Positions 1-54,331 of a stretch of DNA of 54,331 bases are shown in pieces; position 1 is the first letter of the stretch; each line of letters starts with the position of its first letter. This DNA is from a virus. Its lineage: Duplodnaviria; Caudoviricetes. The notes under the pieces are model-generated. The model was not told the origin of the DNA and searched no databases. It was given only the letters and a program-made list of their open reading frames with translations. The stretch spans positions 1 through 54,331 of the IMG/VR virus record IMGVR_UViG_3300049137_000055, one strand, 5' to 3'. The translations under genes were made by a program, and so were the position numbers.

Positions 1-127
1 GAATGCTAATGGCGAACAGTCCACACCAACCCTTGAAGTTTACCGCGTCGCGCCTGTCGGTCGAATTGCGGAAGGACCGCCGGACGCTGGCGCGCATCCT
101 GGCCAACGTCACGCCGTGCGGCAAGGA
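1..127 (+). repeat. 127-bp terminal overlap, identical to 54205-54331 (assembly circularisation)
   Basis: Direct comparison of both ends; falls inside terS; length equals a common assembler k-mer. Confidence 0.95.
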
Positions 128-488
128 ATCCGGATGGGACGTCTATTGGATGGCGGACGTCATTAACGCCATGCTGGCGGAGGTCGCCAAGGCGAAGCCG
201 AACGCCACGGACGGTCTGGCGCAAGAACGCGCGATGGAGGCGAAGGAACGCCGGCTGAAACTGGCGCGCGAAAACGCCATCGCGAACGGCCAATTTGTGA
301 ACGTGGACGACGTCGGACGGTCCTATGAAAACCGGCTGACGAACGTTCGAACCCGCCTGATGGAGCTTCCCGGCAAATGCGCGCCATTGCTGGAAGGCGT
401 CACGTCCGGCGAAGCTGAAACACTGATAGCGGAGGAAATCGAGTCCGCGCTGAAGGAATTGTCAGGACGCCATGGACTCAACGCCTGA
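9..488 (+). CDS. terS: Terminase small subunit (lambda Nu1-like)
   Basis: N-terminal HTH-like segment, coiled coil KERRLKLARENAIANGQFV, overlaps terL; ATG at 9 is coupled (TAATG) to stop of ORF 53938-54213. Confidence 0.85.
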   Translation: MANSPHQPLKFTASRLSVELRKDRRTLARILANVTPCGKESGWDVYWMADVINAMLAEVAKAKPNATDGLAQERAMEAKERRLKLARENAIANGQFVNVDDVGRSYENRLTNVRTRLMELPGKCAPLLEGVTSGEAETLIAEEIESALKELSGRHGLNA

Positions 489-2577
489 AGCATTGGCCGC
501 GCTGGAAGCGCGCCTGAACGAAGCCGAAGCCCGCGCGCTGAAGCCGCCGCCGCGCCTGAACCTTGTCCAATGGGCGGACACCTATCGCCAGTTGGTCGGC
601 AAGTACACGGCTTCGCCGGGCGCGTGGAAGACGTCAAGCCAGCCGGTCACGTTCGGACCTATGCTGGCGGTCACGGAAATCGACACGACCGAATTGACCT
701 TCGTCGCCGCAACACAGGTTGCGAAAACCGAAATCCTGATGAACGCGGCGCTTTACTTCATCCATCAGGACCCGTCCGGAATTCTCTATGTCCTTCCCGA
801 CGACCAAACGGCGGAAGACTTTTCCAAGGAACGCTTCGCGCCGACCGTGGACGCCATGCCGGAGTTGGCCGCGCTGATCGCTCCAGCCAAGGGCCGGGAC
901 GGATTGAACACCGTCAGCCATAAGGAATATCCGGGCGGGTCCATCGACTTCGCCGGGTCTTACTCGCCAACCGGCGTCGCGTCCCGTCCAAAGCGCGTCG
1001 TCATCATGGACGAAATTGACAAGTTCGCGGCCAGCGCCGGGACGGAAGGACCGCCGCGCCTGCTGGCGGAAAAGCGCGCGTCCACCTGGAAGAAGCGCAA
1101 GAAACTCATTCGCGCGTGTTCGCCGACGATGAAGGAGACGTCGGACATTGCGGCATTGTACGAAGCCAGCGACCGGCGGCGCTGTTTCGTTATCTGTCCG
1201 CATTGCCACGACGCCGCGCCGATTACATGGGCGCGCATCAAATGGGAAAAGCTGTTACCGGACGGGACCATCACCTTCGACGTCCCGAAGGACGTCAAGG
1301 CAGTCGAACACTACCCGGACACGGCTTGCGTCATCTGCGAGGAATGCGGCGTCCCTTGGACCGAACGCGAACGCATCCTGGCGCTGAAGGCGCTGGAGCA
1401 TCAGCCGGACAAGGGCTGGCGTCAGACGCGTCCCTTCAAATGCCGGCCATGCGGCGACGAAGACGCCAAGGTCCCGTCCGCCTGGACGCCGGAGGGGCGG
1501 GCCATTTGCGAGGAATGCGAGACGCCGGCACCCTATCGCGGCCATGCCGGCTTCCATATCCCGCGCTTCCTGTCCATCCGCCACGACTTGTCCGAAATGG
1601 TCGAGTCCTTCCTGGACGCGAGGGGCGACCCTGGCAAAATGCAAATTTTCGTAAACACCGAACTGGCGGAAGTTTGGGAAGGGGCCGGCGAAGCGCTTCC
1701 GACCGCGACACTGGCCGCGCGCGCCGAAGCCTATGGACCCGACAGTCTTCCGCGCCGGGTCATGGTCCTGACCGCTGGCGTGGACGTCCAGGACAACCGC
1801 CTGGAATGTCAGGTCGTCGGATGGGGAACGAACGAAGAGTCCTGGCCGATTGCCTATCACATCGAACACGGCGACCCGTCACAGGGCGACGTCTGGCGGC
1901 GGCTGGACGACCGGCTGAAGGAAACCTATCAGACCGAAGACGGGCGGACGCTTCGGGTCCAGGCGGGTTGCGTGGACCTTGGCGGACACCATGCCGACGA
2001 AGTCTGGAAGTTCTGTCTTCCGCGCCTGAACCGCCGAATCTTCCCGACCATGGGACGGTCCGGACCGCTTCCGATTTGGAACCCGCGCCAGCAACGGTCC
2101 AAGTCTAACCGGCCTTATTGGGTCGTCGGCGTTGATAGCGCGAAGGATTCAATATATGGTCGCTTGAAACTTGACGTGAAAACCCAAGATGAACCGCAGC
2201 CCGGTTTCATCCATTTCACTCAAGGGGAGGGCTTCGGACCGGAATACTTCGACCAATTAACGTCGGAGGTCCCGCAGCTCAGAAGATCGAACGGAAGACC
2301 CTATCGCGTTTGGGTCCTTCGTCCGAAGAAGCGAAACGAAGCGCTGGATACCTTCGTTTATGCTTTGGCCGCGCGCCGCGCGCTTCCGCTCCGGATTGGG
2401 TCCGCCCGTCCGGCAGCGGAGGAAACGACAAGCCAGCCGGTCGCCGGGACCGTGAACCCGGCGGAACCCGTATCATCCGGGCTTGAAGGGGACGCGCGGA
2501 CTCCGTCGTCGCGACCCGTCAGGCCAGTCCAGGGGCGTCGCCGCGTGTCGCGGTCGTCTTACATGGGCGGCGGATGA
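472..2577 (+). CDS. terL: Terminase large subunit, lambda GpA family
   Basis: ATQVAKT Walker A variant, VIMDEID Walker B, CPHC Zn motif, LTAGVDVQ nuclease motif, RNEALD. Confidence 0.95.
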   Translation: MDSTPEALAALEARLNEAEARALKPPPRLNLVQWADTYRQLVGKYTASPGAWKTSSQPVTFGPMLAVTEIDTTELTFVAATQVAKTEILMNAALYFIHQDPSGILYVLPDDQTAEDFSKERFAPTVDAMPELAALIAPAKGRDGLNTVSHKEYPGGSIDFAGSYSPTGVASRPKRVVIMDEIDKFAASAGTEGPPRLLAEKRASTWKKRKKLIRACSPTMKETSDIAALYEASDRRRCFVICPHCHDAAPITWARIKWEKLLPDGTITFDVPKDVKAVEHYPDTACVICEECGVPWTERERILALKALEHQPDKGWRQTRPFKCRPCGDEDAKVPSAWTPEGRAICEECETPAPYRGHAGFHIPRFLSIRHDLSEMVESFLDARGDPGKMQIFVNTELAEVWEGAGEALPTATLAARAEAYGPDSLPRRVMVLTAGVDVQDNRLECQVVGWGTNEESWPIAYHIEHGDPSQGDVWRRLDDRLKETYQTEDGRTLRVQAGCVDLGGHHADEVWKFCLPRLNRRIFPTMGRSGPLPIWNPRQQRSKSNRPYWVVGVDSAKDSIYGRLKLDVKTQDEPQPGFIHFTQGEGFGPEYFDQLTSEVPQLRRSNGRPYRVWVLRPKKRNEALDTFVYALAARRALPLRIGSARPAAEETTSQPVAGTVNPAEPVSSGLEGDARTPSSRPVRPVQGRRRVSRSSYMGGG

Positions 2578-2586
2578 TGGGTTCTG

Positions 2587-2811
2587 ATGGCGCGCACACC
2601 GGCACAGATTCAAGCCGACATTGACAGCCTGACCGCCGCTCTAGCCAGCGGCGTGATGCGCGCGTCCTACAACGGCAAGTCCACCGAATTCCGGTCCTAT
2701 GAGGAAATGGACGCCATCATCGCGCGCCTGGAAGGCGAGCTGTTGAAGGCGTCCGGCCTTCGCCGCCGCCGGACCTTCTTCGCCATCAGCTCCGGCGACA
2801 AAGGACTCTAG
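2587..2811 (+). CDS. Head-tail joining protein (gpW-like)
   Basis: 74 aa between terL and portal; SYNGKSTEFRS motif. Confidence 0.85.
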   Translation: MARTPAQIQADIDSLTAALASGVMRASYNGKSTEFRSYEEMDAIIARLEGELLKASGLRRRRTFFAISSGDKGL

Positions 2812-2814
2812 GCC

Positions 2815-4410
2815 ATGGCAGCGTCCAACCCGCTTCGTTTCCTGTCCCGCCTGAACCCTTTCAAAGCGTCCATGAAGGCCGCGCCTGGCGCTTCCGGCTT
2901 TGAGGGCGGACGGTCACGCCGCCGCCTGTCGAACTGGCGTCCGTCGTCCGCGACAGTGAACGCGCTTCTGGCCGCGAACGGCGCTGTCCTTCTGGCGCGG
3001 GCGCGCGAGCTCGCGAGGAACAACGGCTATATCAAACAGGCTAAGCGGGTCTATGTGACGTCGCTTGTCGGGACCGGGATCAAGCCGAAGACGCTGGTCC
3101 AGGACCGCGCGACCCGCGACGCCATCCGCGACCTGTTCAACGATTGGGCGGAGGTCGCCGACGCTGACGGGCGGACGGACTTCTTCGGCCTTCAGGGCTT
3201 GGTTGCGGCGGAGCTGTTCGAAGCCGGCGAAGTCTTCGTCCGCTTCCGCCCGCGCCGCCTGGAAGACGGCTTGCCGGTTCCCTTCCAGGTCGAAGTCATC
3301 CAGGCGGAAATGTTGCCGCTGGACCATAACGGCCAAGCGGACAACGGGAACACAATCAAGAACGGCGTTGAATTCGACTTCCGGAATCAGCGCGTTGCTT
3401 ACTGGTTCTTGCGCGACCATCCGGGCGAAATCGTCGGCAACAACGGGCGCGCTGTCCCGAACAACGTCGAGAAGATCCGCGTCCCGGCGGAAGAAGTCAT
3501 CCATATCTTCGAGTCGGAATATGCCGGTCAGGTTCGCGGCGTCAGCATGGTCGCCGCCGCCATCGTCAAGGCGTGGCTTCTGGATCACTATGACGACGCG
3601 GAATTGGACCGCAAGAAGACCGCCGCCATGTTCGCGGGCTTCATCACGTCCAAGACGCCGGACGCCATGTTCGCCGACGTGGAGGACATCGCGGGAAGCT
3701 ACACGGAAGAGGGCGACCCGGTCAGCTATGGCCAGAACGCGGGCGAAGGTGACGGGAACTTGGTCCTGGAACCTGGCATCCTTCAAAGCCTGCTACCCGG
3801 CGAGGAAATCACCTTCAGCCAACCGGCGGACGTCGGCGGGACTTATGACGTCTTTCAGACCCGCGTCCTGTTCCACATTTGCGCCGCCATGGGTCTTCCC
3901 TACGCGGAAGTAACCGGCGACATGCGCGGGTCCAATTACAGCCGCAGCCGTCAGGCCATGGTCCAGTTCCGCCGTCAGGTCGAAGTCAGCCAGTGGCGAA
4001 CCTTCATCCCGCAATTTTGCCGCGCCGTTTGGGTCCGCTTCATCACGGACGCCGTCCTGTTCGGCGCGCTGGACCTTCCGGAATTCGCGCGCAACCCGCG
4101 CCCGTTCCTTCGCGTCCGCCACATCACGCCAGCATGGCCATGGGTTGACCCGCTGAAGGACCGGCAGGCGGAGAAGTTGGCCGTCGAAAGCCTGTTTAAG
4201 CCACATTCCGACGTCGTTGAAGCCGAAGGTTATGACGCGGAAGAGGTTTATGAGCGCATCGCGGCGGACAAGAAACTACTGGAGTCTCTTGGGCTGGCTT
4301 ACCCGGTTGCCGCGAAGCCCGCTGCCGCTCCGGCCAGCCCGGCGGAGGAACCCGCCGAAGATGAAGACGACGCCGAAGACGGCGACGACCAACAGAGGAA
4401 AACCGCATGA
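2815..4410 (+). CDS. Portal protein, lambda family
   Basis: RARELARNN, GQVRGVS, NYSRSR, WVDPLKD motifs; position. Confidence 0.95.
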   Translation: MAASNPLRFLSRLNPFKASMKAAPGASGFEGGRSRRRLSNWRPSSATVNALLAANGAVLLARARELARNNGYIKQAKRVYVTSLVGTGIKPKTLVQDRATRDAIRDLFNDWAEVADADGRTDFFGLQGLVAAELFEAGEVFVRFRPRRLEDGLPVPFQVEVIQAEMLPLDHNGQADNGNTIKNGVEFDFRNQRVAYWFLRDHPGEIVGNNGRAVPNNVEKIRVPAEEVIHIFESEYAGQVRGVSMVAAAIVKAWLLDHYDDAELDRKKTAAMFAGFITSKTPDAMFADVEDIAGSYTEEGDPVSYGQNAGEGDGNLVLEPGILQSLLPGEEITFSQPADVGGTYDVFQTRVLFHICAAMGLPYAEVTGDMRGSNYSRSRQAMVQFRRQVEVSQWRTFIPQFCRAVWVRFITDAVLFGALDLPEFARNPRPFLRVRHITPAWPWVDPLKDRQAEKLAVESLFKPHSDVVEAEGYDAEEVYERIAADKKLLESLGLAYPVAAKPAAAPASPAEEPAEDEDDAEDGDDQQRKTA

Positions 4411-5597
4411 ACAGCGCGAAATCGTTCCGCGAAACAGCCGCCGTCCTTGTGATGGCGGCTTCTCCCGTTAAGGCGCTTTGTCACACGCGCCCATGGTTCA
4501 AGATGGAAGCGTCTGGCGACGACCGGGCGGAAATCACGATTTATGACACCATCGGCTACGATTGGTGGAATGACAGCGGCGTGACGGCAAAGGACTTTGA
4601 CCGCGAGCTGAAGGCGCTTGGCGACGTCAAGGAAATCCTTCTCCGGATCAATTCGCCCGGCGGCGTGGTCTATGAAGGGCAGGCGATTTACAACCTTCTT
4701 CTGAACCATCCCGCCAAGGTCATCGCCCGCGTCGATGGCTTGTCCGCCAGCGCGGCCAGCCTTGTGATGATGGCGGCGGACGAAATCGAGATCCCGGAAA
4801 ACGCCTTCGTCCTGATCCATGAGCCGTCCGGCGTTTGCATGGGAATGGCGGACGACATGGAAGCGGTCGCCGCCGACCTTCGCCGGATGACCGACCTTTT
4901 CGCCACCATTTACGCCAAGCGGACCGGCATGTCGGAAGACGACGTCCGCGCGCTGATGAAGGAAGACCGCCTGATGACGGGCGCGGAAGCCGTGGACCTT
5001 GGCTTCGGCGACCGCATGTTGGAAGCGCAAAAGATGGCCGCTTGTTTCGACCAATCGGCACTGATGGCGCTGTCCGACAGCGTCCGCGCCAAGGTCGAAG
5101 AGGCTATGGAAATCGAGGCGGACGACGCTGGCACGAAGCCGGGCGACGACGCCGACGACGCGGCTGGCGACGACGCTGGCGGCGATGACGAAGGCAGGGA
5201 AGGCGATGACACTGGCGACGACGCCAATGACGTCCAGGACCCGCCGAACGACCCGGCAACCAAACCCAATGACCCGGCTTCAACGACCAACGTCGTGAAG
5301 CTGTCGGACGTCAAGGCGGCGAAGACGCCTGAAGATGCGCTTGGCTACGCGCAACAGGTCATAGACCTGTGCACGATGGCCAAGAAGCCCGAACTTGCAG
5401 GCGGTTATATCACCGCGCGCAAGACCATCCCGGAAGTTCAAAAGGCGCTGGCTGATGCGCGCGCCGACGCGGACCGGGATTCCACCATCGACAAGAACCG
5501 CCAAGCGCCGACCGGACGCGGGACGAAGCCGTCAGGCTCTTCGTCTTGGGACAAGGTTATCGCGAAGCGGTTCCCGAAACAGGTCACGAAAGGTTAA
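4407..5597 (+). CDS. ClpP-type head maturation protease with acidic linker and C-terminal scaffold-like domain
   Basis: RINSPGG, DGLSASAAS, LIHEP motifs; D/G-rich linker. Confidence 0.9.
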   Translation: MNSAKSFRETAAVLVMAASPVKALCHTRPWFKMEASGDDRAEITIYDTIGYDWWNDSGVTAKDFDRELKALGDVKEILLRINSPGGVVYEGQAIYNLLLNHPAKVIARVDGLSASAASLVMMAADEIEIPENAFVLIHEPSGVCMGMADDMEAVAADLRRMTDLFATIYAKRTGMSEDDVRALMKEDRLMTGAEAVDLGFGDRMLEAQKMAACFDQSALMALSDSVRAKVEEAMEIEADDAGTKPGDDADDAAGDDAGGDDEGREGDDTGDDANDVQDPPNDPATKPNDPASTTNVVKLSDVKAAKTPEDALGYAQQVIDLCTMAKKPELAGGYITARKTIPEVQKALADARADADRDSTIDKNRQAPTGRGTKPSGSSSWDKVIAKRFPKQVTKG

Positions 5598-5600
5598 GTC

Positions 5601-5960
5601 ATGGCCACTGTTCTTACTTCTGGAAAAGGTCCGCTGGACTTCGTTCTGTCCGAAGCCAACGGCAAGCGTTCCCGCGACAACGTTGTCATTCCCGCCGGCA
5701 ACGGCATCCTTCAGCCCGGAACCGTTCTGGCAGCGTCCGGCGCTAATCACGTCCCGCTGACCGCCGCCGCTGGCGCTGGCGCGGTCGCTATCCTTGGCTA
5801 TCGCGTGGACACGACCGGCGCTGGCGCTGTTCGCGCCGCCGCCATTACCCGCGACGCGGAAGTCAACCGTCACCAACTCGTTTGGCCGGCTGGCATCACC
5901 GCGCCCGAACAAACCGCCGCCATCAACGCGCTGGCCGCAAAAGGAATCATGGTCCGCTAA
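5601..5960 (+). CDS. Head decoration protein (gpD-like)
   Basis: FVLSEANGKRSRD, PGTVL, RDAEV motifs; between protease and capsid. Confidence 0.85.
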   Translation: MATVLTSGKGPLDFVLSEANGKRSRDNVVIPAGNGILQPGTVLAASGANHVPLTAAAGAGAVAILGYRVDTTGAGAVRAAAITRDAEVNRHQLVWPAGITAPEQTAAINALAAKGIMVR

Positions 5961-6021
5961 TCCAGCGGGCCTTTCGTCAGTCATAGGGCTGAAGCCCGAA
6001 GCACAGAAGGAAGTCTAGGCA

Positions 6022-7038
6022 ATGCCTACCCTTGATATTTTCAACGACGACGCCTTCAGCGTGGTCAGCATGTCCGAAGCCATCAACAACGTCCCGGCTG
6101 TTCCGGGTCGGCTTGGTCAGATGGGCTTGTTCTCCGAACGTGGGATCACGACGACCCATGTGTCCATCGAAAGCCGCAACGGCGTTCTGGTCCTGATCCC
6201 GCCGACGCCGCGCGGCGGTCCTGGCGTGACCATCCCGAAAGGGAACCGGAACCTTCGTTTGATCGGCGTTCCACACTTCGAAGTGGACGACGCCGTCATG
6301 GCTGACGAGGTCCAGAACATCCGCGCCTTCGGGTCGGAGTCGGAGCTGGAAACGGTCCAGGGAATGGTTGTGGACCGCATGGCGGAGCATACCGCCAACT
6401 TCGACGCCACGATGGAACATGGACGCGTCGGCGCGGTCAAGGGCGTCGTGACCTACGCGGACGGAACGACGCTGAATCTGTTCGACCAATTCGGCGTCAC
6501 TCAGGAAGCCGAAGTGGACTTCAACCTGGACGCCGCCAGCCCGGCACCCGGCGCGCTTCGTACTGCCATTTGGGACGTCGTCGCTCTGATCCGGCGCAAC
6601 CTGAACGGCGCATATATGACCCGCGTCCATGCGCTGGTCGGCGATGCGTTCTGGCGCGGTCTTATCAACCATCCGGAGGTCGAGAAGCTTTTTATCAACA
6701 AGCTCGGCGCACAGTCCTTGCTTGGCGATATGTCTGTCGGCAACGGCCAGACGTTCGACTATGCAGGCGTGACCTTCGAGAACTACGCGGGCGAAGTCGC
6801 CGGCCAGCCGTTCATTGCGACGGACGCGGCTCACTTCTTCCCGGTCGGCGTCAATGGTCTGTTCCGGACGGTCTTCGCTCCGGCGGACTACATGGAAACG
6901 GTCAACACCATGGGTCAACGGCTCTACGCCAAACAGTGGCGGATGCACAATGACAAGGGCGTGGAGATTGAAATGCAAACCAACGTCCTGTCGTACTGCA
7001 CCCGCCCGAAGGCGCTGATTAAGGGCCGTAGGACCTAA
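6022..7038 (+). CDS. Major capsid protein (lambda gpE family)
   Basis: DIFNDDAFS, RAFGSE, FAPADYMETVNT, CTRP motifs. Confidence 0.93.
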   Translation: MPTLDIFNDDAFSVVSMSEAINNVPAVPGRLGQMGLFSERGITTTHVSIESRNGVLVLIPPTPRGGPGVTIPKGNRNLRLIGVPHFEVDDAVMADEVQNIRAFGSESELETVQGMVVDRMAEHTANFDATMEHGRVGAVKGVVTYADGTTLNLFDQFGVTQEAEVDFNLDAASPAPGALRTAIWDVVALIRRNLNGAYMTRVHALVGDAFWRGLINHPEVEKLFINKLGAQSLLGDMSVGNGQTFDYAGVTFENYAGEVAGQPFIATDAAHFFPVGVNGLFRTVFAPADYMETVNTMGQRLYAKQWRMHNDKGVEIEMQTNVLSYCTRPKALIKGRRT

Positions 7039-7071
7039 ACCGTTTAAACGCATGACGAAGGGACGACCGCA

Positions 7072-7413
7072 ATGGCCGTAGACTTTGATTCATTGGTCCT
7101 TGGACCGTGCCAACAGGTCTTCGGCGTGGCGGTCGTCCTCATTGAAAGCGCCGCCGTTCCGGTTCTTCTGGCGGACGGGACGCCTAAACAGCCGTTCGGG
7201 ATCTTCACGGACGAACCCGTCATCGTGGACACCGGGACCGGCATTCCGCACAGCACGACCCAGCCGACCCTTGGCCTTCGTCGCGCGGACTGGATTGTCC
7301 TTCCGCGCGTGGACGACGTCATCCAGGTCCGGGGCAAGAACTACGAAATCGCCGACACGCAGCCGGACGCCGAAGGGGACGTCAAGCTGATCCTGAAGGA
7401 ACCTGTCCTTTGA
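7072..7413 (+). CDS. Head-tail joining/closure protein (FII-like)
   Basis: Position after capsid; C-terminal IQVRGKNYEI...PDAEG..KLIL pattern. Confidence 0.7.
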   Translation: MAVDFDSLVLGPCQQVFGVAVVLIESAAVPVLLADGTPKQPFGIFTDEPVIVDTGTGIPHSTTQPTLGLRRADWIVLPRVDDVIQVRGKNYEIADTQPDAEGDVKLILKEPVL

Positions 7414-7943
7414 CCGTCTACACGGACGAAATCATCACGAAGACCGCTGAACGGCTCCGGACCCTGTTAGTCCCGACGCCGTTCAAAAGCGTTTATGGCG
7501 TCCGCACCTATCCGACCAAGGACGATATGTTGCCTTGCGCGACCGTGGCGCTTGGCCGGGACCGCATGGACGCGGACGGCGACGACAACGCGGGCGAACC
7601 GTCCTTCAAGCATCGGACGACCATCAACGTGTCGGCGTTGTGTTCGGCGGAGTCTCAATTCTTTCTGACTGGCCGATTGAACGCGGCGAAGAACGCCATT
7701 CTGGCGGCGCTGTTGAGCGACCCGGAATGGCTGTCGCTGGTCGAAGCCGTGTCATCCATCGACGTTTCCATGGTCTATCCGAATGAAAGCGGCACCGTTT
7801 TTGCCGAAGCCCGGATCGCCTTGGAAGTGACCTTCCGGACCGATTGGCCGCCCGTCGTTCCGGACGACTTCCTGGACGCCTTCGTCACGGAAGAAGAGGG
7901 CGGAAACACTTCGCAACACATCAACATGAGGACAATCCCATGA
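7410..7943 (+). CDS. Tail terminator/completion protein
   Basis: Position before sheath; LPCATV motif; size. Confidence 0.6.
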   Translation: MTVYTDEIITKTAERLRTLLVPTPFKSVYGVRTYPTKDDMLPCATVALGRDRMDADGDDNAGEPSFKHRTTINVSALCSAESQFFLTGRLNAAKNAILAALLSDPEWLSLVEAVSSIDVSMVYPNESGTVFAEARIALEVTFRTDWPPVVPDDFLDAFVTEEEGGNTSQHINMRTIP

Positions 7944-8170
7944 AGGACGAAGAGTTCATGGAAGTCGTCCCGTTCCGAAAGGGTCTGAAGGTCACAGACC
8001 CGGTCGATGGAACGGACGTTCCCGATGAAGGGAAAAAGGTTCCGGTCAATTCCTTCTGGCTTCGCCGCCTGAAGGACAAGGACGTGAAGCTGAAGTCCGG
8101 CGTGGAAGAACCCGCCATCATGAAAGCCGACGACGCCACGGACGCCGACGCGTCCACCAAGCGCCGTTAA
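7940..8170 (+). CDS. DUF2635 / Mu gp38-like small tail protein
   Basis: VTDP..G..VP.EG..VP.NSFWLRRLKDKDV motif; ATGA overlap. Confidence 0.85.
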   Translation: MKDEEFMEVVPFRKGLKVTDPVDGTDVPDEGKKVPVNSFWLRRLKDKDVKLKSGVEEPAIMKADDATDADASTKRR

Positions 8171-8200
8171 TCGCAGCCGCACGGCGGAGGATTTAAAGCT

Positions 8201-9730
8201 ATGCCTATTTCGTTCAACCAAATCCCGGCAGGATGGCGCGTTCCGCTCTACTATGTCGAAGTGGACCCGTCGAAGGCGGGAATGTTGGTTCTGGATCAGC
8301 CCGCGCTTCTGGTCGGTCAAATGTTCGCGCCGTCCGCGTCCATCGTCGGCGTCCCGAACATTCCTGTTGCGGTCGCGTCGGAAGCACAGGCCATCCGGAT
8401 CGCCGGTCGCGGGTCCATGCTCCATCGCATGGTCGTTGCCTTCCTGGCGAACAACATGGCGCAGGAACTTTGGGCCATGCCGGTTCTGGAGCCAGCCGCC
8501 GGCGTCGCGGCTACGGGAACCTTCACCTTCACCGGGACGGCGACACAGGCCGGAATCGTGTCGCTCTACATCGCCGGTCAGCGTGTCCAGGTCGGCATTG
8601 CCAGCGGCGACGCGGCAAGCGCCGCCGCGACCAAAGCGGCGACCGCCATCAATGCGAACACGGACCTTCCTGTGACCGCCGCCGCCGCCGCTGGCGTCGT
8701 GACGCTGACGGTTCGCTGGAAGGGCGCGACCGGCAACGACATCCGCTTGGCGCATTCCTTCGGCGGCGCGCGGGCGGGCGAAGCCATTCCGCCCGGACTG
8801 GCCGTCGCAGTCGCGCAACCGTCCGGCGGCGTGGGTTCTCCGGACCTGTCCAGCGCTATCGCGAACTTGGGCGATGAACCCTATGAATATGTCGCCTTCC
8901 CGTTCGCGGACAGCGTCAGCCTCGGGGCGATTGAAACCGAATATGGCTTCAGCGACGCCGGGCGTTGGGGCTGGATGCGTCAGCTTTATGGCCATGTTTT
9001 TTCGGCGGAGCGCGGGACCTACTCCGGCCTTCTGACCGCTGGCGCGTCGCGCAATTCCGGCGTGACGTCCATCATGGCCACGGAAGCGACCGTCCAGTCG
9101 CCGACGTGGGAAGTCGCCGCCGCCTATACGGCGCAAGCCGCGCGGGCCTTGCTGAATGACCCGGCGCGTCCGCTCCAGACGCTTCCGCTTCGCGGCGTCG
9201 TCGCCGCGCCGAAGGAAGACCGCTTCACGCTGATGGAGCGGAACGCGCTGGCCAATGGCGGCTTCGCCATCCAGTCCGTTCAGAAGGACGGAACCATGAT
9301 GGTTGAACGGGAAGGGACGACCTACCTGTCCAACTCTTACGGCCAGCCGGACGACGCCTTGTCGCTGGTCACGACGCTGGCGACCCTGTCCCGCCTCTTC
9401 CGCCGTCAGAAACAGGCGATTACTTCCAAGTATGCGCGCCACAAGCTGGCCAACGACGGGACCCGCTTCGGACCCGGTCAGGCCATCGTGACTCCCAACA
9501 TCATCCGGGCGGAGCTCGTGGCGGAATACCGCGCCGCCGAATATGACGGACTGGTGGAGGACGTGGACAACTTCAAGCGGAACCTGATCGTTGAGCGCGA
9601 CGCGAACGACACGAACCGGATTAACGTCCAATGGCCACCGGACTTAATCAATCAGCTTCGAATCTTCGCCGTCCTGGCTCAATTTAGATTGCAGTTCAGC
9701 CGCGAAGAGGTCGCGACAAGCGGCGCTTAA
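8201..9730 (+). CDS. Tail sheath protein (Mu gpL-like)
   Basis: ISFNQIP..WRVPLYYVEVD, DPARPLQTL, PPDLINQLRIFA. Confidence 0.95.
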   Translation: MPISFNQIPAGWRVPLYYVEVDPSKAGMLVLDQPALLVGQMFAPSASIVGVPNIPVAVASEAQAIRIAGRGSMLHRMVVAFLANNMAQELWAMPVLEPAAGVAATGTFTFTGTATQAGIVSLYIAGQRVQVGIASGDAASAAATKAATAINANTDLPVTAAAAAGVVTLTVRWKGATGNDIRLAHSFGGARAGEAIPPGLAVAVAQPSGGVGSPDLSSAIANLGDEPYEYVAFPFADSVSLGAIETEYGFSDAGRWGWMRQLYGHVFSAERGTYSGLLTAGASRNSGVTSIMATEATVQSPTWEVAAAYTAQAARALLNDPARPLQTLPLRGVVAAPKEDRFTLMERNALANGGFAIQSVQKDGTMMVEREGTTYLSNSYGQPDDALSLVTTLATLSRLFRRQKQAITSKYARHKLANDGTRFGPGQAIVTPNIIRAELVAEYRAAEYDGLVEDVDNFKRNLIVERDANDTNRINVQWPPDLINQLRIFAVLAQFRLQFSREEVATSGA

Positions 9731-9751
9731 CCCGACCCAACTGACAACGAC

Positions 9752-9783
9752 GACCCGGCGAAGTCCCGCCGGGTCCTTCTCTT
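9752..9783 (+). terminator. Hairpin after sheath gene (weak terminator or stabiliser)
   Basis: GACCCGGCG/CGCCGGGTC stem followed by CTTCTCTT. Confidence 0.5.
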
Positions 9784-9804
9784 AACTGACGAAAGGACTC
9801 CCAC

Positions 9805-10164
9805 ATGGGAAAGCGCATCGCCGGAATTGCCTATCTGAAGGTTGACGGTCGCCAGTATCCGTTGAAAGGCGACTTCACGGTCAGCCCGTCCCGCTTCACG
9901 CGCGAAGGGATCGCCGGACAGGACCGCGTCCACGGCTTTAAGGAACTTCCTCGGGTTCCATTCATCGAAGGCGCAATTTCAACGACCGATGAAGTGTCAA
10001 CAGAGACGCTTGATGGTATCACGGACGCCACGGTCACGGCGGAGCTGGCTAACGGGAAGGTCTATGTCCTGACCAAAGCCTGGACCGTGTCTGGCTTCGA
10101 AATCGACACAGCGGAAGGTCAATTCCCTGTCCGGTTCGAAGGCGAGACCTGCGAGGAAATCTAA
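9805..10164 (+). CDS. Tail tube protein (Mu gpM-like)
   Basis: RIAGIAYLKVDG, HGFKELP..PFIE, AELANGKVYVL. Confidence 0.92.
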   Translation: MGKRIAGIAYLKVDGRQYPLKGDFTVSPSRFTREGIAGQDRVHGFKELPRVPFIEGAISTTDEVSTETLDGITDATVTAELANGKVYVLTKAWTVSGFEIDTAEGQFPVRFEGETCEEI

Positions 10165-10194
10165 ACGTCACTCTAACCGGAAACATTCAATCCC

Positions 10195-10551
10195 ATGTCT
10201 GAAAAACAAAAACTGAACCTGAACCGTCCTGTTTCCGCCCATGGTGCGGAGGTCGATTGTCTGGAGTTGCGCGAGCCGCACGGCGGCGACATTGCCAGCG
10301 TCGGCTTCCCGCTTCGCTACAAGATCGAGTCGGACGAAACCGTCACCATCGACTTCAAGGCTCGGGAAATGTCCGCCATGATTTCGCGTCTGGCGGACGT
10401 TCCCTTGTCCACGGTCCAGCGCTTGCCGGCGTCCGACTGGCAGGCGGCGGCGTGGATGGTCGCCGGTTTTTTGACGCCTTCGGAGTCGCAGATGACGGGG
10501 ACGCCGGGGGCGACGAAGACGACCGGCCAAGCGTCATCGGCGAGCGAATAA
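10195..10551 (+). CDS. Tail assembly chaperone (Mu gp41/P2 gpE-like); -1 frameshift product extends to 10706
   Basis: LELREP.GGD motif; T TTT TTG slippery heptamer at 10467-10473; open -1 frame to 10706. Confidence 0.85.
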   Translation: MSEKQKLNLNRPVSAHGAEVDCLELREPHGGDIASVGFPLRYKIESDETVTIDFKAREMSAMISRLADVPLSTVQRLPASDWQAAAWMVAGFLTPSESQMTGTPGATKTTGQASSASE

Positions 10552-10698
10552 TAGACGGTTGCTTTGACCTAGCGAAGATTTACGAACAAGACCCGGACGT
10601 CTTCCTGGCAAAGCCCGTTAGTCGATTGGCGCTGATGTTTGACCGAACGTCGGCGCTGATGGACCGGATTGAAAAAGCGCAGAAGGAAGCGGCGAACA

Positions 10699-12390
10699 AT
10701 GGCTGACCAACAGCTTCGACTTATTGCAACAGTCATTGACCGGGCATCCGGTCCGCTTCGCTCCATTGCTGGCCGGATTCGCGCCATTGCCGCGACGAAC
10801 CATGGCCAGCGCATCGCCAACAGCTTCCGCGCTGCAACAGCCGCCGCCGCCGCTTTCGGCGGCGTTCTGTCTGGCGCGGTCGTTGGCGGACTCGGCCTTC
10901 TCGGGATCGGGGCCATATCGGCGGGCGCGGCGCTTGCCGGGTTGCTGAGTCTCATGTCGCAATCGCGCGACCGCCTGGACGCGCTGGACGAACAGGCGCA
11001 ACAGACCGGCTTCAGCCTTCAGCAATTGCGCGAATTGCAATTCATTTCCACGCGCGGCGGCATCGGATGGGAAACCATGTCGGCGGGCTTGTTGCAAATG
11101 TCCAAGCGCGTCGGCGAACTAAAGTCCGGAACGGGCGCGTTTGGGAAGCAACTGGCGAAGACCTATCCCGCGCTTTACAAGCAACTGAAGGCGTCGAAGT
11201 CGAACACGCAAGCCTTCAGCATCTTGCACAAGGCCATGTCCAAGATTGAGGACCCGGCGAAGCGCATTGCCTTTGCCATGAAAATGTTCGGCAAGCCCGG
11301 CGCTGAAATCGCCAAGATGGGCATGTCCACGCAAGACTTCCTGAAACAGATGCAGCGCGCGCGCCACTTCAAGGGCATCCTTCCGGAAGACGCGGGCGAA
11401 CGGATGGGCGCGGCGAACGACGCCATTGATGACCTGAAGGACGCCTTTGAAGGGCTGACGGATCTTATCAGCTATGAGACAGCGCCGGCCTTCACCGACA
11501 CCGTCAACGCCATCGCCGAATTCGTCGCCGTCAACCGGCAAGCCATCGCTACCGGGTTCAAGGAATTCCTGATCGGCGTCAAAGACGCGGTCAAGAACAT
11601 CGACTGGTCCGGCATCGTGGAAGGCTTCCGGTCCTTCGGCGAAACCGTGTCCACCGCGTCGGGATACCTTGGCGGCTTCAAGGGCGTCATGATCGCGCTG
11701 ACCGCTATCGCGCTTGCGCCTTATGCCGTGGCGTTGCTCCAGCTCGGGGCGGCCATCACGCAACTGAATTGGGCGCTGGCCGGCGGCGCGGTCGCGGGCG
11801 CGCTGAATGCCTTGCGCGCCGCGCTGGTTGGCCTTGGCGCGCTGGCCATGGCGAACCCGGTCACGGCGCTGGTTGTCGGCGTGGGAGTCGCCGCCGGGCT
11901 GCTGATTACGCATTCGGACGCCATCGGCGCGGCGCTGGACGCCTTCGGCGAAAGATGGCGCGCCTTTTGGGGGCCGCTGGCCGGCTGGTTCAAGGCGACC
12001 TTCGTTGACCCGGTCGCGAGCGCGCTGGACTGGATCGCGGCCAAGATCAGCGGCTTTACCCAATCGCTTCCTGGCATCGGGGCGGCGACGTCGAGCGCAA
12101 TCGATTCCGCACAGCGCCGCGCGCAAGAACATGGACCCGTTGGCGTTGGTCGCGGAATGCCGGGCAAGTCCGGCCACACGCCGGAAACGCTTGGCAAGCA
12201 ATCGTCCTTGATTGAGCGGTCAACCCGGTCCGGCGCGGCGGCGAACCGGCTGGCCATGTCCGGAAGCGCGGACGTGAACATCAATGTCCGGTCGTCGGAC
12301 GGCTTGCGCGTGGCCGGGACGGAAACACGGTCGGCAGGACTTATCAACCGCGTGAATCTCAATCGCGGACCATCCATGGCAACGGGTTAA
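10699..12390 (+). CDS. Tape measure protein
   Basis: Ala/Gly-rich helical protein with hydrophobic stretches after chaperone; IDRASGPLR N-terminus. Confidence 0.88.
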   Translation: MADQQLRLIATVIDRASGPLRSIAGRIRAIAATNHGQRIANSFRAATAAAAAFGGVLSGAVVGGLGLLGIGAISAGAALAGLLSLMSQSRDRLDALDEQAQQTGFSLQQLRELQFISTRGGIGWETMSAGLLQMSKRVGELKSGTGAFGKQLAKTYPALYKQLKASKSNTQAFSILHKAMSKIEDPAKRIAFAMKMFGKPGAEIAKMGMSTQDFLKQMQRARHFKGILPEDAGERMGAANDAIDDLKDAFEGLTDLISYETAPAFTDTVNAIAEFVAVNRQAIATGFKEFLIGVKDAVKNIDWSGIVEGFRSFGETVSTASGYLGGFKGVMIALTAIALAPYAVALLQLGAAITQLNWALAGGAVAGALNALRAALVGLGALAMANPVTALVVGVGVAAGLLITHSDAIGAALDAFGERWRAFWGPLAGWFKATFVDPVASALDWIAAKISGFTQSLPGIGAATSSAIDSAQRRAQEHGPVGVGRGMPGKSGHTPETLGKQSSLIERSTRSGAAANRLAMSGSADVNINVRSSDGLRVAGTETRSAGLINRVNLNRGPSMATG

Positions 12391-12393
12391 AAC

Positions 12394-12927
12394 ATGAGCT
12401 GGAAAGACAGGCTTCTCCCCGCATCTTTTCGCGGGGTTCCATTCCACTACGAAACAGTTGGCGAAGGGGGCGGGCGACGGAACGTCCCCTTTCCCTATCC
12501 GAAGAAGGATGAAGGGTTCGTTGAAGACATGGGCCGGAAGATTAAACCCTTCTCGGTTGAAGGCTACGTCATCGGCGAAAACTACGTCATGCAGAAGGAA
12601 ATGCTGAAGGCGGCGCTGGACGCGCCCGGTTCGGGTCTTCTGACGCTTCCCTTCAGCCGTCCGATGCGCGTCATTTGCGATAGCTTCGACGTCCAGGAAC
12701 AGCGCGCGGAAGGCGGCTTCGCGTCGTTCACGATGACCTTCCTGGAAGCCGGTCGCCCGGCCTTCGCGGCTCCGGCGTCGTCATCGTCATCCGCCGTGAC
12801 AGGCGCGTCCAAGAACGCATCCACGGCGACCAAGTCAGCGGTCACGTCAAAGCTTGTTAAGGGCGGGCGCGTTGCCAAACCTAGCGCGTCAGTGTCGGCG
12901 TCTTCATCGTCGGATTATTGGGGGTAA
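12394..12927 (+). CDS. DNA circularisation protein N-terminal domain (Mu gpN-like)
   Basis: WKDRLLPASFRGVPF, GRR...YP..D...EDMG. Confidence 0.9.
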   Translation: MSWKDRLLPASFRGVPFHYETVGEGGGRRNVPFPYPKKDEGFVEDMGRKIKPFSVEGYVIGENYVMQKEMLKAALDAPGSGLLTLPFSRPMRVICDSFDVQEQRAEGGFASFTMTFLEAGRPAFAAPASSSSSAVTGASKNASTATKSAVTSKLVKGGRVAKPSASVSASSSSDYWG

Positions 12928-12930
12928 CAC

Positions 12931-13602
12931 ATGGCCGGTCTGTTCGCCGTGGACGAAGCAACGGAGCTCTTAAAGCGCTTCGTCCTGTTCTTCAACAGCC
13001 AAACGACCGCCAGCGGTCAGGACGCCGCCCGGCTCCGGCGCGTGACCGGCGACCTTCACGCGCGGGCGGAAGCGACCATCCGGTCCGCAAATTTGGCCGC
13101 TGACCTGGAAGAGTTGTTCGGCGCGGCGCTGGACAGCGGCGTCCCGCTGGAGGGCTTCCAGGCGCTCCGCAAGCAAGCGGCGGCGGCATCCTACACGGCA
13201 GAGGAGGGCGAAGCGGTCGCGGTCGGCGTGGTCCGGTTCTGTCTGATCGCGGAAGCGCAGATCGTCCAGGCGATGGACTTCCGGTCGCGGGACGACGTCC
13301 AGGCGATGATGAAGACCGTCAACGAAGCCTTTGATCCGGCCATGGACTTCGCGGCGGACAACCAAGAACCGGAGGTCTTCCAGGCGTTGAAGGCGCTTCA
13401 CGCCGCCGTCATCCGTGACCTGATCGAACGCGGGCGGAAGCTGTCGCAGATTGTCCCTTATCAGTTCGGGAAGCGGCTTCCGTCGCTCTACCTGTCGCAA
13501 CGGCTTTACGGCGACGCCGGGCGCGCGGATGAACTGAAGGACGAAAACAAGGCCGTCCATCCGGCGTTCATGCCGGGCAATGGAAGGGCGCTGGCGCAAT
13601 GA
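12931..13602 (+). CDS. DNA circularisation protein C-terminal part (separate ORF)
   Basis: PSLYLSQRLYGDAGRADEL...HPAFMP C-terminal motif. Confidence 0.8.
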   Translation: MAGLFAVDEATELLKRFVLFFNSQTTASGQDAARLRRVTGDLHARAEATIRSANLAADLEELFGAALDSGVPLEGFQALRKQAAAASYTAEEGEAVAVGVVRFCLIAEAQIVQAMDFRSRDDVQAMMKTVNEAFDPAMDFAADNQEPEVFQALKALHAAVIRDLIERGRKLSQIVPYQFGKRLPSLYLSQRLYGDAGRADELKDENKAVHPAFMPGNGRALAQ

Positions 13603-14858
13603 GCGACGTTGAATTCCCGAAGCCCGAATGCAAGGTCACGGTCAACGGCGTTGACTATACCGGCTGGACCGAAGTCGAAATTGAAGCGTCCATGACCGAA
13701 GCGGCGCGAACCTTCCGGCTCCAGGTTTCCGAAGAAGGCACGGAAGCCGGGTTCATGTCATGGCAGATCCGACCGGATGATGAAGCCACGATTGACCTGG
13801 ACGGACAGCGCGCGGTCACTGGCTACATTGACGCACGGCAGGCGGCGTACTCCGGCGACACGCACACGATTCAAATATCCGGGCGGTCGAAGACGGCGGA
13901 CATCATAGATTCGAGCGTGGACGAAGAGGGCGGACAATTTAATGACTACAAGCTGGAAGCCATCGCGCAACGGCTGGCGAAAAAGCATAAGGTCAAAACC
14001 AAAACCGGAAAGGAAGAAACCAAAGAGCCGTTTAAAGACGTGCAAGTCCAGCCGGGCGAAACCGTCCATGAACTGGTCGAACGGTTGGCCAGACTCCGGG
14101 GCAAGACCGTAACGGACGACAAGGACGGGAACCTGGTCATTGACGAAGCCGACCTGGACAAAGAGGCGGAATGTCATCTGATCGAAGGTGTTAACATCCT
14201 GGAAGCCGCCGCGACGCTCCGGTCCGACAAGAAGTTCAAAAAGGTTAAGGTCAAGGGGCAGCGCCAAGGCTCCGATGAAGAGGATGACGAAGACGTCAGC
14301 GAAGTCGAGGCGGAAACGGAAGACGAAGACGCGACCCGCGAACGGACCCTGGTCCTGTTGGCAGAAGAACCCATCACCAAGGAAGACGCGAAGACCCGCA
14401 CGGACCAAGAGGTCGCGCGCCGCGCCGCTGAAGGCATTGAAGCGGAAGTCACGGTTTGGGGCTGGCATATGTTTCCGGGCAAGCTTTGGGAGCCTGGCGC
14501 AATGGTCCACCTGACGTCGCCGATGTTGCTTGTTGACCGGAAAATGATCGTCAAATCGCTGTCCTGGAAACAAAGCGACAGCGCCGGGACGATTACGGTT
14601 TTGAAGCTGACGCCGCCGGAAGCGCTGACGACCAAGTCCAAAAAGGGCAAGGGCGACAAGGCCAGCAAAGAGAACGCCGAACTGTCCACGGACGGCGACG
14701 ACTACTGGAAAGAACCCGGCAGCAAGTCCGCCGAAAAGTCTTCCGCTGGAGCTGGCGCGAAGAAGAAGGCAACCACGCCGGCCAAGGGCGGGAAGGGCGG
14801 TCAAACGTTCAGTCCCGACGACTATTGGTCCAACCCGAAACCGAAGGCCGCGAAATGA
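13599..14858 (+). CDS. Baseplate hub (Mu gp44/gpP-like)
   Basis: YTGW..V.I, TGYID, GRSKTADIIDSS, QPGETVHE, LIEGVNI. Confidence 0.9.
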   Translation: MSDVEFPKPECKVTVNGVDYTGWTEVEIEASMTEAARTFRLQVSEEGTEAGFMSWQIRPDDEATIDLDGQRAVTGYIDARQAAYSGDTHTIQISGRSKTADIIDSSVDEEGGQFNDYKLEAIAQRLAKKHKVKTKTGKEETKEPFKDVQVQPGETVHELVERLARLRGKTVTDDKDGNLVIDEADLDKEAECHLIEGVNILEAAATLRSDKKFKKVKVKGQRQGSDEEDDEDVSEVEAETEDEDATRERTLVLLAEEPITKEDAKTRTDQEVARRAAEGIEAEVTVWGWHMFPGKLWEPGAMVHLTSPMLLVDRKMIVKSLSWKQSDSAGTITVLKLTPPEALTTKSKKGKGDKASKENAELSTDGDDYWKEPGSKSAEKSSAGAGAKKKATTPAKGGKGGQTFSPDDYWSNPKPKAAK

Positions 14859-15400
14859 GAACAAGCACGACAGACGCCGCGCGCCGCGCCTATAGCAACA
14901 TGGCGCGCGGAACCATCACCAACAGCGGCAGCGGGTCCGGCGTCCAAACGCTGGACCTTCGTCTGTTGAAGGGCGAAACGAAGTCCGGCGTTGAAGACTT
15001 CGCCGAACCCTATGGCTTCACGTCCAACCCGCATCCAGGCGCGGCGGTCATGGTCGGCTTCCTTGGCGGCAACCGCAGCCACGCGGCGGTCATCGGAAAG
15101 AAGGACCGGCGTTACAGGCCGAAGGGTTTGGCGGTCGGAGAGTCGGCGCTTTACGACGACCAAAAGCAAACGGTCAAAATCGGCCGCGACCGGATCGAAG
15201 TTCATTCGCCGGACAAGGAAGTCTTACTAAAACGCGGCGAAGACGTGACGGTCTTGGTTGCTGACGGGAAGGTCGTTGTTGACGTTCAGGGGACGAAAAT
15301 CTTCGTTAAGCCCGGACGGATTGACTTATATCAGGAAGATGCACCTTTAAGGATGATGACCGAAGGCGGTCCTTCGTCTAAGATTTGGGGCGTTTTGTAA
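14855..15400 (+). CDS. Baseplate spike (Mu gp45/gpV-like)
   Basis: EPYGFTSNP, GGNRSH, DRRYRP.GL..GESALYD. Confidence 0.9.
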   Translation: MRTSTTDAARRAYSNMARGTITNSGSGSGVQTLDLRLLKGETKSGVEDFAEPYGFTSNPHPGAAVMVGFLGGNRSHAAVIGKKDRRYRPKGLAVGESALYDDQKQTVKIGRDRIEVHSPDKEVLLKRGEDVTVLVADGKVVVDVQGTKIFVKPGRIDLYQEDAPLRMMTEGGPSSKIWGVL

Positions 15401-15409
15401 GGGTTCGAC

Positions 15410-15889
15410 ATGGCGGACATTAGAACAGCATCAGTCGCGACCCTGGAAGCCGTCACGCTGGACTGGCTTCTGGCACCATCCGGAGCGCTGGACGACACGG
15501 AAGAACTGGCGACCGCTGTCCGGATCGCGCTTGGAACGGACGCGCTGGCGGACCCGGACGAAGAACTTCCCGGCTTTGATGACGACCGGAAGGGCTGGTG
15601 GGCTGACCTGGACGCCGGACAGATTTGGGACGGCTGGCCTATAGGGTCGAAGATTTGGCTTTATCGTCGCTCAAAGATCGTTGGGCAGACGTTGGCGAAG
15701 CTTGAAGGAGCAATCCGCGACGCTCTACAGCCAATGATTGATCGCGCTATCTTCAGCCGCGTTGACGTTTCGCTGGAGCGGGACACAGCGGACGCCAACC
15801 GCGTCGCCGGGACTGTCATCATCTATCGCGGACCGCGTCCGGTCATTGCGCTTCGTTATGCGTCCCTATGGGCAGAGGTTGAAGGGTAA
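15410..15889 (+). CDS. Baseplate protein (Mu gp46-like)
   Basis: LATAV.IAL.TD, RKGWWAD, IGSKIWL..RSK. Confidence 0.9.
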   Translation: MADIRTASVATLEAVTLDWLLAPSGALDDTEELATAVRIALGTDALADPDEELPGFDDDRKGWWADLDAGQIWDGWPIGSKIWLYRRSKIVGQTLAKLEGAIRDALQPMIDRAIFSRVDVSLERDTADANRVAGTVIIYRGPRPVIALRYASLWAEVEG

Positions 15890-15892
15890 AAC

Positions 15893-16954
15893 ATGGCATT
15901 CCCCATTCCGACAATTGGCGACGTCCGGCGCATGGTCCGCGACCATATCGCGGCGTATTTGCCGGGCGCGGACGCATCCGTCCCGAATTCAAATCTTCGC
16001 GTCATGGCGGAAGCGGACGCCGGGCTGGCGCATCTGGTCCTGCAATACCTTCAGAACCTGTCGGACCAACTCTTGCCGGACACGGCGACCGGCGAATGGC
16101 TGGAGCGACACGCCAATATCTGGAAGCTGGAAGGCCGCAAGGCCGCGACCTTCGCGGGCGGCGTCGTGTTCATGACCGGGACGGAAGGAAGCGTTGTCCC
16201 GGCGGGCGCGGTCCTGTCCGGCGGCGGCGGCTTGGAATACGAGGTCACGGCGGAAACGGTCTTAGGCGTCGCGGCGACGAATGTTCCAGCCCGCGCGCTG
16301 ACGGCGGGCCTTGGCGGCAACCGGCCAGCCGGGTCGGTCCTGGCGCTGACGGAGGCGATTCCCGGCGTCAACGGACGCGCCGTGGTCGATACCATGACCG
16401 GCGGCGTGAACGAAGAAACGGACGAAGAGCTCCGCGCCCGCGTCCTGGAACGCATCAAAGCGCCACCGCATGGCGGCGACGCGGACGATTGGGTTATGTG
16501 GGCGAAAGAGGTTCCGGGCGTAACGCGGGCGTGGTCGTTCGGGAACGAAATGGGCGTCGGAACCATGGTCGTCCGGGTCATGGCGGACAACGATCCGGAC
16601 GCCATGGAAGGGTTCCCGACGCCTGCCCTTTTGCAAGCGGTCCGCGCGCACCTGGACACGGTCCGTCCGACGACTGTGAAAGACTTTTGGGTGGAGGCTC
16701 CGATACCGGAACCGATCAACCTGACGATTTCCAACCTTGTGAACGACAACCAAGCGACACGGAACGCCATCACGGCGGCATTGCGGGACATGCTGGCGCG
16801 CCGGGCGTCGCCGGGACAAACCATCTATCGGTCATGGGTCCAGGCGGCGGTTGATAGCGCAACCGGCGAGGATCACCACGACATGACCTTCGTCAACCAT
16901 GTCATGCCGTCCGCCGGCCACATGGCGGTCCTTGGAACGATTAGCTATGTCTGA
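15893..16954 (+). CDS. Baseplate J-like protein (Mu gp47)
   Basis: LPDTATGEWLERHA, ETDEELRAR, PPHGG...DW..WA.EVPGVTRAW. Confidence 0.93.
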   Translation: MAFPIPTIGDVRRMVRDHIAAYLPGADASVPNSNLRVMAEADAGLAHLVLQYLQNLSDQLLPDTATGEWLERHANIWKLEGRKAATFAGGVVFMTGTEGSVVPAGAVLSGGGGLEYEVTAETVLGVAATNVPARALTAGLGGNRPAGSVLALTEAIPGVNGRAVVDTMTGGVNEETDEELRARVLERIKAPPHGGDADDWVMWAKEVPGVTRAWSFGNEMGVGTMVVRVMADNDPDAMEGFPTPALLQAVRAHLDTVRPTTVKDFWVEAPIPEPINLTISNLVNDNQATRNAITAALRDMLARRASPGQTIYRSWVQAAVDSATGEDHHDMTFVNHVMPSAGHMAVLGTISYV

Positions 16955-17621
16955 CGCCGCTGACCGCTTCATCCGTCGCGCGGGCGACGACTACGCCGAC
17001 GCCTTGGCGGCGCTGTTGCCAGAAGGATCAGCATGGCCGCGCGAACCGGACGCGACGCTGATGAAGACCGTTCGCGGTCTGGCGGAAATCTTCGGCTATG
17101 TGGACGGGCGCTTCATGGACTTGCTGGAGCGCGAGGCCGACCCGCGCTTCACCATCGAAATGCTGGCCGATTGGGAGCGCGCCGCCGGTCTTCCTGACCC
17201 TTGTATCGCGGAACCGCTGACCATCCCGGACCGCCAAAGGGCGCTTGTCGAACGCTTGACGGCGCTTGGCCGTCAGGACCGGGACTACTTTATCGGCATC
17301 GCTGCCGCCATTGGCTATTCAGTCCGCATCACGGAATATTCGCCATTCATGGTCGGCGTTTCAAACGTCGGCGACACCCGTCCAACTGGCGCGGACGGCG
17401 AACAATACCGCTGGCAAATCGGACCGCCGGAAATTCGCTATTACTGGACGGTCCACATCACAGGCGTCCGGCTGTCCTGGTTCCGCGCGGGCGGCGGACA
17501 GGCGGGCGTTGATCCTCATTTGAGGATCGGAATCGCGACGGACCTGGAATGTCTCTTCCGTCGCTTCAAGCCCGCTCACACGGAAGTCATTTTTGATTAC
17601 TCGGAGGCGCTATCCCCATGA
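16947..17621 (+). CDS. Baseplate wedge protein (YmfQ/Mu gp48, DUF2313)
   Basis: LLPEG.AW, EADPR.T.EML.DWER..GLPD.C, LEC...KPAHT. Confidence 0.9.
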   Translation: MSDAADRFIRRAGDDYADALAALLPEGSAWPREPDATLMKTVRGLAEIFGYVDGRFMDLLEREADPRFTIEMLADWERAAGLPDPCIAEPLTIPDRQRALVERLTALGRQDRDYFIGIAAAIGYSVRITEYSPFMVGVSNVGDTRPTGADGEQYRWQIGPPEIRYYWTVHITGVRLSWFRAGGGQAGVDPHLRIGIATDLECLFRRFKPAHTEVIFDYSEALSP

Positions 17622-18487
17622 AGTATACCCAACCGCACGACAAGCCCGGCGACCCTAACGCGCCGTATGTGAACGGCAACCCGGCAACCGGGACGCCGGG
17701 TTCCATCCCGCCAGCGGCGGCATTCGAAGAGCATCAGCGCGAGCTGGTCCACCTGATCGAATATTCGGGCCAGACACCGTCGCCCGCTGACTTGCAACAG
17801 GTCCGCAAGGCGATTCAAAGCATCATTGGCGACACTCAAGCAAAAGGCTCACTGATCGCCCGGCGGGTTTGGGCTACGCCGGGAACGGTTATTTACGCCG
17901 CGACAGCCGGGACAAAGCGGATTCGCGTGACGGTTATCGGCGCGGGCGGCGCGGGCGGCGGCACGACCGCGCAAGGCGGCAGCACGTTTGCGGCGGCGGG
18001 CGGCGGCGGCGGCGGCGGCGTCGGCGTGTCGGACATTAGCGCCGCGTTCGACGGCGCGGCCATTGTCGTTGGGGCCGCAGGCGTCGGCGTGGCGGGGGCC
18101 AACGGCGGCAACGGCGGAACGTCTTCGTTCGGGGCCGTGCTCTCAGCGACAGGCGGGCAGGGTGGCGCGGTAGGTAGCGGGTCCAGCACCGCGCACACGC
18201 AGCACGGCGGAACGGGCGGCGCGTCATCGGGCGGCAACGTGTCGAACAGCTCTGGCGGGAATGGTTCTCCGGCGGTCGCTTTCGCCGATAGTAACTTCGT
18301 GACCGGCGCGGGCGGGAATACGCAGATGGGCGCGGGCGCGGGCGGTCGCGTAAGCAACACCGGACCGGGCTTTTCGCCTGTGACGCCGGGCGGCGGCGGA
18401 AGTGGCGCGGGTACGCGAGTGAACGGCGCGGCGCAAGTTGGCGGCAATGGCGCGCATGGAATGGTCATCGTTGAGGAGTACGCATAG
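17618..18487 (+). CDS. Tail fibre protein with glycine-rich domain
   Basis: GNPATGTPG...QREL..I...G..P baseplate-binding N-terminus; Gly-rich domain ending GMVIVEEY. Confidence 0.8.
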   Translation: MKYTQPHDKPGDPNAPYVNGNPATGTPGSIPPAAAFEEHQRELVHLIEYSGQTPSPADLQQVRKAIQSIIGDTQAKGSLIARRVWATPGTVIYAATAGTKRIRVTVIGAGGAGGGTTAQGGSTFAAAGGGGGGGVGVSDISAAFDGAAIVVGAAGVGVAGANGGNGGTSSFGAVLSATGGQGGAVGSGSSTAHTQHGGTGGASSGGNVSNSSGGNGSPAVAFADSNFVTGAGGNTQMGAGAGGRVSNTGPGFSPVTPGGGGSGAGTRVNGAAQVGGNGAHGMVIVEEYA

Positions 18488-19050
18488 TGAAATTCGCACG
18501 AATTCAAGGCGACATCGTCGCCGAAGTCATCGAACTTCCTGACGACGTCACGCCGGACCTGGCGTTCCATCCGGACATTGCCGCGACACTGGTCCAGTGT
18601 TCCGACAAGGTCGCGCCTGGCTGGCGCTATGCGGGCGGGAAGTTCTCCGCGCCGCAAGCCGAAGACGCGGAGTCGCTGGAGCAAGCCAAGACCCGTCTGT
18701 CAATCGAGGTTGACGCCGGAGCTGAAGCGGCGCGCCTGCTGTTCGTCACGCCGGGCGCGGGACAGGCGGCGGTCTACCGGGCCAAGGCGGACGAAGCCCG
18801 GACCTTCCTGACCACGTCCGACCCGTCGCCGGAGGGCTTCCCGCTTCTGGCCGCATCTGTCGGCGTCGAAGGCGACACGCTGGCGTCCGTCGCCGGACTT
18901 GTGAACGCGCGCGAAGCGGACTGGCTGAAGATCGCCGCGACCATCGAACGCGAACGCCTTGGCGCAAAGCGCGCCATCCGGACCGCGACCACCATCGAAC
19001 AAGCCACAGCCGCGCGCGACGCCGTGACGTGGCCAACACCTGACGCATAA
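18487..19050 (+). CDS. Tail fibre assembly-associated protein
   Basis: FHPD...V.PGW.Y.GG.F.AP N-terminus; follows fibre gene. Confidence 0.6.
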   Translation: MKFARIQGDIVAEVIELPDDVTPDLAFHPDIAATLVQCSDKVAPGWRYAGGKFSAPQAEDAESLEQAKTRLSIEVDAGAEAARLLFVTPGAGQAAVYRAKADEARTFLTTSDPSPEGFPLLAASVGVEGDTLASVAGLVNAREADWLKIAATIERERLGAKRAIRTATTIEQATAARDAVTWPTPDA

Positions 19051-19059
19051 GGGGGCGCT

Positions 19060-19407
19060 ATGCCTGCAATCGTGACAATCAATGCGCGTAAGAATGCGGA
19101 CTGGAATAAGGGCTTCCAGTACCGCGTCGGCGGAGCTCCGCAACCGCTGGACGGTCGGCTGGCGCTCATGGTCCGCGCGCGGGCATCGGACCCGGAGGCC
19201 GTTCTGTCGCTGTCGTCCGACAGCGGCGGCGGCATCACCATTACGGACGCCGCCGCCGGGCGCTTCGCGGTTCGCTTCGACCGCGACAACTTCCGGCGGA
19301 TGGCGGCGGGGGCATACGTTCAAGACCTGATCTATACCCGCGCGGACGGCGAAGATATTCCGATTTGGGAAGGCGCTTTGAACCTGACTGAAGGCGTAAC
19401 GCGATGA
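19060..19407 (+). CDS. Fibre adaptor (BppU-like beta-sandwich)
   Basis: [21 protein letters not shown]....GVTR; ATGA-coupled to collagen fibre. Confidence 0.65.
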
Positions 19408-21392
19408 GTGGCGGCGTGTCTGACATTGTGATTGAAGCCGGCGTCCCGGAAATCGTGATTGAGGTCGGGGCGGGCCTTGTTGACATTATCGTGGAGGCAG
19501 GCGGAGAACTGCCAACACAGATCATCGTGCCGGAGCAAGGTCCGCCGGGGCTAAGAGGGCCACAAGGCGAGCAAGGGCCGCAAGGCATACCCGGCAAGGG
19601 CGGCGGGGATAACGCCTATGAAATCGCCGTCCAACAAGGCTTCGTCGGCACAGTCGAAGAATGGCTAGAATCGCTCATTGGCGAGACCGGACCGCAAGGG
19701 CCGCAGGGTCCCGAAGGCGAAATCGGTCCGACTGGTCCAATGGGTCCAATCGGACCGCAGGGGCCGCAAGGGCCGCAGGGCGAACAAGGGCCAATCGGTC
19801 CGATGGGGCCGGGGTCTGATACATCCAACCTTGCGGCGAAAGACCTGTCCAACACGACTGGGCCGCGCGGCAAGCTTGCGCCGCTCTATCAGGGTGGGAA
19901 GGATTTCAACACAATCCTTGAGCGCGGGACGCATATCGTCCAAAACCACGCGGGCAACGCCAATGCGCCGAACGGTGACACGGGCAGTTGGTGGATGGTG
20001 ACAAACGAAGTTGCCTATGCTGAAAACGATTTTGTCATCCAGCGGGCGTATGACTATGGCAACATTGGCGATGGGGCCATTTTGGGCCGCGTCTTTGAGC
20101 GCACGTTCAGAAATTGGGCAGCTCCGAAGTGGAGCGCATGGAACCGGATTGTTGAGCGGAAGGCCGATACTGACGCGCTTTATGCGCCGCTAAATTACGT
20201 CGTAGCCGGCGAGGGTGCGGTGGCGCGTCCGGTTGTGGAGCGGGATTATATTTCCTCGCGTGAGTTCGGCGTAGTTCAAAACACGAACGGCATTCGCACC
20301 GCGCTTCAGCACGCCATCAATGCGGCCATTGCACAAGGCAAGAAGCTTCGTATTCCAGGCGGTACGTATAACATCGACGGGACGCTTTGGGCGGTTTTAA
20401 CCGGAATGCAATCGCTCACGATTGAGGGCGACGGCTCAGACGCCACGATTTTACGGTGGATCAATTCGGACGGATCGCCGCCGACCGGTAACGGTTTGGA
20501 AATCATCGCCAACACCGACCAAGGCAATTGGTGGCTTGACGTTGCTCCGGCCATCGGCGTTGTCGTTCGGGGTCTTTCCTTCGTTTGCGTCGGTCCCGCA
20601 CAAGGGACCGGGACTTATGTCGATATGAAAACCCTGGAGGGCCGTCCGCCGCGCAAGGTTTTATTCGATGATGTGACATGGCGCGGCTCATGGTCTTTTG
20701 GCCATTACTGGAGCACGTCGGTTCACTTGCTCGATACAGGCTCCGTGACTTTCCGCGATTGTCGCTGGCTGATTGGTGGACCGGGTAATCTTGCGGGCAA
20801 CGGCGTTTTTATCCAGGCGCGCGGCGCAACGACAGACCCGACCATATTCAACTTCAATAACTGCGAACACTATTATGGCAACGCGTTCATTGTTGCCGGG
20901 GATCACGCCGAAGGGATTTACCTCACGCAATGCACAAGCGTCGGTTCGTCGTTCGGCGTCCAGTGGGCTTGCGCGGCGGAAAGCGGGCTTCACGTCATCG
21001 GCGGACACTACAACCACGTTGGCAAGTGCTTTGACTTAAGCGGCGTGTTTGATGTTGTGATCCAGGGAACCTTGCTTTATTCGGCCAACACGTCAGCAGG
21101 CACGTTCTACCATATCCACATGAGGAACGGGGGCCGGTTCTCCATTTCCGGTAATACGATCGTTGGCGTTGGCCAAGGCGCGGAAGTCGGCGTTGTTGTC
21201 GAGAACGTTCCGGCTGGCGCGAAGTACGGCGGAAGCATCATCGGCAACACCTTCACCGGACTTGCTTCGCGCGCCGTGACTCTCACCAACACAACGCATG
21301 ACATCACGGTCGGACCTAACGCCTATTGCGGTATCGTGTCGGGGCAGACGGTCCTAAACGACGCCGGAGCGGCGAACAAGATCAATCCATAA
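19404..21392 (+). CDS. Collagen-repeat tail fibre/spike with C-terminal right-handed beta-helix (putative depolymerase)
   Basis: Gly-X-Y repeats; [22 protein letters not shown] pectate-lyase-3-like start; repeated ISGNT/IIGNT strands. Confidence 0.8.
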
Positions 21393-21409
21393 GCAACAGG
21401 ACGCCAACC

Positions 21410-22372
21410 ATGACTAATCCAGACAAAGTCAGCGCCGCAGGCGAAGAAGCGATAGCCGGTTGGGAGGGCGTCGTCCTGACGCCTTATTACGACATTGCGG
21501 GCATTCTCACGAACGGCATTGGCCACACGAACGCAGCCGGCGGGGCGAAGGTCGTTCGCGGCGAGAAGTGGACTCGAGACTACGCCTTCAAGGTCTTTCG
21601 TGACGACTTGTCCCGAAGCTATGCGCCAGCGGTCTTCAGCCGCTTCGCCGGGACGCGCCTGACACAAGCCGCCTTCGACGCCTTCACGTCCCATCACTTC
21701 AATACCGGGGCGGTCAAGACGGCGTCTTATGTCGATGCGTTTAAACGCGGCGACATGGCGGACGCCAAGACGCGGTTCCTGTCGTGGGACAAGGCTAGAG
21801 TGAAGGGCAAGCTTCAGCCGGTTGCCGGGCTGACGCGCCGCCGCCGGGAGGAATGGGCGATGGCGGAGCTAGGGCAGTACCCGGCAGGCGTGAAATCGCC
21901 GCCAGCGGCCACGGCAGGCGGTCCAGCGCCCGTCCAAGACCCGACATCATCCCCAACGCGCCGCCGCACGTCGTCAAACGTCCCTGACCAAGCCGTGACG
22001 GACATTCAACGGCTGTTGACGGATCTTGGATTCTACAAGGGCAAGATTGACGGACTGTTCGGACCCGGCACAGAAAAGGCCGTGAAGTCCTTCCAGCAAA
22101 CACACCCGGACCTGACACCTGACGGCGTTGTCGGACCGGCGACCTGGAATCAACTTCTTCGGAACAAGGATCTTCGGGCGCGGGCCACGGTCACAGTCGC
22201 GGGCGGCGGGTTAACCGGCGCTGGAACAACAGCCATCCCGGACGTCCCGCTATGGTTCACGGCTGGCGTCTTGGGCGCGGTCGTCCTTGTCCTTGTCTGG
22301 CTGGCGTGGCGCTACTGGCCGGAAATCCAACAGCGGTTCACCAAGCGCCAGCCCATCACAGTTGAGGACTAG
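21410..22372 (+). CDS. Endolysin: GH24 lysozyme + peptidoglycan-binding domain + C-terminal TM helix
   Basis: E-x8-D-x5-T (WEGVVLTPYYDIAGILT), GLTRRR.EE, DGLFGPGT..AV..FQ...DGVVGP.T, hydrophobic C-terminus. Confidence 0.92.
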   Translation: MTNPDKVSAAGEEAIAGWEGVVLTPYYDIAGILTNGIGHTNAAGGAKVVRGEKWTRDYAFKVFRDDLSRSYAPAVFSRFAGTRLTQAAFDAFTSHHFNTGAVKTASYVDAFKRGDMADAKTRFLSWDKARVKGKLQPVAGLTRRRREEWAMAELGQYPAGVKSPPAATAGGPAPVQDPTSSPTRRRTSSNVPDQAVTDIQRLLTDLGFYKGKIDGLFGPGTEKAVKSFQQTHPDLTPDGVVGPATWNQLLRNKDLRARATVTVAGGGLTGAGTTAIPDVPLWFTAGVLGAVVLVLVWLAWRYWPEIQQRFTKRQPITVED

Positions 22373-22374
22373 AC

Positions 22375-22839
22375 ATGACCATCCAGCTTAATCCTATCAA
22401 TGTCCTGATCGGCGCGGTTCGCGGCGCGGTCAACGAAGTCGTTCCGGGCATTCAAGCCGACCTGTCGCGGCGGATCGAAACGGCGCACCAAACGCCGGAC
22501 TCGCGCCCGCTTCCGCCTGGCACCGCAACCGCGTCCATCAGCGCCGAAGCGATTGAACGCGCGGTCCTGGAACGGGTCCTGACCGACCCGCGCGTCCAGT
22601 CCTTCCAGCAGGCCGTCCAGCCTATCGCGTGGTATCAGTCGCCCGTCATCACTGGCCTTCTGACGTCGCTTATCGTGTCCCTGTTGGGTCTGGCCGGGAT
22701 CGCGCTGGCTCCGGAAGATCAAGCCATGGTCACAACCGTCATAACGTCGGGGATTGCGGTTGTGGCGGCGGTCGTCGGTCTGGTCGGTCGGCTCCGCAAT
22801 CCGGCGCAGCCTGTGACGCTGACGAAGCCGACGAATTAG
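22375..22839 (+). CDS. Holin-like two-TM membrane protein
   Basis: AWYQSPVI motif, two hydrophobic helices, GRLR; follows endolysin. Confidence 0.6.
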   Translation: MTIQLNPINVLIGAVRGAVNEVVPGIQADLSRRIETAHQTPDSRPLPPGTATASISAEAIERAVLERVLTDPRVQSFQQAVQPIAWYQSPVITGLLTSLIVSLLGLAGIALAPEDQAMVTTVITSGIAVVAAVVGLVGRLRNPAQPVTLTKPTN

Positions 22840-22841
22840 CC

Positions 22842-23300
22842 ATGGACCCGGCGACCCTTACAGCAGCCGGCAGTTCGATAGCGTCCCAAGGCATCCTTGG
22901 GGCGCTTCTTGTTATAGCCTTTGGCGTCATCGTCTTCCTGTTCAAGCGTCTGGAAAAGGCGTTGACGGCAGCGGATTTATGCAACGCTTCGCGGCTGACG
23001 GACGTTCGGGAGATATTGGCGACTGTTGCGAAGAATGACGCGTCCTTCGCCGCCATGGCCGCAGCCATCGAAGCATTGAACCGAATGCAAGAGGAAAGGG
23101 CGAAGGCGACCATTGACCTGACCCGGTCTGTTATGGACCTTAAGGCGCAACAAGGACTGGACAATGACAGGTTTCGGGAAAAGCTGGACGCCGTCATCGT
23201 GGCAATTGCCGACGCTATGCGGAAGGTCGATGCAGGCAACGCGGCGACAATTCAAGCCGTCAACCAACTTCTGAACCGGATAGAGGGACGCCAGTCATGA
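22842..23300 (+). CDS. Single-TM coiled-coil membrane protein (lysis-associated)
   Basis: QGILGALLVIAFGVIVFLF then coiled coil. Confidence 0.6.
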   Translation: MDPATLTAAGSSIASQGILGALLVIAFGVIVFLFKRLEKALTAADLCNASRLTDVREILATVAKNDASFAAMAAAIEALNRMQEERAKATIDLTRSVMDLKAQQGLDNDRFREKLDAVIVAIADAMRKVDAGNAATIQAVNQLLNRIEGRQS

Positions 23301-23536
23301 TCCGGTTCATTAGACACTTCTGGAATGTCGCATGGAAGAAGGACGCCTTTCCGGACAACTTTGACGACGCCGTCCGGCGCGAGCTGGACGCGGCAAAAAG
23401 GCAATCGGAGAGGTCGAGGCAACGACTGATCCGGTCGGCACAAATCAGCGTGGATCAATCGGACCATGTCGCGTCGCTTCTGTCGGCGACGCTTCAACAA
23501 CTGAACGGGGCTGGAACTGATGCAAGACCTAATTAG
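23297..23536 (+). CDS. Hypothetical protein
   Basis: Overlaps both neighbours; RBS GAGGGA. Confidence 0.6.
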   Translation: MIRFIRHFWNVAWKKDAFPDNFDDAVRRELDAAKRQSERSRQRLIRSAQISVDQSDHVASLLSATLQQLNGAGTDARPN

Positions 23537-24038
23537 AAGCCGGACCCTTTGGGCGGGTCTGCTATGCTTCGCGGCGTTCGTGCCCTTGGCGGCATTTATC
23601 CCGCCGTCGCCGCTGTTTGAATTCCTTCACGGTATCAGAATCGCAATCGGGCTGGTTGTTCTGTTGCTGTTCGCGCCGCCAGTCTTCCAGGCGCTTCGAA
23701 CGACGCGGCTGACGGACGTCCTTCAGCTCCGGCTTGGGATCACGCTGAACGCCTTTTCTCTCGTCATGACGGGCGTCTGGCTGATCTTATGGCGGGCGAA
23801 CGGCTTCCCGCGCTGGATGGTTCAGTCCGACTTCAACGCTTGGCTACTCTGGCTTCAGATTCTTGGCTACACGCTGCACATAACAGCGCCAGCCGCGACG
23901 CCTGGAGCTGTCCCGGCGAAGTCATGGGCGTATGTTGGCGCGGCATTCGTGGCCGGGTTCGCGTTCGCTTTGTTCATGGCGTGGGTCCAGCCGGACCTAA
24001 CAGCCATCGTTGACGTCCTTCAAGGGGCGCTTGACTGA
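23520..24038 (+). CDS. Multi-pass (about 5 TM) membrane protein
   Basis: Five hydrophobic segments; last gene of late operon. Confidence 0.7.
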   Translation: MQDLIRSRTLWAGLLCFAAFVPLAAFIPPSPLFEFLHGIRIAIGLVVLLLFAPPVFQALRTTRLTDVLQLRLGITLNAFSLVMTGVWLILWRANGFPRWMVQSDFNAWLLWLQILGYTLHITAPAATPGAVPAKSWAYVGAAFVAGFAFALFMAWVQPDLTAIVDVLQGALD

Positions 24039-24082
24039 CCGAACCCGCTGGCGTTTGGACGGCTTCTGTCAGCGGTAAACTT

Positions 24083-24115
24083 GCCGCCCGCGCTGAAAGG
24101 CCGGGCGGCTCTTTT
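24083..24115 (+). terminator. Rho-independent terminator ending late operon
   Basis: GCCGCCCG/CGGGCGGC stem + TCTTTT. Confidence 0.65.
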
Positions 24116-24273
24116 CAGCGTCTTGTAAGCGCGGACCTTTTGCTGTTTACTGTCGTTGTTCAGCGGTTCTTGGCTTGGTCATTTCCTCCCGAAAGACTTC
24201 CGCGTCTGTTCGCTGAATACGGACGCGGTCTAGCGCCGCCGGGTTGTTCGAGCCTTCCCGGCGGCGCTTTTTT
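24116..24273 (+). ncRNA. Candidate trans-acting antisense small RNA (5' end uncertain)
   Basis: Intergenic; hairpin 24200-24228; 12-bp terminator stem 24232-24268 + U6 whose loop UUGUUCGAGCCUU is complementary to AAGGCTCGAA at many gene starts. Confidence 0.6.
24232..24273 (+). terminator. Rho-independent terminator with unusually large 13-nt loop
   Basis: AGCGCCGCCGGG/CCCGGCGGCGCT + T tract 24268-24273. Confidence 0.85.
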
Positions 24274-24367
24274 GTCTGACGTGGCGGAGGATTGAAGCGA
24301 AGTCCAGCGGCGACACCAACCGGATATAGACAAAGGATTCATGATCGAATCCTTTCCATCTTCAGCT

Positions 24368-24862
24368 TCAGCCGTTCCCCTTTTGCATAACCGCGAGGTC
24401 AGCCGCCTTCGCCATCCGCTCTAGCTGTTCGCGGACCTTTGCGCGGACCTTCTCTTCTTGGGTTGTCTCCAGCATGTGAAGCAATATCGGCAGCGTGGAC
24501 GACCACGTCATGGACGGCTGAAGTTCCCGCAGCTCCGCCGCTTGCTTCGACTGGTTGACAAAGCGCAGATAGGCGCGGGTCGTCATTTCCATAGCTTCGT
24601 CATGACCCTTCCAAGTTCCGACCTTGCGACCGTTGACGAAGCCGCTGAACGATCCAAGGCGGCGTCCGGCGCGTTCGACCATCAGGGAGTCTTCGCCGCT
24701 TTGGGCGCGATACATCCCGCCTTTGGACGACGGAACCATAGACCATTCAATATCGCCGGTTGCGTAGTTCATCCGCTTCGTTCCTTCGGGGGCCGCGCCG
24801 CTTTCGGCCTTCGCCCGCTTCGTGGGTCTGGACTTTGACACTTTTTCAGCCTGCATCATCAT
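24368..24862 (-). CDS. Hypothetical protein
   Basis: 164-aa ORF with RBS AGGGGA. Confidence 0.7.
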   Translation of the reverse strand: MMMQAEKVSKSRPTKRAKAESGAAPEGTKRMNYATGDIEWSMVPSSKGGMYRAQSGEDSLMVERAGRRLGSFSGFVNGRKVGTWKGHDEAMEMTTRAYLRFVNQSKQAAELRELQPSMTWSSTLPILLHMLETTQEEKVRAKVREQLERMAKAADLAVMQKGNG

Positions 24863-24940
24863 GTGAGTTGTCCCCTTTGGAGTCGTTCTAAATTCGCTCC
24901 GGCTGGCCGGACGGAGGTCCGCCCGGCTAACCGCAACGAC

Positions 24941-25348
24941 TCAGCGACCGGCGCGGGTCAAGTGCTTAGTGACATATGATAGAAAGGTAAACTTTCCGGA
25001 TGATTTAATTTCGCCGAACGGCGTCCAGGACTGGCGTCCGTCCCGTTCCGCTTGGTCTTCGTCCCTCCAGTGCTGGCCAAGGCGGCACATCAGCGACCAA
25101 ATGCCATGGACCTTCGCCAGACCGCGTTCGTAGCGGACCGCCATGAAGAGGTCGTAAAGGTCCGCGCCACGGTCGCGGCGGCGGTTCTGGAACTTCATTC
25201 GGCAAGGGGAGGTGCAAAAGGCGGCTTCCCGGCGGTCTGTCCCGAAGGACTCGCCGCATTCACGACAGGCGCGGCGGAACAGATAGGCCGGACGGTTCGG
25301 ACGTGGCGCTGGCGGCGCGTCTAAGGTGAATTCTTCTTGGAACAGCAT
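24941..25348 (-). CDS. Zn-finger (CxxC...CxxxC) protein
   Basis: CRECG...FCTSPCR...NRR..RGA.LYD; start follows AAGGCTCGAA motif. Confidence 0.75.
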   Translation of the reverse strand: MLFQEEFTLDAPPAPRPNRPAYLFRRACRECGESFGTDRREAAFCTSPCRMKFQNRRRDRGADLYDLFMAVRYERGLAKVHGIWSLMCRLGQHWRDEDQAERDGRQSWTPFGEIKSSGKFTFLSYVTKHLTRAGR

Positions 25349-25351
25349 GGT

Positions 25352-25361
25352 TTCGAGCCTT
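25352..25361 (-). promoter_or_regulatory. AAGGCTCGAA start-associated motif
   Basis: AAAGGCTCGAAACC-ATG(25348). Confidence 0.8.
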
Positions 25362-25482
25362 TTGCAGAGCGACAAACCGCCGCCCATGGATCGAGAATTA
25401 TTTATGAACGATGGCACTTTCAAGACGAAAGTTCCAAGAATTCGCCGCTATCATCCTTCCTGAGTAGGATTCGGGCCTTAAG

Positions 25483-25512
25483 AAACAAAAAACCCGGCGC
25501 TTGGCCGGGCTT
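25483..25512 (-). terminator. Rho-independent terminator
   Basis: CCCGGC/GCCGGG stem with U tract on minus strand. Confidence 0.75.
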
Positions 25513-25531
25513 CTTAGTCCTTTCAGACAGG

Positions 25532-25903
25532 TTAGACAGACGAAGATTTCGGCGGTTCGGGCTTCTTCGTGCCTTCCGGAGCGGACGAATCGCCGGTAGG
25601 GGCGGGGGTCTGTTCGTCCGCCAGCTCCGTCGAGTGTTCGGCAATCGCCATCTGGTTTCCGTCAGCGCCTTCCGGGAAGATCGGGGCGACCGCCTGGATA
25701 TGGACGGGCGAATCCGGCGAGCGCTGGACCTTCCCGTCTTCCGCCGCGTAGGTATAGCCGCCAAGGGGGGCCGTGTTCTGGCCGATATTGCCAACGACAG
25801 CGGCGTCCGTGCCTTCCAGGGTCCGGGCGGCTTCAGCGGCCTTCGTGGCGTCGGTCGTCCGGGCGGACTCGTTTGTCGCTGTCTTCGTGTCTCGGGTAGC
25901 CAT
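25532..25903 (-). CDS. Hypothetical low-complexity protein
   Basis: RBS GGAG; followed by its own terminator. Confidence 0.65.
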   Translation of the reverse strand: MATRDTKTATNESARTTDATKAAEAARTLEGTDAAVVGNIGQNTAPLGGYTYAAEDGKVQRSPDSPVHIQAVAPIFPEGADGNQMAIAEHSTELADEQTPAPTGDSSAPEGTKKPEPPKSSSV

Positions 25904-25977
25904 TGCTTCAATCTCCAACGTTGGGGTTAGGACCGTCGTCCGTAGTGTTAACGCCTTAACCTTAGCACCGTTCGGGT

Positions 25978-26835
25978 TTAGTCCTTAACCGGAGGAACGT
26001 TGCTGGCGAACCCATGGGCTTCCAGGATGGCGTTGGCGCGGTCCAGGTCCGCTTGCGACGGCTTCCATTCGTCTTCGCGGACCGGCGTCGAGAGCTGGAC
26101 GACCTTCCGGGCTTCGTCCTGGACTTCCGGCCATGTTGCTTCGTGGCGGTCTGGCTCTTGGCTGAAGTGTTCCGTCAGCGGGGCGGTCCGATAGGCAGCG
26201 CGCGCCTTTTCAGCCAGCTTCACCGGGTCGCCTTCCATGGGGCAACCGCGCGCCTTAAGGAAGGCTTCATCTTCCGACCCTTCGAAGGGAACTTTCGTCC
26301 TGGCGATATACTCCGCCGGAGTTTCGCCGGGGCGTGGCAAGTCCGGGTCAATCCCTTCCAGCCGGCGTTCGGCTTCGGCAAGGACCCGCATCCCTTCCCG
26401 CGTCAGCCCGTTCCATCCTTCGCAGCGCCACGCCAGTTTCGCGCCGACTAGGATCGTTCTGGACTGTTTGTCGATGACGTCGCCGTCCTGGACCGGGCGG
26501 ACAAGTTGGGCGGCGACTTCGAACAACTGGCCGTCCAGGGTCACGGTCGAAGCATATTCCGCGCCGGCATCCTGAAGCGCCGCCAACAGGTCTTCGCGGG
26601 CTTGCGCTTCCTTCACCAAGGCGGCGTTATAGGCTTCTTCCGCCAGCTCATAGCGACGCTCCTGGACGACCCGCGCGACGCTCCGGCCAAAGCGGACGAA
26701 GCCGCCGATGACCACGGACGCGGCGAACAGCCCGTCCATGTAGTTCGACCCTTCAAGCACCTGGACGGCTTCGCGAACGTCCGCGCGGGCGGCGTCATAG
26801 ACCGCGCCAAGGTCTGAAAACTTACGCTGTTCCAT
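25978..26835 (-). CDS. Hypothetical protein
   Basis: RBS AAGGA; overlaps upstream stop. Confidence 0.7.
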   Translation of the reverse strand: MEQRKFSDLGAVYDAARADVREAVQVLEGSNYMDGLFAASVVIGGFVRFGRSVARVVQERRYELAEEAYNAALVKEAQAREDLLAALQDAGAEYASTVTLDGQLFEVAAQLVRPVQDGDVIDKQSRTILVGAKLAWRCEGWNGLTREGMRVLAEAERRLEGIDPDLPRPGETPAEYIARTKVPFEGSEDEAFLKARGCPMEGDPVKLAEKARAAYRTAPLTEHFSQEPDRHEATWPEVQDEARKVVQLSTPVREDEWKPSQADLDRANAILEAHGFASNVPPVKD

Positions 26836-27325
26836 TGTCTTTTCCTTCGTCGGCAAATCTCAGGGACAGGGTCACGCCGTTGGCGTCGGCGCGGTAGGAC
26901 ATCGCGCCTTTGCGCGCCTTGTCGATTAGCTCCGACGACATACGCACCTCGCCGCCGAAGTAGTGAATGACAGCGGCAAGGATGGCCGCTTCTTCCCGCT
27001 GGCGTTCATAGAAGTCTTCTTCTTCGGCTTCCTTGGCCTTCTGGAGCTCGCCAAGCGCCACGGCATATTCGCCGACTCGAGCCTTCCAGAATTCGGCGCT
27101 GGCCGGGTCTTCGGGATCGTTGCGGGCGTTGTGATGCGGCGCGGCGTTCTTCGCTTGCTGGATGAAGGCGTCCGTGATGATGGCGTCCATGACCGGGCGA
27201 AGATGCGCCGCCATCTTTCCGGCGTCACAGTCATGGAAGCGGGTCGGATAAAGCTTCCTCATGGCGCGGACGACCTGTTCAGCCGGGTCGGCGACGTCCA
27301 GTTCATTGTCAGGCTGTTGGTCCAT
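26822..27325 (-). CDS. Hypothetical protein
   Basis: Start MDQQ with RBS AAGGA, overlapping RNase H stop. Confidence 0.7.
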   Translation of the reverse strand: MDQQPDNELDVADPAEQVVRAMRKLYPTRFHDCDAGKMAAHLRPVMDAIITDAFIQQAKNAAPHHNARNDPEDPASAEFWKARVGEYAVALGELQKAKEAEEEDFYERQREEAAILAAVIHYFGGEVRMSSELIDKARKGAMSYRADANGVTLSLRFADEGKDNGTA

Positions 27326-27863
27326 TGCTGAAGATTCCTTCGTTGGGGTATCGGGCGCGGTCCAACTCCGCCCGCATTCCAAGGCGGGCCAAGCTGTCGG
27401 CGCGTTCGTTGTGGCGGTTGCCGGAATGGCCGCGAACCCATTTCCATTCCACGCGGCGGAGGTCGCAGGCGCGCGAAAGCTGTTCCCAAAGGTCCCGGTT
27501 CTTGACGTCCTGGCCATCGACAGTCGTCCAGCCGTTGGCGCGCCAGTTGGGAATCCATCGCTCTATTCCGCGCTGGACATATTGGGAGTCGGCGCGCACC
27601 ACGACGCGCGCGCCAACCGGCATCAGATCCACGGCCAACAGCGCGGCGGTCATTTCCATCCGGTTGTTGGTTGTGCGGAGCTGACCGCCGAACAGTTCGA
27701 CCGTGGCGGCTCCGGCGCGGATGACCACGCCAAAGCCGCCGGGTCCGGGGTTAGGGGAACACGCGCCATCACTGAACGCCGTCACGTCCTGGAAGCGCGC
27801 CAGAAGGCGGCGGGCGGCGTCCAGGTCGTCGGCGTGATACGTGAAGACGGTCGTGTCATTCAT
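27309..27863 (-). CDS. rnhA: Ribonuclease HI
   Basis: FSDGACSPNPGPGGFG, TTNNRME, DSQYV..GI..W, VKN.DLW, WVRGHSG...NERAD: D/E/D/D catalytic residues intact. Confidence 0.95.
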   Translation of the reverse strand: MNDTTVFTYHADDLDAARRLLARFQDVTAFSDGACSPNPGPGGFGVVIRAGAATVELFGGQLRTTNNRMEMTAALLAVDLMPVGARVVVRADSQYVQRGIERWIPNWRANGWTTVDGQDVKNRDLWEQLSRACDLRRVEWKWVRGHSGNRHNERADSLARLGMRAELDRARYPNEGIFSNGPTA

Positions 27864-28099
27864 CGCGGCATCTTTTCCCGAAGGCCGCGCGAAATTTCCG
27901 CGACCTTCGCTTCAAAGGTTCGGCGGGCTTCCGCCGACCAATGCTGGTCGACGGTTTCCCGCATTCCCGCTTCCATGTTCTGGAGCATCAGCGCCGCCGT
28001 CAGCGGATCGCCGTCGCCGATAAGGGCGACGGAAACTTCCGCGACGGCGACGACGCCGGCCATGGCGTTGACCAAGTCCATGACGTCGTCGCTGGCCAT
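27860..28099 (-). CDS. Hypothetical protein
   Basis: Coupled to recT (TGATG) and rnhA (ATGA). Confidence 0.65.
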   Translation of the reverse strand: MASDDVMDLVNAMAGVVAVAEVSVALIGDGDPLTAALMLQNMEAGMRETVDQHWSAEARRTFEAKVAEISRGLREKMPR

Positions 28100-29283
28100 C
28101 ACTGACCGCCTGACTGTTCGGCGTACTTCGCCGCGTCGCGAAGGCGCTTGAATTCGTCGCGATAGATCTTCGCGGCGGCGTCGTTCGCCTTCAGGTCCGC
28201 CGGGACAAGCGCGGCCTTCCCGGCTGCGAAGTCCGCCTTGGCGCGGGCTTTGATGGACGCTTCATCGACGCTAGACGACGCTTCATTGGTCGTTGACGGC
28301 TGTTCATTGGCCGTTGAATCGTCGTCAAGGCGCGTTGAAGCGCCTTCATCGACGCCAGAACCGCCGTCTGGCCGCGCGTCGTCGCCGCTGGCGGCGTTGA
28401 AGTCCTGGCCAGTGTCTTCGTCGCCGCCGGACGCCGGATCGCCGCCAGCGGTCAAATTTTCAAGCTGTTTGAATTCGCCCGTCTCCGGGTCGTGGGGGAT
28501 TTGGTCCGCCGCCTTGGCGAAGGCGTCGAGCGCGGCGGAGGTCCCGCGACCGCCAACGGCCTTCGTTTCGGCTGACCGCTCTTCGCGCTGTTCGTTGAAG
28601 TCATACAGGTCATCGTCCCGGCGGACCAAGTCGTCCAGGTCCGCAGAGGTCGGAAGCTGTTTGGCGTGGCGCTTGACAACCGTCTTCTTCGCCATCTCCG
28701 GGAAGAACGTTGGGTCCGACCAAGGACCGTTCGCGGACTTGGACTTCGCCTGGATCTTCTTGACGTCGTTCAGGTCCATGACGTCGAAGGACGGACGGTC
28801 GGCGGGCGCGCCCTTCAGCCATGCGATGGAGTAAACGCCGACCATCTTTCCACGGTCGACTCCCAACTTCGGCGGCTTGTGCTTCAGGAACGGGTCCGAC
28901 CCGAATTCATAGTCAAATTCGTCGTTTTCATAGACGGCTTGTGCGATCCAATCCAGGATTTCGCCGGAGTTGCGGGCGCGCTTGCGGATACCCTGGACCA
29001 TGGGAATCCATTGGACCTGTCCCTTATAGGGGACCATTGCGCCTTCGCGGCCATCGGGGAGAAGGCCGTCTTGAGCGGATTGCATGGCCGCATTCCAGAA
29101 CGACCGGCGGTCCATGTTGGCAAGATCCGGCGTCTTGTTCAGCGCCGTCAGCAGGACGCGCTTGAAGCGCTCCGGCGGGATATGGGTCGGAAGGGCCGGC
29201 GTGAACTGTGCCAATGTGGCGGGCGTGTTGATTTCGCTTCGGAGGGCGACAAGCGCTTGTTGTGATGCGGGGACGTTCGCCAT
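28099..29283 (-). CDS. recT: RecT-family single-strand annealing protein
   Basis: ALPTHI..ERF, AQDGL.PDG, AVYENDEF...G, GPW...F.EMAKKTV.KR..K.LP; acidic tail. Confidence 0.93.
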   Translation of the reverse strand: MANVPASQQALVALRSEINTPATLAQFTPALPTHIPPERFKRVLLTALNKTPDLANMDRRSFWNAAMQSAQDGLLPDGREGAMVPYKGQVQWIPMVQGIRKRARNSGEILDWIAQAVYENDEFDYEFGSDPFLKHKPPKLGVDRGKMVGVYSIAWLKGAPADRPSFDVMDLNDVKKIQAKSKSANGPWSDPTFFPEMAKKTVVKRHAKQLPTSADLDDLVRRDDDLYDFNEQREERSAETKAVGGRGTSAALDAFAKAADQIPHDPETGEFKQLENLTAGGDPASGGDEDTGQDFNAASGDDARPDGGSGVDEGASTRLDDDSTANEQPSTTNEASSSVDEASIKARAKADFAAGKAALVPADLKANDAAAKIYRDEFKRLRDAAKYAEQSGGQ

Positions 29284-29285
29284 GA

Positions 29286-30230
29286 CTATGCTTCCTCTGT
29301 TTCGCTGGCGGTTGCTTTGGCCTTCTTCTTCGTGACCCGCAGGACGCGGAACGATGAAGCGGCGACGGTCACTTCCTTTCGGGACTGTTCCTTCCAGGAA
29401 ATGTTGAAGTCTGGATGGATGGCGACGTCCGCGCCTTTCAAGGCGTCAATCAGCTCCGCCTTCAGGACGTCCAGCGCGCCTTCGCAGTTGCGGCGGCGCT
29501 CCGCCCATTCCAGGTATTGTTGCGCCAGTTCTCCGGCGCGGTTGTGCGTGGTCAGGTCAATCTTATCCAGCTTCACGTTGCGCCAGCGGGCTTCGATAAT
29601 GTCCAGGTCCAGGTTGTAGGACGGTTCTGGCCAGTCGTTGGCTTCGAACTTGGTCCAGAAGTCCGCCGCCAGTTCGCGGATGCGCGCTTCGGCTCCGGCG
29701 TGGCGCTCCAGTTCGATGATGACCGGGCGGTCGGCGTTGTCGGACATGCGAACAAGCGCCGCCACGACCGCGAAGTCCGCGTCTGCCAACATGGCGTTGG
29801 TCAGCGCCTGGAGGACATAGCGAAGCGGCGGCTGGTCTTCCGTCCACTGGCTGTCAAAGACGTTGCGCGTGACGGACTTGCATTCGAGAATCCCGCGCTT
29901 CCCGTTCGGCTTAATGACGAAGCCGTCCGGCGTGGAGCCTAGGCGGAGCTCCGGCGCGCGAAGATAGACCTTGGCGCGCGAGGTCTTCCAGTCTGGCCGC
30001 TCTTCCTGGAGCATTTCCACGATAGCGGCTTCGTGCCAGCGCCCGCGCTTCATCGCGTCGGAATCCATCGCGGGCTTGTGGCCGGCCTTGTCGGCATAGA
30101 CCGCGAACGGTCCGGCGTAGGGGTTCGCGCCAGCCAGCGTTCCAATGTCGGTCGCCGTCACGTCCTGGCGGCGCAAGGCCAGCCAGCTTTCGCGGTCTGT
30201 GATTTCGTGCGTTTCAACATTCAACTTCAT
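29286..30230 (-). CDS. YqaJ-like viral recombinase exonuclease
   Basis: WL..RR..VTATD, RGR.HE, STPDG, ILECKS, Y..Q; upstream of recT. Confidence 0.92.
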   Translation of the reverse strand: MKLNVETHEITDRESWLALRRQDVTATDIGTLAGANPYAGPFAVYADKAGHKPAMDSDAMKRGRWHEAAIVEMLQEERPDWKTSRAKVYLRAPELRLGSTPDGFVIKPNGKRGILECKSVTRNVFDSQWTEDQPPLRYVLQALTNAMLADADFAVVAALVRMSDNADRPVIIELERHAGAEARIRELAADFWTKFEANDWPEPSYNLDLDIIEARWRNVKLDKIDLTTHNRAGELAQQYLEWAERRRNCEGALDVLKAELIDALKGADVAIHPDFNISWKEQSRKEVTVAASSFRVLRVTKKKAKATASETEEA

Positions 30231-30239
30231 TCGAGCCTT
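30230..30239 (-). promoter_or_regulatory. AAGGCTCGAA start-associated motif
   Basis: GGAAGGCTCGA-ATG(30230). Confidence 0.8.
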
Positions 30240-30294
30240 CCTTAATGGCAAAAGGGGCCGGACGAACGTCCGACCCGCTGGATTTAACGACCGT

Positions 30295-30495
30295 TTAGGC
30301 GGGGACTTGGCGCGACGTTGCCTTGACGTCTACCTTCGTTTCGAGTCCGCCAAGCGGATCTAGGTCGCCGGTCTGGACCTTCTCCAGCGCCGCCAGCGTC
30401 GCGGCGTCTTCCTTCAGATTGCCGGTCAGGGGGACGAAGGTTTCCGTCTTCACGACATAGCCTTGTTGCCGCTTGGTCTTGGTTGCTTCCGACAT
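30295..30495 (-). CDS. Hypothetical protein
   Basis: 66 aa, RBS AAGGA. Confidence 0.65.
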   Translation of the reverse strand: MSEATKTKRQQGYVVKTETFVPLTGNLKEDAATLAALEKVQTGDLDPLGGLETKVDVKATSRQVPA

Positions 30496-30573
30496 GGGAC
30501 AGCTTCCTTTTGTTGTGATGGTTGCGCCGGGAGTAACCGCCAGCCGGGGCGCGGATCGGCTGGCGGGAAGGGA

Positions 30574-31233
30574 TCACCCGAAGAAGGTGAGCGGCGCGAA
30601 GCCGAAGGGCATGATGACCTGTAAGACGTGATGATGAACGCCGTCCATTTTCAGGAACATCCCGGACGACGCCGTCCCGGCGCATGTGATTAGGAGAAGA
30701 TTCAAAAGCTTTCCCTTATTACTCCAGCCGTAGCAGGGACGTTCAAGCTTCCCGAAGGGGCGGGACCGAAGGACGAAACTGGTCGATTCGTTGCCCGCTT
30801 CGTTGGCCGGTTCGTTGACCGGCTTCGGCATGTCGCCGCGCGCGTTCTTCGCCGCCGCTTCCTGAACCTGGACGCGGAGCATTTCGGCGAAGAAGCCATA
30901 GAAGGCGACGGCGCTGGCGTCATTCGAGACAGGCGGCGTCGTCATGCGGCGGCGGAATTCGTCCGCCAGCGACAGCGCGTCTTCCGGCTCCAGCGAAAAC
31001 GTCGCCAACTCGTCAACAACCATCAGCGAAATCGACGGATACCAGGCACCGTCCAAAAGGTCGCTTCCATACACAACGCCAGCGTTCCGCCCGTCGTCCA
31101 GACCGAACATGCGGAGGTCGAAGGACGCCATGAACCACAGATCGGCGAACGACGCGGCGTCGAAGTTCTCCGGGTCAACGTGCTGCACCTGTCCATAAAA
31201 AGCATCGGCTTGAAGATTTGACCGGCTGGTCAT
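30574..31233 (-). CDS. Hypothetical protein (start uncertain)
   Basis: Long ORF in leftward operon. Confidence 0.55.
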   Translation of the reverse strand: MTSRSNLQADAFYGQVQHVDPENFDAASFADLWFMASFDLRMFGLDDGRNAGVVYGSDLLDGAWYPSISLMVVDELATFSLEPEDALSLADEFRRRMTTPPVSNDASAVAFYGFFAEMLRVQVQEAAAKNARGDMPKPVNEPANEAGNESTSFVLRSRPFGKLERPCYGWSNKGKLLNLLLITCAGTASSGMFLKMDGVHHHVLQVIMPFGFAPLTFFG

Positions 31234-31237
31234 GGCG

Positions 31238-31522
31238 TCATCTTTCAAAAAGGGTTTTGTTTTTGAATCGCCCTTGGGCGATCAGGATTCCGTCTAGGTG
31301 TTGGCGACGCTTTGTCCATTCGGTTTTGACGTCGCTTAACACTTCGTTAACTTGTGTTATTGTCCAGCCACGCGACAGCATATCGCGGACCGCCAAACCT
31401 TCGTCCTTCGTCGGATTGATCTTCGCGAGAATCAGACTAGCCGCCATCGCTTCGACGCGACGGCGCTTGGCCTTTTCGACGCTTCCATGGATCGCGACCA
31501 ATTCAGGACTGAAGGTCGTCAT
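31238..31522 (-). CDS. Hypothetical protein
   Basis: ATGA-coupled in leftward operon. Confidence 0.6.
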   Translation of the reverse strand: MTTFSPELVAIHGSVEKAKRRRVEAMAASLILAKINPTKDEGLAVRDMLSRGWTITQVNEVLSDVKTEWTKRRQHLDGILIAQGRFKNKTLFER

Positions 31523-32187
31523 TCGGTCGTCCGGGCTTGGCGGACGCGCCGTGACTTACGGCTAGCCGTTACCTGTTCCGCTTCGCCCGTAAAATCGGAC
31601 TCTTCGTCACGTTTCTTTGACTCGTTATCGCCGTTTGTGGACTCTTCAATGAAATTTCCGGACTCTTCGTCGCGGTCTTCCGGCTGTTCATCTGACACGA
31701 TTTCCCGGACTTGGACCCGTTCCGCCAGCTCGCCGGACTCCAGCATGACGTCCACGACACCTTTCAAGGCGTCATGTTCTTCGATGACCAAGCCGCGACG
31801 ACCGTCCGTCAGGACGACCGCCTGATGGAGAAGGGTCCCCTTGGCGGCTTCCAGGACGTCGGGGGACACGGTCACGCCATCCAGGTCCAGCGACACGCGT
31901 TTAAACTCTTCGTCGCTGGAGCTGGCCGGCACGTCTGGGGCATAGTCGGGGAGGGTCGCCGCCTGACAAGCGGCCATGACTTCTTCCACGCCGCCGTCCG
32001 CTATGACAATAAGGGGGTTGGATAGGTGGACGGGCTGGCCGTCATAGGGCTGGCCGGCTTCAGCCGGATCTTTCCAGGCTAAGACGCCATGCCATTCGTT
32101 CGAACGAAGCCCGGCACGGCCACGGACCGGGCGAAGGCTGGCGGATAGGATCACGACCGGGCGGCGGTCCGGCGTCATAACGGTCAT
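31519..32187 (-). CDS. Hypothetical protein with acidic C-terminus
   Basis: ATGA-coupled; RBS AAGGA. Confidence 0.65.
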   Translation of the reverse strand: MTVMTPDRRPVVILSASLRPVRGRAGLRSNEWHGVLAWKDPAEAGQPYDGQPVHLSNPLIVIADGGVEEVMAACQAATLPDYAPDVPASSSDEEFKRVSLDLDGVTVSPDVLEAAKGTLLHQAVVLTDGRRGLVIEEHDALKGVVDVMLESGELAERVQVREIVSDEQPEDRDEESGNFIEESTNGDNESKKRDEESDFTGEAEQVTASRKSRRVRQARTTE

Positions 32188-32489
32188 TGGGCGATTCCTT
32201 CTATTGTTACACCGTGATAAAAGACCTGCGATTCTGAATAGAGGCCGAATTTTGGCAGGCCAGACGCCGCCTTTCGGCGGTTAAAGATTTGGGCCGTCTC
32301 TATGAGCTGGCAGCATTCCGCCGCGCGCGTGACGCGGATCTTCAGGGACAGGGCGTTTCCGTCACCATCGGCGAAGGGATTCCGGCCATGTTCGTCGGTC
32401 AGGACGACCTTGCGGCCAAGCGCGTCCTGGAAGAACACTTCAAAGATTGAGGTCATGCGACCCTTCGGGGCGGTTTGCCATCCAGCCAT
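32184..32489 (-). CDS. Hypothetical protein
   Basis: Coupled to downstream ORF. Confidence 0.6.
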   Translation of the reverse strand: MAGWQTAPKGRMTSIFEVFFQDALGRKVVLTDEHGRNPFADGDGNALSLKIRVTRAAECCQLIETAQIFNRRKAASGLPKFGLYSESQVFYHGVTIEGIAQ

Positions 32490-32558
32490 TGGTTAGAGCC
32501 CTTGAGATAAGTTAAACGGCGCTTCATCAGCGCCGCGCGTCGATTGTTGGTCGTTCAG

Positions 32559-32954
32559 TCACGCCGCAAGGGCAGTAACGACGTTCAAAAGGGGAATGAC
32601 GGACGGTTCAGGCAAGTCGAAGCCCGCTTTCAGCGCGGCGGCGGCGCTGTCGTACATCGGCGCGCCGGGAAGGGCGTTGTCCGTCCGCCACGTTCCCCAT
32701 TTGCCGCCGACCTGATACAGCGCGCCAAGGCAATGTTCCTTGTCGTCCCATGCGACCAACAGGCGGAAATATTGACTTCCCTCGATTACGCCGGGACGGG
32801 CGTCCAGCCGATAGCGGCTGGCCATATTGATCGCACCCCACAACATTTTCGCCTTGAACCTCTTGACGGCTTCGGCGGCGTTTCGCTGGTCATGCTCTTG
32901 CCGGCTGACCGGGCGCGCCGCCTTTTGTAACATGAAGGGAATCGCGCTGGCCAT
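32559..32954 (-). CDS. Hypothetical protein, first gene of leftward arm (not CI-like)
   Basis: 3' part of track ORF 32559-33503; start MASAIP inferred. Confidence 0.55.
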   Translation of the reverse strand: MASAIPFMLQKAARPVSRQEHDQRNAAEAVKRFKAKMLWGAINMASRYRLDARPGVIEGSQYFRLLVAWDDKEHCLGALYQVGGKWGTWRTDNALPGAPMYDSAAAALKAGFDLPEPSVIPLLNVVTALAA

Positions 32955-33049
32955 CGCCCGTCCAGCGTGGGCATTTCCTAAGCTTGACACCGTCGCCAGC
33001 TCCGCTTCCAACCAACGCACCATGCGCCGGAGTGGGTAAACCTTACGCG

Positions 33050-33090
33050 TTGACATTTCATCTTGCAAGAGGCAACTTGCGACTTGCAAC
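33050..33090. promoter_or_regulatory. Divergent promoter/operator region with CTTGCAA repeats
   Basis: TTGACA at 33050; palindrome TCTTGCAAGA 33061-33070; GCAACTTGCGACTTGCAA 33072-33089 nearly identical to 38412-38429. Confidence 0.7.
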
Positions 33091-33134
33091 GAACTTTCTG
33101 ACCGTCCACCTGGACCAACCGCCACGAAAGAGCC

Positions 33135-33407
33135 ATGACCGAAATTGCAAAGCCGTCCGACTTTAAAGACTTGATTGGACATTTCCCCGGCAAAGAGCTG
33201 AACGCCGCGCTGGATCTTCCCGAAGACAGCAATCAGGCCAGCGTCATCCGAAGCCGGGTCATGAACGCGGACGGGGCTATCCCGCCGACGTATTGGATTT
33301 CGCTTGTCGAGACGTGCAAGGAGCGCGGAATCCCGTTGGACTACCCGGACCTTTGCAACATGTGGACTGAACGCGAGGCCGCGAAACGGCTGGCGCGCGG
33401 GTCCTGA
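33135..33407 (+). CDS. Cro-like HTH transcriptional regulator
   Basis: 90 aa, first gene of rightward arm; IPP.YW..LV......GI.L...DL pattern. Confidence 0.7.
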   Translation: MTEIAKPSDFKDLIGHFPGKELNAALDLPEDSNQASVIRSRVMNADGAIPPTYWISLVETCKERGIPLDYPDLCNMWTEREAAKRLARGS

Positions 33408-33508
33408 CGCCTTCCCGGTTCGCCGGGTTTCACGCGGGCGGTTGGCTCGAAAAAGTCCCGCGTCTTTCCAGCCGCCCGTCCCTTCATCAGCGGGACGGAA
33501 CAAGTCAA

Positions 33509-34459
33509 ATGACCAAGACCGAAAAAGAAACGAAGCGCGTCCTGAAGTCCGAACCGCCGTCCGTGGAACAGCGGGAACTGAAGCTGGCGACCGATACCCT
33601 AATGGGCGACATCGCCGAAGCCATCCTGACGCTGGTCCGCCAGCGCAACGAACCCTGGAACAAGCTCCAGCAACATCAGCAACAGGTCTGGATTGATAAG
33701 GCGCGCGACCTTGCGTCCGGGCTGGTCAAGCGGTCGGCGGCTCTTGTTGGCCAGTCCGGCTTCACGATGGTTCCCGGCAAGGTCGGGAAGGTCGCCTTTG
33801 GCGAGGGCAAGTTGCAGGCGGTCTTCAAGGCCATCGACAGCACGGAAAACATTGACGCGCTGGCCAAGGGCGGCGGCGGCGACGTTCTGTTGGTCTTCAC
33901 GGATGCGTCCCGCTTCATGAACGTCCGGAAGACCACGCTGGCGGACCTGGATCAAACGCCGCTTCCGTTCGAAATGGAAAACACCTTCGCGGGTCTTCCC
34001 ATCATCGACGGCAAGGACGCCAAGGCCATCGCGGGACAGTGGGCGGACTGGCTGGACGGCTATTCGAAGGCGCTGGCGTCCTTCACGGACTTGGCGCACC
34101 TGGAGGAACAGGCGCTTGGCATGGTCCCGTTCGTCAAGGGAGCTCCGGCCAACATCCGGACCGGCTTCCTGGCCGGCCTGAACAACCGGCGGCGGGATCT
34201 TGGCGCGTCTGACCCGCTGTCGATTGCTTGGGACGGCGTCGAGCAACAGGCGCAAGGCGAAACGCCGAAGGCCGGGTCCGTTTGGGACTTGGTCCAGGGC
34301 GGCAAGCCGGAAGACGCCGCGCCAGCTCCGGACGGGGAGGGCGGCGACGCTGACGGGTCTTCGCTTGTCCAGACGGCGGATGAACAGTCGTCTAGTGACG
34401 ATGAAGGGTCGAAGAAGTCCCGTAAACGGACAAACAAGGACGCTGAAGCGTCCGCCTGA
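33509..34459 (+). CDS. Hypothetical phage protein
   Basis: 316 aa; TL.GD...PW.KL....Q...I N-terminal pattern. Confidence 0.75.
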   Translation: MTKTEKETKRVLKSEPPSVEQRELKLATDTLMGDIAEAILTLVRQRNEPWNKLQQHQQQVWIDKARDLASGLVKRSAALVGQSGFTMVPGKVGKVAFGEGKLQAVFKAIDSTENIDALAKGGGGDVLLVFTDASRFMNVRKTTLADLDQTPLPFEMENTFAGLPIIDGKDAKAIAGQWADWLDGYSKALASFTDLAHLEEQALGMVPFVKGAPANIRTGFLAGLNNRRRDLGASDPLSIAWDGVEQQAQGETPKAGSVWDLVQGGKPEDAAPAPDGEGGDADGSSLVQTADEQSSSDDEGSKKSRKRTNKDAEASA

Positions 34460-34471
34460 TCGCCGACCATG

Positions 34472-34506
34472 GCCGGGACGCCAAGCGCGTCCCGGCTCTT
34501 TCTTTT
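34472..34506 (+). terminator. Rho-independent terminator within rightward arm
   Basis: GCCGGGACGC/GCGTCCCGGC + TCTTTCTTTT. Confidence 0.8.
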
Positions 34507-34522
34507 GATCCATGGATTGCAA

Positions 34523-34972
34523 ATGACATTCCAAGTTTTGACCGACAACCCTGAACCCGTCGTCTTCCCGAAGGACCGGACCCGCGCGCTGGTCCAGGTC
34601 GTGATTGCGGAGCGCGCGCCAGCCGTGACCTTCGAACAGGTCATGAAGTTCCGCTGTCGTCATGCTCGGGTCGTCGCGGTCCGCGCGCTGGTCTGGCGCG
34701 TGATGAAATTCGAATGGGGATGGTCCTATCCCCGCATCGCGCAAATGTTCGGCTGTCATCACACGACCGTCCTTCATGGCATTCGCAAGTCGGATGCGGA
34801 CATTGAAGCCGGGCTGGTCTGTCTTCCGGACGGGCCGGCACGCACCCATGCGCCGCAGCCGCCGGCCTTCTCCGAAATGCGGCGCAAGTTGCGGCTGGAG
34901 CGGCGGCGCAACCGCCATGCTGTCCGGTTCCTGGACGTCCGCGCGGGACGGGAAGGGCGGACTGTTCAATGA
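34523..34972 (+). CDS. DnaA domain IV-like HTH protein
   Basis: R...V..R...W........SYPRIAQMFGCHHTTVLHGIRK resembles Bac_DnaA_C signature. Confidence 0.8.
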   Translation: MTFQVLTDNPEPVVFPKDRTRALVQVVIAERAPAVTFEQVMKFRCRHARVVAVRALVWRVMKFEWGWSYPRIAQMFGCHHTTVLHGIRKSDADIEAGLVCLPDGPARTHAPQPPAFSEMRRKLRLERRRNRHAVRFLDVRAGREGRTVQ

Positions 34973-35565
34973 AACAGCCGTCCAAGAAGACCGGAACCGG
35001 GACGCATTCCAAACAGGATCGCGGCGCGGACTTCTATGAAACGCCGGAGGTCGCCACGCTGGCGCTTCTGGAAAACCTGGACGTCCCGTTCCACGTTTGG
35101 GAACCCGCCGCCGGGCGCGGGGCCATGTCGCGGGTTCTGGAAAAGAATGGCCGGACCGTCCTGAAGACCGACCTTCACGCGCATGATGGAGCGGACGCGG
35201 GCATTCATGGCGGCGTTGACTTCCTGAAGGTCGCGCGCCTGACGGACCATTCCATCAGCGCCGTCGTGACCAATCCGCCGTTCATGTATGCGGCCGATTT
35301 CGTCCGGAAGACCCTGGACCTTGGAATCCAGGGCTTCTTCCTGTTGCCGCTGAACTTCCTGTCGGCGGACAACAGGTCGGACATTATGGACGACGGCGGT
35401 CCGCTGGCTGGCGTCTATCCGTTCAAGAACCGCCTTCCCATGATGCACCGCGACGGCTGGACCGGGAAGAAGGCCGGGTCCGCCATGAACTTCGCTTGGT
35501 ATCACTTCCGCAAGGGTCACAACGGCGTGACGCACTTGAAGCGCATCGCCTGGAGGAAATTCTAA
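34969..35565 (+). CDS. Amino (N6A/N4C) DNA methyltransferase, orphan
   Basis: DFYETP, WEPAAGRG (motif I), VTNPPF (motif IV). Confidence 0.85.
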   Translation: MKQPSKKTGTGTHSKQDRGADFYETPEVATLALLENLDVPFHVWEPAAGRGAMSRVLEKNGRTVLKTDLHAHDGADAGIHGGVDFLKVARLTDHSISAVVTNPPFMYAADFVRKTLDLGIQGFFLLPLNFLSADNRSDIMDDGGPLAGVYPFKNRLPMMHRDGWTGKKAGSAMNFAWYHFRKGHNGVTHLKRIAWRKF

Positions 35566-36200
35566 TGTCCATTCTTGTTATTGACGCCGCCACCGCAACG
35601 GGTTGGGCTTTCCGCGAAGCGTCAGGCGTCATCCGCCACGGCTCATTCGCCATTAAGCCGCCGTCCAGCGACCGCCACGCGGGCGAACGGTTCTTCCAAT
35701 TCCAAGCGCTGGTCGCCGACCTTGTGACCGAATTCGAGCCGCGCTTAGTCGTAGTGGAACAGCCGTTCGTCAACGTGAAGCGTCCAGGGTCCAACCGCCT
35801 TCCCGGAACGCTGGCGAACTTGGTCCAGTTCGTCGCCTATGTGCGGAATGTTCCCTGTGTCGAGGTCCCGAACAAGCTCTGGAAGGTCTTCGTCCACGGT
35901 CGCGGCGACGTCGGCAAGGAAGACACTGTCGCGCTGATGAAGGAACGCGGCTTCCCGGTCGGCGATGACGACAACCAGGCCGACGCGTTGGGCATCCTGG
36001 AATGGTCGGAAGTGTTCTTCGCGGCGGCGCTCGCCGGGAAGATCCCGGTCGCGTTCTGGCCGGAGTTCCCGGAATCGAAGGCGGCGGCAACCAAACGCCG
36101 GAAGAAGGAAAAAGCGAAGGCGGACAAGCCCGCGAAGGTTGCGAAACGCCGTCCGCGCCAGCGCTTGAACGTCAGTCAAGCCGCGCTGTTTGGTGAATGA
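35565..36200 (+). CDS. RuvC-like Holliday junction resolvase
   Basis: ILVIDAATATGWA, VVEQ, WK..V.G.G...K, DDNQADAL. Confidence 0.85.
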   Translation: MSILVIDAATATGWAFREASGVIRHGSFAIKPPSSDRHAGERFFQFQALVADLVTEFEPRLVVVEQPFVNVKRPGSNRLPGTLANLVQFVAYVRNVPCVEVPNKLWKVFVHGRGDVGKEDTVALMKERGFPVGDDDNQADALGILEWSEVFFAAALAGKIPVAFWPEFPESKAAATKRRKKEKAKADKPAKVAKRRPRQRLNVSQAALFGE

Positions 36201-36290
36201 CGGCGACTGTTAAGTCCGGGAATAACAATCAAGCGCGTTTGACGCGCGAAGGATGACAGTCAACGGTCATCCGGCCATAAGGTCAAAAGA

Positions 36291-38402
36291 ATGTCATCAG
36301 GCTCGAAACTGGACCAACACATTGAAACAGTCGCCAAGGCGCTGTTCGGCGACGACCTGAATCGCCACCTGTCGAAGCCGGGGAAGGAACTTCGCTTTGG
36401 GACGCATGGGTCCCTATCCGTCGATTTGCAAAAGGGGACGTTCTTCGACTTCGAGGACGGCGGACCTGACGCGGGCGGCGGCGTCCTGGATTTGCTCCGG
36501 AAATATCGCGGCATGGACACGGCGGCGGCGCTGAAGTTCATGGAAGGCGAACTTGGCCTGGACATTAAGCGGGAAGGGGACGACGGCGAATCCTGGAAGG
36601 ACCGGCCACGCGAGGAACGCGCGCCGCGCCAGTCCAGCCCGCGCCAGTCGAAGCCGCGCGAGCAAGCCAACGGCGTGAAGTTTGAGAAGCAAAAGCCGCG
36701 CGGGAAGCCGGTCGCGTTCTATGATTATCAGGACTTCGAAGGCCGGCTGTTTCTTCAGGTCGTCCGCTATGAAATGCCGGACGGGTCAAAGACCTTCCGC
36801 CAGCGGACTCCGAAGGTTCGCGAGCCGCGCAACGATGCGCCGGGCGACTGGAACTGGACGGCGGAAGGCGTCGAGCTTCTTCCCTATCGCCTGCCGGAGC
36901 TCATGGAAGACCTGGCACAAGACCGGACCGTCTTCCTGATCGAAGGCGAAAAGGCGGTGGACTACCTTCGCGCGCAAGGCATCCCGGCGACATGCAACCC
37001 GATGGGACGCGGCAAAATCAACAAGCTGTCGCCGCGCTTCTTCGAGCTGTTCAAGGACGGCGACGTGGTCGTCATCGGCGACAACGATCCGGACGGCGGC
37101 GGTCAGCAACACGCAACCCAAATGGGCGAACGCCTGGAAGACCACGCGCGCCGGGTCCGGGTCATTCCCGCCTGTCCGGGCGTGAAGGAGAAGGGCGGCG
37201 CTGACGACTGGCTGGCGGACGGACATTTCCCGGATGAATTGTATGAGCTGGCGACCGTCCATGGCGTGGACGTGGAAGAGTTGCCGCCGGTCTCTCTTTT
37301 GGGAGCCATCAGCCCGCTTGAAATCATGAAGAACGTCCGCCGGGTCGAATGGCTGGCGGACGGGATCATTTCGACCGGGTCAACATGCGTCATCTATGGC
37401 GGCTCCGGCTCCGGCAAGTCGCTTCTGGTCATGGACCTGGCCATGGCCATCGCGCGCGGAACGCAATTCCTGGACATCGACGCCAAACAGGCGGGCGTTC
37501 TCTACCAAGCGGGCGAATCCTATGCCAACCAACGGCGGCGCATCGTCGCCTATATGACCCGCCACGGCATTGATAAGGACTTCCCGTTCCGGCTGCTGGA
37601 ACGGCGCGTCAACCTGTTCACCAAGCCGGAGGACGTGGACGCCTTAATCGCAGAGATCCGCGCGCAAGATGAATACTTCCGCCGGGTCTTTAACGGCGTC
37701 GGGGTCGGCGTCGTCATCATCGACACACTGGCGGCGGCGACGGCTGGAGCTGTCGAGAATGCCAGCGAAGACATGACGAAAATCACGGACATTATTGAAC
37801 GGGTCCAGCGCGAAGCGAAGGTCGCCGTCATCGTGGTCCACCATACGAACGCGGTTGGCGAGCGCGAACGCGGTCATGGCGCGCTTCGTGGCGCGGTTGA
37901 CTTCATGGTCCGGGTCGAACACGACAAGGAAACCAACATCCGGACGCTGGAGGTTGACAAGAACAAGGAAGGGGCCATCGGCCTTAAGCGATTCTTCCGC
38001 GCCGAAGGTCAGGAATTCCAGACGCCGGATGGCTTCACGGAAGCGGCGGGCGTCATCATCCAGACGGACGACTATGGCGAACGGCAGAGGAAGGAAGGCC
38101 GGCGTTTGCCGGATAAGGTCGTCCTGGCCAAACGCATTCTGGCGGACACGCTGGCGGACCGTGGCGTGACCGGGAAGGGCGGCGTCCCGATTGGCGTCAA
38201 CGCGGTCACATGGGACGTCTGGCGTGACGTCGCCTTCGGCAAAATGGCCGGGCTGGACGACACCATCCGCGCCGACAAGGACGCTTATCGCAAGGCGCAA
38301 CTGTCCTTTACCAAGGAATTGCAGGACTGGACCCGGACCCTGATGACGCGCGGGGAGGTCGGACGGAGCGACGACGGAAAGTTCGTCTGGCTGGCGCGGT
38401 AG
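36291..38402 (+). CDS. Primase-helicase (Toprim + AAA_25/RepA-type helicase)
   Basis: LRFGTHGSLSVDL, LIEGEKA, DND..G Toprim; GGSGSGKS Walker A; IIDT; VVHH; RGHGAL. Confidence 0.92.
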   Translation: MSSGSKLDQHIETVAKALFGDDLNRHLSKPGKELRFGTHGSLSVDLQKGTFFDFEDGGPDAGGGVLDLLRKYRGMDTAAALKFMEGELGLDIKREGDDGESWKDRPREERAPRQSSPRQSKPREQANGVKFEKQKPRGKPVAFYDYQDFEGRLFLQVVRYEMPDGSKTFRQRTPKVREPRNDAPGDWNWTAEGVELLPYRLPELMEDLAQDRTVFLIEGEKAVDYLRAQGIPATCNPMGRGKINKLSPRFFELFKDGDVVVIGDNDPDGGGQQHATQMGERLEDHARRVRVIPACPGVKEKGGADDWLADGHFPDELYELATVHGVDVEELPPVSLLGAISPLEIMKNVRRVEWLADGIISTGSTCVIYGGSGSGKSLLVMDLAMAIARGTQFLDIDAKQAGVLYQAGESYANQRRRIVAYMTRHGIDKDFPFRLLERRVNLFTKPEDVDALIAEIRAQDEYFRRVFNGVGVGVVIIDTLAAATAGAVENASEDMTKITDIIERVQREAKVAVIVVHHTNAVGERERGHGALRGAVDFMVRVEHDKETNIRTLEVDKNKEGAIGLKRFFRAEGQEFQTPDGFTEAAGVIIQTDDYGERQRKEGRRLPDKVVLAKRILADTLADRGVTGKGGVPIGVNAVTWDVWRDVAFGKMAGLDDTIRADKDAYRKAQLSFTKELQDWTRTLMTRGEVGRSDDGKFVWLAR

Positions 38403-38411
38403 TTCTTTCGA

Positions 38412-38449
38412 GCAACTTTCGACTTGCAAGAGGGTTAATCTTGCAATAT
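38412..38449 (+). promoter_or_regulatory. Promoter/operator with two CTTGCAA copies
   Basis: GCAACTTTCGACTTGCAAG...CTTGCAATAT upstream of 38498 operon. Confidence 0.6.
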
Positions 38450-38481
38450 GAAAGAGACATGGGCGGCGCGGTTGCCGCCCG

Positions 38482-38491
38482 GAGGCTCGAA
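38482..38491 (+). promoter_or_regulatory. Start-associated motif variant GAGGCTCGAA
   Basis: GGAGGCTCGAAACACCC-ATG(38498). Confidence 0.75.
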
Positions 38492-38497
38492 ACACCC

Positions 38498-38638
38498 ATG
38501 GGCTATATTGTCCGCTATATCGCCGCCCGGCTGGCCTTCCAGGCTCTTCAGCGTGTCGGCGTCTGGAATCTCTTCGTTGCGGTCGGCTTTGTCGCCGTCG
38601 CTGTCTTCCTCTTCCTGGCGCTTCACTGGAAGGGCTGA
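38498..38638 (+). CDS. Small single-TM membrane protein
   Basis: 46 aa, hydrophobic C-terminal half. Confidence 0.65.
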   Translation: MGYIVRYIAARLAFQALQRVGVWNLFVAVGFVAVAVFLFLALHWKG

Positions 38639-38841
38639 TGGGGCAATGTCGCCGGAAGGGGTTCCCGTCCATCATCGCGGCAACGACCGCCGTCCTGAAG
38701 GCCGCGAAGGACGGGAAACTTCAACACTTCGCATTCACGCCGACCGGCGACGGCGTCAAGCAACGCGCAACGCTGAAGGTCAGCTTTTGCGCCGACTGTC
38801 ACCAATACCACGTTCACGAAGAACAGAGGAAAAGACCATGA
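38638..38841 (+). CDS. Hypothetical protein (CxxC..HxH)
   Basis: TGATG-coupled; possible Zn ligands. Confidence 0.6.
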   Translation: MGQCRRKGFPSIIAATTAVLKAAKDGKLQHFAFTPTGDGVKQRATLKVSFCADCHQYHVHEEQRKRP

Positions 38842-39116
38842 AAAAGGTTTATGCGCGGGACCTGTCGGACCGCGAAATGGAAATCCTGAAGCTGACCGCT
38901 GAAGGCATGACGAACAAGGAAATAGCGCGCGAACTGAAGATCACAGAACCGACCGTGAAGGTTCATATGAAGGCCGTCCTTCGCAAGCTTCAGGCAGGCA
39001 ATCGGACGCATGGCGTTGTTGTGGCGCTCCGGGCTGGAATCGTTCCGCTGTTCCCGGAAAGGTCTGAAGGCCAAGGCGGGGTCGTCTGGCAGATGAGCGG
39101 AAGCTTCCAGCTTTAA
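38838..39116 (+). CDS. Stand-alone LuxR/GerE HTH regulator
   Basis: LSDREMEILKLTAEGMTNKEIAREL.ITEPTVKVH...LRKL...NR. Confidence 0.92.
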   Translation: MKKVYARDLSDREMEILKLTAEGMTNKEIARELKITEPTVKVHMKAVLRKLQAGNRTHGVVVALRAGIVPLFPERSEGQGGVVWQMSGSFQL

Positions 39117-39126
39117 CGAGGTGGCC

Positions 39127-39480
39127 ATGAACATCGTTGACGAACTGGACCGGCTGGCGGACGAAGCGGAAGCCCGCGTCGCCAACTTTCCTGGACCGAC
39201 CTGTCCATATATTGACGCGGCGTTGAAGTCCCTTGGCCCGGTCAGCCGAGAGGCGGAACGGCTCTATCGCCTGAACGCGGACAACCTGAAGGAAGACGAC
39301 GGCGTGGAATCGTTCGTCAGCGAAGTCCTGTCCCTTGTGGACGATGAACTTCCGTCGAACCTGGAAGCGCTCCGGTCAGACAATGACAGCCTTCGGACGT
39401 CGTTGACCGAAGCGCTGGACAGGCTGAAGAACATTGGCGGTCAGCTTCGCGCGCTGGCGGCGAAGGTTCCGCAAGACTGA
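39127..39480 (+). CDS. Hypothetical coiled-coil protein
   Basis: P.TCP.ID motif; RBS GAGGT. Confidence 0.7.
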   Translation: MNIVDELDRLADEAEARVANFPGPTCPYIDAALKSLGPVSREAERLYRLNADNLKEDDGVESFVSEVLSLVDDELPSNLEALRSDNDSLRTSLTEALDRLKNIGGQLRALAAKVPQD

Positions 39481-39533
39481 AACCCGAATTCGCATAATCG
39501 GAATTTTGACAAGAACCCTGAAAGGATAGGCAA

Positions 39534-39743
39534 GTGACATTCCCAACCGACACAGTTGAAGACTTGCGCGAGGACTACCGGACGCTAGACGAATTGCATG
39601 AAAAGCTGAAGAAGGCCGTCGTGGACGTCCTACAATACCGCGTCGGCACCCTGCCGGAGCAAGGCTGGTTGCAGGACAGTGACGCCAGCCGCAAAGCGTT
39701 GGAATCCCTCGCGGCGCTGGCTGTACACTTTGACCACACATGA
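39534..39743 (+). CDS. Hypothetical protein
   Basis: GTG start with RBS AAGGA. Confidence 0.55.
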   Translation: MTFPTDTVEDLREDYRTLDELHEKLKKAVVDVLQYRVGTLPEQGWLQDSDASRKALESLAALAVHFDHT

Positions 39744-39777
39744 ACAACCGATCGTTTGAAGATGAGGTGTAACTAAA

Positions 39778-39957
39778 ATGGCACACGAATATCTGAGCAA
39801 GACCCGCCTTGTTGAAGAGGTCCCCGGCGCACCTGATCGGTATTACATCTGGCACAACCGGAAAGTTGTGTGGCGCGGAGACACGGCCCAAGAGGGGCGA
39901 GAGTGGGCTACCGCGAACGGTATCTCCATAGAAGTCTTTGAGCCGTTTGAGCCGTAG
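39778..39957 (+). CDS. Hypothetical 59-aa protein (absent from ORF track)
   Basis: RBS GAGGTG; MAHEYLSKTRLVEEVPGAPDRYYIWHNRKVVWRG... Confidence 0.6.
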   Translation: MAHEYLSKTRLVEEVPGAPDRYYIWHNRKVVWRGDTAQEGREWATANGISIEVFEPFEP

Positions 39958-40043
39958 TCGTGCCTTCGCAAAGGGGCGGGAGCTTGCCGCCCTCAAACGA
40001 CAAGATCAGCGGGTGTTCACTCGCCAAACCCATAGGAAAGAAC

Positions 40044-40286
40044 ATGGCTACCAGTGAAAAGATATGCGGAGCGCCTGACTGTTCCGGCGTTTGGTGCCCC
40101 TGTCGCGAGAACGTGGCGAAGCTAGAAGCCGAGAACAAAGAGCTTTTCGATCTTCTGAAGGAGGCACGGGCCACGCTCGAAATGTGGAAAGACGTAGCGC
40201 CAGCGGTCAGCCTGTGTGCGGACATGGATAAGGCCATCGCCAAGGCTGAATTGGCGCGTCGTGAAGGGACCGACGATCCTCAATAG
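40044..40286 (+). CDS. Hypothetical protein (Cys-rich N-terminus, coiled coil)
   Basis: RBS AGGA; preceded by repeat copy. Confidence 0.6.
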   Translation: MATSEKICGAPDCSGVWCPCRENVAKLEAENKELFDLLKEARATLEMWKDVAPAVSLCADMDKAIAKAELARREGTDDPQ

Positions 40287-40337
40287 CAAACGACGAGATG
40301 CTCGGCTGTTCACTCGTAAAACCAAGGAGGAATACAG

Positions 40338-40574
40338 ATGCAGACCACTGAAAAAAAGCCTCTGAAGTTAACCGAGGGGCAGATGCGCGTCCTCTGGATG
40401 ACCACCCGACACAAGGGGATCACCAAGGGCGACATTCTGAGCCACGATTGGCGAAGGCTCGACCGGCTGCATCAGTTGGGCTTGGTGGACCGTCTCTCGC
40501 AGGAAGGCGGCAGCGTTTACACGATCAACGACACAGGCCGCGCCAATCTGAAAACCCGTAAGGAGAGAGCATGA
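40338..40574 (+). CDS. Small winged-helix-like protein
   Basis: KLT..Q..VL...L..LGLV....Y.I...GR pattern; RBS AAGGAGG. Confidence 0.6.
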   Translation: MQTTEKKPLKLTEGQMRVLWMTTRHKGITKGDILSHDWRRLDRLHQLGLVDRLSQEGGSVYTINDTGRANLKTRKERA

Positions 40575-40795
40575 GCGAGAAACGAACCAACTGGAAAGAA
40601 CGGGCGCTCAAGGCTGAAAAGGCACTAGAGGAGGCCCGCTATCAGGTCAGCCAGACCATCCTCTTCGACATGGGGGATCTTGGCTATCGGATCTTCAAGA
40701 AACGCTGGCACAGCCTCAAGGACGCACTCGCCTATGAAACCCGCCCCGCTCTACCCGAACAGCAAGATGGTTCAGGTGTGGGTGCGGACCACTAA
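40571..40795 (+). CDS. Hypothetical protein
   Basis: WKERALKAE; ATGA-coupled. Confidence 0.6.
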   Translation: MSEKRTNWKERALKAEKALEEARYQVSQTILFDMGDLGYRIFKKRWHSLKDALAYETRPALPEQQDGSGVGADH

Positions 40796-40877
40796 AGGGC
40801 ACTGGCTGATGAAGTGGCTCGAATATACGTCGCTTCAGTGACTTCTTATCAAAATGGCGCTTCTGCGAAAACGGGGA

Positions 40878-41153
40878 ATGAAAATGATTACGCTGCTTAA
40901 GAAGCTGGCGCGTCGCATCCTGAAAAATGACATTCGTAAGCTTGAGGCACAGGTAGCCGAGCTAACCGATATCCTAGAAACGCGCGAGCACACTATGCTG
41001 GTGCGGGGTGACTATGCTTGCATCATGGACACACATCTCCCGCTAGTCAGGCGCATCTATATTGCAGGCGAGCAAGCGTATCTTGCGAACAACATCATGG
41101 GCACTCCGGCGGCTGTAGCCAGCCTAGGCTTGCCTACTATCGCGCCAAGCTGA
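40878..41153 (+). CDS. Hypothetical protein (start 40854 or 40878)
   Basis: ORF with RBS GGGG. Confidence 0.55.
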   Translation: MKMITLLKKLARRILKNDIRKLEAQVAELTDILETREHTMLVRGDYACIMDTHLPLVRRIYIAGEQAYLANNIMGTPAAVASLGLPTIAPS

Positions 41154-41206
41154 TACGTGCGGGGCCAAGCACTTAGCCATCCCTGCCACAACCAGAAAGA
41201 CAGACC

Positions 41207-42295
41207 GTGCATATTCTGAGACGGATTCACCATGCCATCACGCGCCGCCTGATCCTGCTTTTATTTCTTAAGCGGAGGGTCTACGAAGCGCGGTTCCGCC
41301 GCGCTTTCGGCGAGAGGAAGCCCGTCGAACTGGTCCACGGCCAGCGGCATTTCCCCGGCGGGCGACACGCCATCTTCTTGATTTGGCAACCGGAGCAAAC
41401 CGCTTGGTACGTGCGGAACGCTCTTGACGCATTGGCCAAGGCTCATGTGAACGTCCTCTTGGTCGTCAATCACAATCTGACGGAGGAACGTCGTCGGGAG
41501 CTCGCCGCGCAATGTGCCAAGATCATGATACGCGACAACACTGGCTTTGACATTGGCGGTTTCCAAGACGCCACGGCCTTCCTTTACAAGCACACTGACG
41601 CGGAGCGGGTCCTATACCTGAACGACAGTGTATATTTCTTTCGCGAAGGCTTGGCGGAACTGTTCGAACGCCTGGCCAACTCTAAGGCGGATGTTTGCAG
41701 CGCCTTCGAGAATTGGGAAATCCACTATCATTTTCAATCGTTCTGCTTGTCTATCTCCGGCGATATGTTGCGACACCCGAAAGTCCTGAAGTTCTGGAAC
41801 GATTACCTTCCAGTTAATTCGCGGCGTTGGGCCATCGACCAAGGCGAGGTCGGTTTTTCGCGCGCCATGCTGCCAGCAGCCGCCAGCATCGAAGTTCTTT
41901 ATACACCTCCCCGGCTGAAGTCCGAACTTCTGTCCCTTCCCCTTGACGACCTACGCATGATGGACCGCTATTTGCCGGCCACGCTCCGGTTAGGTCCGGA
42001 GAGGATTAAAAAGCTATCCAAGCCGGAACTTGTTCGCGAATTGTGCGAAAGAGTAGCCATGCGATCACAGGTCCACAGCGGCGGGTTTTTGTTCCGGCGC
42101 TTTTCCGGCAACCCGCTGATGAAAAAAGATTTGGTCTACCGCGAACAGTTCAGCCTTTATGACGTCGAAGCCATGCTTGAAGAGTTGGGAAGCGAAGGTC
42201 ATGCAGACGAGATCCTGAGCGACTTCCGGCGCAAGGGGCGCGGCATTCTCATGACGGGACTGAAACGGCGTCTGTTCGATGAGGGAATTCTGTAG
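41207..42295 (+). CDS. Rhamnan-synthesis protein F (RgpF)-like polysaccharide enzyme
   Basis: RDNTGFDIGGF, LNDSVYF, HFQSFCL, FW, GEVGFSR, PLMKKD motifs. Confidence 0.75.
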   Translation: MHILRRIHHAITRRLILLLFLKRRVYEARFRRAFGERKPVELVHGQRHFPGGRHAIFLIWQPEQTAWYVRNALDALAKAHVNVLLVVNHNLTEERRRELAAQCAKIMIRDNTGFDIGGFQDATAFLYKHTDAERVLYLNDSVYFFREGLAELFERLANSKADVCSAFENWEIHYHFQSFCLSISGDMLRHPKVLKFWNDYLPVNSRRWAIDQGEVGFSRAMLPAAASIEVLYTPPRLKSELLSLPLDDLRMMDRYLPATLRLGPERIKKLSKPELVRELCERVAMRSQVHSGGFLFRRFSGNPLMKKDLVYREQFSLYDVEAMLEELGSEGHADEILSDFRRKGRGILMTGLKRRLFDEGIL

Positions 42296-42950
42296 CGCCT
42301 GGACGGCTGGCGCTGACCGGGACTCCCATGCGAAGGGCGGCGCAAGCCGCCTTTTTCTTATCTGGTAGACTCTTTCTATCGGTCGTGTTCAGCCTCTTGA
42401 ACCCGCACGGCTTCAGCCATGCCAGCCACTCCGGCGAAACGATCCGGACCACGTTGGGAAGGTTCTTCAGGTCGCCCGGTATCCGCCGCCGCGTGACCGT
42501 CACGAAGCCAGCCGCAACCGCCGCCCGAAGGCCATTCTGAACCGTCGTCCTGGACACGCCAGCCCGCGCCGCTATCGCGTCCAGGACCAAGCCACAGAAC
42601 CCGCGCGCCCGGACTTCGTCGGCAACGATCCGGAGCGCGGCCAATTCCCCTTCCGTGAACCGCGCGGCCATAGCAGGCGGCATCACGCCGGATCGCGCGA
42701 GCTGGCGGCGTCTGGCCACCGCGACAGGTCTGGACGGCGGTCGCTGGAGCCGGCGCGGCGGACCGACCGGGCGTCCCCTTCCCTGCCCTTCCCTGATGGC
42801 CACGCGGCGCGCCTGGATGGCTTCCGCCAGCGATTGGACGTGGTCGTCCGACATGGCGTCCATGGCGGCATAGATCGCGCGCGACAGGTCGTCCAGGCGC
42901 GCGCCCGTCCACGCGCCCGCAATGGCGCGCGTCATCGTCTCATAGATCAT
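42249..42950 (-). CDS. Putative plasmid-type replication initiator (winged HTH)
   Basis: IAARAGVSRTTVQNGLR.....GFVTV.RR......NL.N wHTH; divergent from parA; structured leader. Confidence 0.55.
   Translation of the reverse strand: MIYETMTRAIAGAWTGARLDDLSRAIYAAMDAMSDDHVQSLAEAIQARRVAIREGQGRGRPVGPPRRLQRPPSRPVAVARRRQLARSGVMPPAMAARFTEGELAALRIVADEVRARGFCGLVLDAIAARAGVSRTTVQNGLRAAVAAGFVTVTRRRIPGDLKNLPNVVRIVSPEWLAWLKPCGFKRLNTTDRKSLPDKKKAACAALRMGVPVSASRPGATEFPHRTDAVSVPS
42336..42356 (+). terminator. Rho-independent terminator after rgpF-like gene
   Basis: GGCGGC-GCAA-GCCGCC-TTTTT. Confidence 0.85.
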
Positions 42951-43039
42951 CGTTCAGCCTTCCCTTCCGGGTTGGCCGCGCGACGGCAAAAGCCGCCCGT
43001 TCGCGGGACTTGCGTCCAGCGTCGATTTATGGAAATGTC

Positions 43040-43117
43040 GGGATTGCAGAGTTTACGACATTCCCTTCATGGGGCGGGACGGTTCAGAGGTTGGCGCTTC
43101 TGAACCGTTTTTCGTTT
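43040..43117 (+). ncRNA. Putative counter-transcribed RNA in rep leader (5' end uncertain)
   Basis: ACGGTTCAGA/TCTGAACCGT hairpin + U tract oriented antisense to rep, about 130 nt upstream of its start. Confidence 0.5.
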
Positions 43118-43457
43118 GGTCACGTCATCGCGGCTTAATCTCCAGCTCCGCCAGCGAGTCGCACGACTCGCCAGCAACAGGCATGACGACAGCAAGCCAA
43201 GCCATAGTCAACCGGCGTCCCCTTCCCTTCCCGTTTAAACGGATCGTCCGGGCGGCGTTGTCCCCTTGCCTTTCGACCGGCCAGCCATCATCGGCGCTTC
43301 CCGACCTGGACCGCGCCAGCAAGCGCCGGACAGGTCCAGCCTTTCACATACTTTCAAATGAAAGGCAGAACAGACGCGAACAAACGGGACGCATCGCCTT
43401 AACGGTCGGTTAGGACTTCGCGGCCATGCTCCGGTCGGTTCAACGGAGGACGGACCC

Positions 43458-44156
43458 ATGGCGGTTCTTGTGTTAGGGACACCGAAAGGCGGGGCGGGGA
43501 AAAGCACGTCAACGCTTTTGATTGGAACGACCTTGGCGCGTCGTGGCGCGAAGGTGACGGTCATCGACGCCGATAAAAACAAAGACCTTATGGACTGGTA
43601 CGGCAACGGCGGGAAACCTATCAAGGTTATTCCGGCTGGCACGGAAGACGGTTTCGTGTCGAAGCTGGATAAGGAAGCGGCCAGCGCGGACTTGGTCATC
43701 ATCGACCTTGCTGGCGCGGCCATCGGCGGCGCAATGTCCAACATCATGTCCAGGTCCATCTTGCGCGCTGACCTTGTGTTGGTCCCCATGCAACCAAGCC
43801 GCCTGGACGCCAAACACGCGGCGCGAATGGTGGACCTGATAAAGCAAGAGGCGGAAGTTCTCCGGACGTCCATTCCGTTCCGGATGTTTCTGACACAGAC
43901 AAGTGAAGCGGTTCCGACGCGCGCAACAAAGCGCATCGTTGCGCAGATGGAAAAGAAGGGGTTCCCGTTCCTTCGGACGCAAGTCGGGAAGCGTGAACCA
44001 TTTCGAAGTCTTTTTGAGAGAGATTGCACCCTGGACCAACTGACCGTGAAAGAGTTCCCAACGCTTCCGCAAGCCGTCGAGAATGCGGAGAAGTTCACGG
44101 ACGAAGTCGTCGCGGTTCTGAAGTCCATCGTTGCGAAAGGGAAGGCGGCAGCATGA
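43458..44156 (+). CDS. parA: ParA partition ATPase (type Ib)
   Basis: KGGAGKST deviant Walker A, IDADKN, VIIDLAG, ADLVLVPMQPS.LD. Confidence 0.93.
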   Translation: MAVLVLGTPKGGAGKSTSTLLIGTTLARRGAKVTVIDADKNKDLMDWYGNGGKPIKVIPAGTEDGFVSKLDKEAASADLVIIDLAGAAIGGAMSNIMSRSILRADLVLVPMQPSRLDAKHAARMVDLIKQEAEVLRTSIPFRMFLTQTSEAVPTRATKRIVAQMEKKGFPFLRTQVGKREPFRSLFERDCTLDQLTVKEFPTLPQAVENAEKFTDEVVAVLKSIVAKGKAAA

Positions 44157-44473
44157 ACGACCTAAACGACACGACGGGCACGACGGACGAAATCGACATG
44201 TTCGGCGGACCCAAAGGCGCGCGCTATATCCCGCCGGAGCTGGAGCGCGAAGCCATCAGCCTGTCCGGTCAGCCGGGCTTAACCTTGCGCCAGCCGCCAA
44301 GGGACCCGCCGAAGCGTCGGCGCGGAACGGCGCTTCAGCTCCATAACTTCACCTTCCGGCTTCACATGGACGACGCCGAGCGTTTCATAAGATGGTGCGA
44401 GTCGGAGCGCATCGCATACCGGGAAGGCTTCCAACGGCTGGTCGCCATGATCGGGGAAGGGGACTCGAGGTAG
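44153..44473 (+). CDS. Small ParA partner (putative centromere-binding, RHH-like)
   Basis: ATGA-coupled to parA; RRRGT...NFTFRL....ERF C-terminus. Confidence 0.7.
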   Translation: MNDLNDTTGTTDEIDMFGGPKGARYIPPELEREAISLSGQPGLTLRQPPRDPPKRRRGTALQLHNFTFRLHMDDAERFIRWCESERIAYREGFQRLVAMIGEGDSR

Positions 44474-44525
44474 CTTGCAAAATTGCATTCCGATCGTTCT
44501 GCAGAGGCGCGGCCGCTTTGCTCTT

Positions 44526-44554
44526 TTGCAAGGAGGGCCGCGCGCCGCTATACT
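44526..44554 (+). promoter_or_regulatory. Sigma70-type promoter of second fibre cassette
   Basis: TTGCAA-N17-TATACT. Confidence 0.75.
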
Positions 44555-44588
44555 TCGCTAGTCTTCTCAATCACAGGGATTAAGCGAA

Positions 44589-44936
44589 ATGGCGCAAGTC
44601 GTGACGAAGGTTCGGGGGGACGATTGGTCGTTCCCTTTTACATGGCGCGTAAAAGGCGGCGCGGGCGTTGACCTGACCGGCTACACGGTCGGCGCGGATT
44701 TCTACCGGGCTTATAACGCGACGCCGGTCGAAATGGTCGAAGGCAGCGGCGTGACCGTCCTTGACCGCGAGGCCGGCAAGTTTGAAGTCACGGTCGCGAG
44801 CGAGGTCACGGCTTCCGTCACGCCGCAACGTTCACAGACGCCGGAGATTGCGACCCGGCTTCATGTTTACGTTGTCACGCCGGGCGGCAACCGCGAAACC
44901 CTTGGCGTCATCCCGGTCCGCGTGGTGGCACCATGA
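44589..44936 (+). CDS. Second fibre adaptor (BppU-like)
   Basis: RGDDW....., VDLTGYT, GVTVLD..AGKF; paralogous to 19060-19407. Confidence 0.7.
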   Translation: MAQVVTKVRGDDWSFPFTWRVKGGAGVDLTGYTVGADFYRAYNATPVEMVEGSGVTVLDREAGKFEVTVASEVTASVTPQRSQTPEIATRLHVYVVTPGGNRETLGVIPVRVVAP

Positions 44937-45976
44937 ACGAAGTTATCATCACGACGCTGGCGACCGAACTTGTGTTAAGCGAGGCGGGCGCTTCGTTTGA
45001 ACTGGTCATAGAAACACCCATCATTGAAACGCTCGAAATCATCGAACAAGGACCGCAAGGACCGCCGGGGACAGGCGGAACCGGCGGCGAAGGCAGCGGC
45101 GCGGACGGTCTGTCGGCGTATCAGGTCGCTACGAAAAACGGCTTCGTCGGGACGGAAACGCAATGGCTGGCCAGCCTGAAGGGCGCGAAAGGCGACAAAG
45201 GCGACACTGGCGCGACCGGACTGAAAGGCGACACTGGACAGCAAGGTCCCCAAGGCTTGCCGGGTCCGAAGGGAGATCCCGGCGCGACCGGCGAGCGCGG
45301 CTTACAGGGCGAACAAGGCATCCAAGGCGAAGCGGGACCGCAAGGCTTGCCGGGCGTCAAAGGCGATCCAGGCGAAGCGGGTCCGCAAGGCTTGAAGGGC
45401 GATCCTGGCGAACCCGGCGCAACCGGGGCCAAAGGCGACCAAGGCTTGCCGGGACCAAAAGGCGACACTGGCGCAACCGGCGAAGTCGGACCCGCCGGAG
45501 CTAAGGGCGACCCTGGCGCGACAGGTCCGAAGGGCGACACCGGGGACGTTGGACCGCAGGGATTGAAAGGCGACACCGGAGCGACCGGACCAAAGGGCGA
45601 CAAGGGCGACAAGGGCGACCAAGGCGAACCCGGCGCGCCTGGCACAACGCGATATGACATGAGCCTATATGTCGGCGGCAAGCCCGGCGCGAGCGAACGG
45701 CTTCTGTTGCACGTCGCCGTCACGGCGTTTTCCCTGCCGGCGAACCTGACCGGAAGCCGCGGATTCGCGGGCGTCGCACCAACGGCTTCCGTCGTGCTGT
45801 CGCTCCGGAAAAACGGGACGCAATTCGGGACGGCGACCTTCGCGGCGAGTCAGACGGTCGCCACATGGGCGGGAACAGCGACAGCCTTCGCCATCGGCGA
45901 CCGGCTGGAAATCGTCGCTCCAGCACAGGACGCGACCTTCGCGGATCTTGCGCTAACACTTGTCGCGACAAGGTAG
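44933..45976 (+). CDS. Collagen-like fibre protein
   Basis: About 52 uninterrupted Gly-X-Y triplets; SAYQVA..NGFVGTE.QWLASL; beta-rich C-terminal domain. Confidence 0.88.
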   Translation: MNEVIITTLATELVLSEAGASFELVIETPIIETLEIIEQGPQGPPGTGGTGGEGSGADGLSAYQVATKNGFVGTETQWLASLKGAKGDKGDTGATGLKGDTGQQGPQGLPGPKGDPGATGERGLQGEQGIQGEAGPQGLPGVKGDPGEAGPQGLKGDPGEPGATGAKGDQGLPGPKGDTGATGEVGPAGAKGDPGATGPKGDTGDVGPQGLKGDTGATGPKGDKGDKGDQGEPGAPGTTRYDMSLYVGGKPGASERLLLHVAVTAFSLPANLTGSRGFAGVAPTASVVLSLRKNGTQFGTATFAASQTVATWAGTATAFAIGDRLEIVAPAQDATFADLALTLVATR

Positions 45977-45980
45977 CGCC

Positions 45981-46553
45981 ATGACAACTTGGAGCAACAC
46001 CGACAAGTCTTCCCTTCTCACTGTATCGGGCAACACGGCGACGCATACCGGAGGGGGGAACAGTTACGGGGCGGTCCGGTCTTCCACGTCCAAGACGGCG
46101 GGGAAATGGGTTTATCGAGCCGTTCCACTTGTCAGCAATCCGGTTGAAGTCGGCGCGGGCTTCGGCATTGCAACCAGCAATCTAAACAACTGGATAGGGG
46201 CGGACGGATCTTCTGTCGGCGCTATCCTTGACGGAGCTGTCTGGACGAATGGCAATCCAGGGCCAGTTTGGGACAACACGCCGCCCGCGTCCGGGCTCTT
46301 CCTGGCCATTGATGCAGACGCGAATCCTCGCACCGTCCGCTTCTCTGAAACCGGAAGCGCTTGGTCGTCGCCGGTCAGCGTCGCCGGCATGACGGGCGCG
46401 GTTTTCGCGATGGCGAGCACCTACGCGGCGAACGACAGTTGGACGGCTGACTTCAATCCGGGCGGCTGGACATTGGCCGGCTATTCCGCATGGGACGCGG
46501 GCGAACCTTCGACGCCGGTCATTCGCCGCCGTGTCTTCTTCGTGGCGGGCTGA
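45981..46553 (+). CDS. SPRY/concanavalin-like putative receptor-binding protein
   Basis: TW...DKSS.LT.S......, VRS..SK.AGKW.Y, G.GIA pattern. Confidence 0.65.
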   Translation: MTTWSNTDKSSLLTVSGNTATHTGGGNSYGAVRSSTSKTAGKWVYRAVPLVSNPVEVGAGFGIATSNLNNWIGADGSSVGAILDGAVWTNGNPGPVWDNTPPASGLFLAIDADANPRTVRFSETGSAWSSPVSVAGMTGAVFAMASTYAANDSWTADFNPGGWTLAGYSAWDAGEPSTPVIRRRVFFVAG

Positions 46554-46562
46554 TAGCGCAAC

Positions 46563-46591
46563 AAAAAACCCGCCAGCGACGGCGGGTCTTT
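46563..46591. terminator. Bidirectional terminator between convergent units
   Basis: AAAAA-ACCCGCC/GGCGGGT-CTTT. Confidence 0.8.
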
Positions 46592-46664
46592 CGTGTGGGC
46601 TGGCGCTGGCGGCGGGGCATTGACGCCAGCGACCGGATGACATTGGCCGGATAGGCTGGCCGGG

Positions 46665-47021
46665 TCAAGCGCCGCCATGATGGTTCACGAATTCGGCTTC
46701 CGTACTCCAGGCCACGTCGCGGTCACGGCGGACGGTCGCGGGATCGTATAGGCCAAGCCGTTCGGCAATCTGAAGCATCTGATTCCCGAACGGCGCGGCG
46801 GCTTCAATCAACAAGATTGCGCCGACGCACATGGAATGACCTTCCGGTCGGACCCGACGATGACCCTTGTTCGCCGGATAGACCGTCTTATGACACGCGA
46901 ACGTCCGGTCTTCGTGAAGGACCGCGCTGGCTATCTCTTCAGCGCGACCCTTCGTCAGATACGGATGCACGTCGCGCCGGAAGGGACATTCGGCGCAAGG
47001 CGTCTTTAAGTTGAACTTCAC
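46665..47021 (-). CDS. Cys/His-rich phage protein (PCxxCPFR...F.CH...C.G)
   Basis: GTG start coupled (GTGA) with RBS GAGG. Confidence 0.7.
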   Translation of the reverse strand: MKFNLKTPCAECPFRRDVHPYLTKGRAEEIASAVLHEDRTFACHKTVYPANKGHRRVRPEGHSMCVGAILLIEAAAPFGNQMLQIAERLGLYDPATVRRDRDVAWSTEAEFVNHHGGA

Positions 47022-47290
47022 GACTTCTTCGCCCGCTCTTCCAGCATGGCGTCCGCAGCCATATATGCGGCTTGCGCGAATTCCGCGAAGGTCATTCCAT
47101 TGGCTTCGCCTTTCGACGTCGCCAGTCCGGCCATGACCTGTCCGGCGAAATAGTCGCGAAGGGTCATTCCCGTCATGTGATGTGTCCAGGCAGGCGGAAC
47201 GACCTGTCCGTCCGGCGCGGTCGCGTTGCGGTCGCCGTCGTTCGTCCAGCTTGCGGGGAAGGCGGGCGGGTTGTTTCTGTTCGTCATCAC
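47018..47290 (-). CDS. Conserved phage hypothetical protein
   Basis: PAFP...GMTLRDYFAGQ...AY..ADAML.ER. Confidence 0.8.
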   Translation of the reverse strand: MMTNRNNPPAFPASWTNDGDRNATAPDGQVVPPAWTHHMTGMTLRDYFAGQVMAGLATSKGEANGMTFAEFAQAAYMAADAMLEERAKKS

Positions 47291-47565
47291 AGCTCACCTT
47301 TCGCGCGCGCCGCCCGGATCACGTCTCCATATTTTTCAATCCGCCCGCTGTCCAAGGTCCAGCGCGACACATAGTAGAATTCGCCATCGTCCACGAGTCG
47401 TTCTTCCCAGGGATCTGACCGGCGTTCGCCTTGTTCCGTGAAACGCGGGAGGGTCAGCGTCACGGTCCGCAGGAAGCCGCCGCCCGGCTGTCCCCATGTC
47501 CGCGACTGTTCTTCGCGGTCAGGGATTGTTACCGTGATTGTGTCCTGGTCTGTTACTGTTGCCAT
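47287..47565 (-). CDS. Hypothetical protein
   Basis: Start MATV follows AAGGCTCGAA motif. Confidence 0.7.
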   Translation of the reverse strand: MATVTDQDTITVTIPDREEQSRTWGQPGGGFLRTVTLTLPRFTEQGERRSDPWEERLVDDGEFYYVSRWTLDSGRIEKYGDVIRAARAKGEL

Positions 47566-47569
47566 AGGT

Positions 47570-47579
47570 TTCGAGCCTT
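47570..47579 (-). promoter_or_regulatory. AAGGCTCGAA start-associated motif
   Basis: TGAAAGGCTCGAAACCT-ATG(47565). Confidence 0.8.
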
Positions 47580-47660
47580 TCACATTCCGGGTCGTCCCGG
47601 CTTCAACTCCAGACGTCCGGAGCTGAAGGCGAGAGGCGGACCGAAGTCCGCCGCCGGTCG

Positions 47661-47990
47661 TCATTCTTCCGACTTGCCGTTCAACTCTTCCTTCAGATAG
47701 TCCCGGACGAACTTTAGTGGCCACATGCGAGACTTGTTCTTCCTGAAAGCCTGTTCCGCTCTAGCGATGGCGTTTTCGTAGGCCGTCGCTCTATCGACCG
47801 GAGCAACCGCCGGACCGCGCGTCGCATTGTCGGCAGCAATCCAAAACGCCTTCAGTTGGCGTTCCAACTCTTCAAGCCCGGACTGCAATTCCGGGACATG
47901 GTCGCGCGCCACAAGGGCGGCGTTCTGGACGCTGAGATGGGCGGAGCCGACAAGGTCGGCGATATACTTGGCTTCTTTCGGGTCGGTCAT
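47661..47990 (-). CDS. Hypothetical protein
   Basis: 109 aa; motif directly before ATG. Confidence 0.7.
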   Translation of the reverse strand: MTDPKEAKYIADLVGSAHLSVQNAALVARDHVPELQSGLEELERQLKAFWIAADNATRGPAVAPVDRATAYENAIARAEQAFRKNKSRMWPLKFVRDYLKEELNGKSEE

Positions 47991-48000
47991 TTCGAGCCTT
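47991..48000 (-). promoter_or_regulatory. AAGGCTCGAA start-associated motif
   Basis: CTGAAAGGCTCGAA-ATG(47990). Confidence 0.8.
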
Positions 48001-48041
48001 TCAGGTTAGGGGAGGGGAGCCGGCGAACCGGGTCCAGGTCG

Positions 48042-48290
48042 TCAGGACAGCTTCGCCAGCGCGGCGGTCGCGGCGTCAGCCATGACCTTGTCGTCCCATG
48101 GGAAGAAGGTCCAGCCGCCGCTGTCCAGCATGAAGCGGTCCGACCCGTCAATGTTCTTGACCGTCGTGTAAGTCTTCGGGTTGAAGCCGGAGCGCGGCCA
48201 CTCCGGAGCGAAGACCGCCAGACGGGTCCGGCCATCGTCGGTCCGGGACGCCGTCACTTCCAAGCCGTCGTTGTTGAATTTGTAAGCCAT
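48042..48290 (-). CDS. Hypothetical protein
   Basis: Start MAYK follows motif. Confidence 0.7.
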   Translation of the reverse strand: MAYKFNNDGLEVTASRTDDGRTRLAVFAPEWPRSGFNPKTYTTVKNIDGSDRFMLDSGGWTFFPWDDKVMADAATAALAKLS

Positions 48291-48293
48291 CGT

Positions 48294-48303
48294 TTCGAGC
48301 CTT
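48294..48303 (-). promoter_or_regulatory. AAGGCTCGAA start-associated motif
   Basis: CTGAAAGGCTCGAAACG-ATG(48290). Confidence 0.8.
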
Positions 48304-48494
48304 TCAGTCTGGCGGGTCAATCCCGCTTGCAAGTTGAAAGTATCATGGCCAGCGGGATCGTCAAGCGGGTTTTTCCTTCGCCCGCGTCCGCGCCCGCGCG
48401 AGGGACAAATTCCGGGCTGTTTCGAGCCGTTCAGGTCGTTGACAGTTTGTCACCAAGGGGACAAATTGTTTTTCCCCATGGGGACAAATTCAAT

Positions 48495-48504
48495 AAGGCT
48501 CGAA
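48495..48504 (+). promoter_or_regulatory. AAGGCTCGAA start-associated motif
   Basis: AAGGCTCGAAACCATC-ATG(48511). Confidence 0.8.
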
Positions 48505-48510
48505 ACCATC

Positions 48511-48819
48511 ATGCAAGCGAAGAAGATCGGAAGACCGTTGTCTGACACGACGCGGGAAGTTCTGGAGCTGTTGCGCCAGTATTGGAGAGAACGCGCCGAC
48601 CCGGCGTCAATGGGTCCGGAAGGTTTCGTCAAGAGTTCTGAATTTTATGACTTCCTTCATCGTCACTATAACTGTCAGCGGTCGCGGAAAGCGCTGTTCC
48701 TCGAAAAACCGCATCTGAACAGCGCCATGAAGACGCTTCGCCGCCGGGACGTCATCCTGGAAACAACTGGCGAAGACGGCGAAACCCGGCTGGTCCGGCC
48801 ATGTGGCGTCCTGGACTGA
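48511..48819 (+). CDS. Putative winged-helix DNA-binding protein embedded in repeat cluster
   Basis: 102 aa; LS.....VLELL...AMKTL..RDVI......LV pattern; TTGACA at 48439. Confidence 0.6.
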   Translation: MQAKKIGRPLSDTTREVLELLRQYWRERADPASMGPEGFVKSSEFYDFLHRHYNCQRSRKALFLEKPHLNSAMKTLRRRDVILETTGEDGETRLVRPCGVLD

Positions 48820-49190
48820 CTTTGTCCTTTGCGCGCGAGGGACAAAGTCAAATGTCCTTCGCGCGAGGGACAAATTCCAAGCCATTGAAATCCCGACACA
48901 ATCAAGGAACGTTTGTCCCTCATGCGCGCGAGGTTTAAACATCGCCCGCGCGCGGCCACGCACACGCCCGCGTTTACTCCACGCGTAGTAGTAGGGTTTT
49001 TCCCCTTCGGGAAAAAACAACCTACTACTTCGCTACTGTGTCGGTTGGAGAGTTCTCTAGGTCACTTCGCTGGATGGTTCATCAGCCGTTCGTCTATCGC
49101 GCTTGGGGCGCGACGAACGACCGCTGAACCGACGTTGGCGCTTGACGATTGCGATTCGAAAGCGCATCTTGCGACGTGAAAGGAAGACCA

Positions 49191-49433
49191 ATGACCTTCA
49201 ATCTTGCTCCAAAGACCCTTCCGCGTCGGCGACGTCCCGTTGGCGGCTTCTTCATGGACCTTGTCCGGTCGGCTATGGGCGAAGTAACGACCATCTTTGT
49301 CCCCTACTTCCCGGACGGAGCCAAAGACCTGTCGGCGCGGACCCTGGCGCTGTCCAGCGTCAGCCAGCGGACGGTGGTCGAAAGCGAGCGGCAGAAGATT
49401 CGCCGCTTCCATGACGCCAAGGGCCGGTCATGA
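49191..49433 (+). CDS. Hypothetical protein
   Basis: RBS AAAGGA. Confidence 0.65.
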   Translation: MTFNLAPKTLPRRRRPVGGFFMDLVRSAMGEVTTIFVPYFPDGAKDLSARTLALSSVSQRTVVESERQKIRRFHDAKGRS

Positions 49434-49624
49434 GGGCCATCGTCATCGTCTGTCTGGTCGCCGTCATGGCAATCCTGGCGGCTGTCCTTTGGGACGTCGC
49501 CGGATGGCCAGCCTTGGCGTTCGTTCCGTCGCTAATCGCCGTCATCATGGTCGGATCAGCCCTAATCGTCGGAGCTAGAGCCGACGCTAGGGCTGAAAAT
49601 CCGGCCACTGACGGCGATTCATAG
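49430..49624 (+). CDS. Small two-TM membrane protein
   Basis: Two hydrophobic helices; ATGA-coupled. Confidence 0.65.
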   Translation: MRAIVIVCLVAVMAILAAVLWDVAGWPALAFVPSLIAVIMVGSALIVGARADARAENPATDGDS

Positions 49625-49681
49625 GCTTCCGGGTATCCAACTAGCCGCCGACCCTTAAACGGGCGTCAGCGGTCAAAATTC

Positions 49682-49691
49682 AAGGCTCGAA
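49682..49691 (+). promoter_or_regulatory. AAGGCTCGAA start-associated motif
   Basis: AAGGCTCGAAAC-TTG(49694). Confidence 0.75.
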
Positions 49692-49693
49692 AC

Positions 49694-49813
49694 TTGAACA
49701 CCAACATTCCGCCGAAACCGTCGGCGCTTTGGACGCTCCTGGCATGGTCCGGCGTTGTCCTTCTGGTCGCCGCCTGGACCATCATTCTTCTGGAGTTCCC
49801 GCCGTGGAAATGA
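49694..49813 (+). CDS. 39-aa single-TM protein (absent from ORF track)
   Basis: TTG start after motif; LWTLLAWSGVVLLVAAWTIILL; ATGA overlap with next gene. Confidence 0.6.
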   Translation: MNTNIPPKPSALWTLLAWSGVVLLVAAWTIILLEFPPWK

Positions 49814-50436
49814 AACTGGACCTGGATCACTGGAAGGCCATCGCGGACGACCTGTTCGCATCCGCCGACCAAGTCCCGTTCGCGCTGTCGCAAGCCATGA
49901 ACACGGCGGCGTTTGAAACGCGAACCTACCTGATCGAAATGACCTGGCCAGCTCACGTCGAGGTCAGAAACCCTAACTTCATCCGCCAGCTAAACGTTGA
50001 TCGCGCCAACAAAGGCGGACTGACCGTCGTCATTCATGACCGTCGCACCAAAGGCCGCGCGCACCTGTCCCTTCACGACACTGGCGGAACTAAAGGCGCG
50101 GAAGGTCGTCTGGCCATCCCGCCTTCCGGGTCGGAAGCCGACGCCGCAAGAGGCGCGAAAGGCGTCCCGCGCAACCTTCGGCCTAAAGCCATCATCGCCG
50201 CGACACCGTCCCGCGCGCTTCGCATCACTCCGCAGGGAATTTTCATCGGTCGCGGCGGGCGGCTGCATATGGCGTACAACTTCCAGCCGAACGCGCAACA
50301 GCCGGCGGACGTCCCGTTCGGCGAAGACTTCGTCCAGGTCATGGGCGAAGCCATGGAACGCCTGTTCCCGGCGGCTATCGGAAACGCCATGCGGTCCAGA
50401 CGGTCGAAGCGTTCAAACGGAAGCTGGAGAGGATGA
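49810..50436 (+). CDS. Lambda gpZ-like tail completion/neck protein, displaced upstream of cos
   Basis: QVPFA.S.A.N..AF, L..H..GG.K, F..A...A pattern. Confidence 0.6.
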   Translation: MKLDLDHWKAIADDLFASADQVPFALSQAMNTAAFETRTYLIEMTWPAHVEVRNPNFIRQLNVDRANKGGLTVVIHDRRTKGRAHLSLHDTGGTKGAEGRLAIPPSGSEADAARGAKGVPRNLRPKAIIAATPSRALRITPQGIFIGRGGRLHMAYNFQPNAQQPADVPFGEDFVQVMGEAMERLFPAAIGNAMRSRRSKRSNGSWRG

Positions 50437-50699
50437 CCATGAGGCTACAGACCGCTATCCAAACCGCGCTGGTCACAGCCGGGAAGACCGAAGCCCGCAT
50501 CCAGAAAGACCGCCTTCGTGAAATCGGTCACGAACTGGAGCGACAGAAGAAAACCCTTCAGGCCATCGGCGAAGTCGCCAACCTTCTGAAGACCATGAAG
50601 GGACGCGGAACGGTCAACGTCCCGCTGTCCTACACCATCGAACGCCTGGAAGAAGCGATGAACGATCCGGCGTCAGTTCTCGAAAGGAAGGACCAATGA
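50433..50699 (+). CDS. Hypothetical protein
   Basis: Coupled; ends ERKDQ. Confidence 0.65.
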   Translation: MTMRLQTAIQTALVTAGKTEARIQKDRLREIGHELERQKKTLQAIGEVANLLKTMKGRGTVNVPLSYTIERLEEAMNDPASVLERKDQ

Positions 50700-50941
50700 C
50701 CGTCATCTGGTCGGAAGTCGTCGTCCCGTCCGACGTCCTGGAAGACGATGACGAACCGGCGAAACTCCATCAGCAATGTTGGATTGACGGCGCGCTTTGG
50801 GGCGAAGTCATCCGCTTTTATGACGACGCGCCAACATACGCTTACGCGGGCGGCGAACGCATAGGAGCAATCGAAAGCGATGACGCCGCACGGAAGGCTG
50901 TCGTTAAGTCCCATCCCTATTACGAAAGGAAGGACCAATGA
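50681..50941 (+). repeat. 19-bp direct repeat CGAAAGGAAGGACCAATGA at gene junctions (50681-50699, 50923-50941)
   Basis: Exact match; includes RBS, stop and start. Confidence 0.9.
50696..50941 (+). CDS. Hypothetical protein
   Basis: Coupled; ends ERKDQ. Confidence 0.65.
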   Translation: MTVIWSEVVVPSDVLEDDDEPAKLHQQCWIDGALWGEVIRFYDDAPTYAYAGGERIGAIESDDAARKAVVKSHPYYERKDQ

Positions 50942-51162
50942 TGAACGTCATTGACCAACGCATGGTTAAGACGCCGACAGGCGAAGACTACCTGGAAGCG
51001 TCTATCATCGAAATGCCTGGACGTCGGCGTCCTGTCCTGAAGATCGAGCCGGTTCACAACGTTCCGCTTCGACCCATCCACTTCGACGCTGGCGCTTGCC
51101 GCGAGCTGTCGAAGGCGCTGGCTGAACTGGCTGACGTGATGGACGAAAGGGGAGGGCGATGA
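50938..51162 (+). CDS. Hypothetical protein
   Basis: Coupled; C-terminal RELSKAL.ELAD. Confidence 0.65.
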   Translation: MMNVIDQRMVKTPTGEDYLEASIIEMPGRRRPVLKIEPVHNVPLRPIHFDAGACRELSKALAELADVMDERGGR

Positions 51163-51326
51163 CGGTTCGTCCGTTGGATCGCGCTGACGTCCTGGAGGAA
51201 ATCAGACGAATTCGGTTGCTTCTTCCAATGCGCCTTCCGCGTGAAGTTCGGACAGACCTGAAGCGCGACCTTCGGGCTTGCCAATGGGCGCTTAAGGCTA
51301 TCCGGAAGGAACGTCATGTCCGTTGA
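51159..51326 (+). CDS. Hypothetical 55-aa basic protein (absent from ORF track)
   Basis: RBS GGAGG, ATGA overlap; MTVRPLDRADVLEEIRRIRLLL... Confidence 0.55.
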   Translation: MTVRPLDRADVLEEIRRIRLLLPMRLPREVRTDLKRDLRACQWALKAIRKERHVR

Positions 51327-51756
51327 CCGTCTGAAGATCGCGGCGGAGATCCTGGACCAACTGCTGTCGCTTGGATGGGAACCAACAGACGAACAGGTCA
51401 GACGAATGACCAAGGTCGTCCTGGCCGGCGGACCATCAGGCGGATCGTCCGGACCATCGGCGAAGGCACAAGGGCGGAAGGACAGGCCAGTGAACGTTCG
51501 CCGCACCGCCGAAGTAAGTCCAGAGTTGGCAGTCTCGCATGTGCGAAGTACGTATAGCCCAACGCGCAACGACGTTGCACCTTGCAGGAATGCAAATGAA
51601 GGCGCGTTACATCGTGACGAAACGGCGGGTCCTTTGACTGCCGCCGGGGCTATGCGGGGAACGCGCGAGTCCGGTCCTTCGGAAGCTGCCAGCCCGTCCC
51701 TAGACCCGCTCCTGAATTTGCAATCTTGCAAGTTCGCAAAGATCGGCGCTTTATAA
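51316..51756 (+). CDS. Hypothetical protein; 3' half runs through cos and may be non-functional
   Basis: RBS AAGGA; plausible N-terminal 45 aa, atypical codons afterwards. Confidence 0.4.
   Translation: MSVDRLKIAAEILDQLLSLGWEPTDEQVRRMTKVVLAGGPSGGSSGPSAKAQGRKDRPVNVRRTAEVSPELAVSHVRSTYSPTRNDVAPCRNANEGALHRDETAGPLTAAGAMRGTRESGPSEAASPSLDPLLNLQSCKFAKIGAL
51626..51670 (+). other. Lambda-type cos site (cosQ + cosN); predicted 12-nt cohesive end GGGAACGCGCGA (51657-51668)
   Basis: CGGGTCCTTT matches lambda cosQ context; GGG-starting 12-mer begins 23 nt after GGGTCCT, the lambda spacing; GpA-type terminase. Confidence 0.7.
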
Positions 51757-51768
51757 CTTCGTTATAAG
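51718..51768 (+). promoter_or_regulatory. TTGCAA repeats and AT-rich palindrome (promoter/operator or cosB)
   Basis: TTGCAATCTTGCAAG; TTATAAC-TTC-GTTATAA. Confidence 0.5.
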
Positions 51769-51823
51769 GTTCCGCGAATGACCCGCCGTCCGACCGGGTC
51801 CAGGTTGTGTCGGACAGAACTGA

Positions 51824-51833
51824 AAGGCTCGAA
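51824..51833 (+). promoter_or_regulatory. AAGGCTCGAA start-associated motif
   Basis: CTGAAAGGCTCGAAAC-ATG(51836). Confidence 0.8.
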
Positions 51834-51835
51834 AC

Positions 51836-52360
51836 ATGGAACGTCTAAGGATTGAAACGAAAGCGGCTGACGTCGAAGTCGGCAAGAGTTGGAATGACCC
51901 GTCCGGCGTTGGAATCGGAATGGGCTTAAGCGGGGTTGAGGTCATGGCCGACCTAACGCCAGACCAAGCGCGCCAGCTTGCCGCCCGTCTGGTCGAAGAG
52001 GCGGACCGGATCGCGCCGAATGTGCGCGGGCTGCTGAATGCCGAAGCCCGCGCGGAATACGTTTACAAGGTGGACGAAGCCGGGCGGATTCTGTCCGTCG
52101 AGAAAGCGAAGGACCCGTCCATGGCGCAACCGCCGGGCGAAGCCTTCCAGGCGCGGGTCCCTGGCAGCGTCGCCGACGCGGATGGCAATATCTGGCTGTC
52201 GCACGATACGAAGGCAAGCAAGGGACGCCTTCGCGTCAGCGGTAAACAGGCGGCGATTGCGATAGACCCGGCGAATGGTTGGGGCTGGCGGATCGTTGGT
52301 CGGACCGGGTTTATTCGGGACGGACAGTTCGCGCCGTCTGTTGAGATTGAAAGGGACTGA
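51836..52360 (+). CDS. Hypothetical protein, first gene right of cos
   Basis: LTPDQARQLAARL...AD motif. Confidence 0.7.
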   Translation: MERLRIETKAADVEVGKSWNDPSGVGIGMGLSGVEVMADLTPDQARQLAARLVEEADRIAPNVRGLLNAEARAEYVYKVDEAGRILSVEKAKDPSMAQPPGEAFQARVPGSVADADGNIWLSHDTKASKGRLRVSGKQAAIAIDPANGWGWRIVGRTGFIRDGQFAPSVEIERD

Positions 52361-52364
52361 CGCC

Positions 52365-52589
52365 GTGACCAAGCCGAACACAAACGCAAGGGCGCGCGTC
52401 ACGGTCACGATGGAAGTTGACGTGTCGGACAGTTGGGGGCCGGACTGTTCCATCGCACAAGTTCACCGGCAAGCGTCGGAAGCCGCCATCGGCATGATCC
52501 GGAACAGCCTTGTTCGGGAGCATCCGCAACGCGTCCGCATCCTGGACGCTGTTCCGACCGCCATCCTGACCGAACCGAAGAAGGGCTGA
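52365..52589 (+). CDS. Hypothetical protein
   Basis: GTG start, RBS AAGGGA; WG.DC...QV..QA. Confidence 0.65.
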   Translation: MTKPNTNARARVTVTMEVDVSDSWGPDCSIAQVHRQASEAAIGMIRNSLVREHPQRVRILDAVPTAILTEPKKG

Positions 52590-52593
52590 AACC

Positions 52594-52821
52594 ATGGGAC
52601 TGAAGGAAGAGAACGAAGCCATGAAGTCGGCGCTGACGAAGGCGGAAACCGTCTTCCTGGAAGGGGCCAGCGGTTCCCGCTCCATGGCCGCGCCATCCGA
52701 CGACGTCACGGCGCTGTCCGTCGCCATCACGAAAGGGCTTTGCATGTTCGCGGCGGTCGCCGTCCGCGCGCTGGCTGAAGCATCCGAAGAGCTGAAGGGC
52801 GGCGGCAATGGACGCAACTGA
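52594..52821 (+). CDS. Hypothetical protein
   Basis: Tightly packed operon. Confidence 0.6.
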   Translation: MGLKEENEAMKSALTKAETVFLEGASGSRSMAAPSDDVTALSVAITKGLCMFAAVAVRALAEASEELKGGGNGRN

Positions 52822-53134
52822 ACAGACATCCGTCCAGGATTCGGACGGTTGGGAATGGGCGGTCGTGGAAATCTTCGGCCATCGTCGCCACGCCGGGCGG
52901 ACGCGCGAGGAAGAACGCTTCGGCTCGAAAATGCTCCGGATAGACGTCCCGGTCAAAGGCGACCCGGACGCCAACGGCTGGCAAACACACTACTACGGCG
53001 GCGCGGCCATCTTCTCTTTCGCGCTGACGGACGAAGCGACGGCGTTGAAGGCGAACAAGCCATATGAGCCGCCGTCACGGCTGGCGCTTACGGGGCCGGA
53101 TGGCTACGCGGACGACCCGGACTTCCCGTTCTAA
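52808..53134 (+). CDS. Conserved phage hypothetical protein
   Basis: WAVVEIFGHRRHAGR..E.E.FG..MLRIDVP...GG.AIF. Confidence 0.75.
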   Translation: MDATEQTSVQDSDGWEWAVVEIFGHRRHAGRTREEERFGSKMLRIDVPVKGDPDANGWQTHYYGGAAIFSFALTDEATALKANKPYEPPSRLALTGPDGYADDPDFPF

Positions 53135-53149
53135 GGAAAGGAACTGACC

Positions 53150-53359
53150 ATGGACAAAGTCATCTTGGAAACAGCGCACGGCGGATATGTCGGGACGTTC
53201 AGCGTTCCGAAGTTCAACGCGCCGCCGGAAGTCCTGACATGGGGAACGCGGACGTTCATCCCTATGCCGGGGCGGTCACGCGACTTCATGCCGGTTTATC
53301 GCGAAGCCTTCGCGGTTGCCATCGTCAGCCAGCCGGAGCCGGAGGACGACGGAGCATGA
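53150..53359 (+). CDS. Hypothetical protein
   Basis: RBS AAAGGA; PP.V..WG.R.F...YRE. Confidence 0.65.
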   Translation: MDKVILETAHGGYVGTFSVPKFNAPPEVLTWGTRTFIPMPGRSRDFMPVYREAFAVAIVSQPEPEDDGA

Positions 53360-53508
53360 ACGAAGAACTGAAGAAGGCGATTGAACGGCTGTTGGACCGC
53401 ATCATGACGGACAACAACCACAACGGCGGTCTTCTGGACCGCCAGACGATTCGAGCCAGCGACGAATTGCGGCTGTTGCTGTCGAAGACGAAGGGCGCGA
53501 AGCCGTGA
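53356..53508 (+). CDS. Hypothetical protein
   Basis: ATGA-coupled, 50 aa. Confidence 0.6.
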   Translation: MNEELKKAIERLLDRIMTDNNHNGGLLDRQTIRASDELRLLLSKTKGAKP

Positions 53509-53753
53509 CCGTCCTTCGTTGGGAACGCCAGACGTCCGGCGCGTGGTATGGCTACAGCGGGGACATAGTCGCCGCCATGGTTGTCGAACGCGTCGGCGGT
53601 CGTTGGGCTTGGACCGTTGAAGGCGGGCGGAAGCCTTATGGCTGGCAGAACTACGGCGAGCGGAAGACGGCTTCGTCCGGCAAGCGCGCGGCTGACGATT
53701 ACTGGCGGCGCTGGCTGGACCATGCCGGGCTTCAGCCGAAGGCTACGCCATGA
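53505..53753 (+). CDS. Hypothetical Trp-rich protein
   Basis: GTGA-coupled. Confidence 0.6.
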   Translation: MTVLRWERQTSGAWYGYSGDIVAAMVVERVGGRWAWTVEGGRKPYGWQNYGERKTASSGKRAADDYWRRWLDHAGLQPKATP

Positions 53754-53941
53754 CCCGGACGCCGACCTGGACGCATGAAGTCCGGACCGCTGGCGACCGC
53801 GTCCAGCTCCGGACGACCATCGCCGGGAAGGCGGTCACGTTGCGGCGGCGGATTGTCGAACTGGACCCGGACGACGCGGAACGGATCGCCGCCGAACTGG
53901 CGACCGCCGCGCGCCTGATCCGGGAGAGGAAGGCGACGTGA
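53750..53941 (+). CDS. Hypothetical protein
   Basis: ATGA-coupled; LDPDDA..IAAEL..AA. Confidence 0.6.
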   Translation: MTRTPTWTHEVRTAGDRVQLRTTIAGKAVTLRRRIVELDPDDAERIAAELATAARLIRERKAT

Positions 53942-54213
53942 CCCGCCGAATCTACGCCAAGCCCGGAGAACGGATCTTCTGCCAGCGCGGCCATTATGTC
54001 GCGACAGTCGCGCGGGTCATCCATGACGGCGACCTGTTTGACGCCGGCATGATCCGAAGTCCGGCGGCGGGGATTGTCTTCACTGGCGAAGCCGACCTGT
54101 TCTGTCCTTGCGGGTCGCCGTTCTCGAAAACGGCGCTTCATGGGGACGAACTGGTCGGCGGTTTCTTTTTCGAGGCGGAAGGCTTCCGCTTCCAATGTCT
54201 GGCGGAATGCTAA
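53938..54213 (+). CDS. Hypothetical Zn-binding-like protein coupled to terS
   Basis: C..GH...CPCG; stop overlaps terS start. Confidence 0.6.
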   Translation: MTRRIYAKPGERIFCQRGHYVATVARVIHDGDLFDAGMIRSPAAGIVFTGEADLFCPCGSPFSKTALHGDELVGGFFFEAEGFRFQCLAEC

Positions 54214-54331
54214 TGGCGAACAGTCCACACCAACCCTTGAAGTTTACCGCGTCGCGCCTGTCGGTCGAATTGCGGAAGGACCGCCGGACGCTGGCGCGCA
54301 TCCTGGCCAACGTCACGCCGTGCGGCAAGGA

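Follow-up and report, generated by a model that had tools for sequence, protein, structure and literature searches.

A hairpin loop complementary to a start-associated sequence past a phage late operon: a candidate antisense RNA

A hairpin situated past the late operon of a tailed phage carries in its loop the exact complement of a short motif that recurs at the start codons of eight of the phage's genes. The question raised by this locus is whether the hairpin only ends late transcripts or whether its loop acts on the tagged mRNAs. The analysis presented here covers the window, i.e., the whole stretch of 54,331 nt of the IMG/VR record IMGVR_UViG_3300049137_000055. The reading that we prefer, at a probability of roughly 40%, is that an RNA whose loop is complementary to the start-associated sequence (SAS), and whose production is coupled to late transcription, blocks the translation of SAS-tagged genes (anti-SAS loop).

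The motif at gene starts and its inverted copy

The motif AAGGCTCGAA occurs in the window in nine exact copies against 0.09 expected, a number reached by none of 100 shuffles, and 20 copies are present at up to one mismatch (4.5 expected). Outside the hairpin, all eight copies read in the same direction as their gene, whose start codon follows within 0–6 nt, and both strands are represented (Table 1), which agrees with the initial annotation, where the motif had been placed at the ribosome-binding sites (RBSs) of eight genes on both strands. The start codon is ATG in seven cases and TTG in the eighth, and a single ATG is overlapped by 1 nt of the motif. The tagged genes all belong to the non-structural part of the genome (24.9–52 kb), and none is found in the structural/lysis block of ~30 genes (3–24038). 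The motif joins the usual weak Shine–Dalgarno core, (G)AAAGG, to a conserved spacer, CUCGAA(AC); other genes of the phage have (G)AAGG or AAAGG followed by varied spacers, so that CTCGAA(AC) represents extra conservation. AAGGCUCGAA is a start-associated sequence tagging eight or nine non-structural genes. The sequences 5' of the SAS copies share neither a common 8-mer nor a structure; the idea of an ESAS-like hairpin upstream of them was dropped.

Table 1. Coordinates of the T1–T2 features and of the exact and imperfect SAS copies in the window
Feature	Position	Strand	Description
T1, canonical intrinsic terminator of the lysis/late operon	24083–24116	+	stem GCCGCCCG/CGGGCGGC, GAAA loop, then TCTTTTC
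Weak promoter-like hexamers (putative)	24123–24151	+	TTGTAA 24123–24128, 17-nt spacer, TTTACT 24146–24151
Stem-loop 1	24177–24198	+	5-nt C-rich loop CUCCC (24186–24190); in MFE and centroid folds
Stem-loop 2	24200–24228	+	arms 24200–24209/24219–24228; 10-bp stem including one U–G pair; 9-nt loop
T2 hairpin-terminator	24232–24273	+	perfect 12-bp stem, 11 G–C pairs, 13-nt loop UUGUUCGAGCCUU, then U6
SAS copy	25352–25361	-	3 nt before ATG 25348; gene 24941–25348, 135 aa, phrog_20494 (unknown function)
SAS copy	30230–30239	-	overlaps ATG 30230 by 1 nt; YqaJ/RecE-like exonuclease gene 29286–30230
One-mismatch SAS-like CAGGCTCGAA, then AC	36298–36307	+	+8 to +17 of AAA_25 primase/helicase-like gene
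One-mismatch SAS GAGGCTCGAA	38482–38491	+	6 nt before ATG 38498; 46-codon ORF; G–U kept with the loop
Degenerate SAS GGGAAGGCT-GAACG, one base missing	42951–42964	-	abuts ATG 42950; gene 42249–42950, phrog_15967
SAS copy	47570–47579	-	4 nt before ATG 47565; gene 47287–47565, 92 aa
SAS copy	47991–48000	-	abuts ATG 47990; gene 47661–47990, 109 aa
SAS copy	48294–48303	-	3 nt before ATG 48290; gene 48042–48290, 82 aa; first leftward control-region gene
SAS copy	48495–48504	+	6 nt before ATG 48511; gene 48511–48819, 102 aa; first rightward control-region gene
SAS copy	49682–49691	+	2 nt before TTG 49694; 39-codon membrane-peptide ORF 49694–49813
SAS copy	51824–51833	+	2 nt before ATG 51836; gene 51836–52360, 174 aa

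The placement of the copies bears on the level at which the motif is read. If it served in the DNA itself, as a target of a DNA-binding protein, a nuclease or a recombinase, T2 would belong to that system as a cruciform or a hairpin in the DNA; operator-like repeats elsewhere in the phage fit this, and in the passage dealing with the neighbouring ESAS repeats of other SAS-bearing phages, Pope 2011 (PMC3203893) favoured DNA-binding proteins. However, the uniform gene orientation and short start distance of all eight gene copies on both strands are predicted by an RNA-level signal and are not required by a double-stranded DNA site, which makes a site of this kind very unlikely.

The sole exact copy away from gene starts is inverted and lies exactly in the loop of the T2 hairpin. 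An inverted-repeat search returned the T2 arms (24232–24243/24257–24268) as 12 nt each, 100% complementary and 13 nt apart; the loop between them (24244–24256) is TTGTTCGAGCCTT, and its 10-mer TTCGAGCCTT (24247–24256) is the reverse complement of AAGGCTCGAA. T6 occupies positions 24268–24273 of the + strand. Hairpin, 13-nt loop and U6 tail are all found where the initial annotation had located them. No start codon follows the motif copy in the loop.

In the scan of the window for terminator-like hairpins, the T2 stem is the strongest and its loop is outsized, with only one of the 14 distinct hairpins having a larger loop, and that one lying inside a gene. A G+C-rich stem directly 5' of a U tract on the + strand is the build of an intrinsic terminator, whereas a loop of 13 nt exceeds the 3–8 nt typical of short-loop terminators and is the reason why T2 does not appear in the consensus terminator scan, which covers loops of 3–8 nt. 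The outsized loop of T2 beside the canonical T1 suggests that this loop has been retained for the sequence it carries. By our own arithmetic, the four terminator-like hairpins with loops of at least 10 nt offer ~13 positions for a 10-mer, and the probability of a motif match in such loops, in either orientation, is ~2.5e-5.

Operon ends commonly carry tandem terminators, and T2 might do no more than back up T1 at the end of the late operon, with the SAS in its loop having no role in trans and being a by-product of the spread of SAS-bearing cassettes by recombination, or a relic. A promoter belonging to T2 itself is absent from the results of the consensus scan, and other SAS systems exist without an anti-SAS, both of which would suit such a reading. 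Yet a relic start is unexpected between perfect 12-nt inverted arms, all the more with no start codon after it; the outsized loop is atypical among the terminators of this phage; the chance probability given above is low; and an SAS system unrelated to this one also places its only inverted copy in the loop of a hairpin, as detailed below. We therefore consider a back-up terminator somewhat unlikely.

The T1–T2 interval as a candidate RNA

T2 is situated 134 nt past T1, downstream of an endolysin gene (21410–22372) and of the final late gene (23520–24038), which encodes a membrane protein. The + strand of the interval is predicted to fold into three stem-loops, the last of which is a terminator (−52.4 kcal/mol, z −3.9), and the T2 loop is unpaired in the MFE and centroid folds alike. 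This anatomy fits the plus-strand RNA ending at 24273 that the initial annotation had postulated, with a predicted accessible anti-motif loop; the second hairpin described there (24200–24228) is also present, as 24200–24209 pairs with 24219–24228. The CUCCC loop of stem-loop 1 resembles an anti-Shine–Dalgarno sequence. The variant GTTGTTCAGC, noted earlier at 24155–24164, does occur there once; since a match also turns up in 20 of 100 shuffles, this one is not significant by itself.

The promoter-like hexamers between T1 and T2 match at four of six positions each and are not among the results of the consensus promoter scan, whose consensus may not be that of the host; judged from these letters, they would start an RNA of ~113 nt near 24160. 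Two ORFs were rejected as genes, namely the minus-strand ORF 24160–24342 (60 aa), which falls below the GC3–GC2 cut-off of the coding screen, and an 11-codon ORF after GGGAGGAA, with merely 2 nt from the Shine–Dalgarno sequence to its ATG. Among the runs listed for this sequence, none is an RNA run, the sole match being a DNA run of a soil metagenome that may be its source; at 80% likeness, contigs of that run gave pieces of 36–44 nt only, leaving 24068–24334 uncovered and providing no variants.

The Rfam search suggested by the initial annotation yielded no family at gathering score in the whole window, any that cover c4-type RNAs included. Among the sub-threshold matches, 13 of the 15 lie on the + strand and most belong to sRNA families, the best being ncS54 (RF02871; 26.5 bits vs. 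a gathering score of 43) and sX13 (RF02232; 25.4 vs. 50, on which score membership in the sX13 family was rejected), followed by mmgR/suhB (RF00519; 15.7 vs. 41) and CcsR1 (RF02791; 12.4 vs. 65.3). The alignments of ncS54, sX13 and Rhizobiales-2 are best over the terminator hairpin, which is a generic feature.

Strand cues favour the plus-strand reading of T2: the U tract exists on the + strand only, the minus strand having A6 before the stem and no such tract after it. Stem-loop 2 has ten pairs on the + strand vs. seven in the minus-strand centroid, where its U–G pair turns into an A–C mismatch. Still, the minus strand folds almost equally (−48.2 kcal/mol, z −3.55) and displays the sense motif in the T2 loop, as would be expected if the SAS were a protein site, bound, for instance in the manner of T4 RegA, by a repressor or activator of translation from either the phage or its host, and the hairpin in the minus-strand 3' UTR served as a decoy or titration site. 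The leftward operon, which ends at 24368, is followed by a weak terminator-like hairpin (24332–24355) alone, so that minus-strand transcripts may reach T2, and for cluster K the relevant passage of Pope 2011 (PMC3203893) left "either RNA or protein" open. The SAS in the mRNAs, however, is not displayed in a comparable hairpin loop, the restriction of the U tract to the + strand speaks against a minus-strand role, and the corresponding gap of phages Anaya and Adephagia is flanked by genes of one strand, RNA from which would be the complement and not the site. No RNA-binding family was detected in 55 ORFs with Pfam/PHROGs; most of the scanned ORFs have no match of any kind, and this absence is therefore weak evidence. 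On balance, a protein decoy is unlikely.

The same convergent layout invites a reading in cis, in which double-stranded RNA over 24039–24367, or pairing of the loop with SAS copies within one long rightward transcript, would affect RNA stability rather than translation in trans. Weak minus-strand termination between convergent operons would permit the former, and three SAS genes share the strand of the late operon in a terminally repeated genome; but the + strand SAS copies are 26–30 kb upstream of T2 and the opposite strand carries five of the eight, which renders action in cis extremely unlikely. A plus-strand RNA acting in trans through the T2 loop is the reading followed below.

Predicted pairing and the proposed shut-off

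The loop makes perfect matches of 10–12 nt to eight RBSs, as expected of an accessible seed. Among 89 gene starts, the eight SAS genes and the G–U variant take ranks 1–9 by the energy of their duplex with the loop (−15.8 to −18.4 kcal/mol; median −9.2); the initial annotation had predicted that the motif genes would come first among the phage 5' regions, and they do, in a ranking that is partly circular because the motif defined the targets. Rank 1 belongs to the exonuclease gene, whose SAS together with an upstream GG provides 12 nt complementary to loop and stem (−18.4 kcal/mol). Ten contiguous pairs within a closed 13-nt loop are sterically strained, and pairing may be partial unless the stem opens.

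Imperfect copies broaden the list of candidate targets. The ninth, G–U-paired target anticipated by the initial annotation corresponds to GAGGCTCGAA (38482–38491, before ATG 38498), with a duplex of −16.8 kcal/mol; the ORF that it precedes lies directly 5' of a sigma-factor-like gene. A rep leader had also been reported at 42952–42964, and GTTCAGCCTTCCC is indeed found there, but as the opposite-strand read of the RBS region of the minus-strand gene 42249–42950. This gene is divergent from parA, and its degenerate SAS forms a duplex of −14.2 kcal/mol (rank 12). The CAGGCTCGAA copy (−15.3 kcal/mol, rank 10) falls within the initiation footprint of its gene, where it cannot serve as a Shine–Dalgarno sequence, and may be due to chance.

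The proposed mechanism builds on what is directly visible in this DNA, namely a motif placed at start codons, a hairpin whose loop is complementary to it, and two terminators in tandem. The plus strand 3' of the lysis cassette would yield an RNA with a T2 end at 24273, either as a small RNA of ~113 nt started at a weak promoter of its own within the T1–T2 interval or as the 3' end of late transcripts reading through T1. Its 13-nt loop would expose the exact SAS complement, and as the RNA accumulates, the loop would pair with the SAS on tagged mRNAs and cover the ribosome-binding site, reducing their translation. The outcome would be that early/non-structural genes bearing the tag are shut off in step with late transcription. 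We infer each of three steps, plus-strand transcription at this site, pairing in vivo and repression, from sequence.

An early-gene shut-off released from the late transcript had been put forward in the initial annotation; the position of the hairpin 3' of the lysis cassette and the parallel with Anaya-type phages lend this indirect support, while the plus-strand transcription that it presupposes is presumed. The other form of that claim, RNA-based immunity in a phage with no CI, fared worse. The divergent control region 48304–48494 contains four direct GGGACAAATT repeats, and Atlas look-alikes gave a weak winged-helix lead for the product of the first rightward gene (48511–48819) and none for that of 48042–48290. 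The repeats and the look-alikes make it probable that a protein switch exists in this region and leave RNA-only immunity as the weaker variant. The phage has parA, and the scanned ORFs include no integrase, which hints at a plasmid prophage of the P1 type.

Relatives and comparison with known systems

The nearest terminases are 35–39% identical, and most of them belong to alphaproteobacterial phages. Searches of IMG/VR, JGI metagenome contigs, GTDB genomes and INPHARED found no relative of this phage: blastn with 23500–25500 against INPHARED gave no match, and IMG/VR contained neither a relative by the neighbouring protein P0002 nor any match to the 19 nt comprising the loop and stem ends. The best identities were 36–37% for the terminase in IMG/VR and 49–51% for RecT in IMG/VR and metagenome contigs. 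None of the RecT loci carries repeated motif copies, one having a single copy, and a 10-mer frequency scan of these loci returned tandem or low-complexity repeats only. The 15-mer TGAAAGGCTCGAAAC was found in 47 IMG/VR stretches with one copy each; when the 10-mer is counted instead, two of these stretches have two copies and the other 45 a single one, which is chance level. The 19-mer had five matches in GTDB genome contigs, vs. ~4 expected by chance; they look like coding DNA and have no flanking inverted repeat.

Start-associated sequences have been known since 2011 in cluster K mycobacteriophages (Pope 2011, PMC3203893) and are likewise carried by cluster EF Microbacterium phages (Jacobs-Sera 2020, PMC7302621), as stated in excerpts of both papers. 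As far as those excerpts go, the SAS of this phage is like theirs in being an over-conserved motif of 10–13 nt in RBS position at ~10–19 genes, in extending its conservation beyond the Shine–Dalgarno core to bases that in those phages cannot pair with 16S rRNA and here may not, and in following the orientation of the gene at non-structural genes only. In contrast, its sequence is unrelated (AAGGCTCGAA here vs. GGGATAGGAGCCC and GGGAAAGGACCCC), the phage itself is unrelated and has genes on both strands, and no shared upstream ESAS-like element was found in it. One inverted SAS not at a gene start is reported for Anaya, Adephagia, Angelica and CrimD in a passage of Pope 2011 (PMC3203893), and judging by that passage, this phage resembles them in having one additional inverted copy away from gene starts.

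The inverted SAS of Anaya forms the loop, CCUCCUAUCC, of a hairpin located between gp96 and gp97 in a non-coding gap. This hairpin is conserved across 12 aligned cluster K phages, with compensatory changes in 3 of 16 pairs; Keshu, whose gap has an unrelated loop, and KiSi, whose gap is without the inner hairpin, were left out of the alignment. The perfect anti-SAS loop is confined to some lineages, as seven of the 12 aligned hairpins have it and the remaining five have diverged CU-rich loops. Rfam has no curated family for this gap, offering terminator-like partial matches only. The same hairpin is present in the homologous gap 92|93 of Adephagia, where late transcription "appears to initiate" in the words of one published passage; since the genes near the Anaya/Adephagia gap are all on the same strand, RNA there would carry the anti-SAS and not the SAS. 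The inverted copy thus lies in a late-transcription-start gap in cluster K vs. past the late operon here. SAS systems can also exist without a perfect anti-SAS, as seen from Unicorn, Amgine and Keshu (17–18 forward copies) and AnnaSerena of cluster EF (10 forward copies), none of which has an inverted copy at up to two mismatches. A three-mismatch inverted copy before gene 20 of AnnaSerena was rejected as an anti-SAS, being part of a local hairpin that pairs that gene's own Shine–Dalgarno sequence.

Cluster K phages are tools in mycobacterial genetics and candidates for therapy. The role of SAS is still called "ill-defined", or in need of experimental verification, in papers of 2024 and 2025. 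No paper in the literature searched connects a hairpin loop or an antisense role with the inverted copy of the SAS, with the reservation that supplementary tables and figures may hold detail, and a SAS survey (PMC12699233) contains zero mentions of antisense, hairpin, sRNA, reverse or opposite orientation. The SAS question becomes testable with Adephagia and Anaya on M. smegmatis, for which RNA-seq and recombineering exist. If the partner that SAS lack so far is an anti-SAS hairpin loop carried by a late transcript, it would supply a mechanism for a whole class of conserved phage motifs, an RNA route for early-to-late shut-off in phages beside the protein routes of T4 RegA/RegB, and a compact orthogonal tag/anti-tag pair for translational control.

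One loop directed at many RBSs has precedents in bacteria. Hairpins 7, 13 and 14 of S. aureus RNAIII (PMC2837412) and the Xanthomonas sRNA sX13 (PMC3771888) bind G-rich RBS motifs of many mRNAs through C-rich loops, and M. tuberculosis 6C is a C-rich-loop sRNA of the same group (PMC6486639), according to portions of these papers. With RNAIII and sX13 on record and the tag being of the SAS kind, the novelty claimed by the initial annotation was overstated. Within what those portions cover, the candidate RNA is similar in its several stem-loops, of which stem-loop 1 also has a CUCCC loop, and in the predicted pairing of an apical loop, terminator-proximal ones included, with a motif shared at or near the RBSs of a regulon, whose translation would thereby be blocked. 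RNAIII, sX13 and 6C, however, are host-encoded and use a short, generic anti-Shine–Dalgarno sequence (4-nt core), whereas here a phage-encoded loop matches a dedicated tag over 10 nt.

Among phages, P4 encodes a small RNA, CI RNA, which controls phage development by base-pairing at or near an RBS of phage mRNA. The c4 antisense RNA of P1/P7 acts on one operon, icd–ant (Citron & Schuster 1990, in PMC8201110, as far as excerpted). The candidate RNA is predicted to share with c4, so described, an exposed sequence that pairs with phage mRNA at or near the RBS and so controls phage development; c4 is directed at its one operon from the immunity region, whereas ~9–12 dispersed targets would be addressed here from the end of the late operon. 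In T4, RegA is a translational repressor of many early mRNAs at the RBS and RegB is a nuclease cutting GGAG in early Shine–Dalgarno sequences. The shut-off proposed here would likewise be phage-wide and act on early genes via a shared RBS signal, with the difference that the T4 effectors are proteins and the proposed effector is an RNA. Loop-to-RBS control by sRNAs and SAS being already known, what appears to be new is a phage-encoded 10-nt loop match to a dedicated tag.

Genome layout and a tag at gene starts

The phage genome (54,331 bp, 61% G+C, direct terminal repeats, an entire IMG/VR virus record) is organized into a late block, an opposing non-structural block and a further set of non-structural genes. 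Its closest terminases share 35-39% identity with it, the best three belonging to phages of Alphaproteobacteria. Searches by neighbouring protein, terminase, RecT and DNA patterns found no relatives in INPHARED, IMG/VR, JGI metagenome contigs or GTDB genomes, and the sole sequencing run containing the sequence is a DNA run.

Coordinates of the main features of the phage genome
Feature	Position	Strand	Content
Packaging, head, tail and lysis genes	3-24038	+	
Terminase large subunit	472-2577	+	
Endolysin	21410-22372	+	
Membrane protein	23520-24038	+	final late-operon gene
Gap between convergent operons	24039-24367		
T1	24083-24116	+	GAAA loop, then TCTTTTC
T2 arms	24232-24243/24257-24268	+	loop TTGTTCGAGCCTT, then T6
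Non-structural block	33503 down to 24368	-	RecT, YqaJ/RecE-like exonuclease, RNase H-like protein
RecT	28099-29283	-	
YqaJ/RecE-like exonuclease	29286-30230	-	
Other non-structural genes	33.5-54.3 kb		AAA_25 primase/helicase-like, sigma-factor-like, ParA, methyltransferase
Divergent control region	48304-48494		

A ParA-like ATPase (43458-44156) lies divergent from a phrog_15967 protein (42249-42950) with a weak winged-helix signal; together with the lack of an integrase among the 55 ORFs scanned, this pair hints at a plasmid-prophage lifestyle. The C-terminal part of the 38448-39116 product matches phage sigma-factor families (phrog_3282, 2.4e-13), and this product may, on sequence grounds, be a sigma factor for late genes. 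Two possible host-surface-modifying or accessory factors are encoded amid the non-structural genes: an RgpF-like (rhamnan synthesis) protein (41207-42295) and a collagen triple-helix repeat protein (44933-45976).

The tag AAGGCTCGAA, a start-associated sequence (SAS), occurs in nine exact copies in the window against 0.09 expected, a number reached in none of 100 shuffles, which confirms that the observation is not due to chance. As the initial annotation had noticed, eight copies precede a start codon by 0-6 nt; all are gene-oriented (five minus-strand, three plus-strand), and the tagged genes are non-structural without exception (8/8). That the motif acts at the DNA level is very improbable. 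The copy at 49682 precedes the TTG start of a 39-codon membrane-peptide ORF, and the ninth forms the loop of the T2 hairpin, as read on the minus strand. A G-U variant, GAGGCTCGAA, was likewise recovered at 38482, 6 nt ahead of the ATG of a 46-codon ORF (38498-38638), downstream of which the sigma-factor-like gene probably has its true start. Ordinary ribosome-binding sites of this phage, judged from the regions upstream of about 90 ORFs, consist of (G)AAGG or AAAGG and a spacer that varies; AAGG in the tag therefore appears to be the Shine-Dalgarno core, and CTCGAA(AC) a spacer conserved for another reason. TGA precedes four of the eight gene-start copies, giving GAAAGG, and nothing common of the ESAS type was found upstream of the SAS copies. 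Two degenerate matches lie elsewhere: CAGGCTCGAAAC (36298-36307), at +8 of the primase/helicase-like gene, is 3' of the ATG and within the ribosome footprint, and ACGGCTCGAA (48421-48430, minus strand) is a one-mismatch copy within the divergent control region, away from any start codon, the first leftward gene beginning some 130 nt downstream of it.

Comparable tags have been described before. According to Pope et al. (PMC3203893), cluster K mycobacteriophages carry a 13-nt motif at the ribosome-binding sites of 11-19 non-structural genes, conserved beyond what pairing with 16S rRNA explains; a second case comes from Microbacterium cluster EF phages (PMC7302621), and in papers of 2024 and 2025 the role of SAS is still described as unknown. 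The present motif is unrelated in sequence to those of clusters K and EF, as is the phage itself. The tag works alike and fits the description of SAS in copy number, placement and restriction to non-structural genes; SAS is a class and not a homologous family.

The hairpin behind the late operon

The late operon is followed first by T1, a classical terminator whose stem is extended; T2 comes 134 nt further on. The T2 hairpin was correctly described at the outset: its arms are perfectly complementary over 12 nt and enclose 13 nt, and the U tract is confined to the plus strand. No other stem in the window is as strong as that of T2 (12 bp, 11 G-C), and its loop is exceeded by only one of 14 distinct terminator-like hairpins, an intragenic one. 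T2 may be just a second terminator, with the SAS copy in its loop as a by-product, an account that we rate second; a loop able to hold a 10-mer is present in only four of the window's terminator-like hairpins, and the estimated probability of a chance match is ~2.5e-5.

The plus strand is predicted to fold 4 kcal/mol more stably than the minus strand, with z-scores for both near -3.5 to -3.9, so that folding alone cannot settle the strand. A minus-strand hairpin serving as decoy for a protein that binds SAS is a decidedly weaker candidate, and effects in cis or of convergent transcripts across this gap are the least probable of the accounts considered. Two more stem-loops are predicted on the plus strand between the two terminators, one with a CUCCC loop (24186-24190), the other with a U-G pair that becomes A-C on the opposite strand. 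Among the minor points raised earlier, the second hairpin (24200-24228) and the leader match (42952-42964) were borne out; GTTGTTCAGC is present at 24155-24164 and by itself is not significant. The hexamer pair TTGTAA-17-TTTACT (24123-24151), weak and missed by a consensus scan, could be a weak promoter. Rfam, proposed earlier as a check of novelty, gave no match in the window at gathering threshold; 13 of 15 sub-threshold matches are on the plus strand, mostly to sRNA families (ncS54, sX13, mmgR, CcsR1), and in the alignments shown the generic terminator accounts for most of the match. A string of 11-12 nt, GCGCGGACCTT(T), lies between T1 and T2 (24129-24140), recurs twice in tandem in gene 24368-24862 (24430-24451) and once inverted at 25156-25167.

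Predicted pairing and a possible late shut-off

The 13-nt loop was paired computationally with 89 gene starts, from -35 to +21. As had been anticipated, ranks 1-9 (-15.8 to -18.4 against a median of -9.2 kcal/mol) went to the eight SAS genes and the G-U variant, a result with some circularity, since the motif itself had served to define the targets. Next came the primase/helicase-like gene, with CAGGCTCGAAAC just past its ATG, the last late gene and the gene at 42950, whose ribosome-binding site is SAS minus one base. Ten contiguous pairs in a closed 13-nt loop are sterically demanding, and partial pairing is therefore more likely.

The reading we prefer, with a probability of about 0.4, is that a plus-strand RNA ending at T2, either an independent small transcript or the terminal part of late transcripts that pass T1, would pair through its loop with SAS, mask it and so reduce the translation of genes bearing the tag. 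The anatomy and an independent parallel in cluster K partly support this plausible interpretation. Of the two variants originally proposed for a master antisense RNA, early-gene shut-off and RNA-based immunity, we favour late shut-off over immunity by RNA only, because the hairpin ends the late operon and the control region suggests a protein-based switch. The basis for such a switch is the GGGACAAATT repeats of the control region at 48.3-48.5 kb and a possible winged-helix protein, the product of 48511-48819. Four exact direct copies of the repeat and one with a mismatch span 48402-48876; three are next to a TTGACA hexamer within the divergent control region and one is past gene 48511-48819, and they are candidate operators of a protein regulator.

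Inverted copies in other phages and comparison with known RNAs

In the mycobacteriophage Anaya the inverted SAS (one mismatch) lies inside the 385-bp non-coding gap gp96|gp97, which is conserved across 182 cluster K records. The inverted copy constitutes, on the transcribed strand, the 10-nt loop CCUCCUAUCC of a hairpin that a longer stem encloses (record 59849-59902; L149:39850-39903 in the Anaya comparison locus); the gene 92|93 gap of Adephagia contains the same hairpin (locus L211:1657-1710). The two-tier structure is kept in a 12-phage alignment, from which Keshu (unrelated loop) and KiSi (without the inner hairpin) were left out, with compensatory changes in 3 of 16 pairs and the anti-SAS CCTCCTATCCC in 7 of 12 loops. 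No Rfam family covers the gap. In Adephagia, late transcription is reported to start in it; the reported text gives no start site, and a conserved TAGACT ~100 nt upstream of the loop may be the -10 element of the late promoter. Two unrelated SAS systems thus each have one extra, inverted copy in a non-coding hairpin loop, at the 3' end of the late operon in the present phage but where late transcription begins in cluster K.

Unicorn, Amgine and Keshu have 17-18 forward SAS and no inverted copy at <=2 mismatches, and the homologous hairpins of Unicorn, Krueger, Amgine, Amohnition and Shandong1 bear CU-rich loops that would pair with SAS only imperfectly. Across its whole record, AnnaSerena (cluster EF) has ten forward copies and none inverted at <=2 mismatches. 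A perfect anti-SAS is therefore not a required part of a SAS system, and in cluster K it may be a single-lineage feature. Before gene 20 of AnnaSerena (locus L197:1322-1349), a local hairpin, GTCCTT...AAGGAC, joins the Shine-Dalgarno sequence of that gene to a complement upstream. This is apparently an anti-SD element acting in cis, and it has no relation to the SAS copies.

In the literature searched, supplements aside, no published link of the inverted SAS copy to a hairpin loop or to an antisense role was found. The proposal makes the function of SAS, a question dating from 2011, amenable to direct experiment in a tractable system. By Rfam score the proposed RNA belongs to none of the families compared here. 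It would work like hairpins 7, 13 and 14 of RNAIII and like sX13, whose C-rich loops bind ribosome-binding-site motifs of many mRNAs, and like the phage antisense regulator P1 c4; its novelty would lie in the combination of a private 10-nt tag on the phage's own gene set with the exact complement in a terminator loop.

Follow-up and report, generated by a model that had tools for sequence, protein, structure and literature searches.

A start-associated sequence in a soil phage genome and a hairpin whose loop is complementary to it

The closest described counterparts of the motif reported here are the start-associated sequences (SASs) of the Cluster K mycobacteriophages, GGGATAGGAGCCC (Pope et al., 2011; PMC3203893), and of the Cluster EF Microbacterium phages, GGGAAAGGACCCC (PMC7302621), whose function was still called unverified in November 2025 (PMC12699233, in excerpt). 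As far as excerpts of these papers describe it, an SAS is short and asymmetric, is repeated some 10-19 times, exclusively among non-structural genes, and lies in sense orientation a few nucleotides 5' of a start codon that is mostly ATG, in front of genes set off by an upstream gap above 50 bp; within it, conserved flanks unable to pair with 16S rRNA surround a Shine-Dalgarno (SD) core, and a single odd copy lacks a start. The motif studied here shares these properties, and the initial annotation, which had likened it to the mycobacteriophage SASs, was borne out in this respect, since six of the seven testable descriptive features of SASs are found. It differs in that its sequence is unrelated to those excerpted, with AAGG instead of AGGAG as the SD core, that the likely host is an alphaproteobacterium and not an actinobacterium, that genes on both strands carry it, that no conserved inverted repeat of the ESAS type was found upstream of the motif sites, and that its odd copy is part of a terminator-type hairpin, where the late operon ends.

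In the window, a phage genome of 54,331 nt taken as a whole, the exact 10-mer AAGGCTCGAA occurs nine times on the two strands against 0.09 expected, a count reached by none of 100 shuffled sequences, and copies with at most one mismatch number 20 against 4.52 expected. At k = 8, 10 and 12, no other word of the genome exceeds expectation as strongly as the motif (AGGCTCGAAA: nine copies, 0.039 expected). Eight of the nine exact copies, together with a GAGG variant, adjoin a start codon in sense orientation (P 1.7e-17), at a distance of -1 to 6 nt from motif end to start (ATG in eight cases and TTG in one; Table 1). The nine positions originally listed all hold, being eight exact copies and GAGGCTCGAA at 38482(+), and the accompanying statement that no exact copy occurs at starts of head, tail or lysis genes in 1-24 kb is valid even for the 8-mer GGCTCGAA, none of whose 17 copies falls within the structural part (1-24246); start-linked copies are confined to the non-structural part. 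One exact copy had been overlooked, that at 24247-24256(-), which is the only one without an adjoining start and is the most informative of all. The ORFs downstream of the nine start-linked copies have coding-like GC3 values (0.65-0.87), and the 39-aa ORF 49694-49813, which had been proposed from the motif, indeed exists, is hydrophobic and overlaps the gene that follows it (49810) by an ATGA. When the nine sites are compared, the information content is bounded sharply at 11-12 positions and the flanks are near zero, which argues for selection on a site and not for segmental duplication.

Table 1. Copies of the motif and related features in the window; gaps are those upstream of the linked gene.
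Feature	Position	Strand	Sequence and start	Gene or context	Gap (nt)
SAS copy 1	25352..25361	-	AAGGCTCGAA + acc + ATG 25348	25348..24941 (-), 135 aa, phrog_20494	183
SAS copy 2	30230..30239	-	motif ends on the A of ATG 30230	30230..29286 (-), RecE/YqaJ-like exonuclease, then RecT	64
SAS copy 3	38482..38491	+	variant GAGGCTCGAA + acaccc + ATG 38498	46-aa membrane-like ORF (+) after primase-helicase	95
SAS copy 4	47570..47579	-	tgAAAGGCTCGAAacct + ATG 47565	92-aa ORF	95
SAS copy 5	47991..48000	-	abuts ATG 47990	109-aa ORF	51
SAS copy 6	48294..48303	-	+ acg + ATG 48290	82 aa (-), first leftward gene of divergent control region	220
SAS copy 7	48495..48504	+	+ accatc + ATG 48511	102 aa (+), first rightward gene of divergent control region	
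SAS copy 8	49682..49691	+	+ ac + TTG 49694	39-aa ORF	
SAS copy 9	51824..51833	+	+ ac + ATG 51836	174-aa ORF	79
Antisense-motif hairpin	24232..24273	+		downstream of late operon	
First terminator-like hairpin after last late gene	24083..24116	+		8-bp GC stem, GAAA tetraloop, then UCUUUU	
Motif within gene	36298..36309	+	cAGGCTCGAAAC	within primase-helicase codons 3-6	
Degenerate variant	42952..42961	-	AAGGCTGAAC + g + ATG 42950	rep-like gene, phrog_15967	
Degenerate copy	48421..48430	-	ACGGCTCGAA	no start downstream	
Complementary octamer	38406..38413	+	TTTCGAGC	4 nt past primase-helicase stop	
One-mismatch copy	26744..26753	-	AAGGGTCGAA + ctac + in-frame ATG 26739	gene 26835..25978	

The initial annotation regarded the motif as replacing a normal SD, and this part of its interpretation did not stand, because the motif itself contains the ordinary SD core of the genome, AAGG, which 48 of the 82 genes carry at -18..-5 (peak, -14..-11), usually 7-11 nt 5' of ATG. 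The motif has this SD at the usual spacing, and its only special addition is the conserved spacer CTCGAAAc. The SAS comparison is retained, and a role at the RNA level, linked to translation and in keeping with the post-transcriptional regulon inferred earlier, is the most economical reading. Gene arrangement is consistent with this: an upstream gap of at least 51 nt precedes all nine SAS starts (51-220 nt), compared with 22 of the 73 others (Fisher 6.9e-5), or 18 of 45 others when only the non-structural part is counted (8.8e-4), while elsewhere genes mostly overlap or adjoin one another (median gap, 3 nt). The targets may, as had been proposed, mostly be the first genes of transcription units, but promoters and terminators placed at the gaps of SAS genes are consensus guesses only.

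The copy without a start lies wholly within the loop of a plus-strand hairpin, whose 12-bp stem (24232-24243/24257-24268, 11 G-C) encloses a 13-nt loop, UUGUUCGAGCCUU (24244-24256), and is followed by a run of six T (24268-24273). Because the motif is on the minus strand of the loop, a plus-strand RNA would display its antisense. Hairpins having a perfect stem of at least 9 bp and a loop of 9-16 nt number only seven genome-wide; the other terminator-like hairpins listed have loops of 3-8 nt, a range set by the design of the scan. When predicted duplexes between the loop and 83 ribosome-binding sites were ranked, the nine SAS sites were the nine best (-15.8 to -18.4 kcal/mol; median, -7.7), and at SAS copy 2 all 13 loop bases are pairable (-18.4 kcal/mol). 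The last late gene ends with the stop codon 24036-24038, and the first terminator-like hairpin downstream separates the late operon from the antisense-loop hairpin. The hairpin RNA belongs to no Rfam family; a sub-threshold sRNA-like match covers 24193-24275(+), the best being ncS54 (26.5 bits; gathering score, 43).

A similar arrangement is found in Anaya, Adephagia, Angelica and CrimD (K1) and in Kratio (K5), in which the single opposite-strand SAS copy places an anti-SAS on the transcribed strand, in the 10-13-nt loop of a strong GC hairpin; the K1 and K5 stems differ, and the pairing is again of 10 consecutive bp, SD included. The excerpted account of this copy describes it as having no associated start (PMC3203893). 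The anti-SAS hairpin does not accompany SASs in general: out of 11 SAS phages that were examined, six (TM4, ZoeJ, Pixie, Unicorn, Aminay and AnnaSerena) lack it.

Our tentative explanation, to which we would give somewhat less than an even chance, is that the motif defines a regulon controlled at the level of translation by an antisense RNA. AAGGCTCGAAAc is a start-associated sequence in which an ordinary SD core (AAGG, often GAAAGG) is fused to a fixed spacer, on the mRNAs of nine non-structural genes that, since each begins after an intergenic gap, must recruit ribosomes on their own. The spacer would give no help to pairing with 16S rRNA and would serve as the common address of the nine sites for a trans-acting regulator, most probably a putative RNA of the phage itself, the hairpin at 24232-24273(+) with its T-run, in which the 13-nt loop is a perfect complement of AAGGCUCGAA. 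Accumulation of this RNA would lead to base pairing at the SD and spacer of each of the nine mRNAs, perhaps also at primase-helicase codons 3-6, so that 30S binding would be blocked and the early set shut down together. The division into early and late is an assumption, because the SAS genes 48511, 49694 and 51836 lie upstream of the late genes on the same strand. Pairing of 10 bp inside a 13-nt loop would be sterically strained, and perhaps only 6-8 bp form. Staphylococcus aureus RNAIII has C-rich anti-SD hairpin loops, one of them in its terminator hairpin, and P22 sar and P1 c4 are phage antisense RNAs. The predicted system resembles these in that the SD regions of several mRNAs have their complement in a hairpin loop, that a terminator hairpin would also serve as seed and that a block of 30S binding is predicted; it differs from them in that the loop would base-pair not only with the SD but also with a spacer private to a dedicated set of phage genes, and it shares with them neither sequence nor Rfam membership. 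The antisense-loop copy suggests a simple RNA switch for a type of phage motif that has gone unexplained since 2011, here for nine early genes of a soil phage marked by a common ribosome-binding sequence of 11-12 bases.

The positional evidence would be identical if a phage or host protein recognised AAGGCUCGAAA on single-stranded mRNA and repressed or activated initiation at the nine genes, an explanation that we consider unlikely but a serious contender. The model for it is T4 RegA, a translational repressor protein with loosely conserved, AU-rich sites, through which many early mRNAs are repressed jointly at a site overlapping the ribosome-binding site. The hairpin-loop copy on the minus strand would then be a high-affinity site or decoy, and the motif is in fact predicted to be exposed on its own strand there (P unpaired 0.92 at 24247-24256) and at 49682(+), where a local hairpin UUCAAG/CUUGAA puts GCUCGAAA in the loop. 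As the DNA of the hairpin is a palindrome, a read-through transcript of the convergent minus-strand operon would carry the sense motif in its loop, and this would suit a protein-binding or decoy role equally, and the SAS phages without an anti-SAS copy need some other factor. However, the T-run on the plus strand makes the hairpin best read as the end of a plus-strand RNA showing the antisense, and neither a RegA-like nor any other recognisable RNA-binding protein was found among about 50 non-structural products compared with Pfam, 30 of them also with PHROGs, although this counts little against a protein, most of these products being ORFans. The motif may instead need no trans-acting factor, being a good unstructured ribosome-binding cassette for genes without translational coupling that spread from gene to gene by recombination, aided by the phage's own RecE/RecT, as new genes were acquired; this we judge quite unlikely. 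It would account for the gap rule, and a second ribosome-binding cassette, CGAAAGGAAGGACCAATGA, occurs in identical form at both 50681 and 50923, while AAGGCTGAAC and AAGGGCTGAAACC grade into ordinary SDs and the 48421 copy, with 17 of 18 positions identical to the 47991 copy over ACCTGAA(A/C)GGCTCGAAA, resembles a decaying duplicate. Against it, identity ends sharply at 11-12 nt between dissimilar flanks, many other unstructured spacers would be equally serviceable, the predicted accessibility of the motif is not high (mean P unpaired 0.17-0.69), and both the exact copy centred in the loop of the 12-bp hairpin and the like arrangement in K1 and K5 phages are left unexplained.

A site acting on DNA, at which a phage repressor or other DNA-binding protein would block early-gene transcription, appears improbable to us. 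The stoperators of Cluster A mycobacteriophages are, in the excerpted descriptions, likewise many short (13-bp), asymmetric, intergenic copies oriented with transcription (PMC9262239; PMC3203893), and three copies (48294, 48421 and 48495) cluster here in a 210-bp divergent control region of a phage that, to judge from its ParA-like and rep-like genes, may be temperate and live like a plasmid. The 48421 copy sits between two divergent -35-like boxes, read by eye, and may not be transcribed, so that it would fit a relic or a DNA site better. Stoperators act through a repressor and, in the same descriptions, have no tie to starts or SDs, whereas the motif keeps to a distance of -1 to 6 nt from the start and contains an SD, which a DNA site would have no reason to keep; moreover, its sites are not typically inverted or dyad, and the control region has in another repeat, GGGACAAAT(T), a better candidate for an operator. 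It is still more improbable, to a degree that we hardly entertain it, that the conserved spacer acts as a translational enhancer by pairing with a second region of host rRNA. Although AAGG and GAAAGG are complementary to the CCUUUC tail of five alphaproteobacterial 16S genes, the best duplex of the motif with these 16S rRNAs involves the SD half only, and CTCGAAAC, GCTCGAAA and GGCTCGAA have no 7- or 8-nt complement in the five, which may not include that of the host.

No close relative of the phage, in which the motif or the hairpin might be conserved, was found. The variants reported before the rep-like gene at 42950(-), AAGGCTGAAC, and before 52594(+), AAGGGCTGAAACC, are present, and the former ranks 11th of the 83 predicted loop duplexes (-14.2 kcal/mol). 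The primase-helicase does hold GGCTCGAAAC in codons 3-6, at 36300-36309, and its ATG (36291) has an AAGG SD of its own. The octamer shortly past its stop is complementary to GCTCGAAA of SAS copy 3, and the predicted pairing in cis makes it possible that the ribosome-binding site of this copy is sequestered. The one-mismatch copy precedes an in-frame ATG that is possibly the alternative or true start of its gene.

The 10-mer AAGGCTCGAA which the initial annotation had singled out near start codons holds up as a start-associated sequence (SAS) whose occurrence is far from random. It occurs in nine exact copies against 0.09 expected, a number reached in none of 100 shuffles, and in 20 copies against 4.5 expected when at most one mismatch is allowed. 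It is the most over-represented word of this genome at k = 8, 10 and 12 under an order-3 Markov model, with nine copies of AGGCTCGAAA against 0.039 expected and six of AAGGCTCGAAAC against 0.005 expected. Eight of the nine exact copies and a GAGG variant at 38482(+) are in sense orientation and end -1 to 6 nt before a start codon, which is ATG in eight cases and TTG in one; all nine places named in that annotation were correct. Because a randomly placed copy is start-adjacent with a probability of 0.006 (83 starts from our own curation of 83 ORFs, eight allowed offsets), finding eight of nine exact copies there corresponds to P = 1.7e-17. Information content is 1.7-2.4 bits across AAGGCTCGAAA, 0.8 at the next c, and approximately zero on both flanks. 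The ORFs behind the motif appear coding-like (GC3 0.65-0.87, higher than GC2; family matches for two). As to the remark that the structural genes of the first 24 kb lack the motif, even the 8-mer GGCTCGAA has none of its 17 copies in positions 1-24246, all being within 24247-53457.

The window is a complete IMG/VR virus record (54,331 bp; G+C content 61%) that carries direct terminal repeats, and the features discussed here are collected in the table. Its closest capsid relatives, at 44-53% identity, are prophage-like regions of Alphaproteobacteria, and the one sequencing run found to contain its DNA is a DNA run labelled soil metagenome, which may be its source; no RNA run is listed.

Features of the window discussed in the text, with coordinates
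Feature	Position	Strand	Remark
Terminase, portal, capsid, tail and lysis genes	1-24 kb	+	
Recombination block: RecE/YqaJ-like exonuclease, RecT, RNase H	24.4-32.5 kb	-	
Methyltransferase, RuvC-like resolvase, primase-helicase, ParA-like ATPase, collagen-repeat protein	33-46.5 kb	+	
RgpF-like (rhamnan synthesis) protein	41207-42295	+	
Rep-like winged-helix protein (phrog_15967)	42249-42950	-	Lies within the 33-46.5 kb region
ParA/VirC1-like ATPase	43458-44156	+	Divergent from the rep-like gene
Collagen-triple-helix repeat protein	44933-45976	+	
Leftward genes diverging from a control region rich in GGGACAAAT repeats	47-48.3 kb	-	
Rightward genes diverging from this control region	48.5-54.2 kb	+	
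SAS target: exonuclease			Head of exo-RecT block
SAS target: phrog_20494 protein			135 aa
SAS target: membrane-like ORF			46 aa, behind primase-helicase
SAS targets: three small leftward genes		-	
SAS target: first rightward gene of control region		+	
SAS target: hydrophobic ORF	49694-49813	+	39 aa; TTG start; stop overlaps ATG 49810 (ATGA-coupled to next gene); GC3 0.75
SAS target: 174-aa protein			
Terminator-like hairpin of late operon	24083-24109		Followed by UCUUUU
Weak promoter-like TTGTAA-N17-TTTACT	24131-24159		By eye
ORF spanning antisense hairpin	24160-24342	-	Good SD; GC3 0.52, GC2 0.67
Best Rfam match near antisense hairpin (ncS54)	24193-24275	+	26.5 bits; gathering score 43
Antisense hairpin, stem	24232-24243/24257-24268	+	12 bp (11 G-C); 13-nt loop UUGUUCGAGCCUU; then six T
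Ninth exact SAS copy	24247-24256	-	No start after it
AAGGGTCGAA	4 nt before ATG 26739		May mark one more start
GGCTCGAAAC	Codons 3-6 of primase-helicase		
TTTCGAGC	38406-38413	+	4 nt past primase-helicase stop
ACGGCTCGAA, degenerate SAS copy	48421-48430	-	Matches the 47991 copy at 17 of 18 positions; spoiled SD, no start
Operator-like repeats (C)GCGCGAGGGACAAATTCC / GGGGACAAATT	48395-48413, 48441-48491, 48832-48878, 48992-49019		Direct and inverted
Ribosome-binding cassette CGAAAGGAAGGACCAATGA	50681-50699, 50923-50941		Identical over 19 nt
Similar cassette	49176-49193		

The motif had been thought to replace a normal Shine-Dalgarno (SD) sequence, and this view has to be abandoned: it contains AAGG, the core of the SD usual in this genome, which reads (G)AAAGG, AAGGA or AAGGG. 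AAGG is present within -18..-5 at 48 of 82 starts (13/28 structural and 35/54 non-structural), beginning mostly at -14 to -11, and within the motif it begins at -9 to -16. As core and place are both the usual ones, the motif amounts to the normal SD of this genome joined to an invariant spacer, CTCGAAAc. GAAAGG is complementary to ...CACCTCCTTTCT, the end of five alphaproteobacterial 16S genes. In these five 16S rRNAs, which are proxies and may not be the host's, no complement of 7 or 8 nt to the spacer was found at any position. We also checked whether the TGA preceding five copies is the stop of an upstream ORF, and rejected this because three of the five frames have no start codon; the two remaining frames, those of the copy at 47579 and of the startless copy at 48430, would give ORFs of 8 and 20 codons.

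All nine genes carrying the motif at their start are preceded by a gap of 51-220 nt, whereas only 22 of 73 other genes have such a gap (Fisher 6.9e-5); within the non-structural part, the comparison is 9/9 against 18/45 (8.8e-4). The median gap of the non-SAS genes is 3 nt, with many ATGA overlaps. The 39-aa ORF among the targets is likely to be a real small membrane protein.

The likeness to mycobacteriophage SAS that had been pointed out holds for every descriptive feature tested except one. Pope et al. (PMC3203893) describe the Cluster K SAS as an asymmetric 13-bp sequence with 11-19 copies confined to non-structural genes, lying 3-7 bp ahead of mostly ATG starts of genes with gaps above 50 bp, and composed of AGGAG with flanks unable to pair with 16S. 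The sequence in the window is likewise a short asymmetric repeat far above chance (nine exact copies, 20 with up to one mismatch), is restricted to the non-structural part, is placed in sense a few nt before mostly ATG starts (-1 to 6 nt against 3-7 in Cluster K) behind gaps above 50 bp at nine of nine genes, and joins an SD core to conserved positions that do not pair with the aforementioned proxy 16S. Rare off-start copies in another orientation or context are also present, one in a hairpin loop (24247-24256(-)) and one degenerate (48421-48430(-)). The exception is the extended SAS (ESAS), conserved imperfect inverted repeats directly upstream of about half of the Cluster K SAS (PMC3203893). 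GC hairpins precede most SAS genes of the window without a common sequence, and they are not SAS-specific, their median of -15.9 kcal/mol being no stronger statistically than the -13.2 kcal/mol at other gap-preceded genes (p 0.089). A similar motif is known in Cluster EF Microbacterium phages (PMC7302621), and a full-text search confined to phages of actinobacteria found SAS literature on Clusters K and O and Microbacterium phages. The window presents the SAS phenomenon outside actinobacteriophages, and its motif differs from the known SAS in sequence, SD core and likely host phylum.

The ninth exact copy, which the initial annotation had missed, sits between the convergent late (+) and recombination (-) operons, and on the + strand it lies in the loop of a hairpin that scores z = -3.7 and -3.6 relative to shuffled sequence. 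This loop is perfectly antisense to AAGGCUCGAA, with 10/10 motif bases complementary. Hairpins with a perfect stem of at least 9 bp and a loop of 9-16 nt number only seven in the genome, and an exact motif copy centred in one of them is therefore unlikely to be there by chance. When duplexes between the loop and 83 initiation regions were computed, the nine SAS sites were the nine best (-15.8 to -18.4 kcal/mol; median of the regions -7.7), and all 13 loop bases are predicted to pair at the exonuclease SAS, AUG included. What is expected of an antisense RNA with an anti-SD loop, namely a stable hairpin and an exposed loop complementary to target ribosome-binding sites, is thus found here. Because a terminator-like hairpin belonging to the late operon comes first and weak promoter-like boxes follow between it and the antisense hairpin, a separate RNA of about 110 nt is conceivable; as signs that such an RNA is made, these boxes and the T6 tail are only suggestive. 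A scan of the window with Rfam gave no match at the gathering score, and membership in ncS54, the best match near the hairpin, was rejected, the score being sub-threshold and the likeness generic (two hairpins and a terminator). The ORF spanning the hairpin is probably not coding because of its GC3 and GC2 values. We also set aside the half-motif TGAAAGGC, which occurs in sense in the first late terminator's loop: with 11 copies it is a common word, and folding reduces that loop to a GAAA tetraloop.

The same arrangement is found in mycobacteriophages. In Anaya (subcluster K1), the SAS has 16 matches on the + strand and one on the - strand, and the latter is GCCUCCUAUCCC on the transcribed + strand, placed in a 10-nt loop on a GCGCG/CGCGC stem atop a longer stem, within the 385 bp that separate gp97 from gp96, a gene with a terminator of its own. 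Adephagia, Angelica and CrimD, also K1, have Anaya's hairpin at Anaya's place. In Kratio (K5), UGCCUCCUAUCCC forms a 13-nt loop at 813-825, towards the opposite end of the genome, and the 15-bp stem beneath it is perfect but differs in sequence. As in the window, the K1 and K5 hairpins offer ten consecutive bases, SD included, able to pair with the SAS. The anti-SAS hairpin was found in five of the 11 SAS phages examined, belonging to two of seven clusters or subclusters; even the 9-mer core is missing from the + strand of TM4, Pixie, Unicorn and Aminay. Reverse matches in ZoeJ (31724) and Aminay (36071) were rejected because each has an own-strand ATG behind it, at 2 nt and 0 nt respectively, and both resemble normal SAS belonging to leftward genes; a 2-mismatch match in AnnaSerena, not in a loop, was unconvincing. 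Upstream of the Anaya hairpin, gp96 is followed by an intrinsic terminator, and there is another strong hairpin, of 16 bp (39688-39717 and 39804-39840 of L316, about 59687-59839 of the Anaya record). Between these two, a TAGACT -10-like hexamer was noticed by eye, which makes a separate small RNA conceivable there. Rfam gave only sub-threshold, chance-level matches near the hairpin, none above 18 bits.

We consider it probable that the motif acts as an operator at the RNA level. Within such a role, the antisense hairpin would be the single most likely partner, because no other candidate comes from the sequence itself and because K1 and K5 phages have it too; this identification is tentative, at somewhat less than an even chance. 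Since the primase-helicase has its own AAGG SD, GGCTCGAAAC within it is not evidently needed to recruit ribosomes, and it could be a tenth target of the antisense loop. That the motif is a mere ribosome-binding cassette in repeated use seems to us distinctly unlikely. Among about 50 non-structural products searched with Pfam, 30 of them also with PHROGs, no RNA-binding protein was recognised, and recognition of the motif by a protein partner is judged unlikely, to a lesser degree than the cassette. A DNA site is a very improbable reading. The degenerate copy lies between two divergent -35-like boxes of the control region and looks like either a relic or a site acting at the DNA level. The independence from start codons that characterizes stoperators was not observed, the distance to the start being fixed and the SD lying inside the site, and a leaderless promoter was rejected because such a reading would do away with the SD and because the motif-to-ATG distance is variable (-1 to 6 nt).

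Returning to the antisense hairpin, the window supplies in it a concrete candidate partner for the motif, and five well-studied mycobacteriophages, which grow on a laboratory strain, do likewise. The SAS may be viewed, in a broader proposal that we regard as rather doubtful, as addresses for a private antisense RNA. In it, a single hairpin of the phage would have a loop that mimics the anti-SD of the ribosome and extends into the conserved SAS flank, and owing to this extension the accumulating hairpin RNA would silence SAS-tagged early genes only. This solution would have arisen independently in an alphaproteobacterial-type soil phage and in K1/K5 mycobacteriophages. The SAS was described in 2011, and a survey published in 2025 and covering 188 genomes of Cluster K states that its role still needs experimental verification (PMC12699233); the words "antisense" and "non-coding" are absent from that paper (PMC12699233). 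If true, this proposal would for the first time explain how a motif unexplained since 2011 works; it would mean that phages can turn off a selected group of genes together, by compact means, through translation, and it would offer a portable design for synthetic translation control.

The search for relatives found no close one, either by a DNA search of the phage database, among viral contigs (queries: primase-helicase, TerL, MCP, exonuclease and rep), among metagenome contigs (primase-helicase) or among genome contigs (rep), the best matches being only 56% (MCP) and 59% (rep). Among six distant relatives, the exact 10-mer is absent from five (G001-G005), the sixth (G006) has a single 1-mismatch match, at control level, and no other SAS-like word was found in any. 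A motif-only scan of viral contigs gave, among the matches listed, nothing but single chance hits. Top over-represented words of the relatives were a 27-bp tandem repeat in G001 (1760-2246, at least 17 units) and an iteron-like array in G003 (44697-44806, five AAAGGCACTGAC in 110 bp), neither of them start-associated.

Several other observations concern the window itself. No tRNAs were found in it. The genes for the collagen-triple-helix repeat protein and the RgpF-like protein are located amid non-structural genes. The rep-like and ParA/VirC1-like pair, with no match to an integrase family among about 50 non-structural products scanned, possibly points to a plasmid-type prophage lifestyle. 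Folding predicts that TTTCGAGC pairs with the SAS in front of the following gene (P unpaired 0.27), and such pairing would make that gene's translation depend on the ribosome arriving from upstream. The operator-like repeats, in at least six copies around the divergent control region and past the first rightward gene, are probably a repressor/Cro binding set. Genome-wide, the palindrome GTTTAAAC (10 strand-counts, that is, five sites, against 0.8 expected) and CGTTTAAACG (6 against 0.12 expected) are also over-represented. A second reused ribosome-binding cassette, CGAAAGGAAGGACCAATGA, is found at ATGA-coupled gene junctions.
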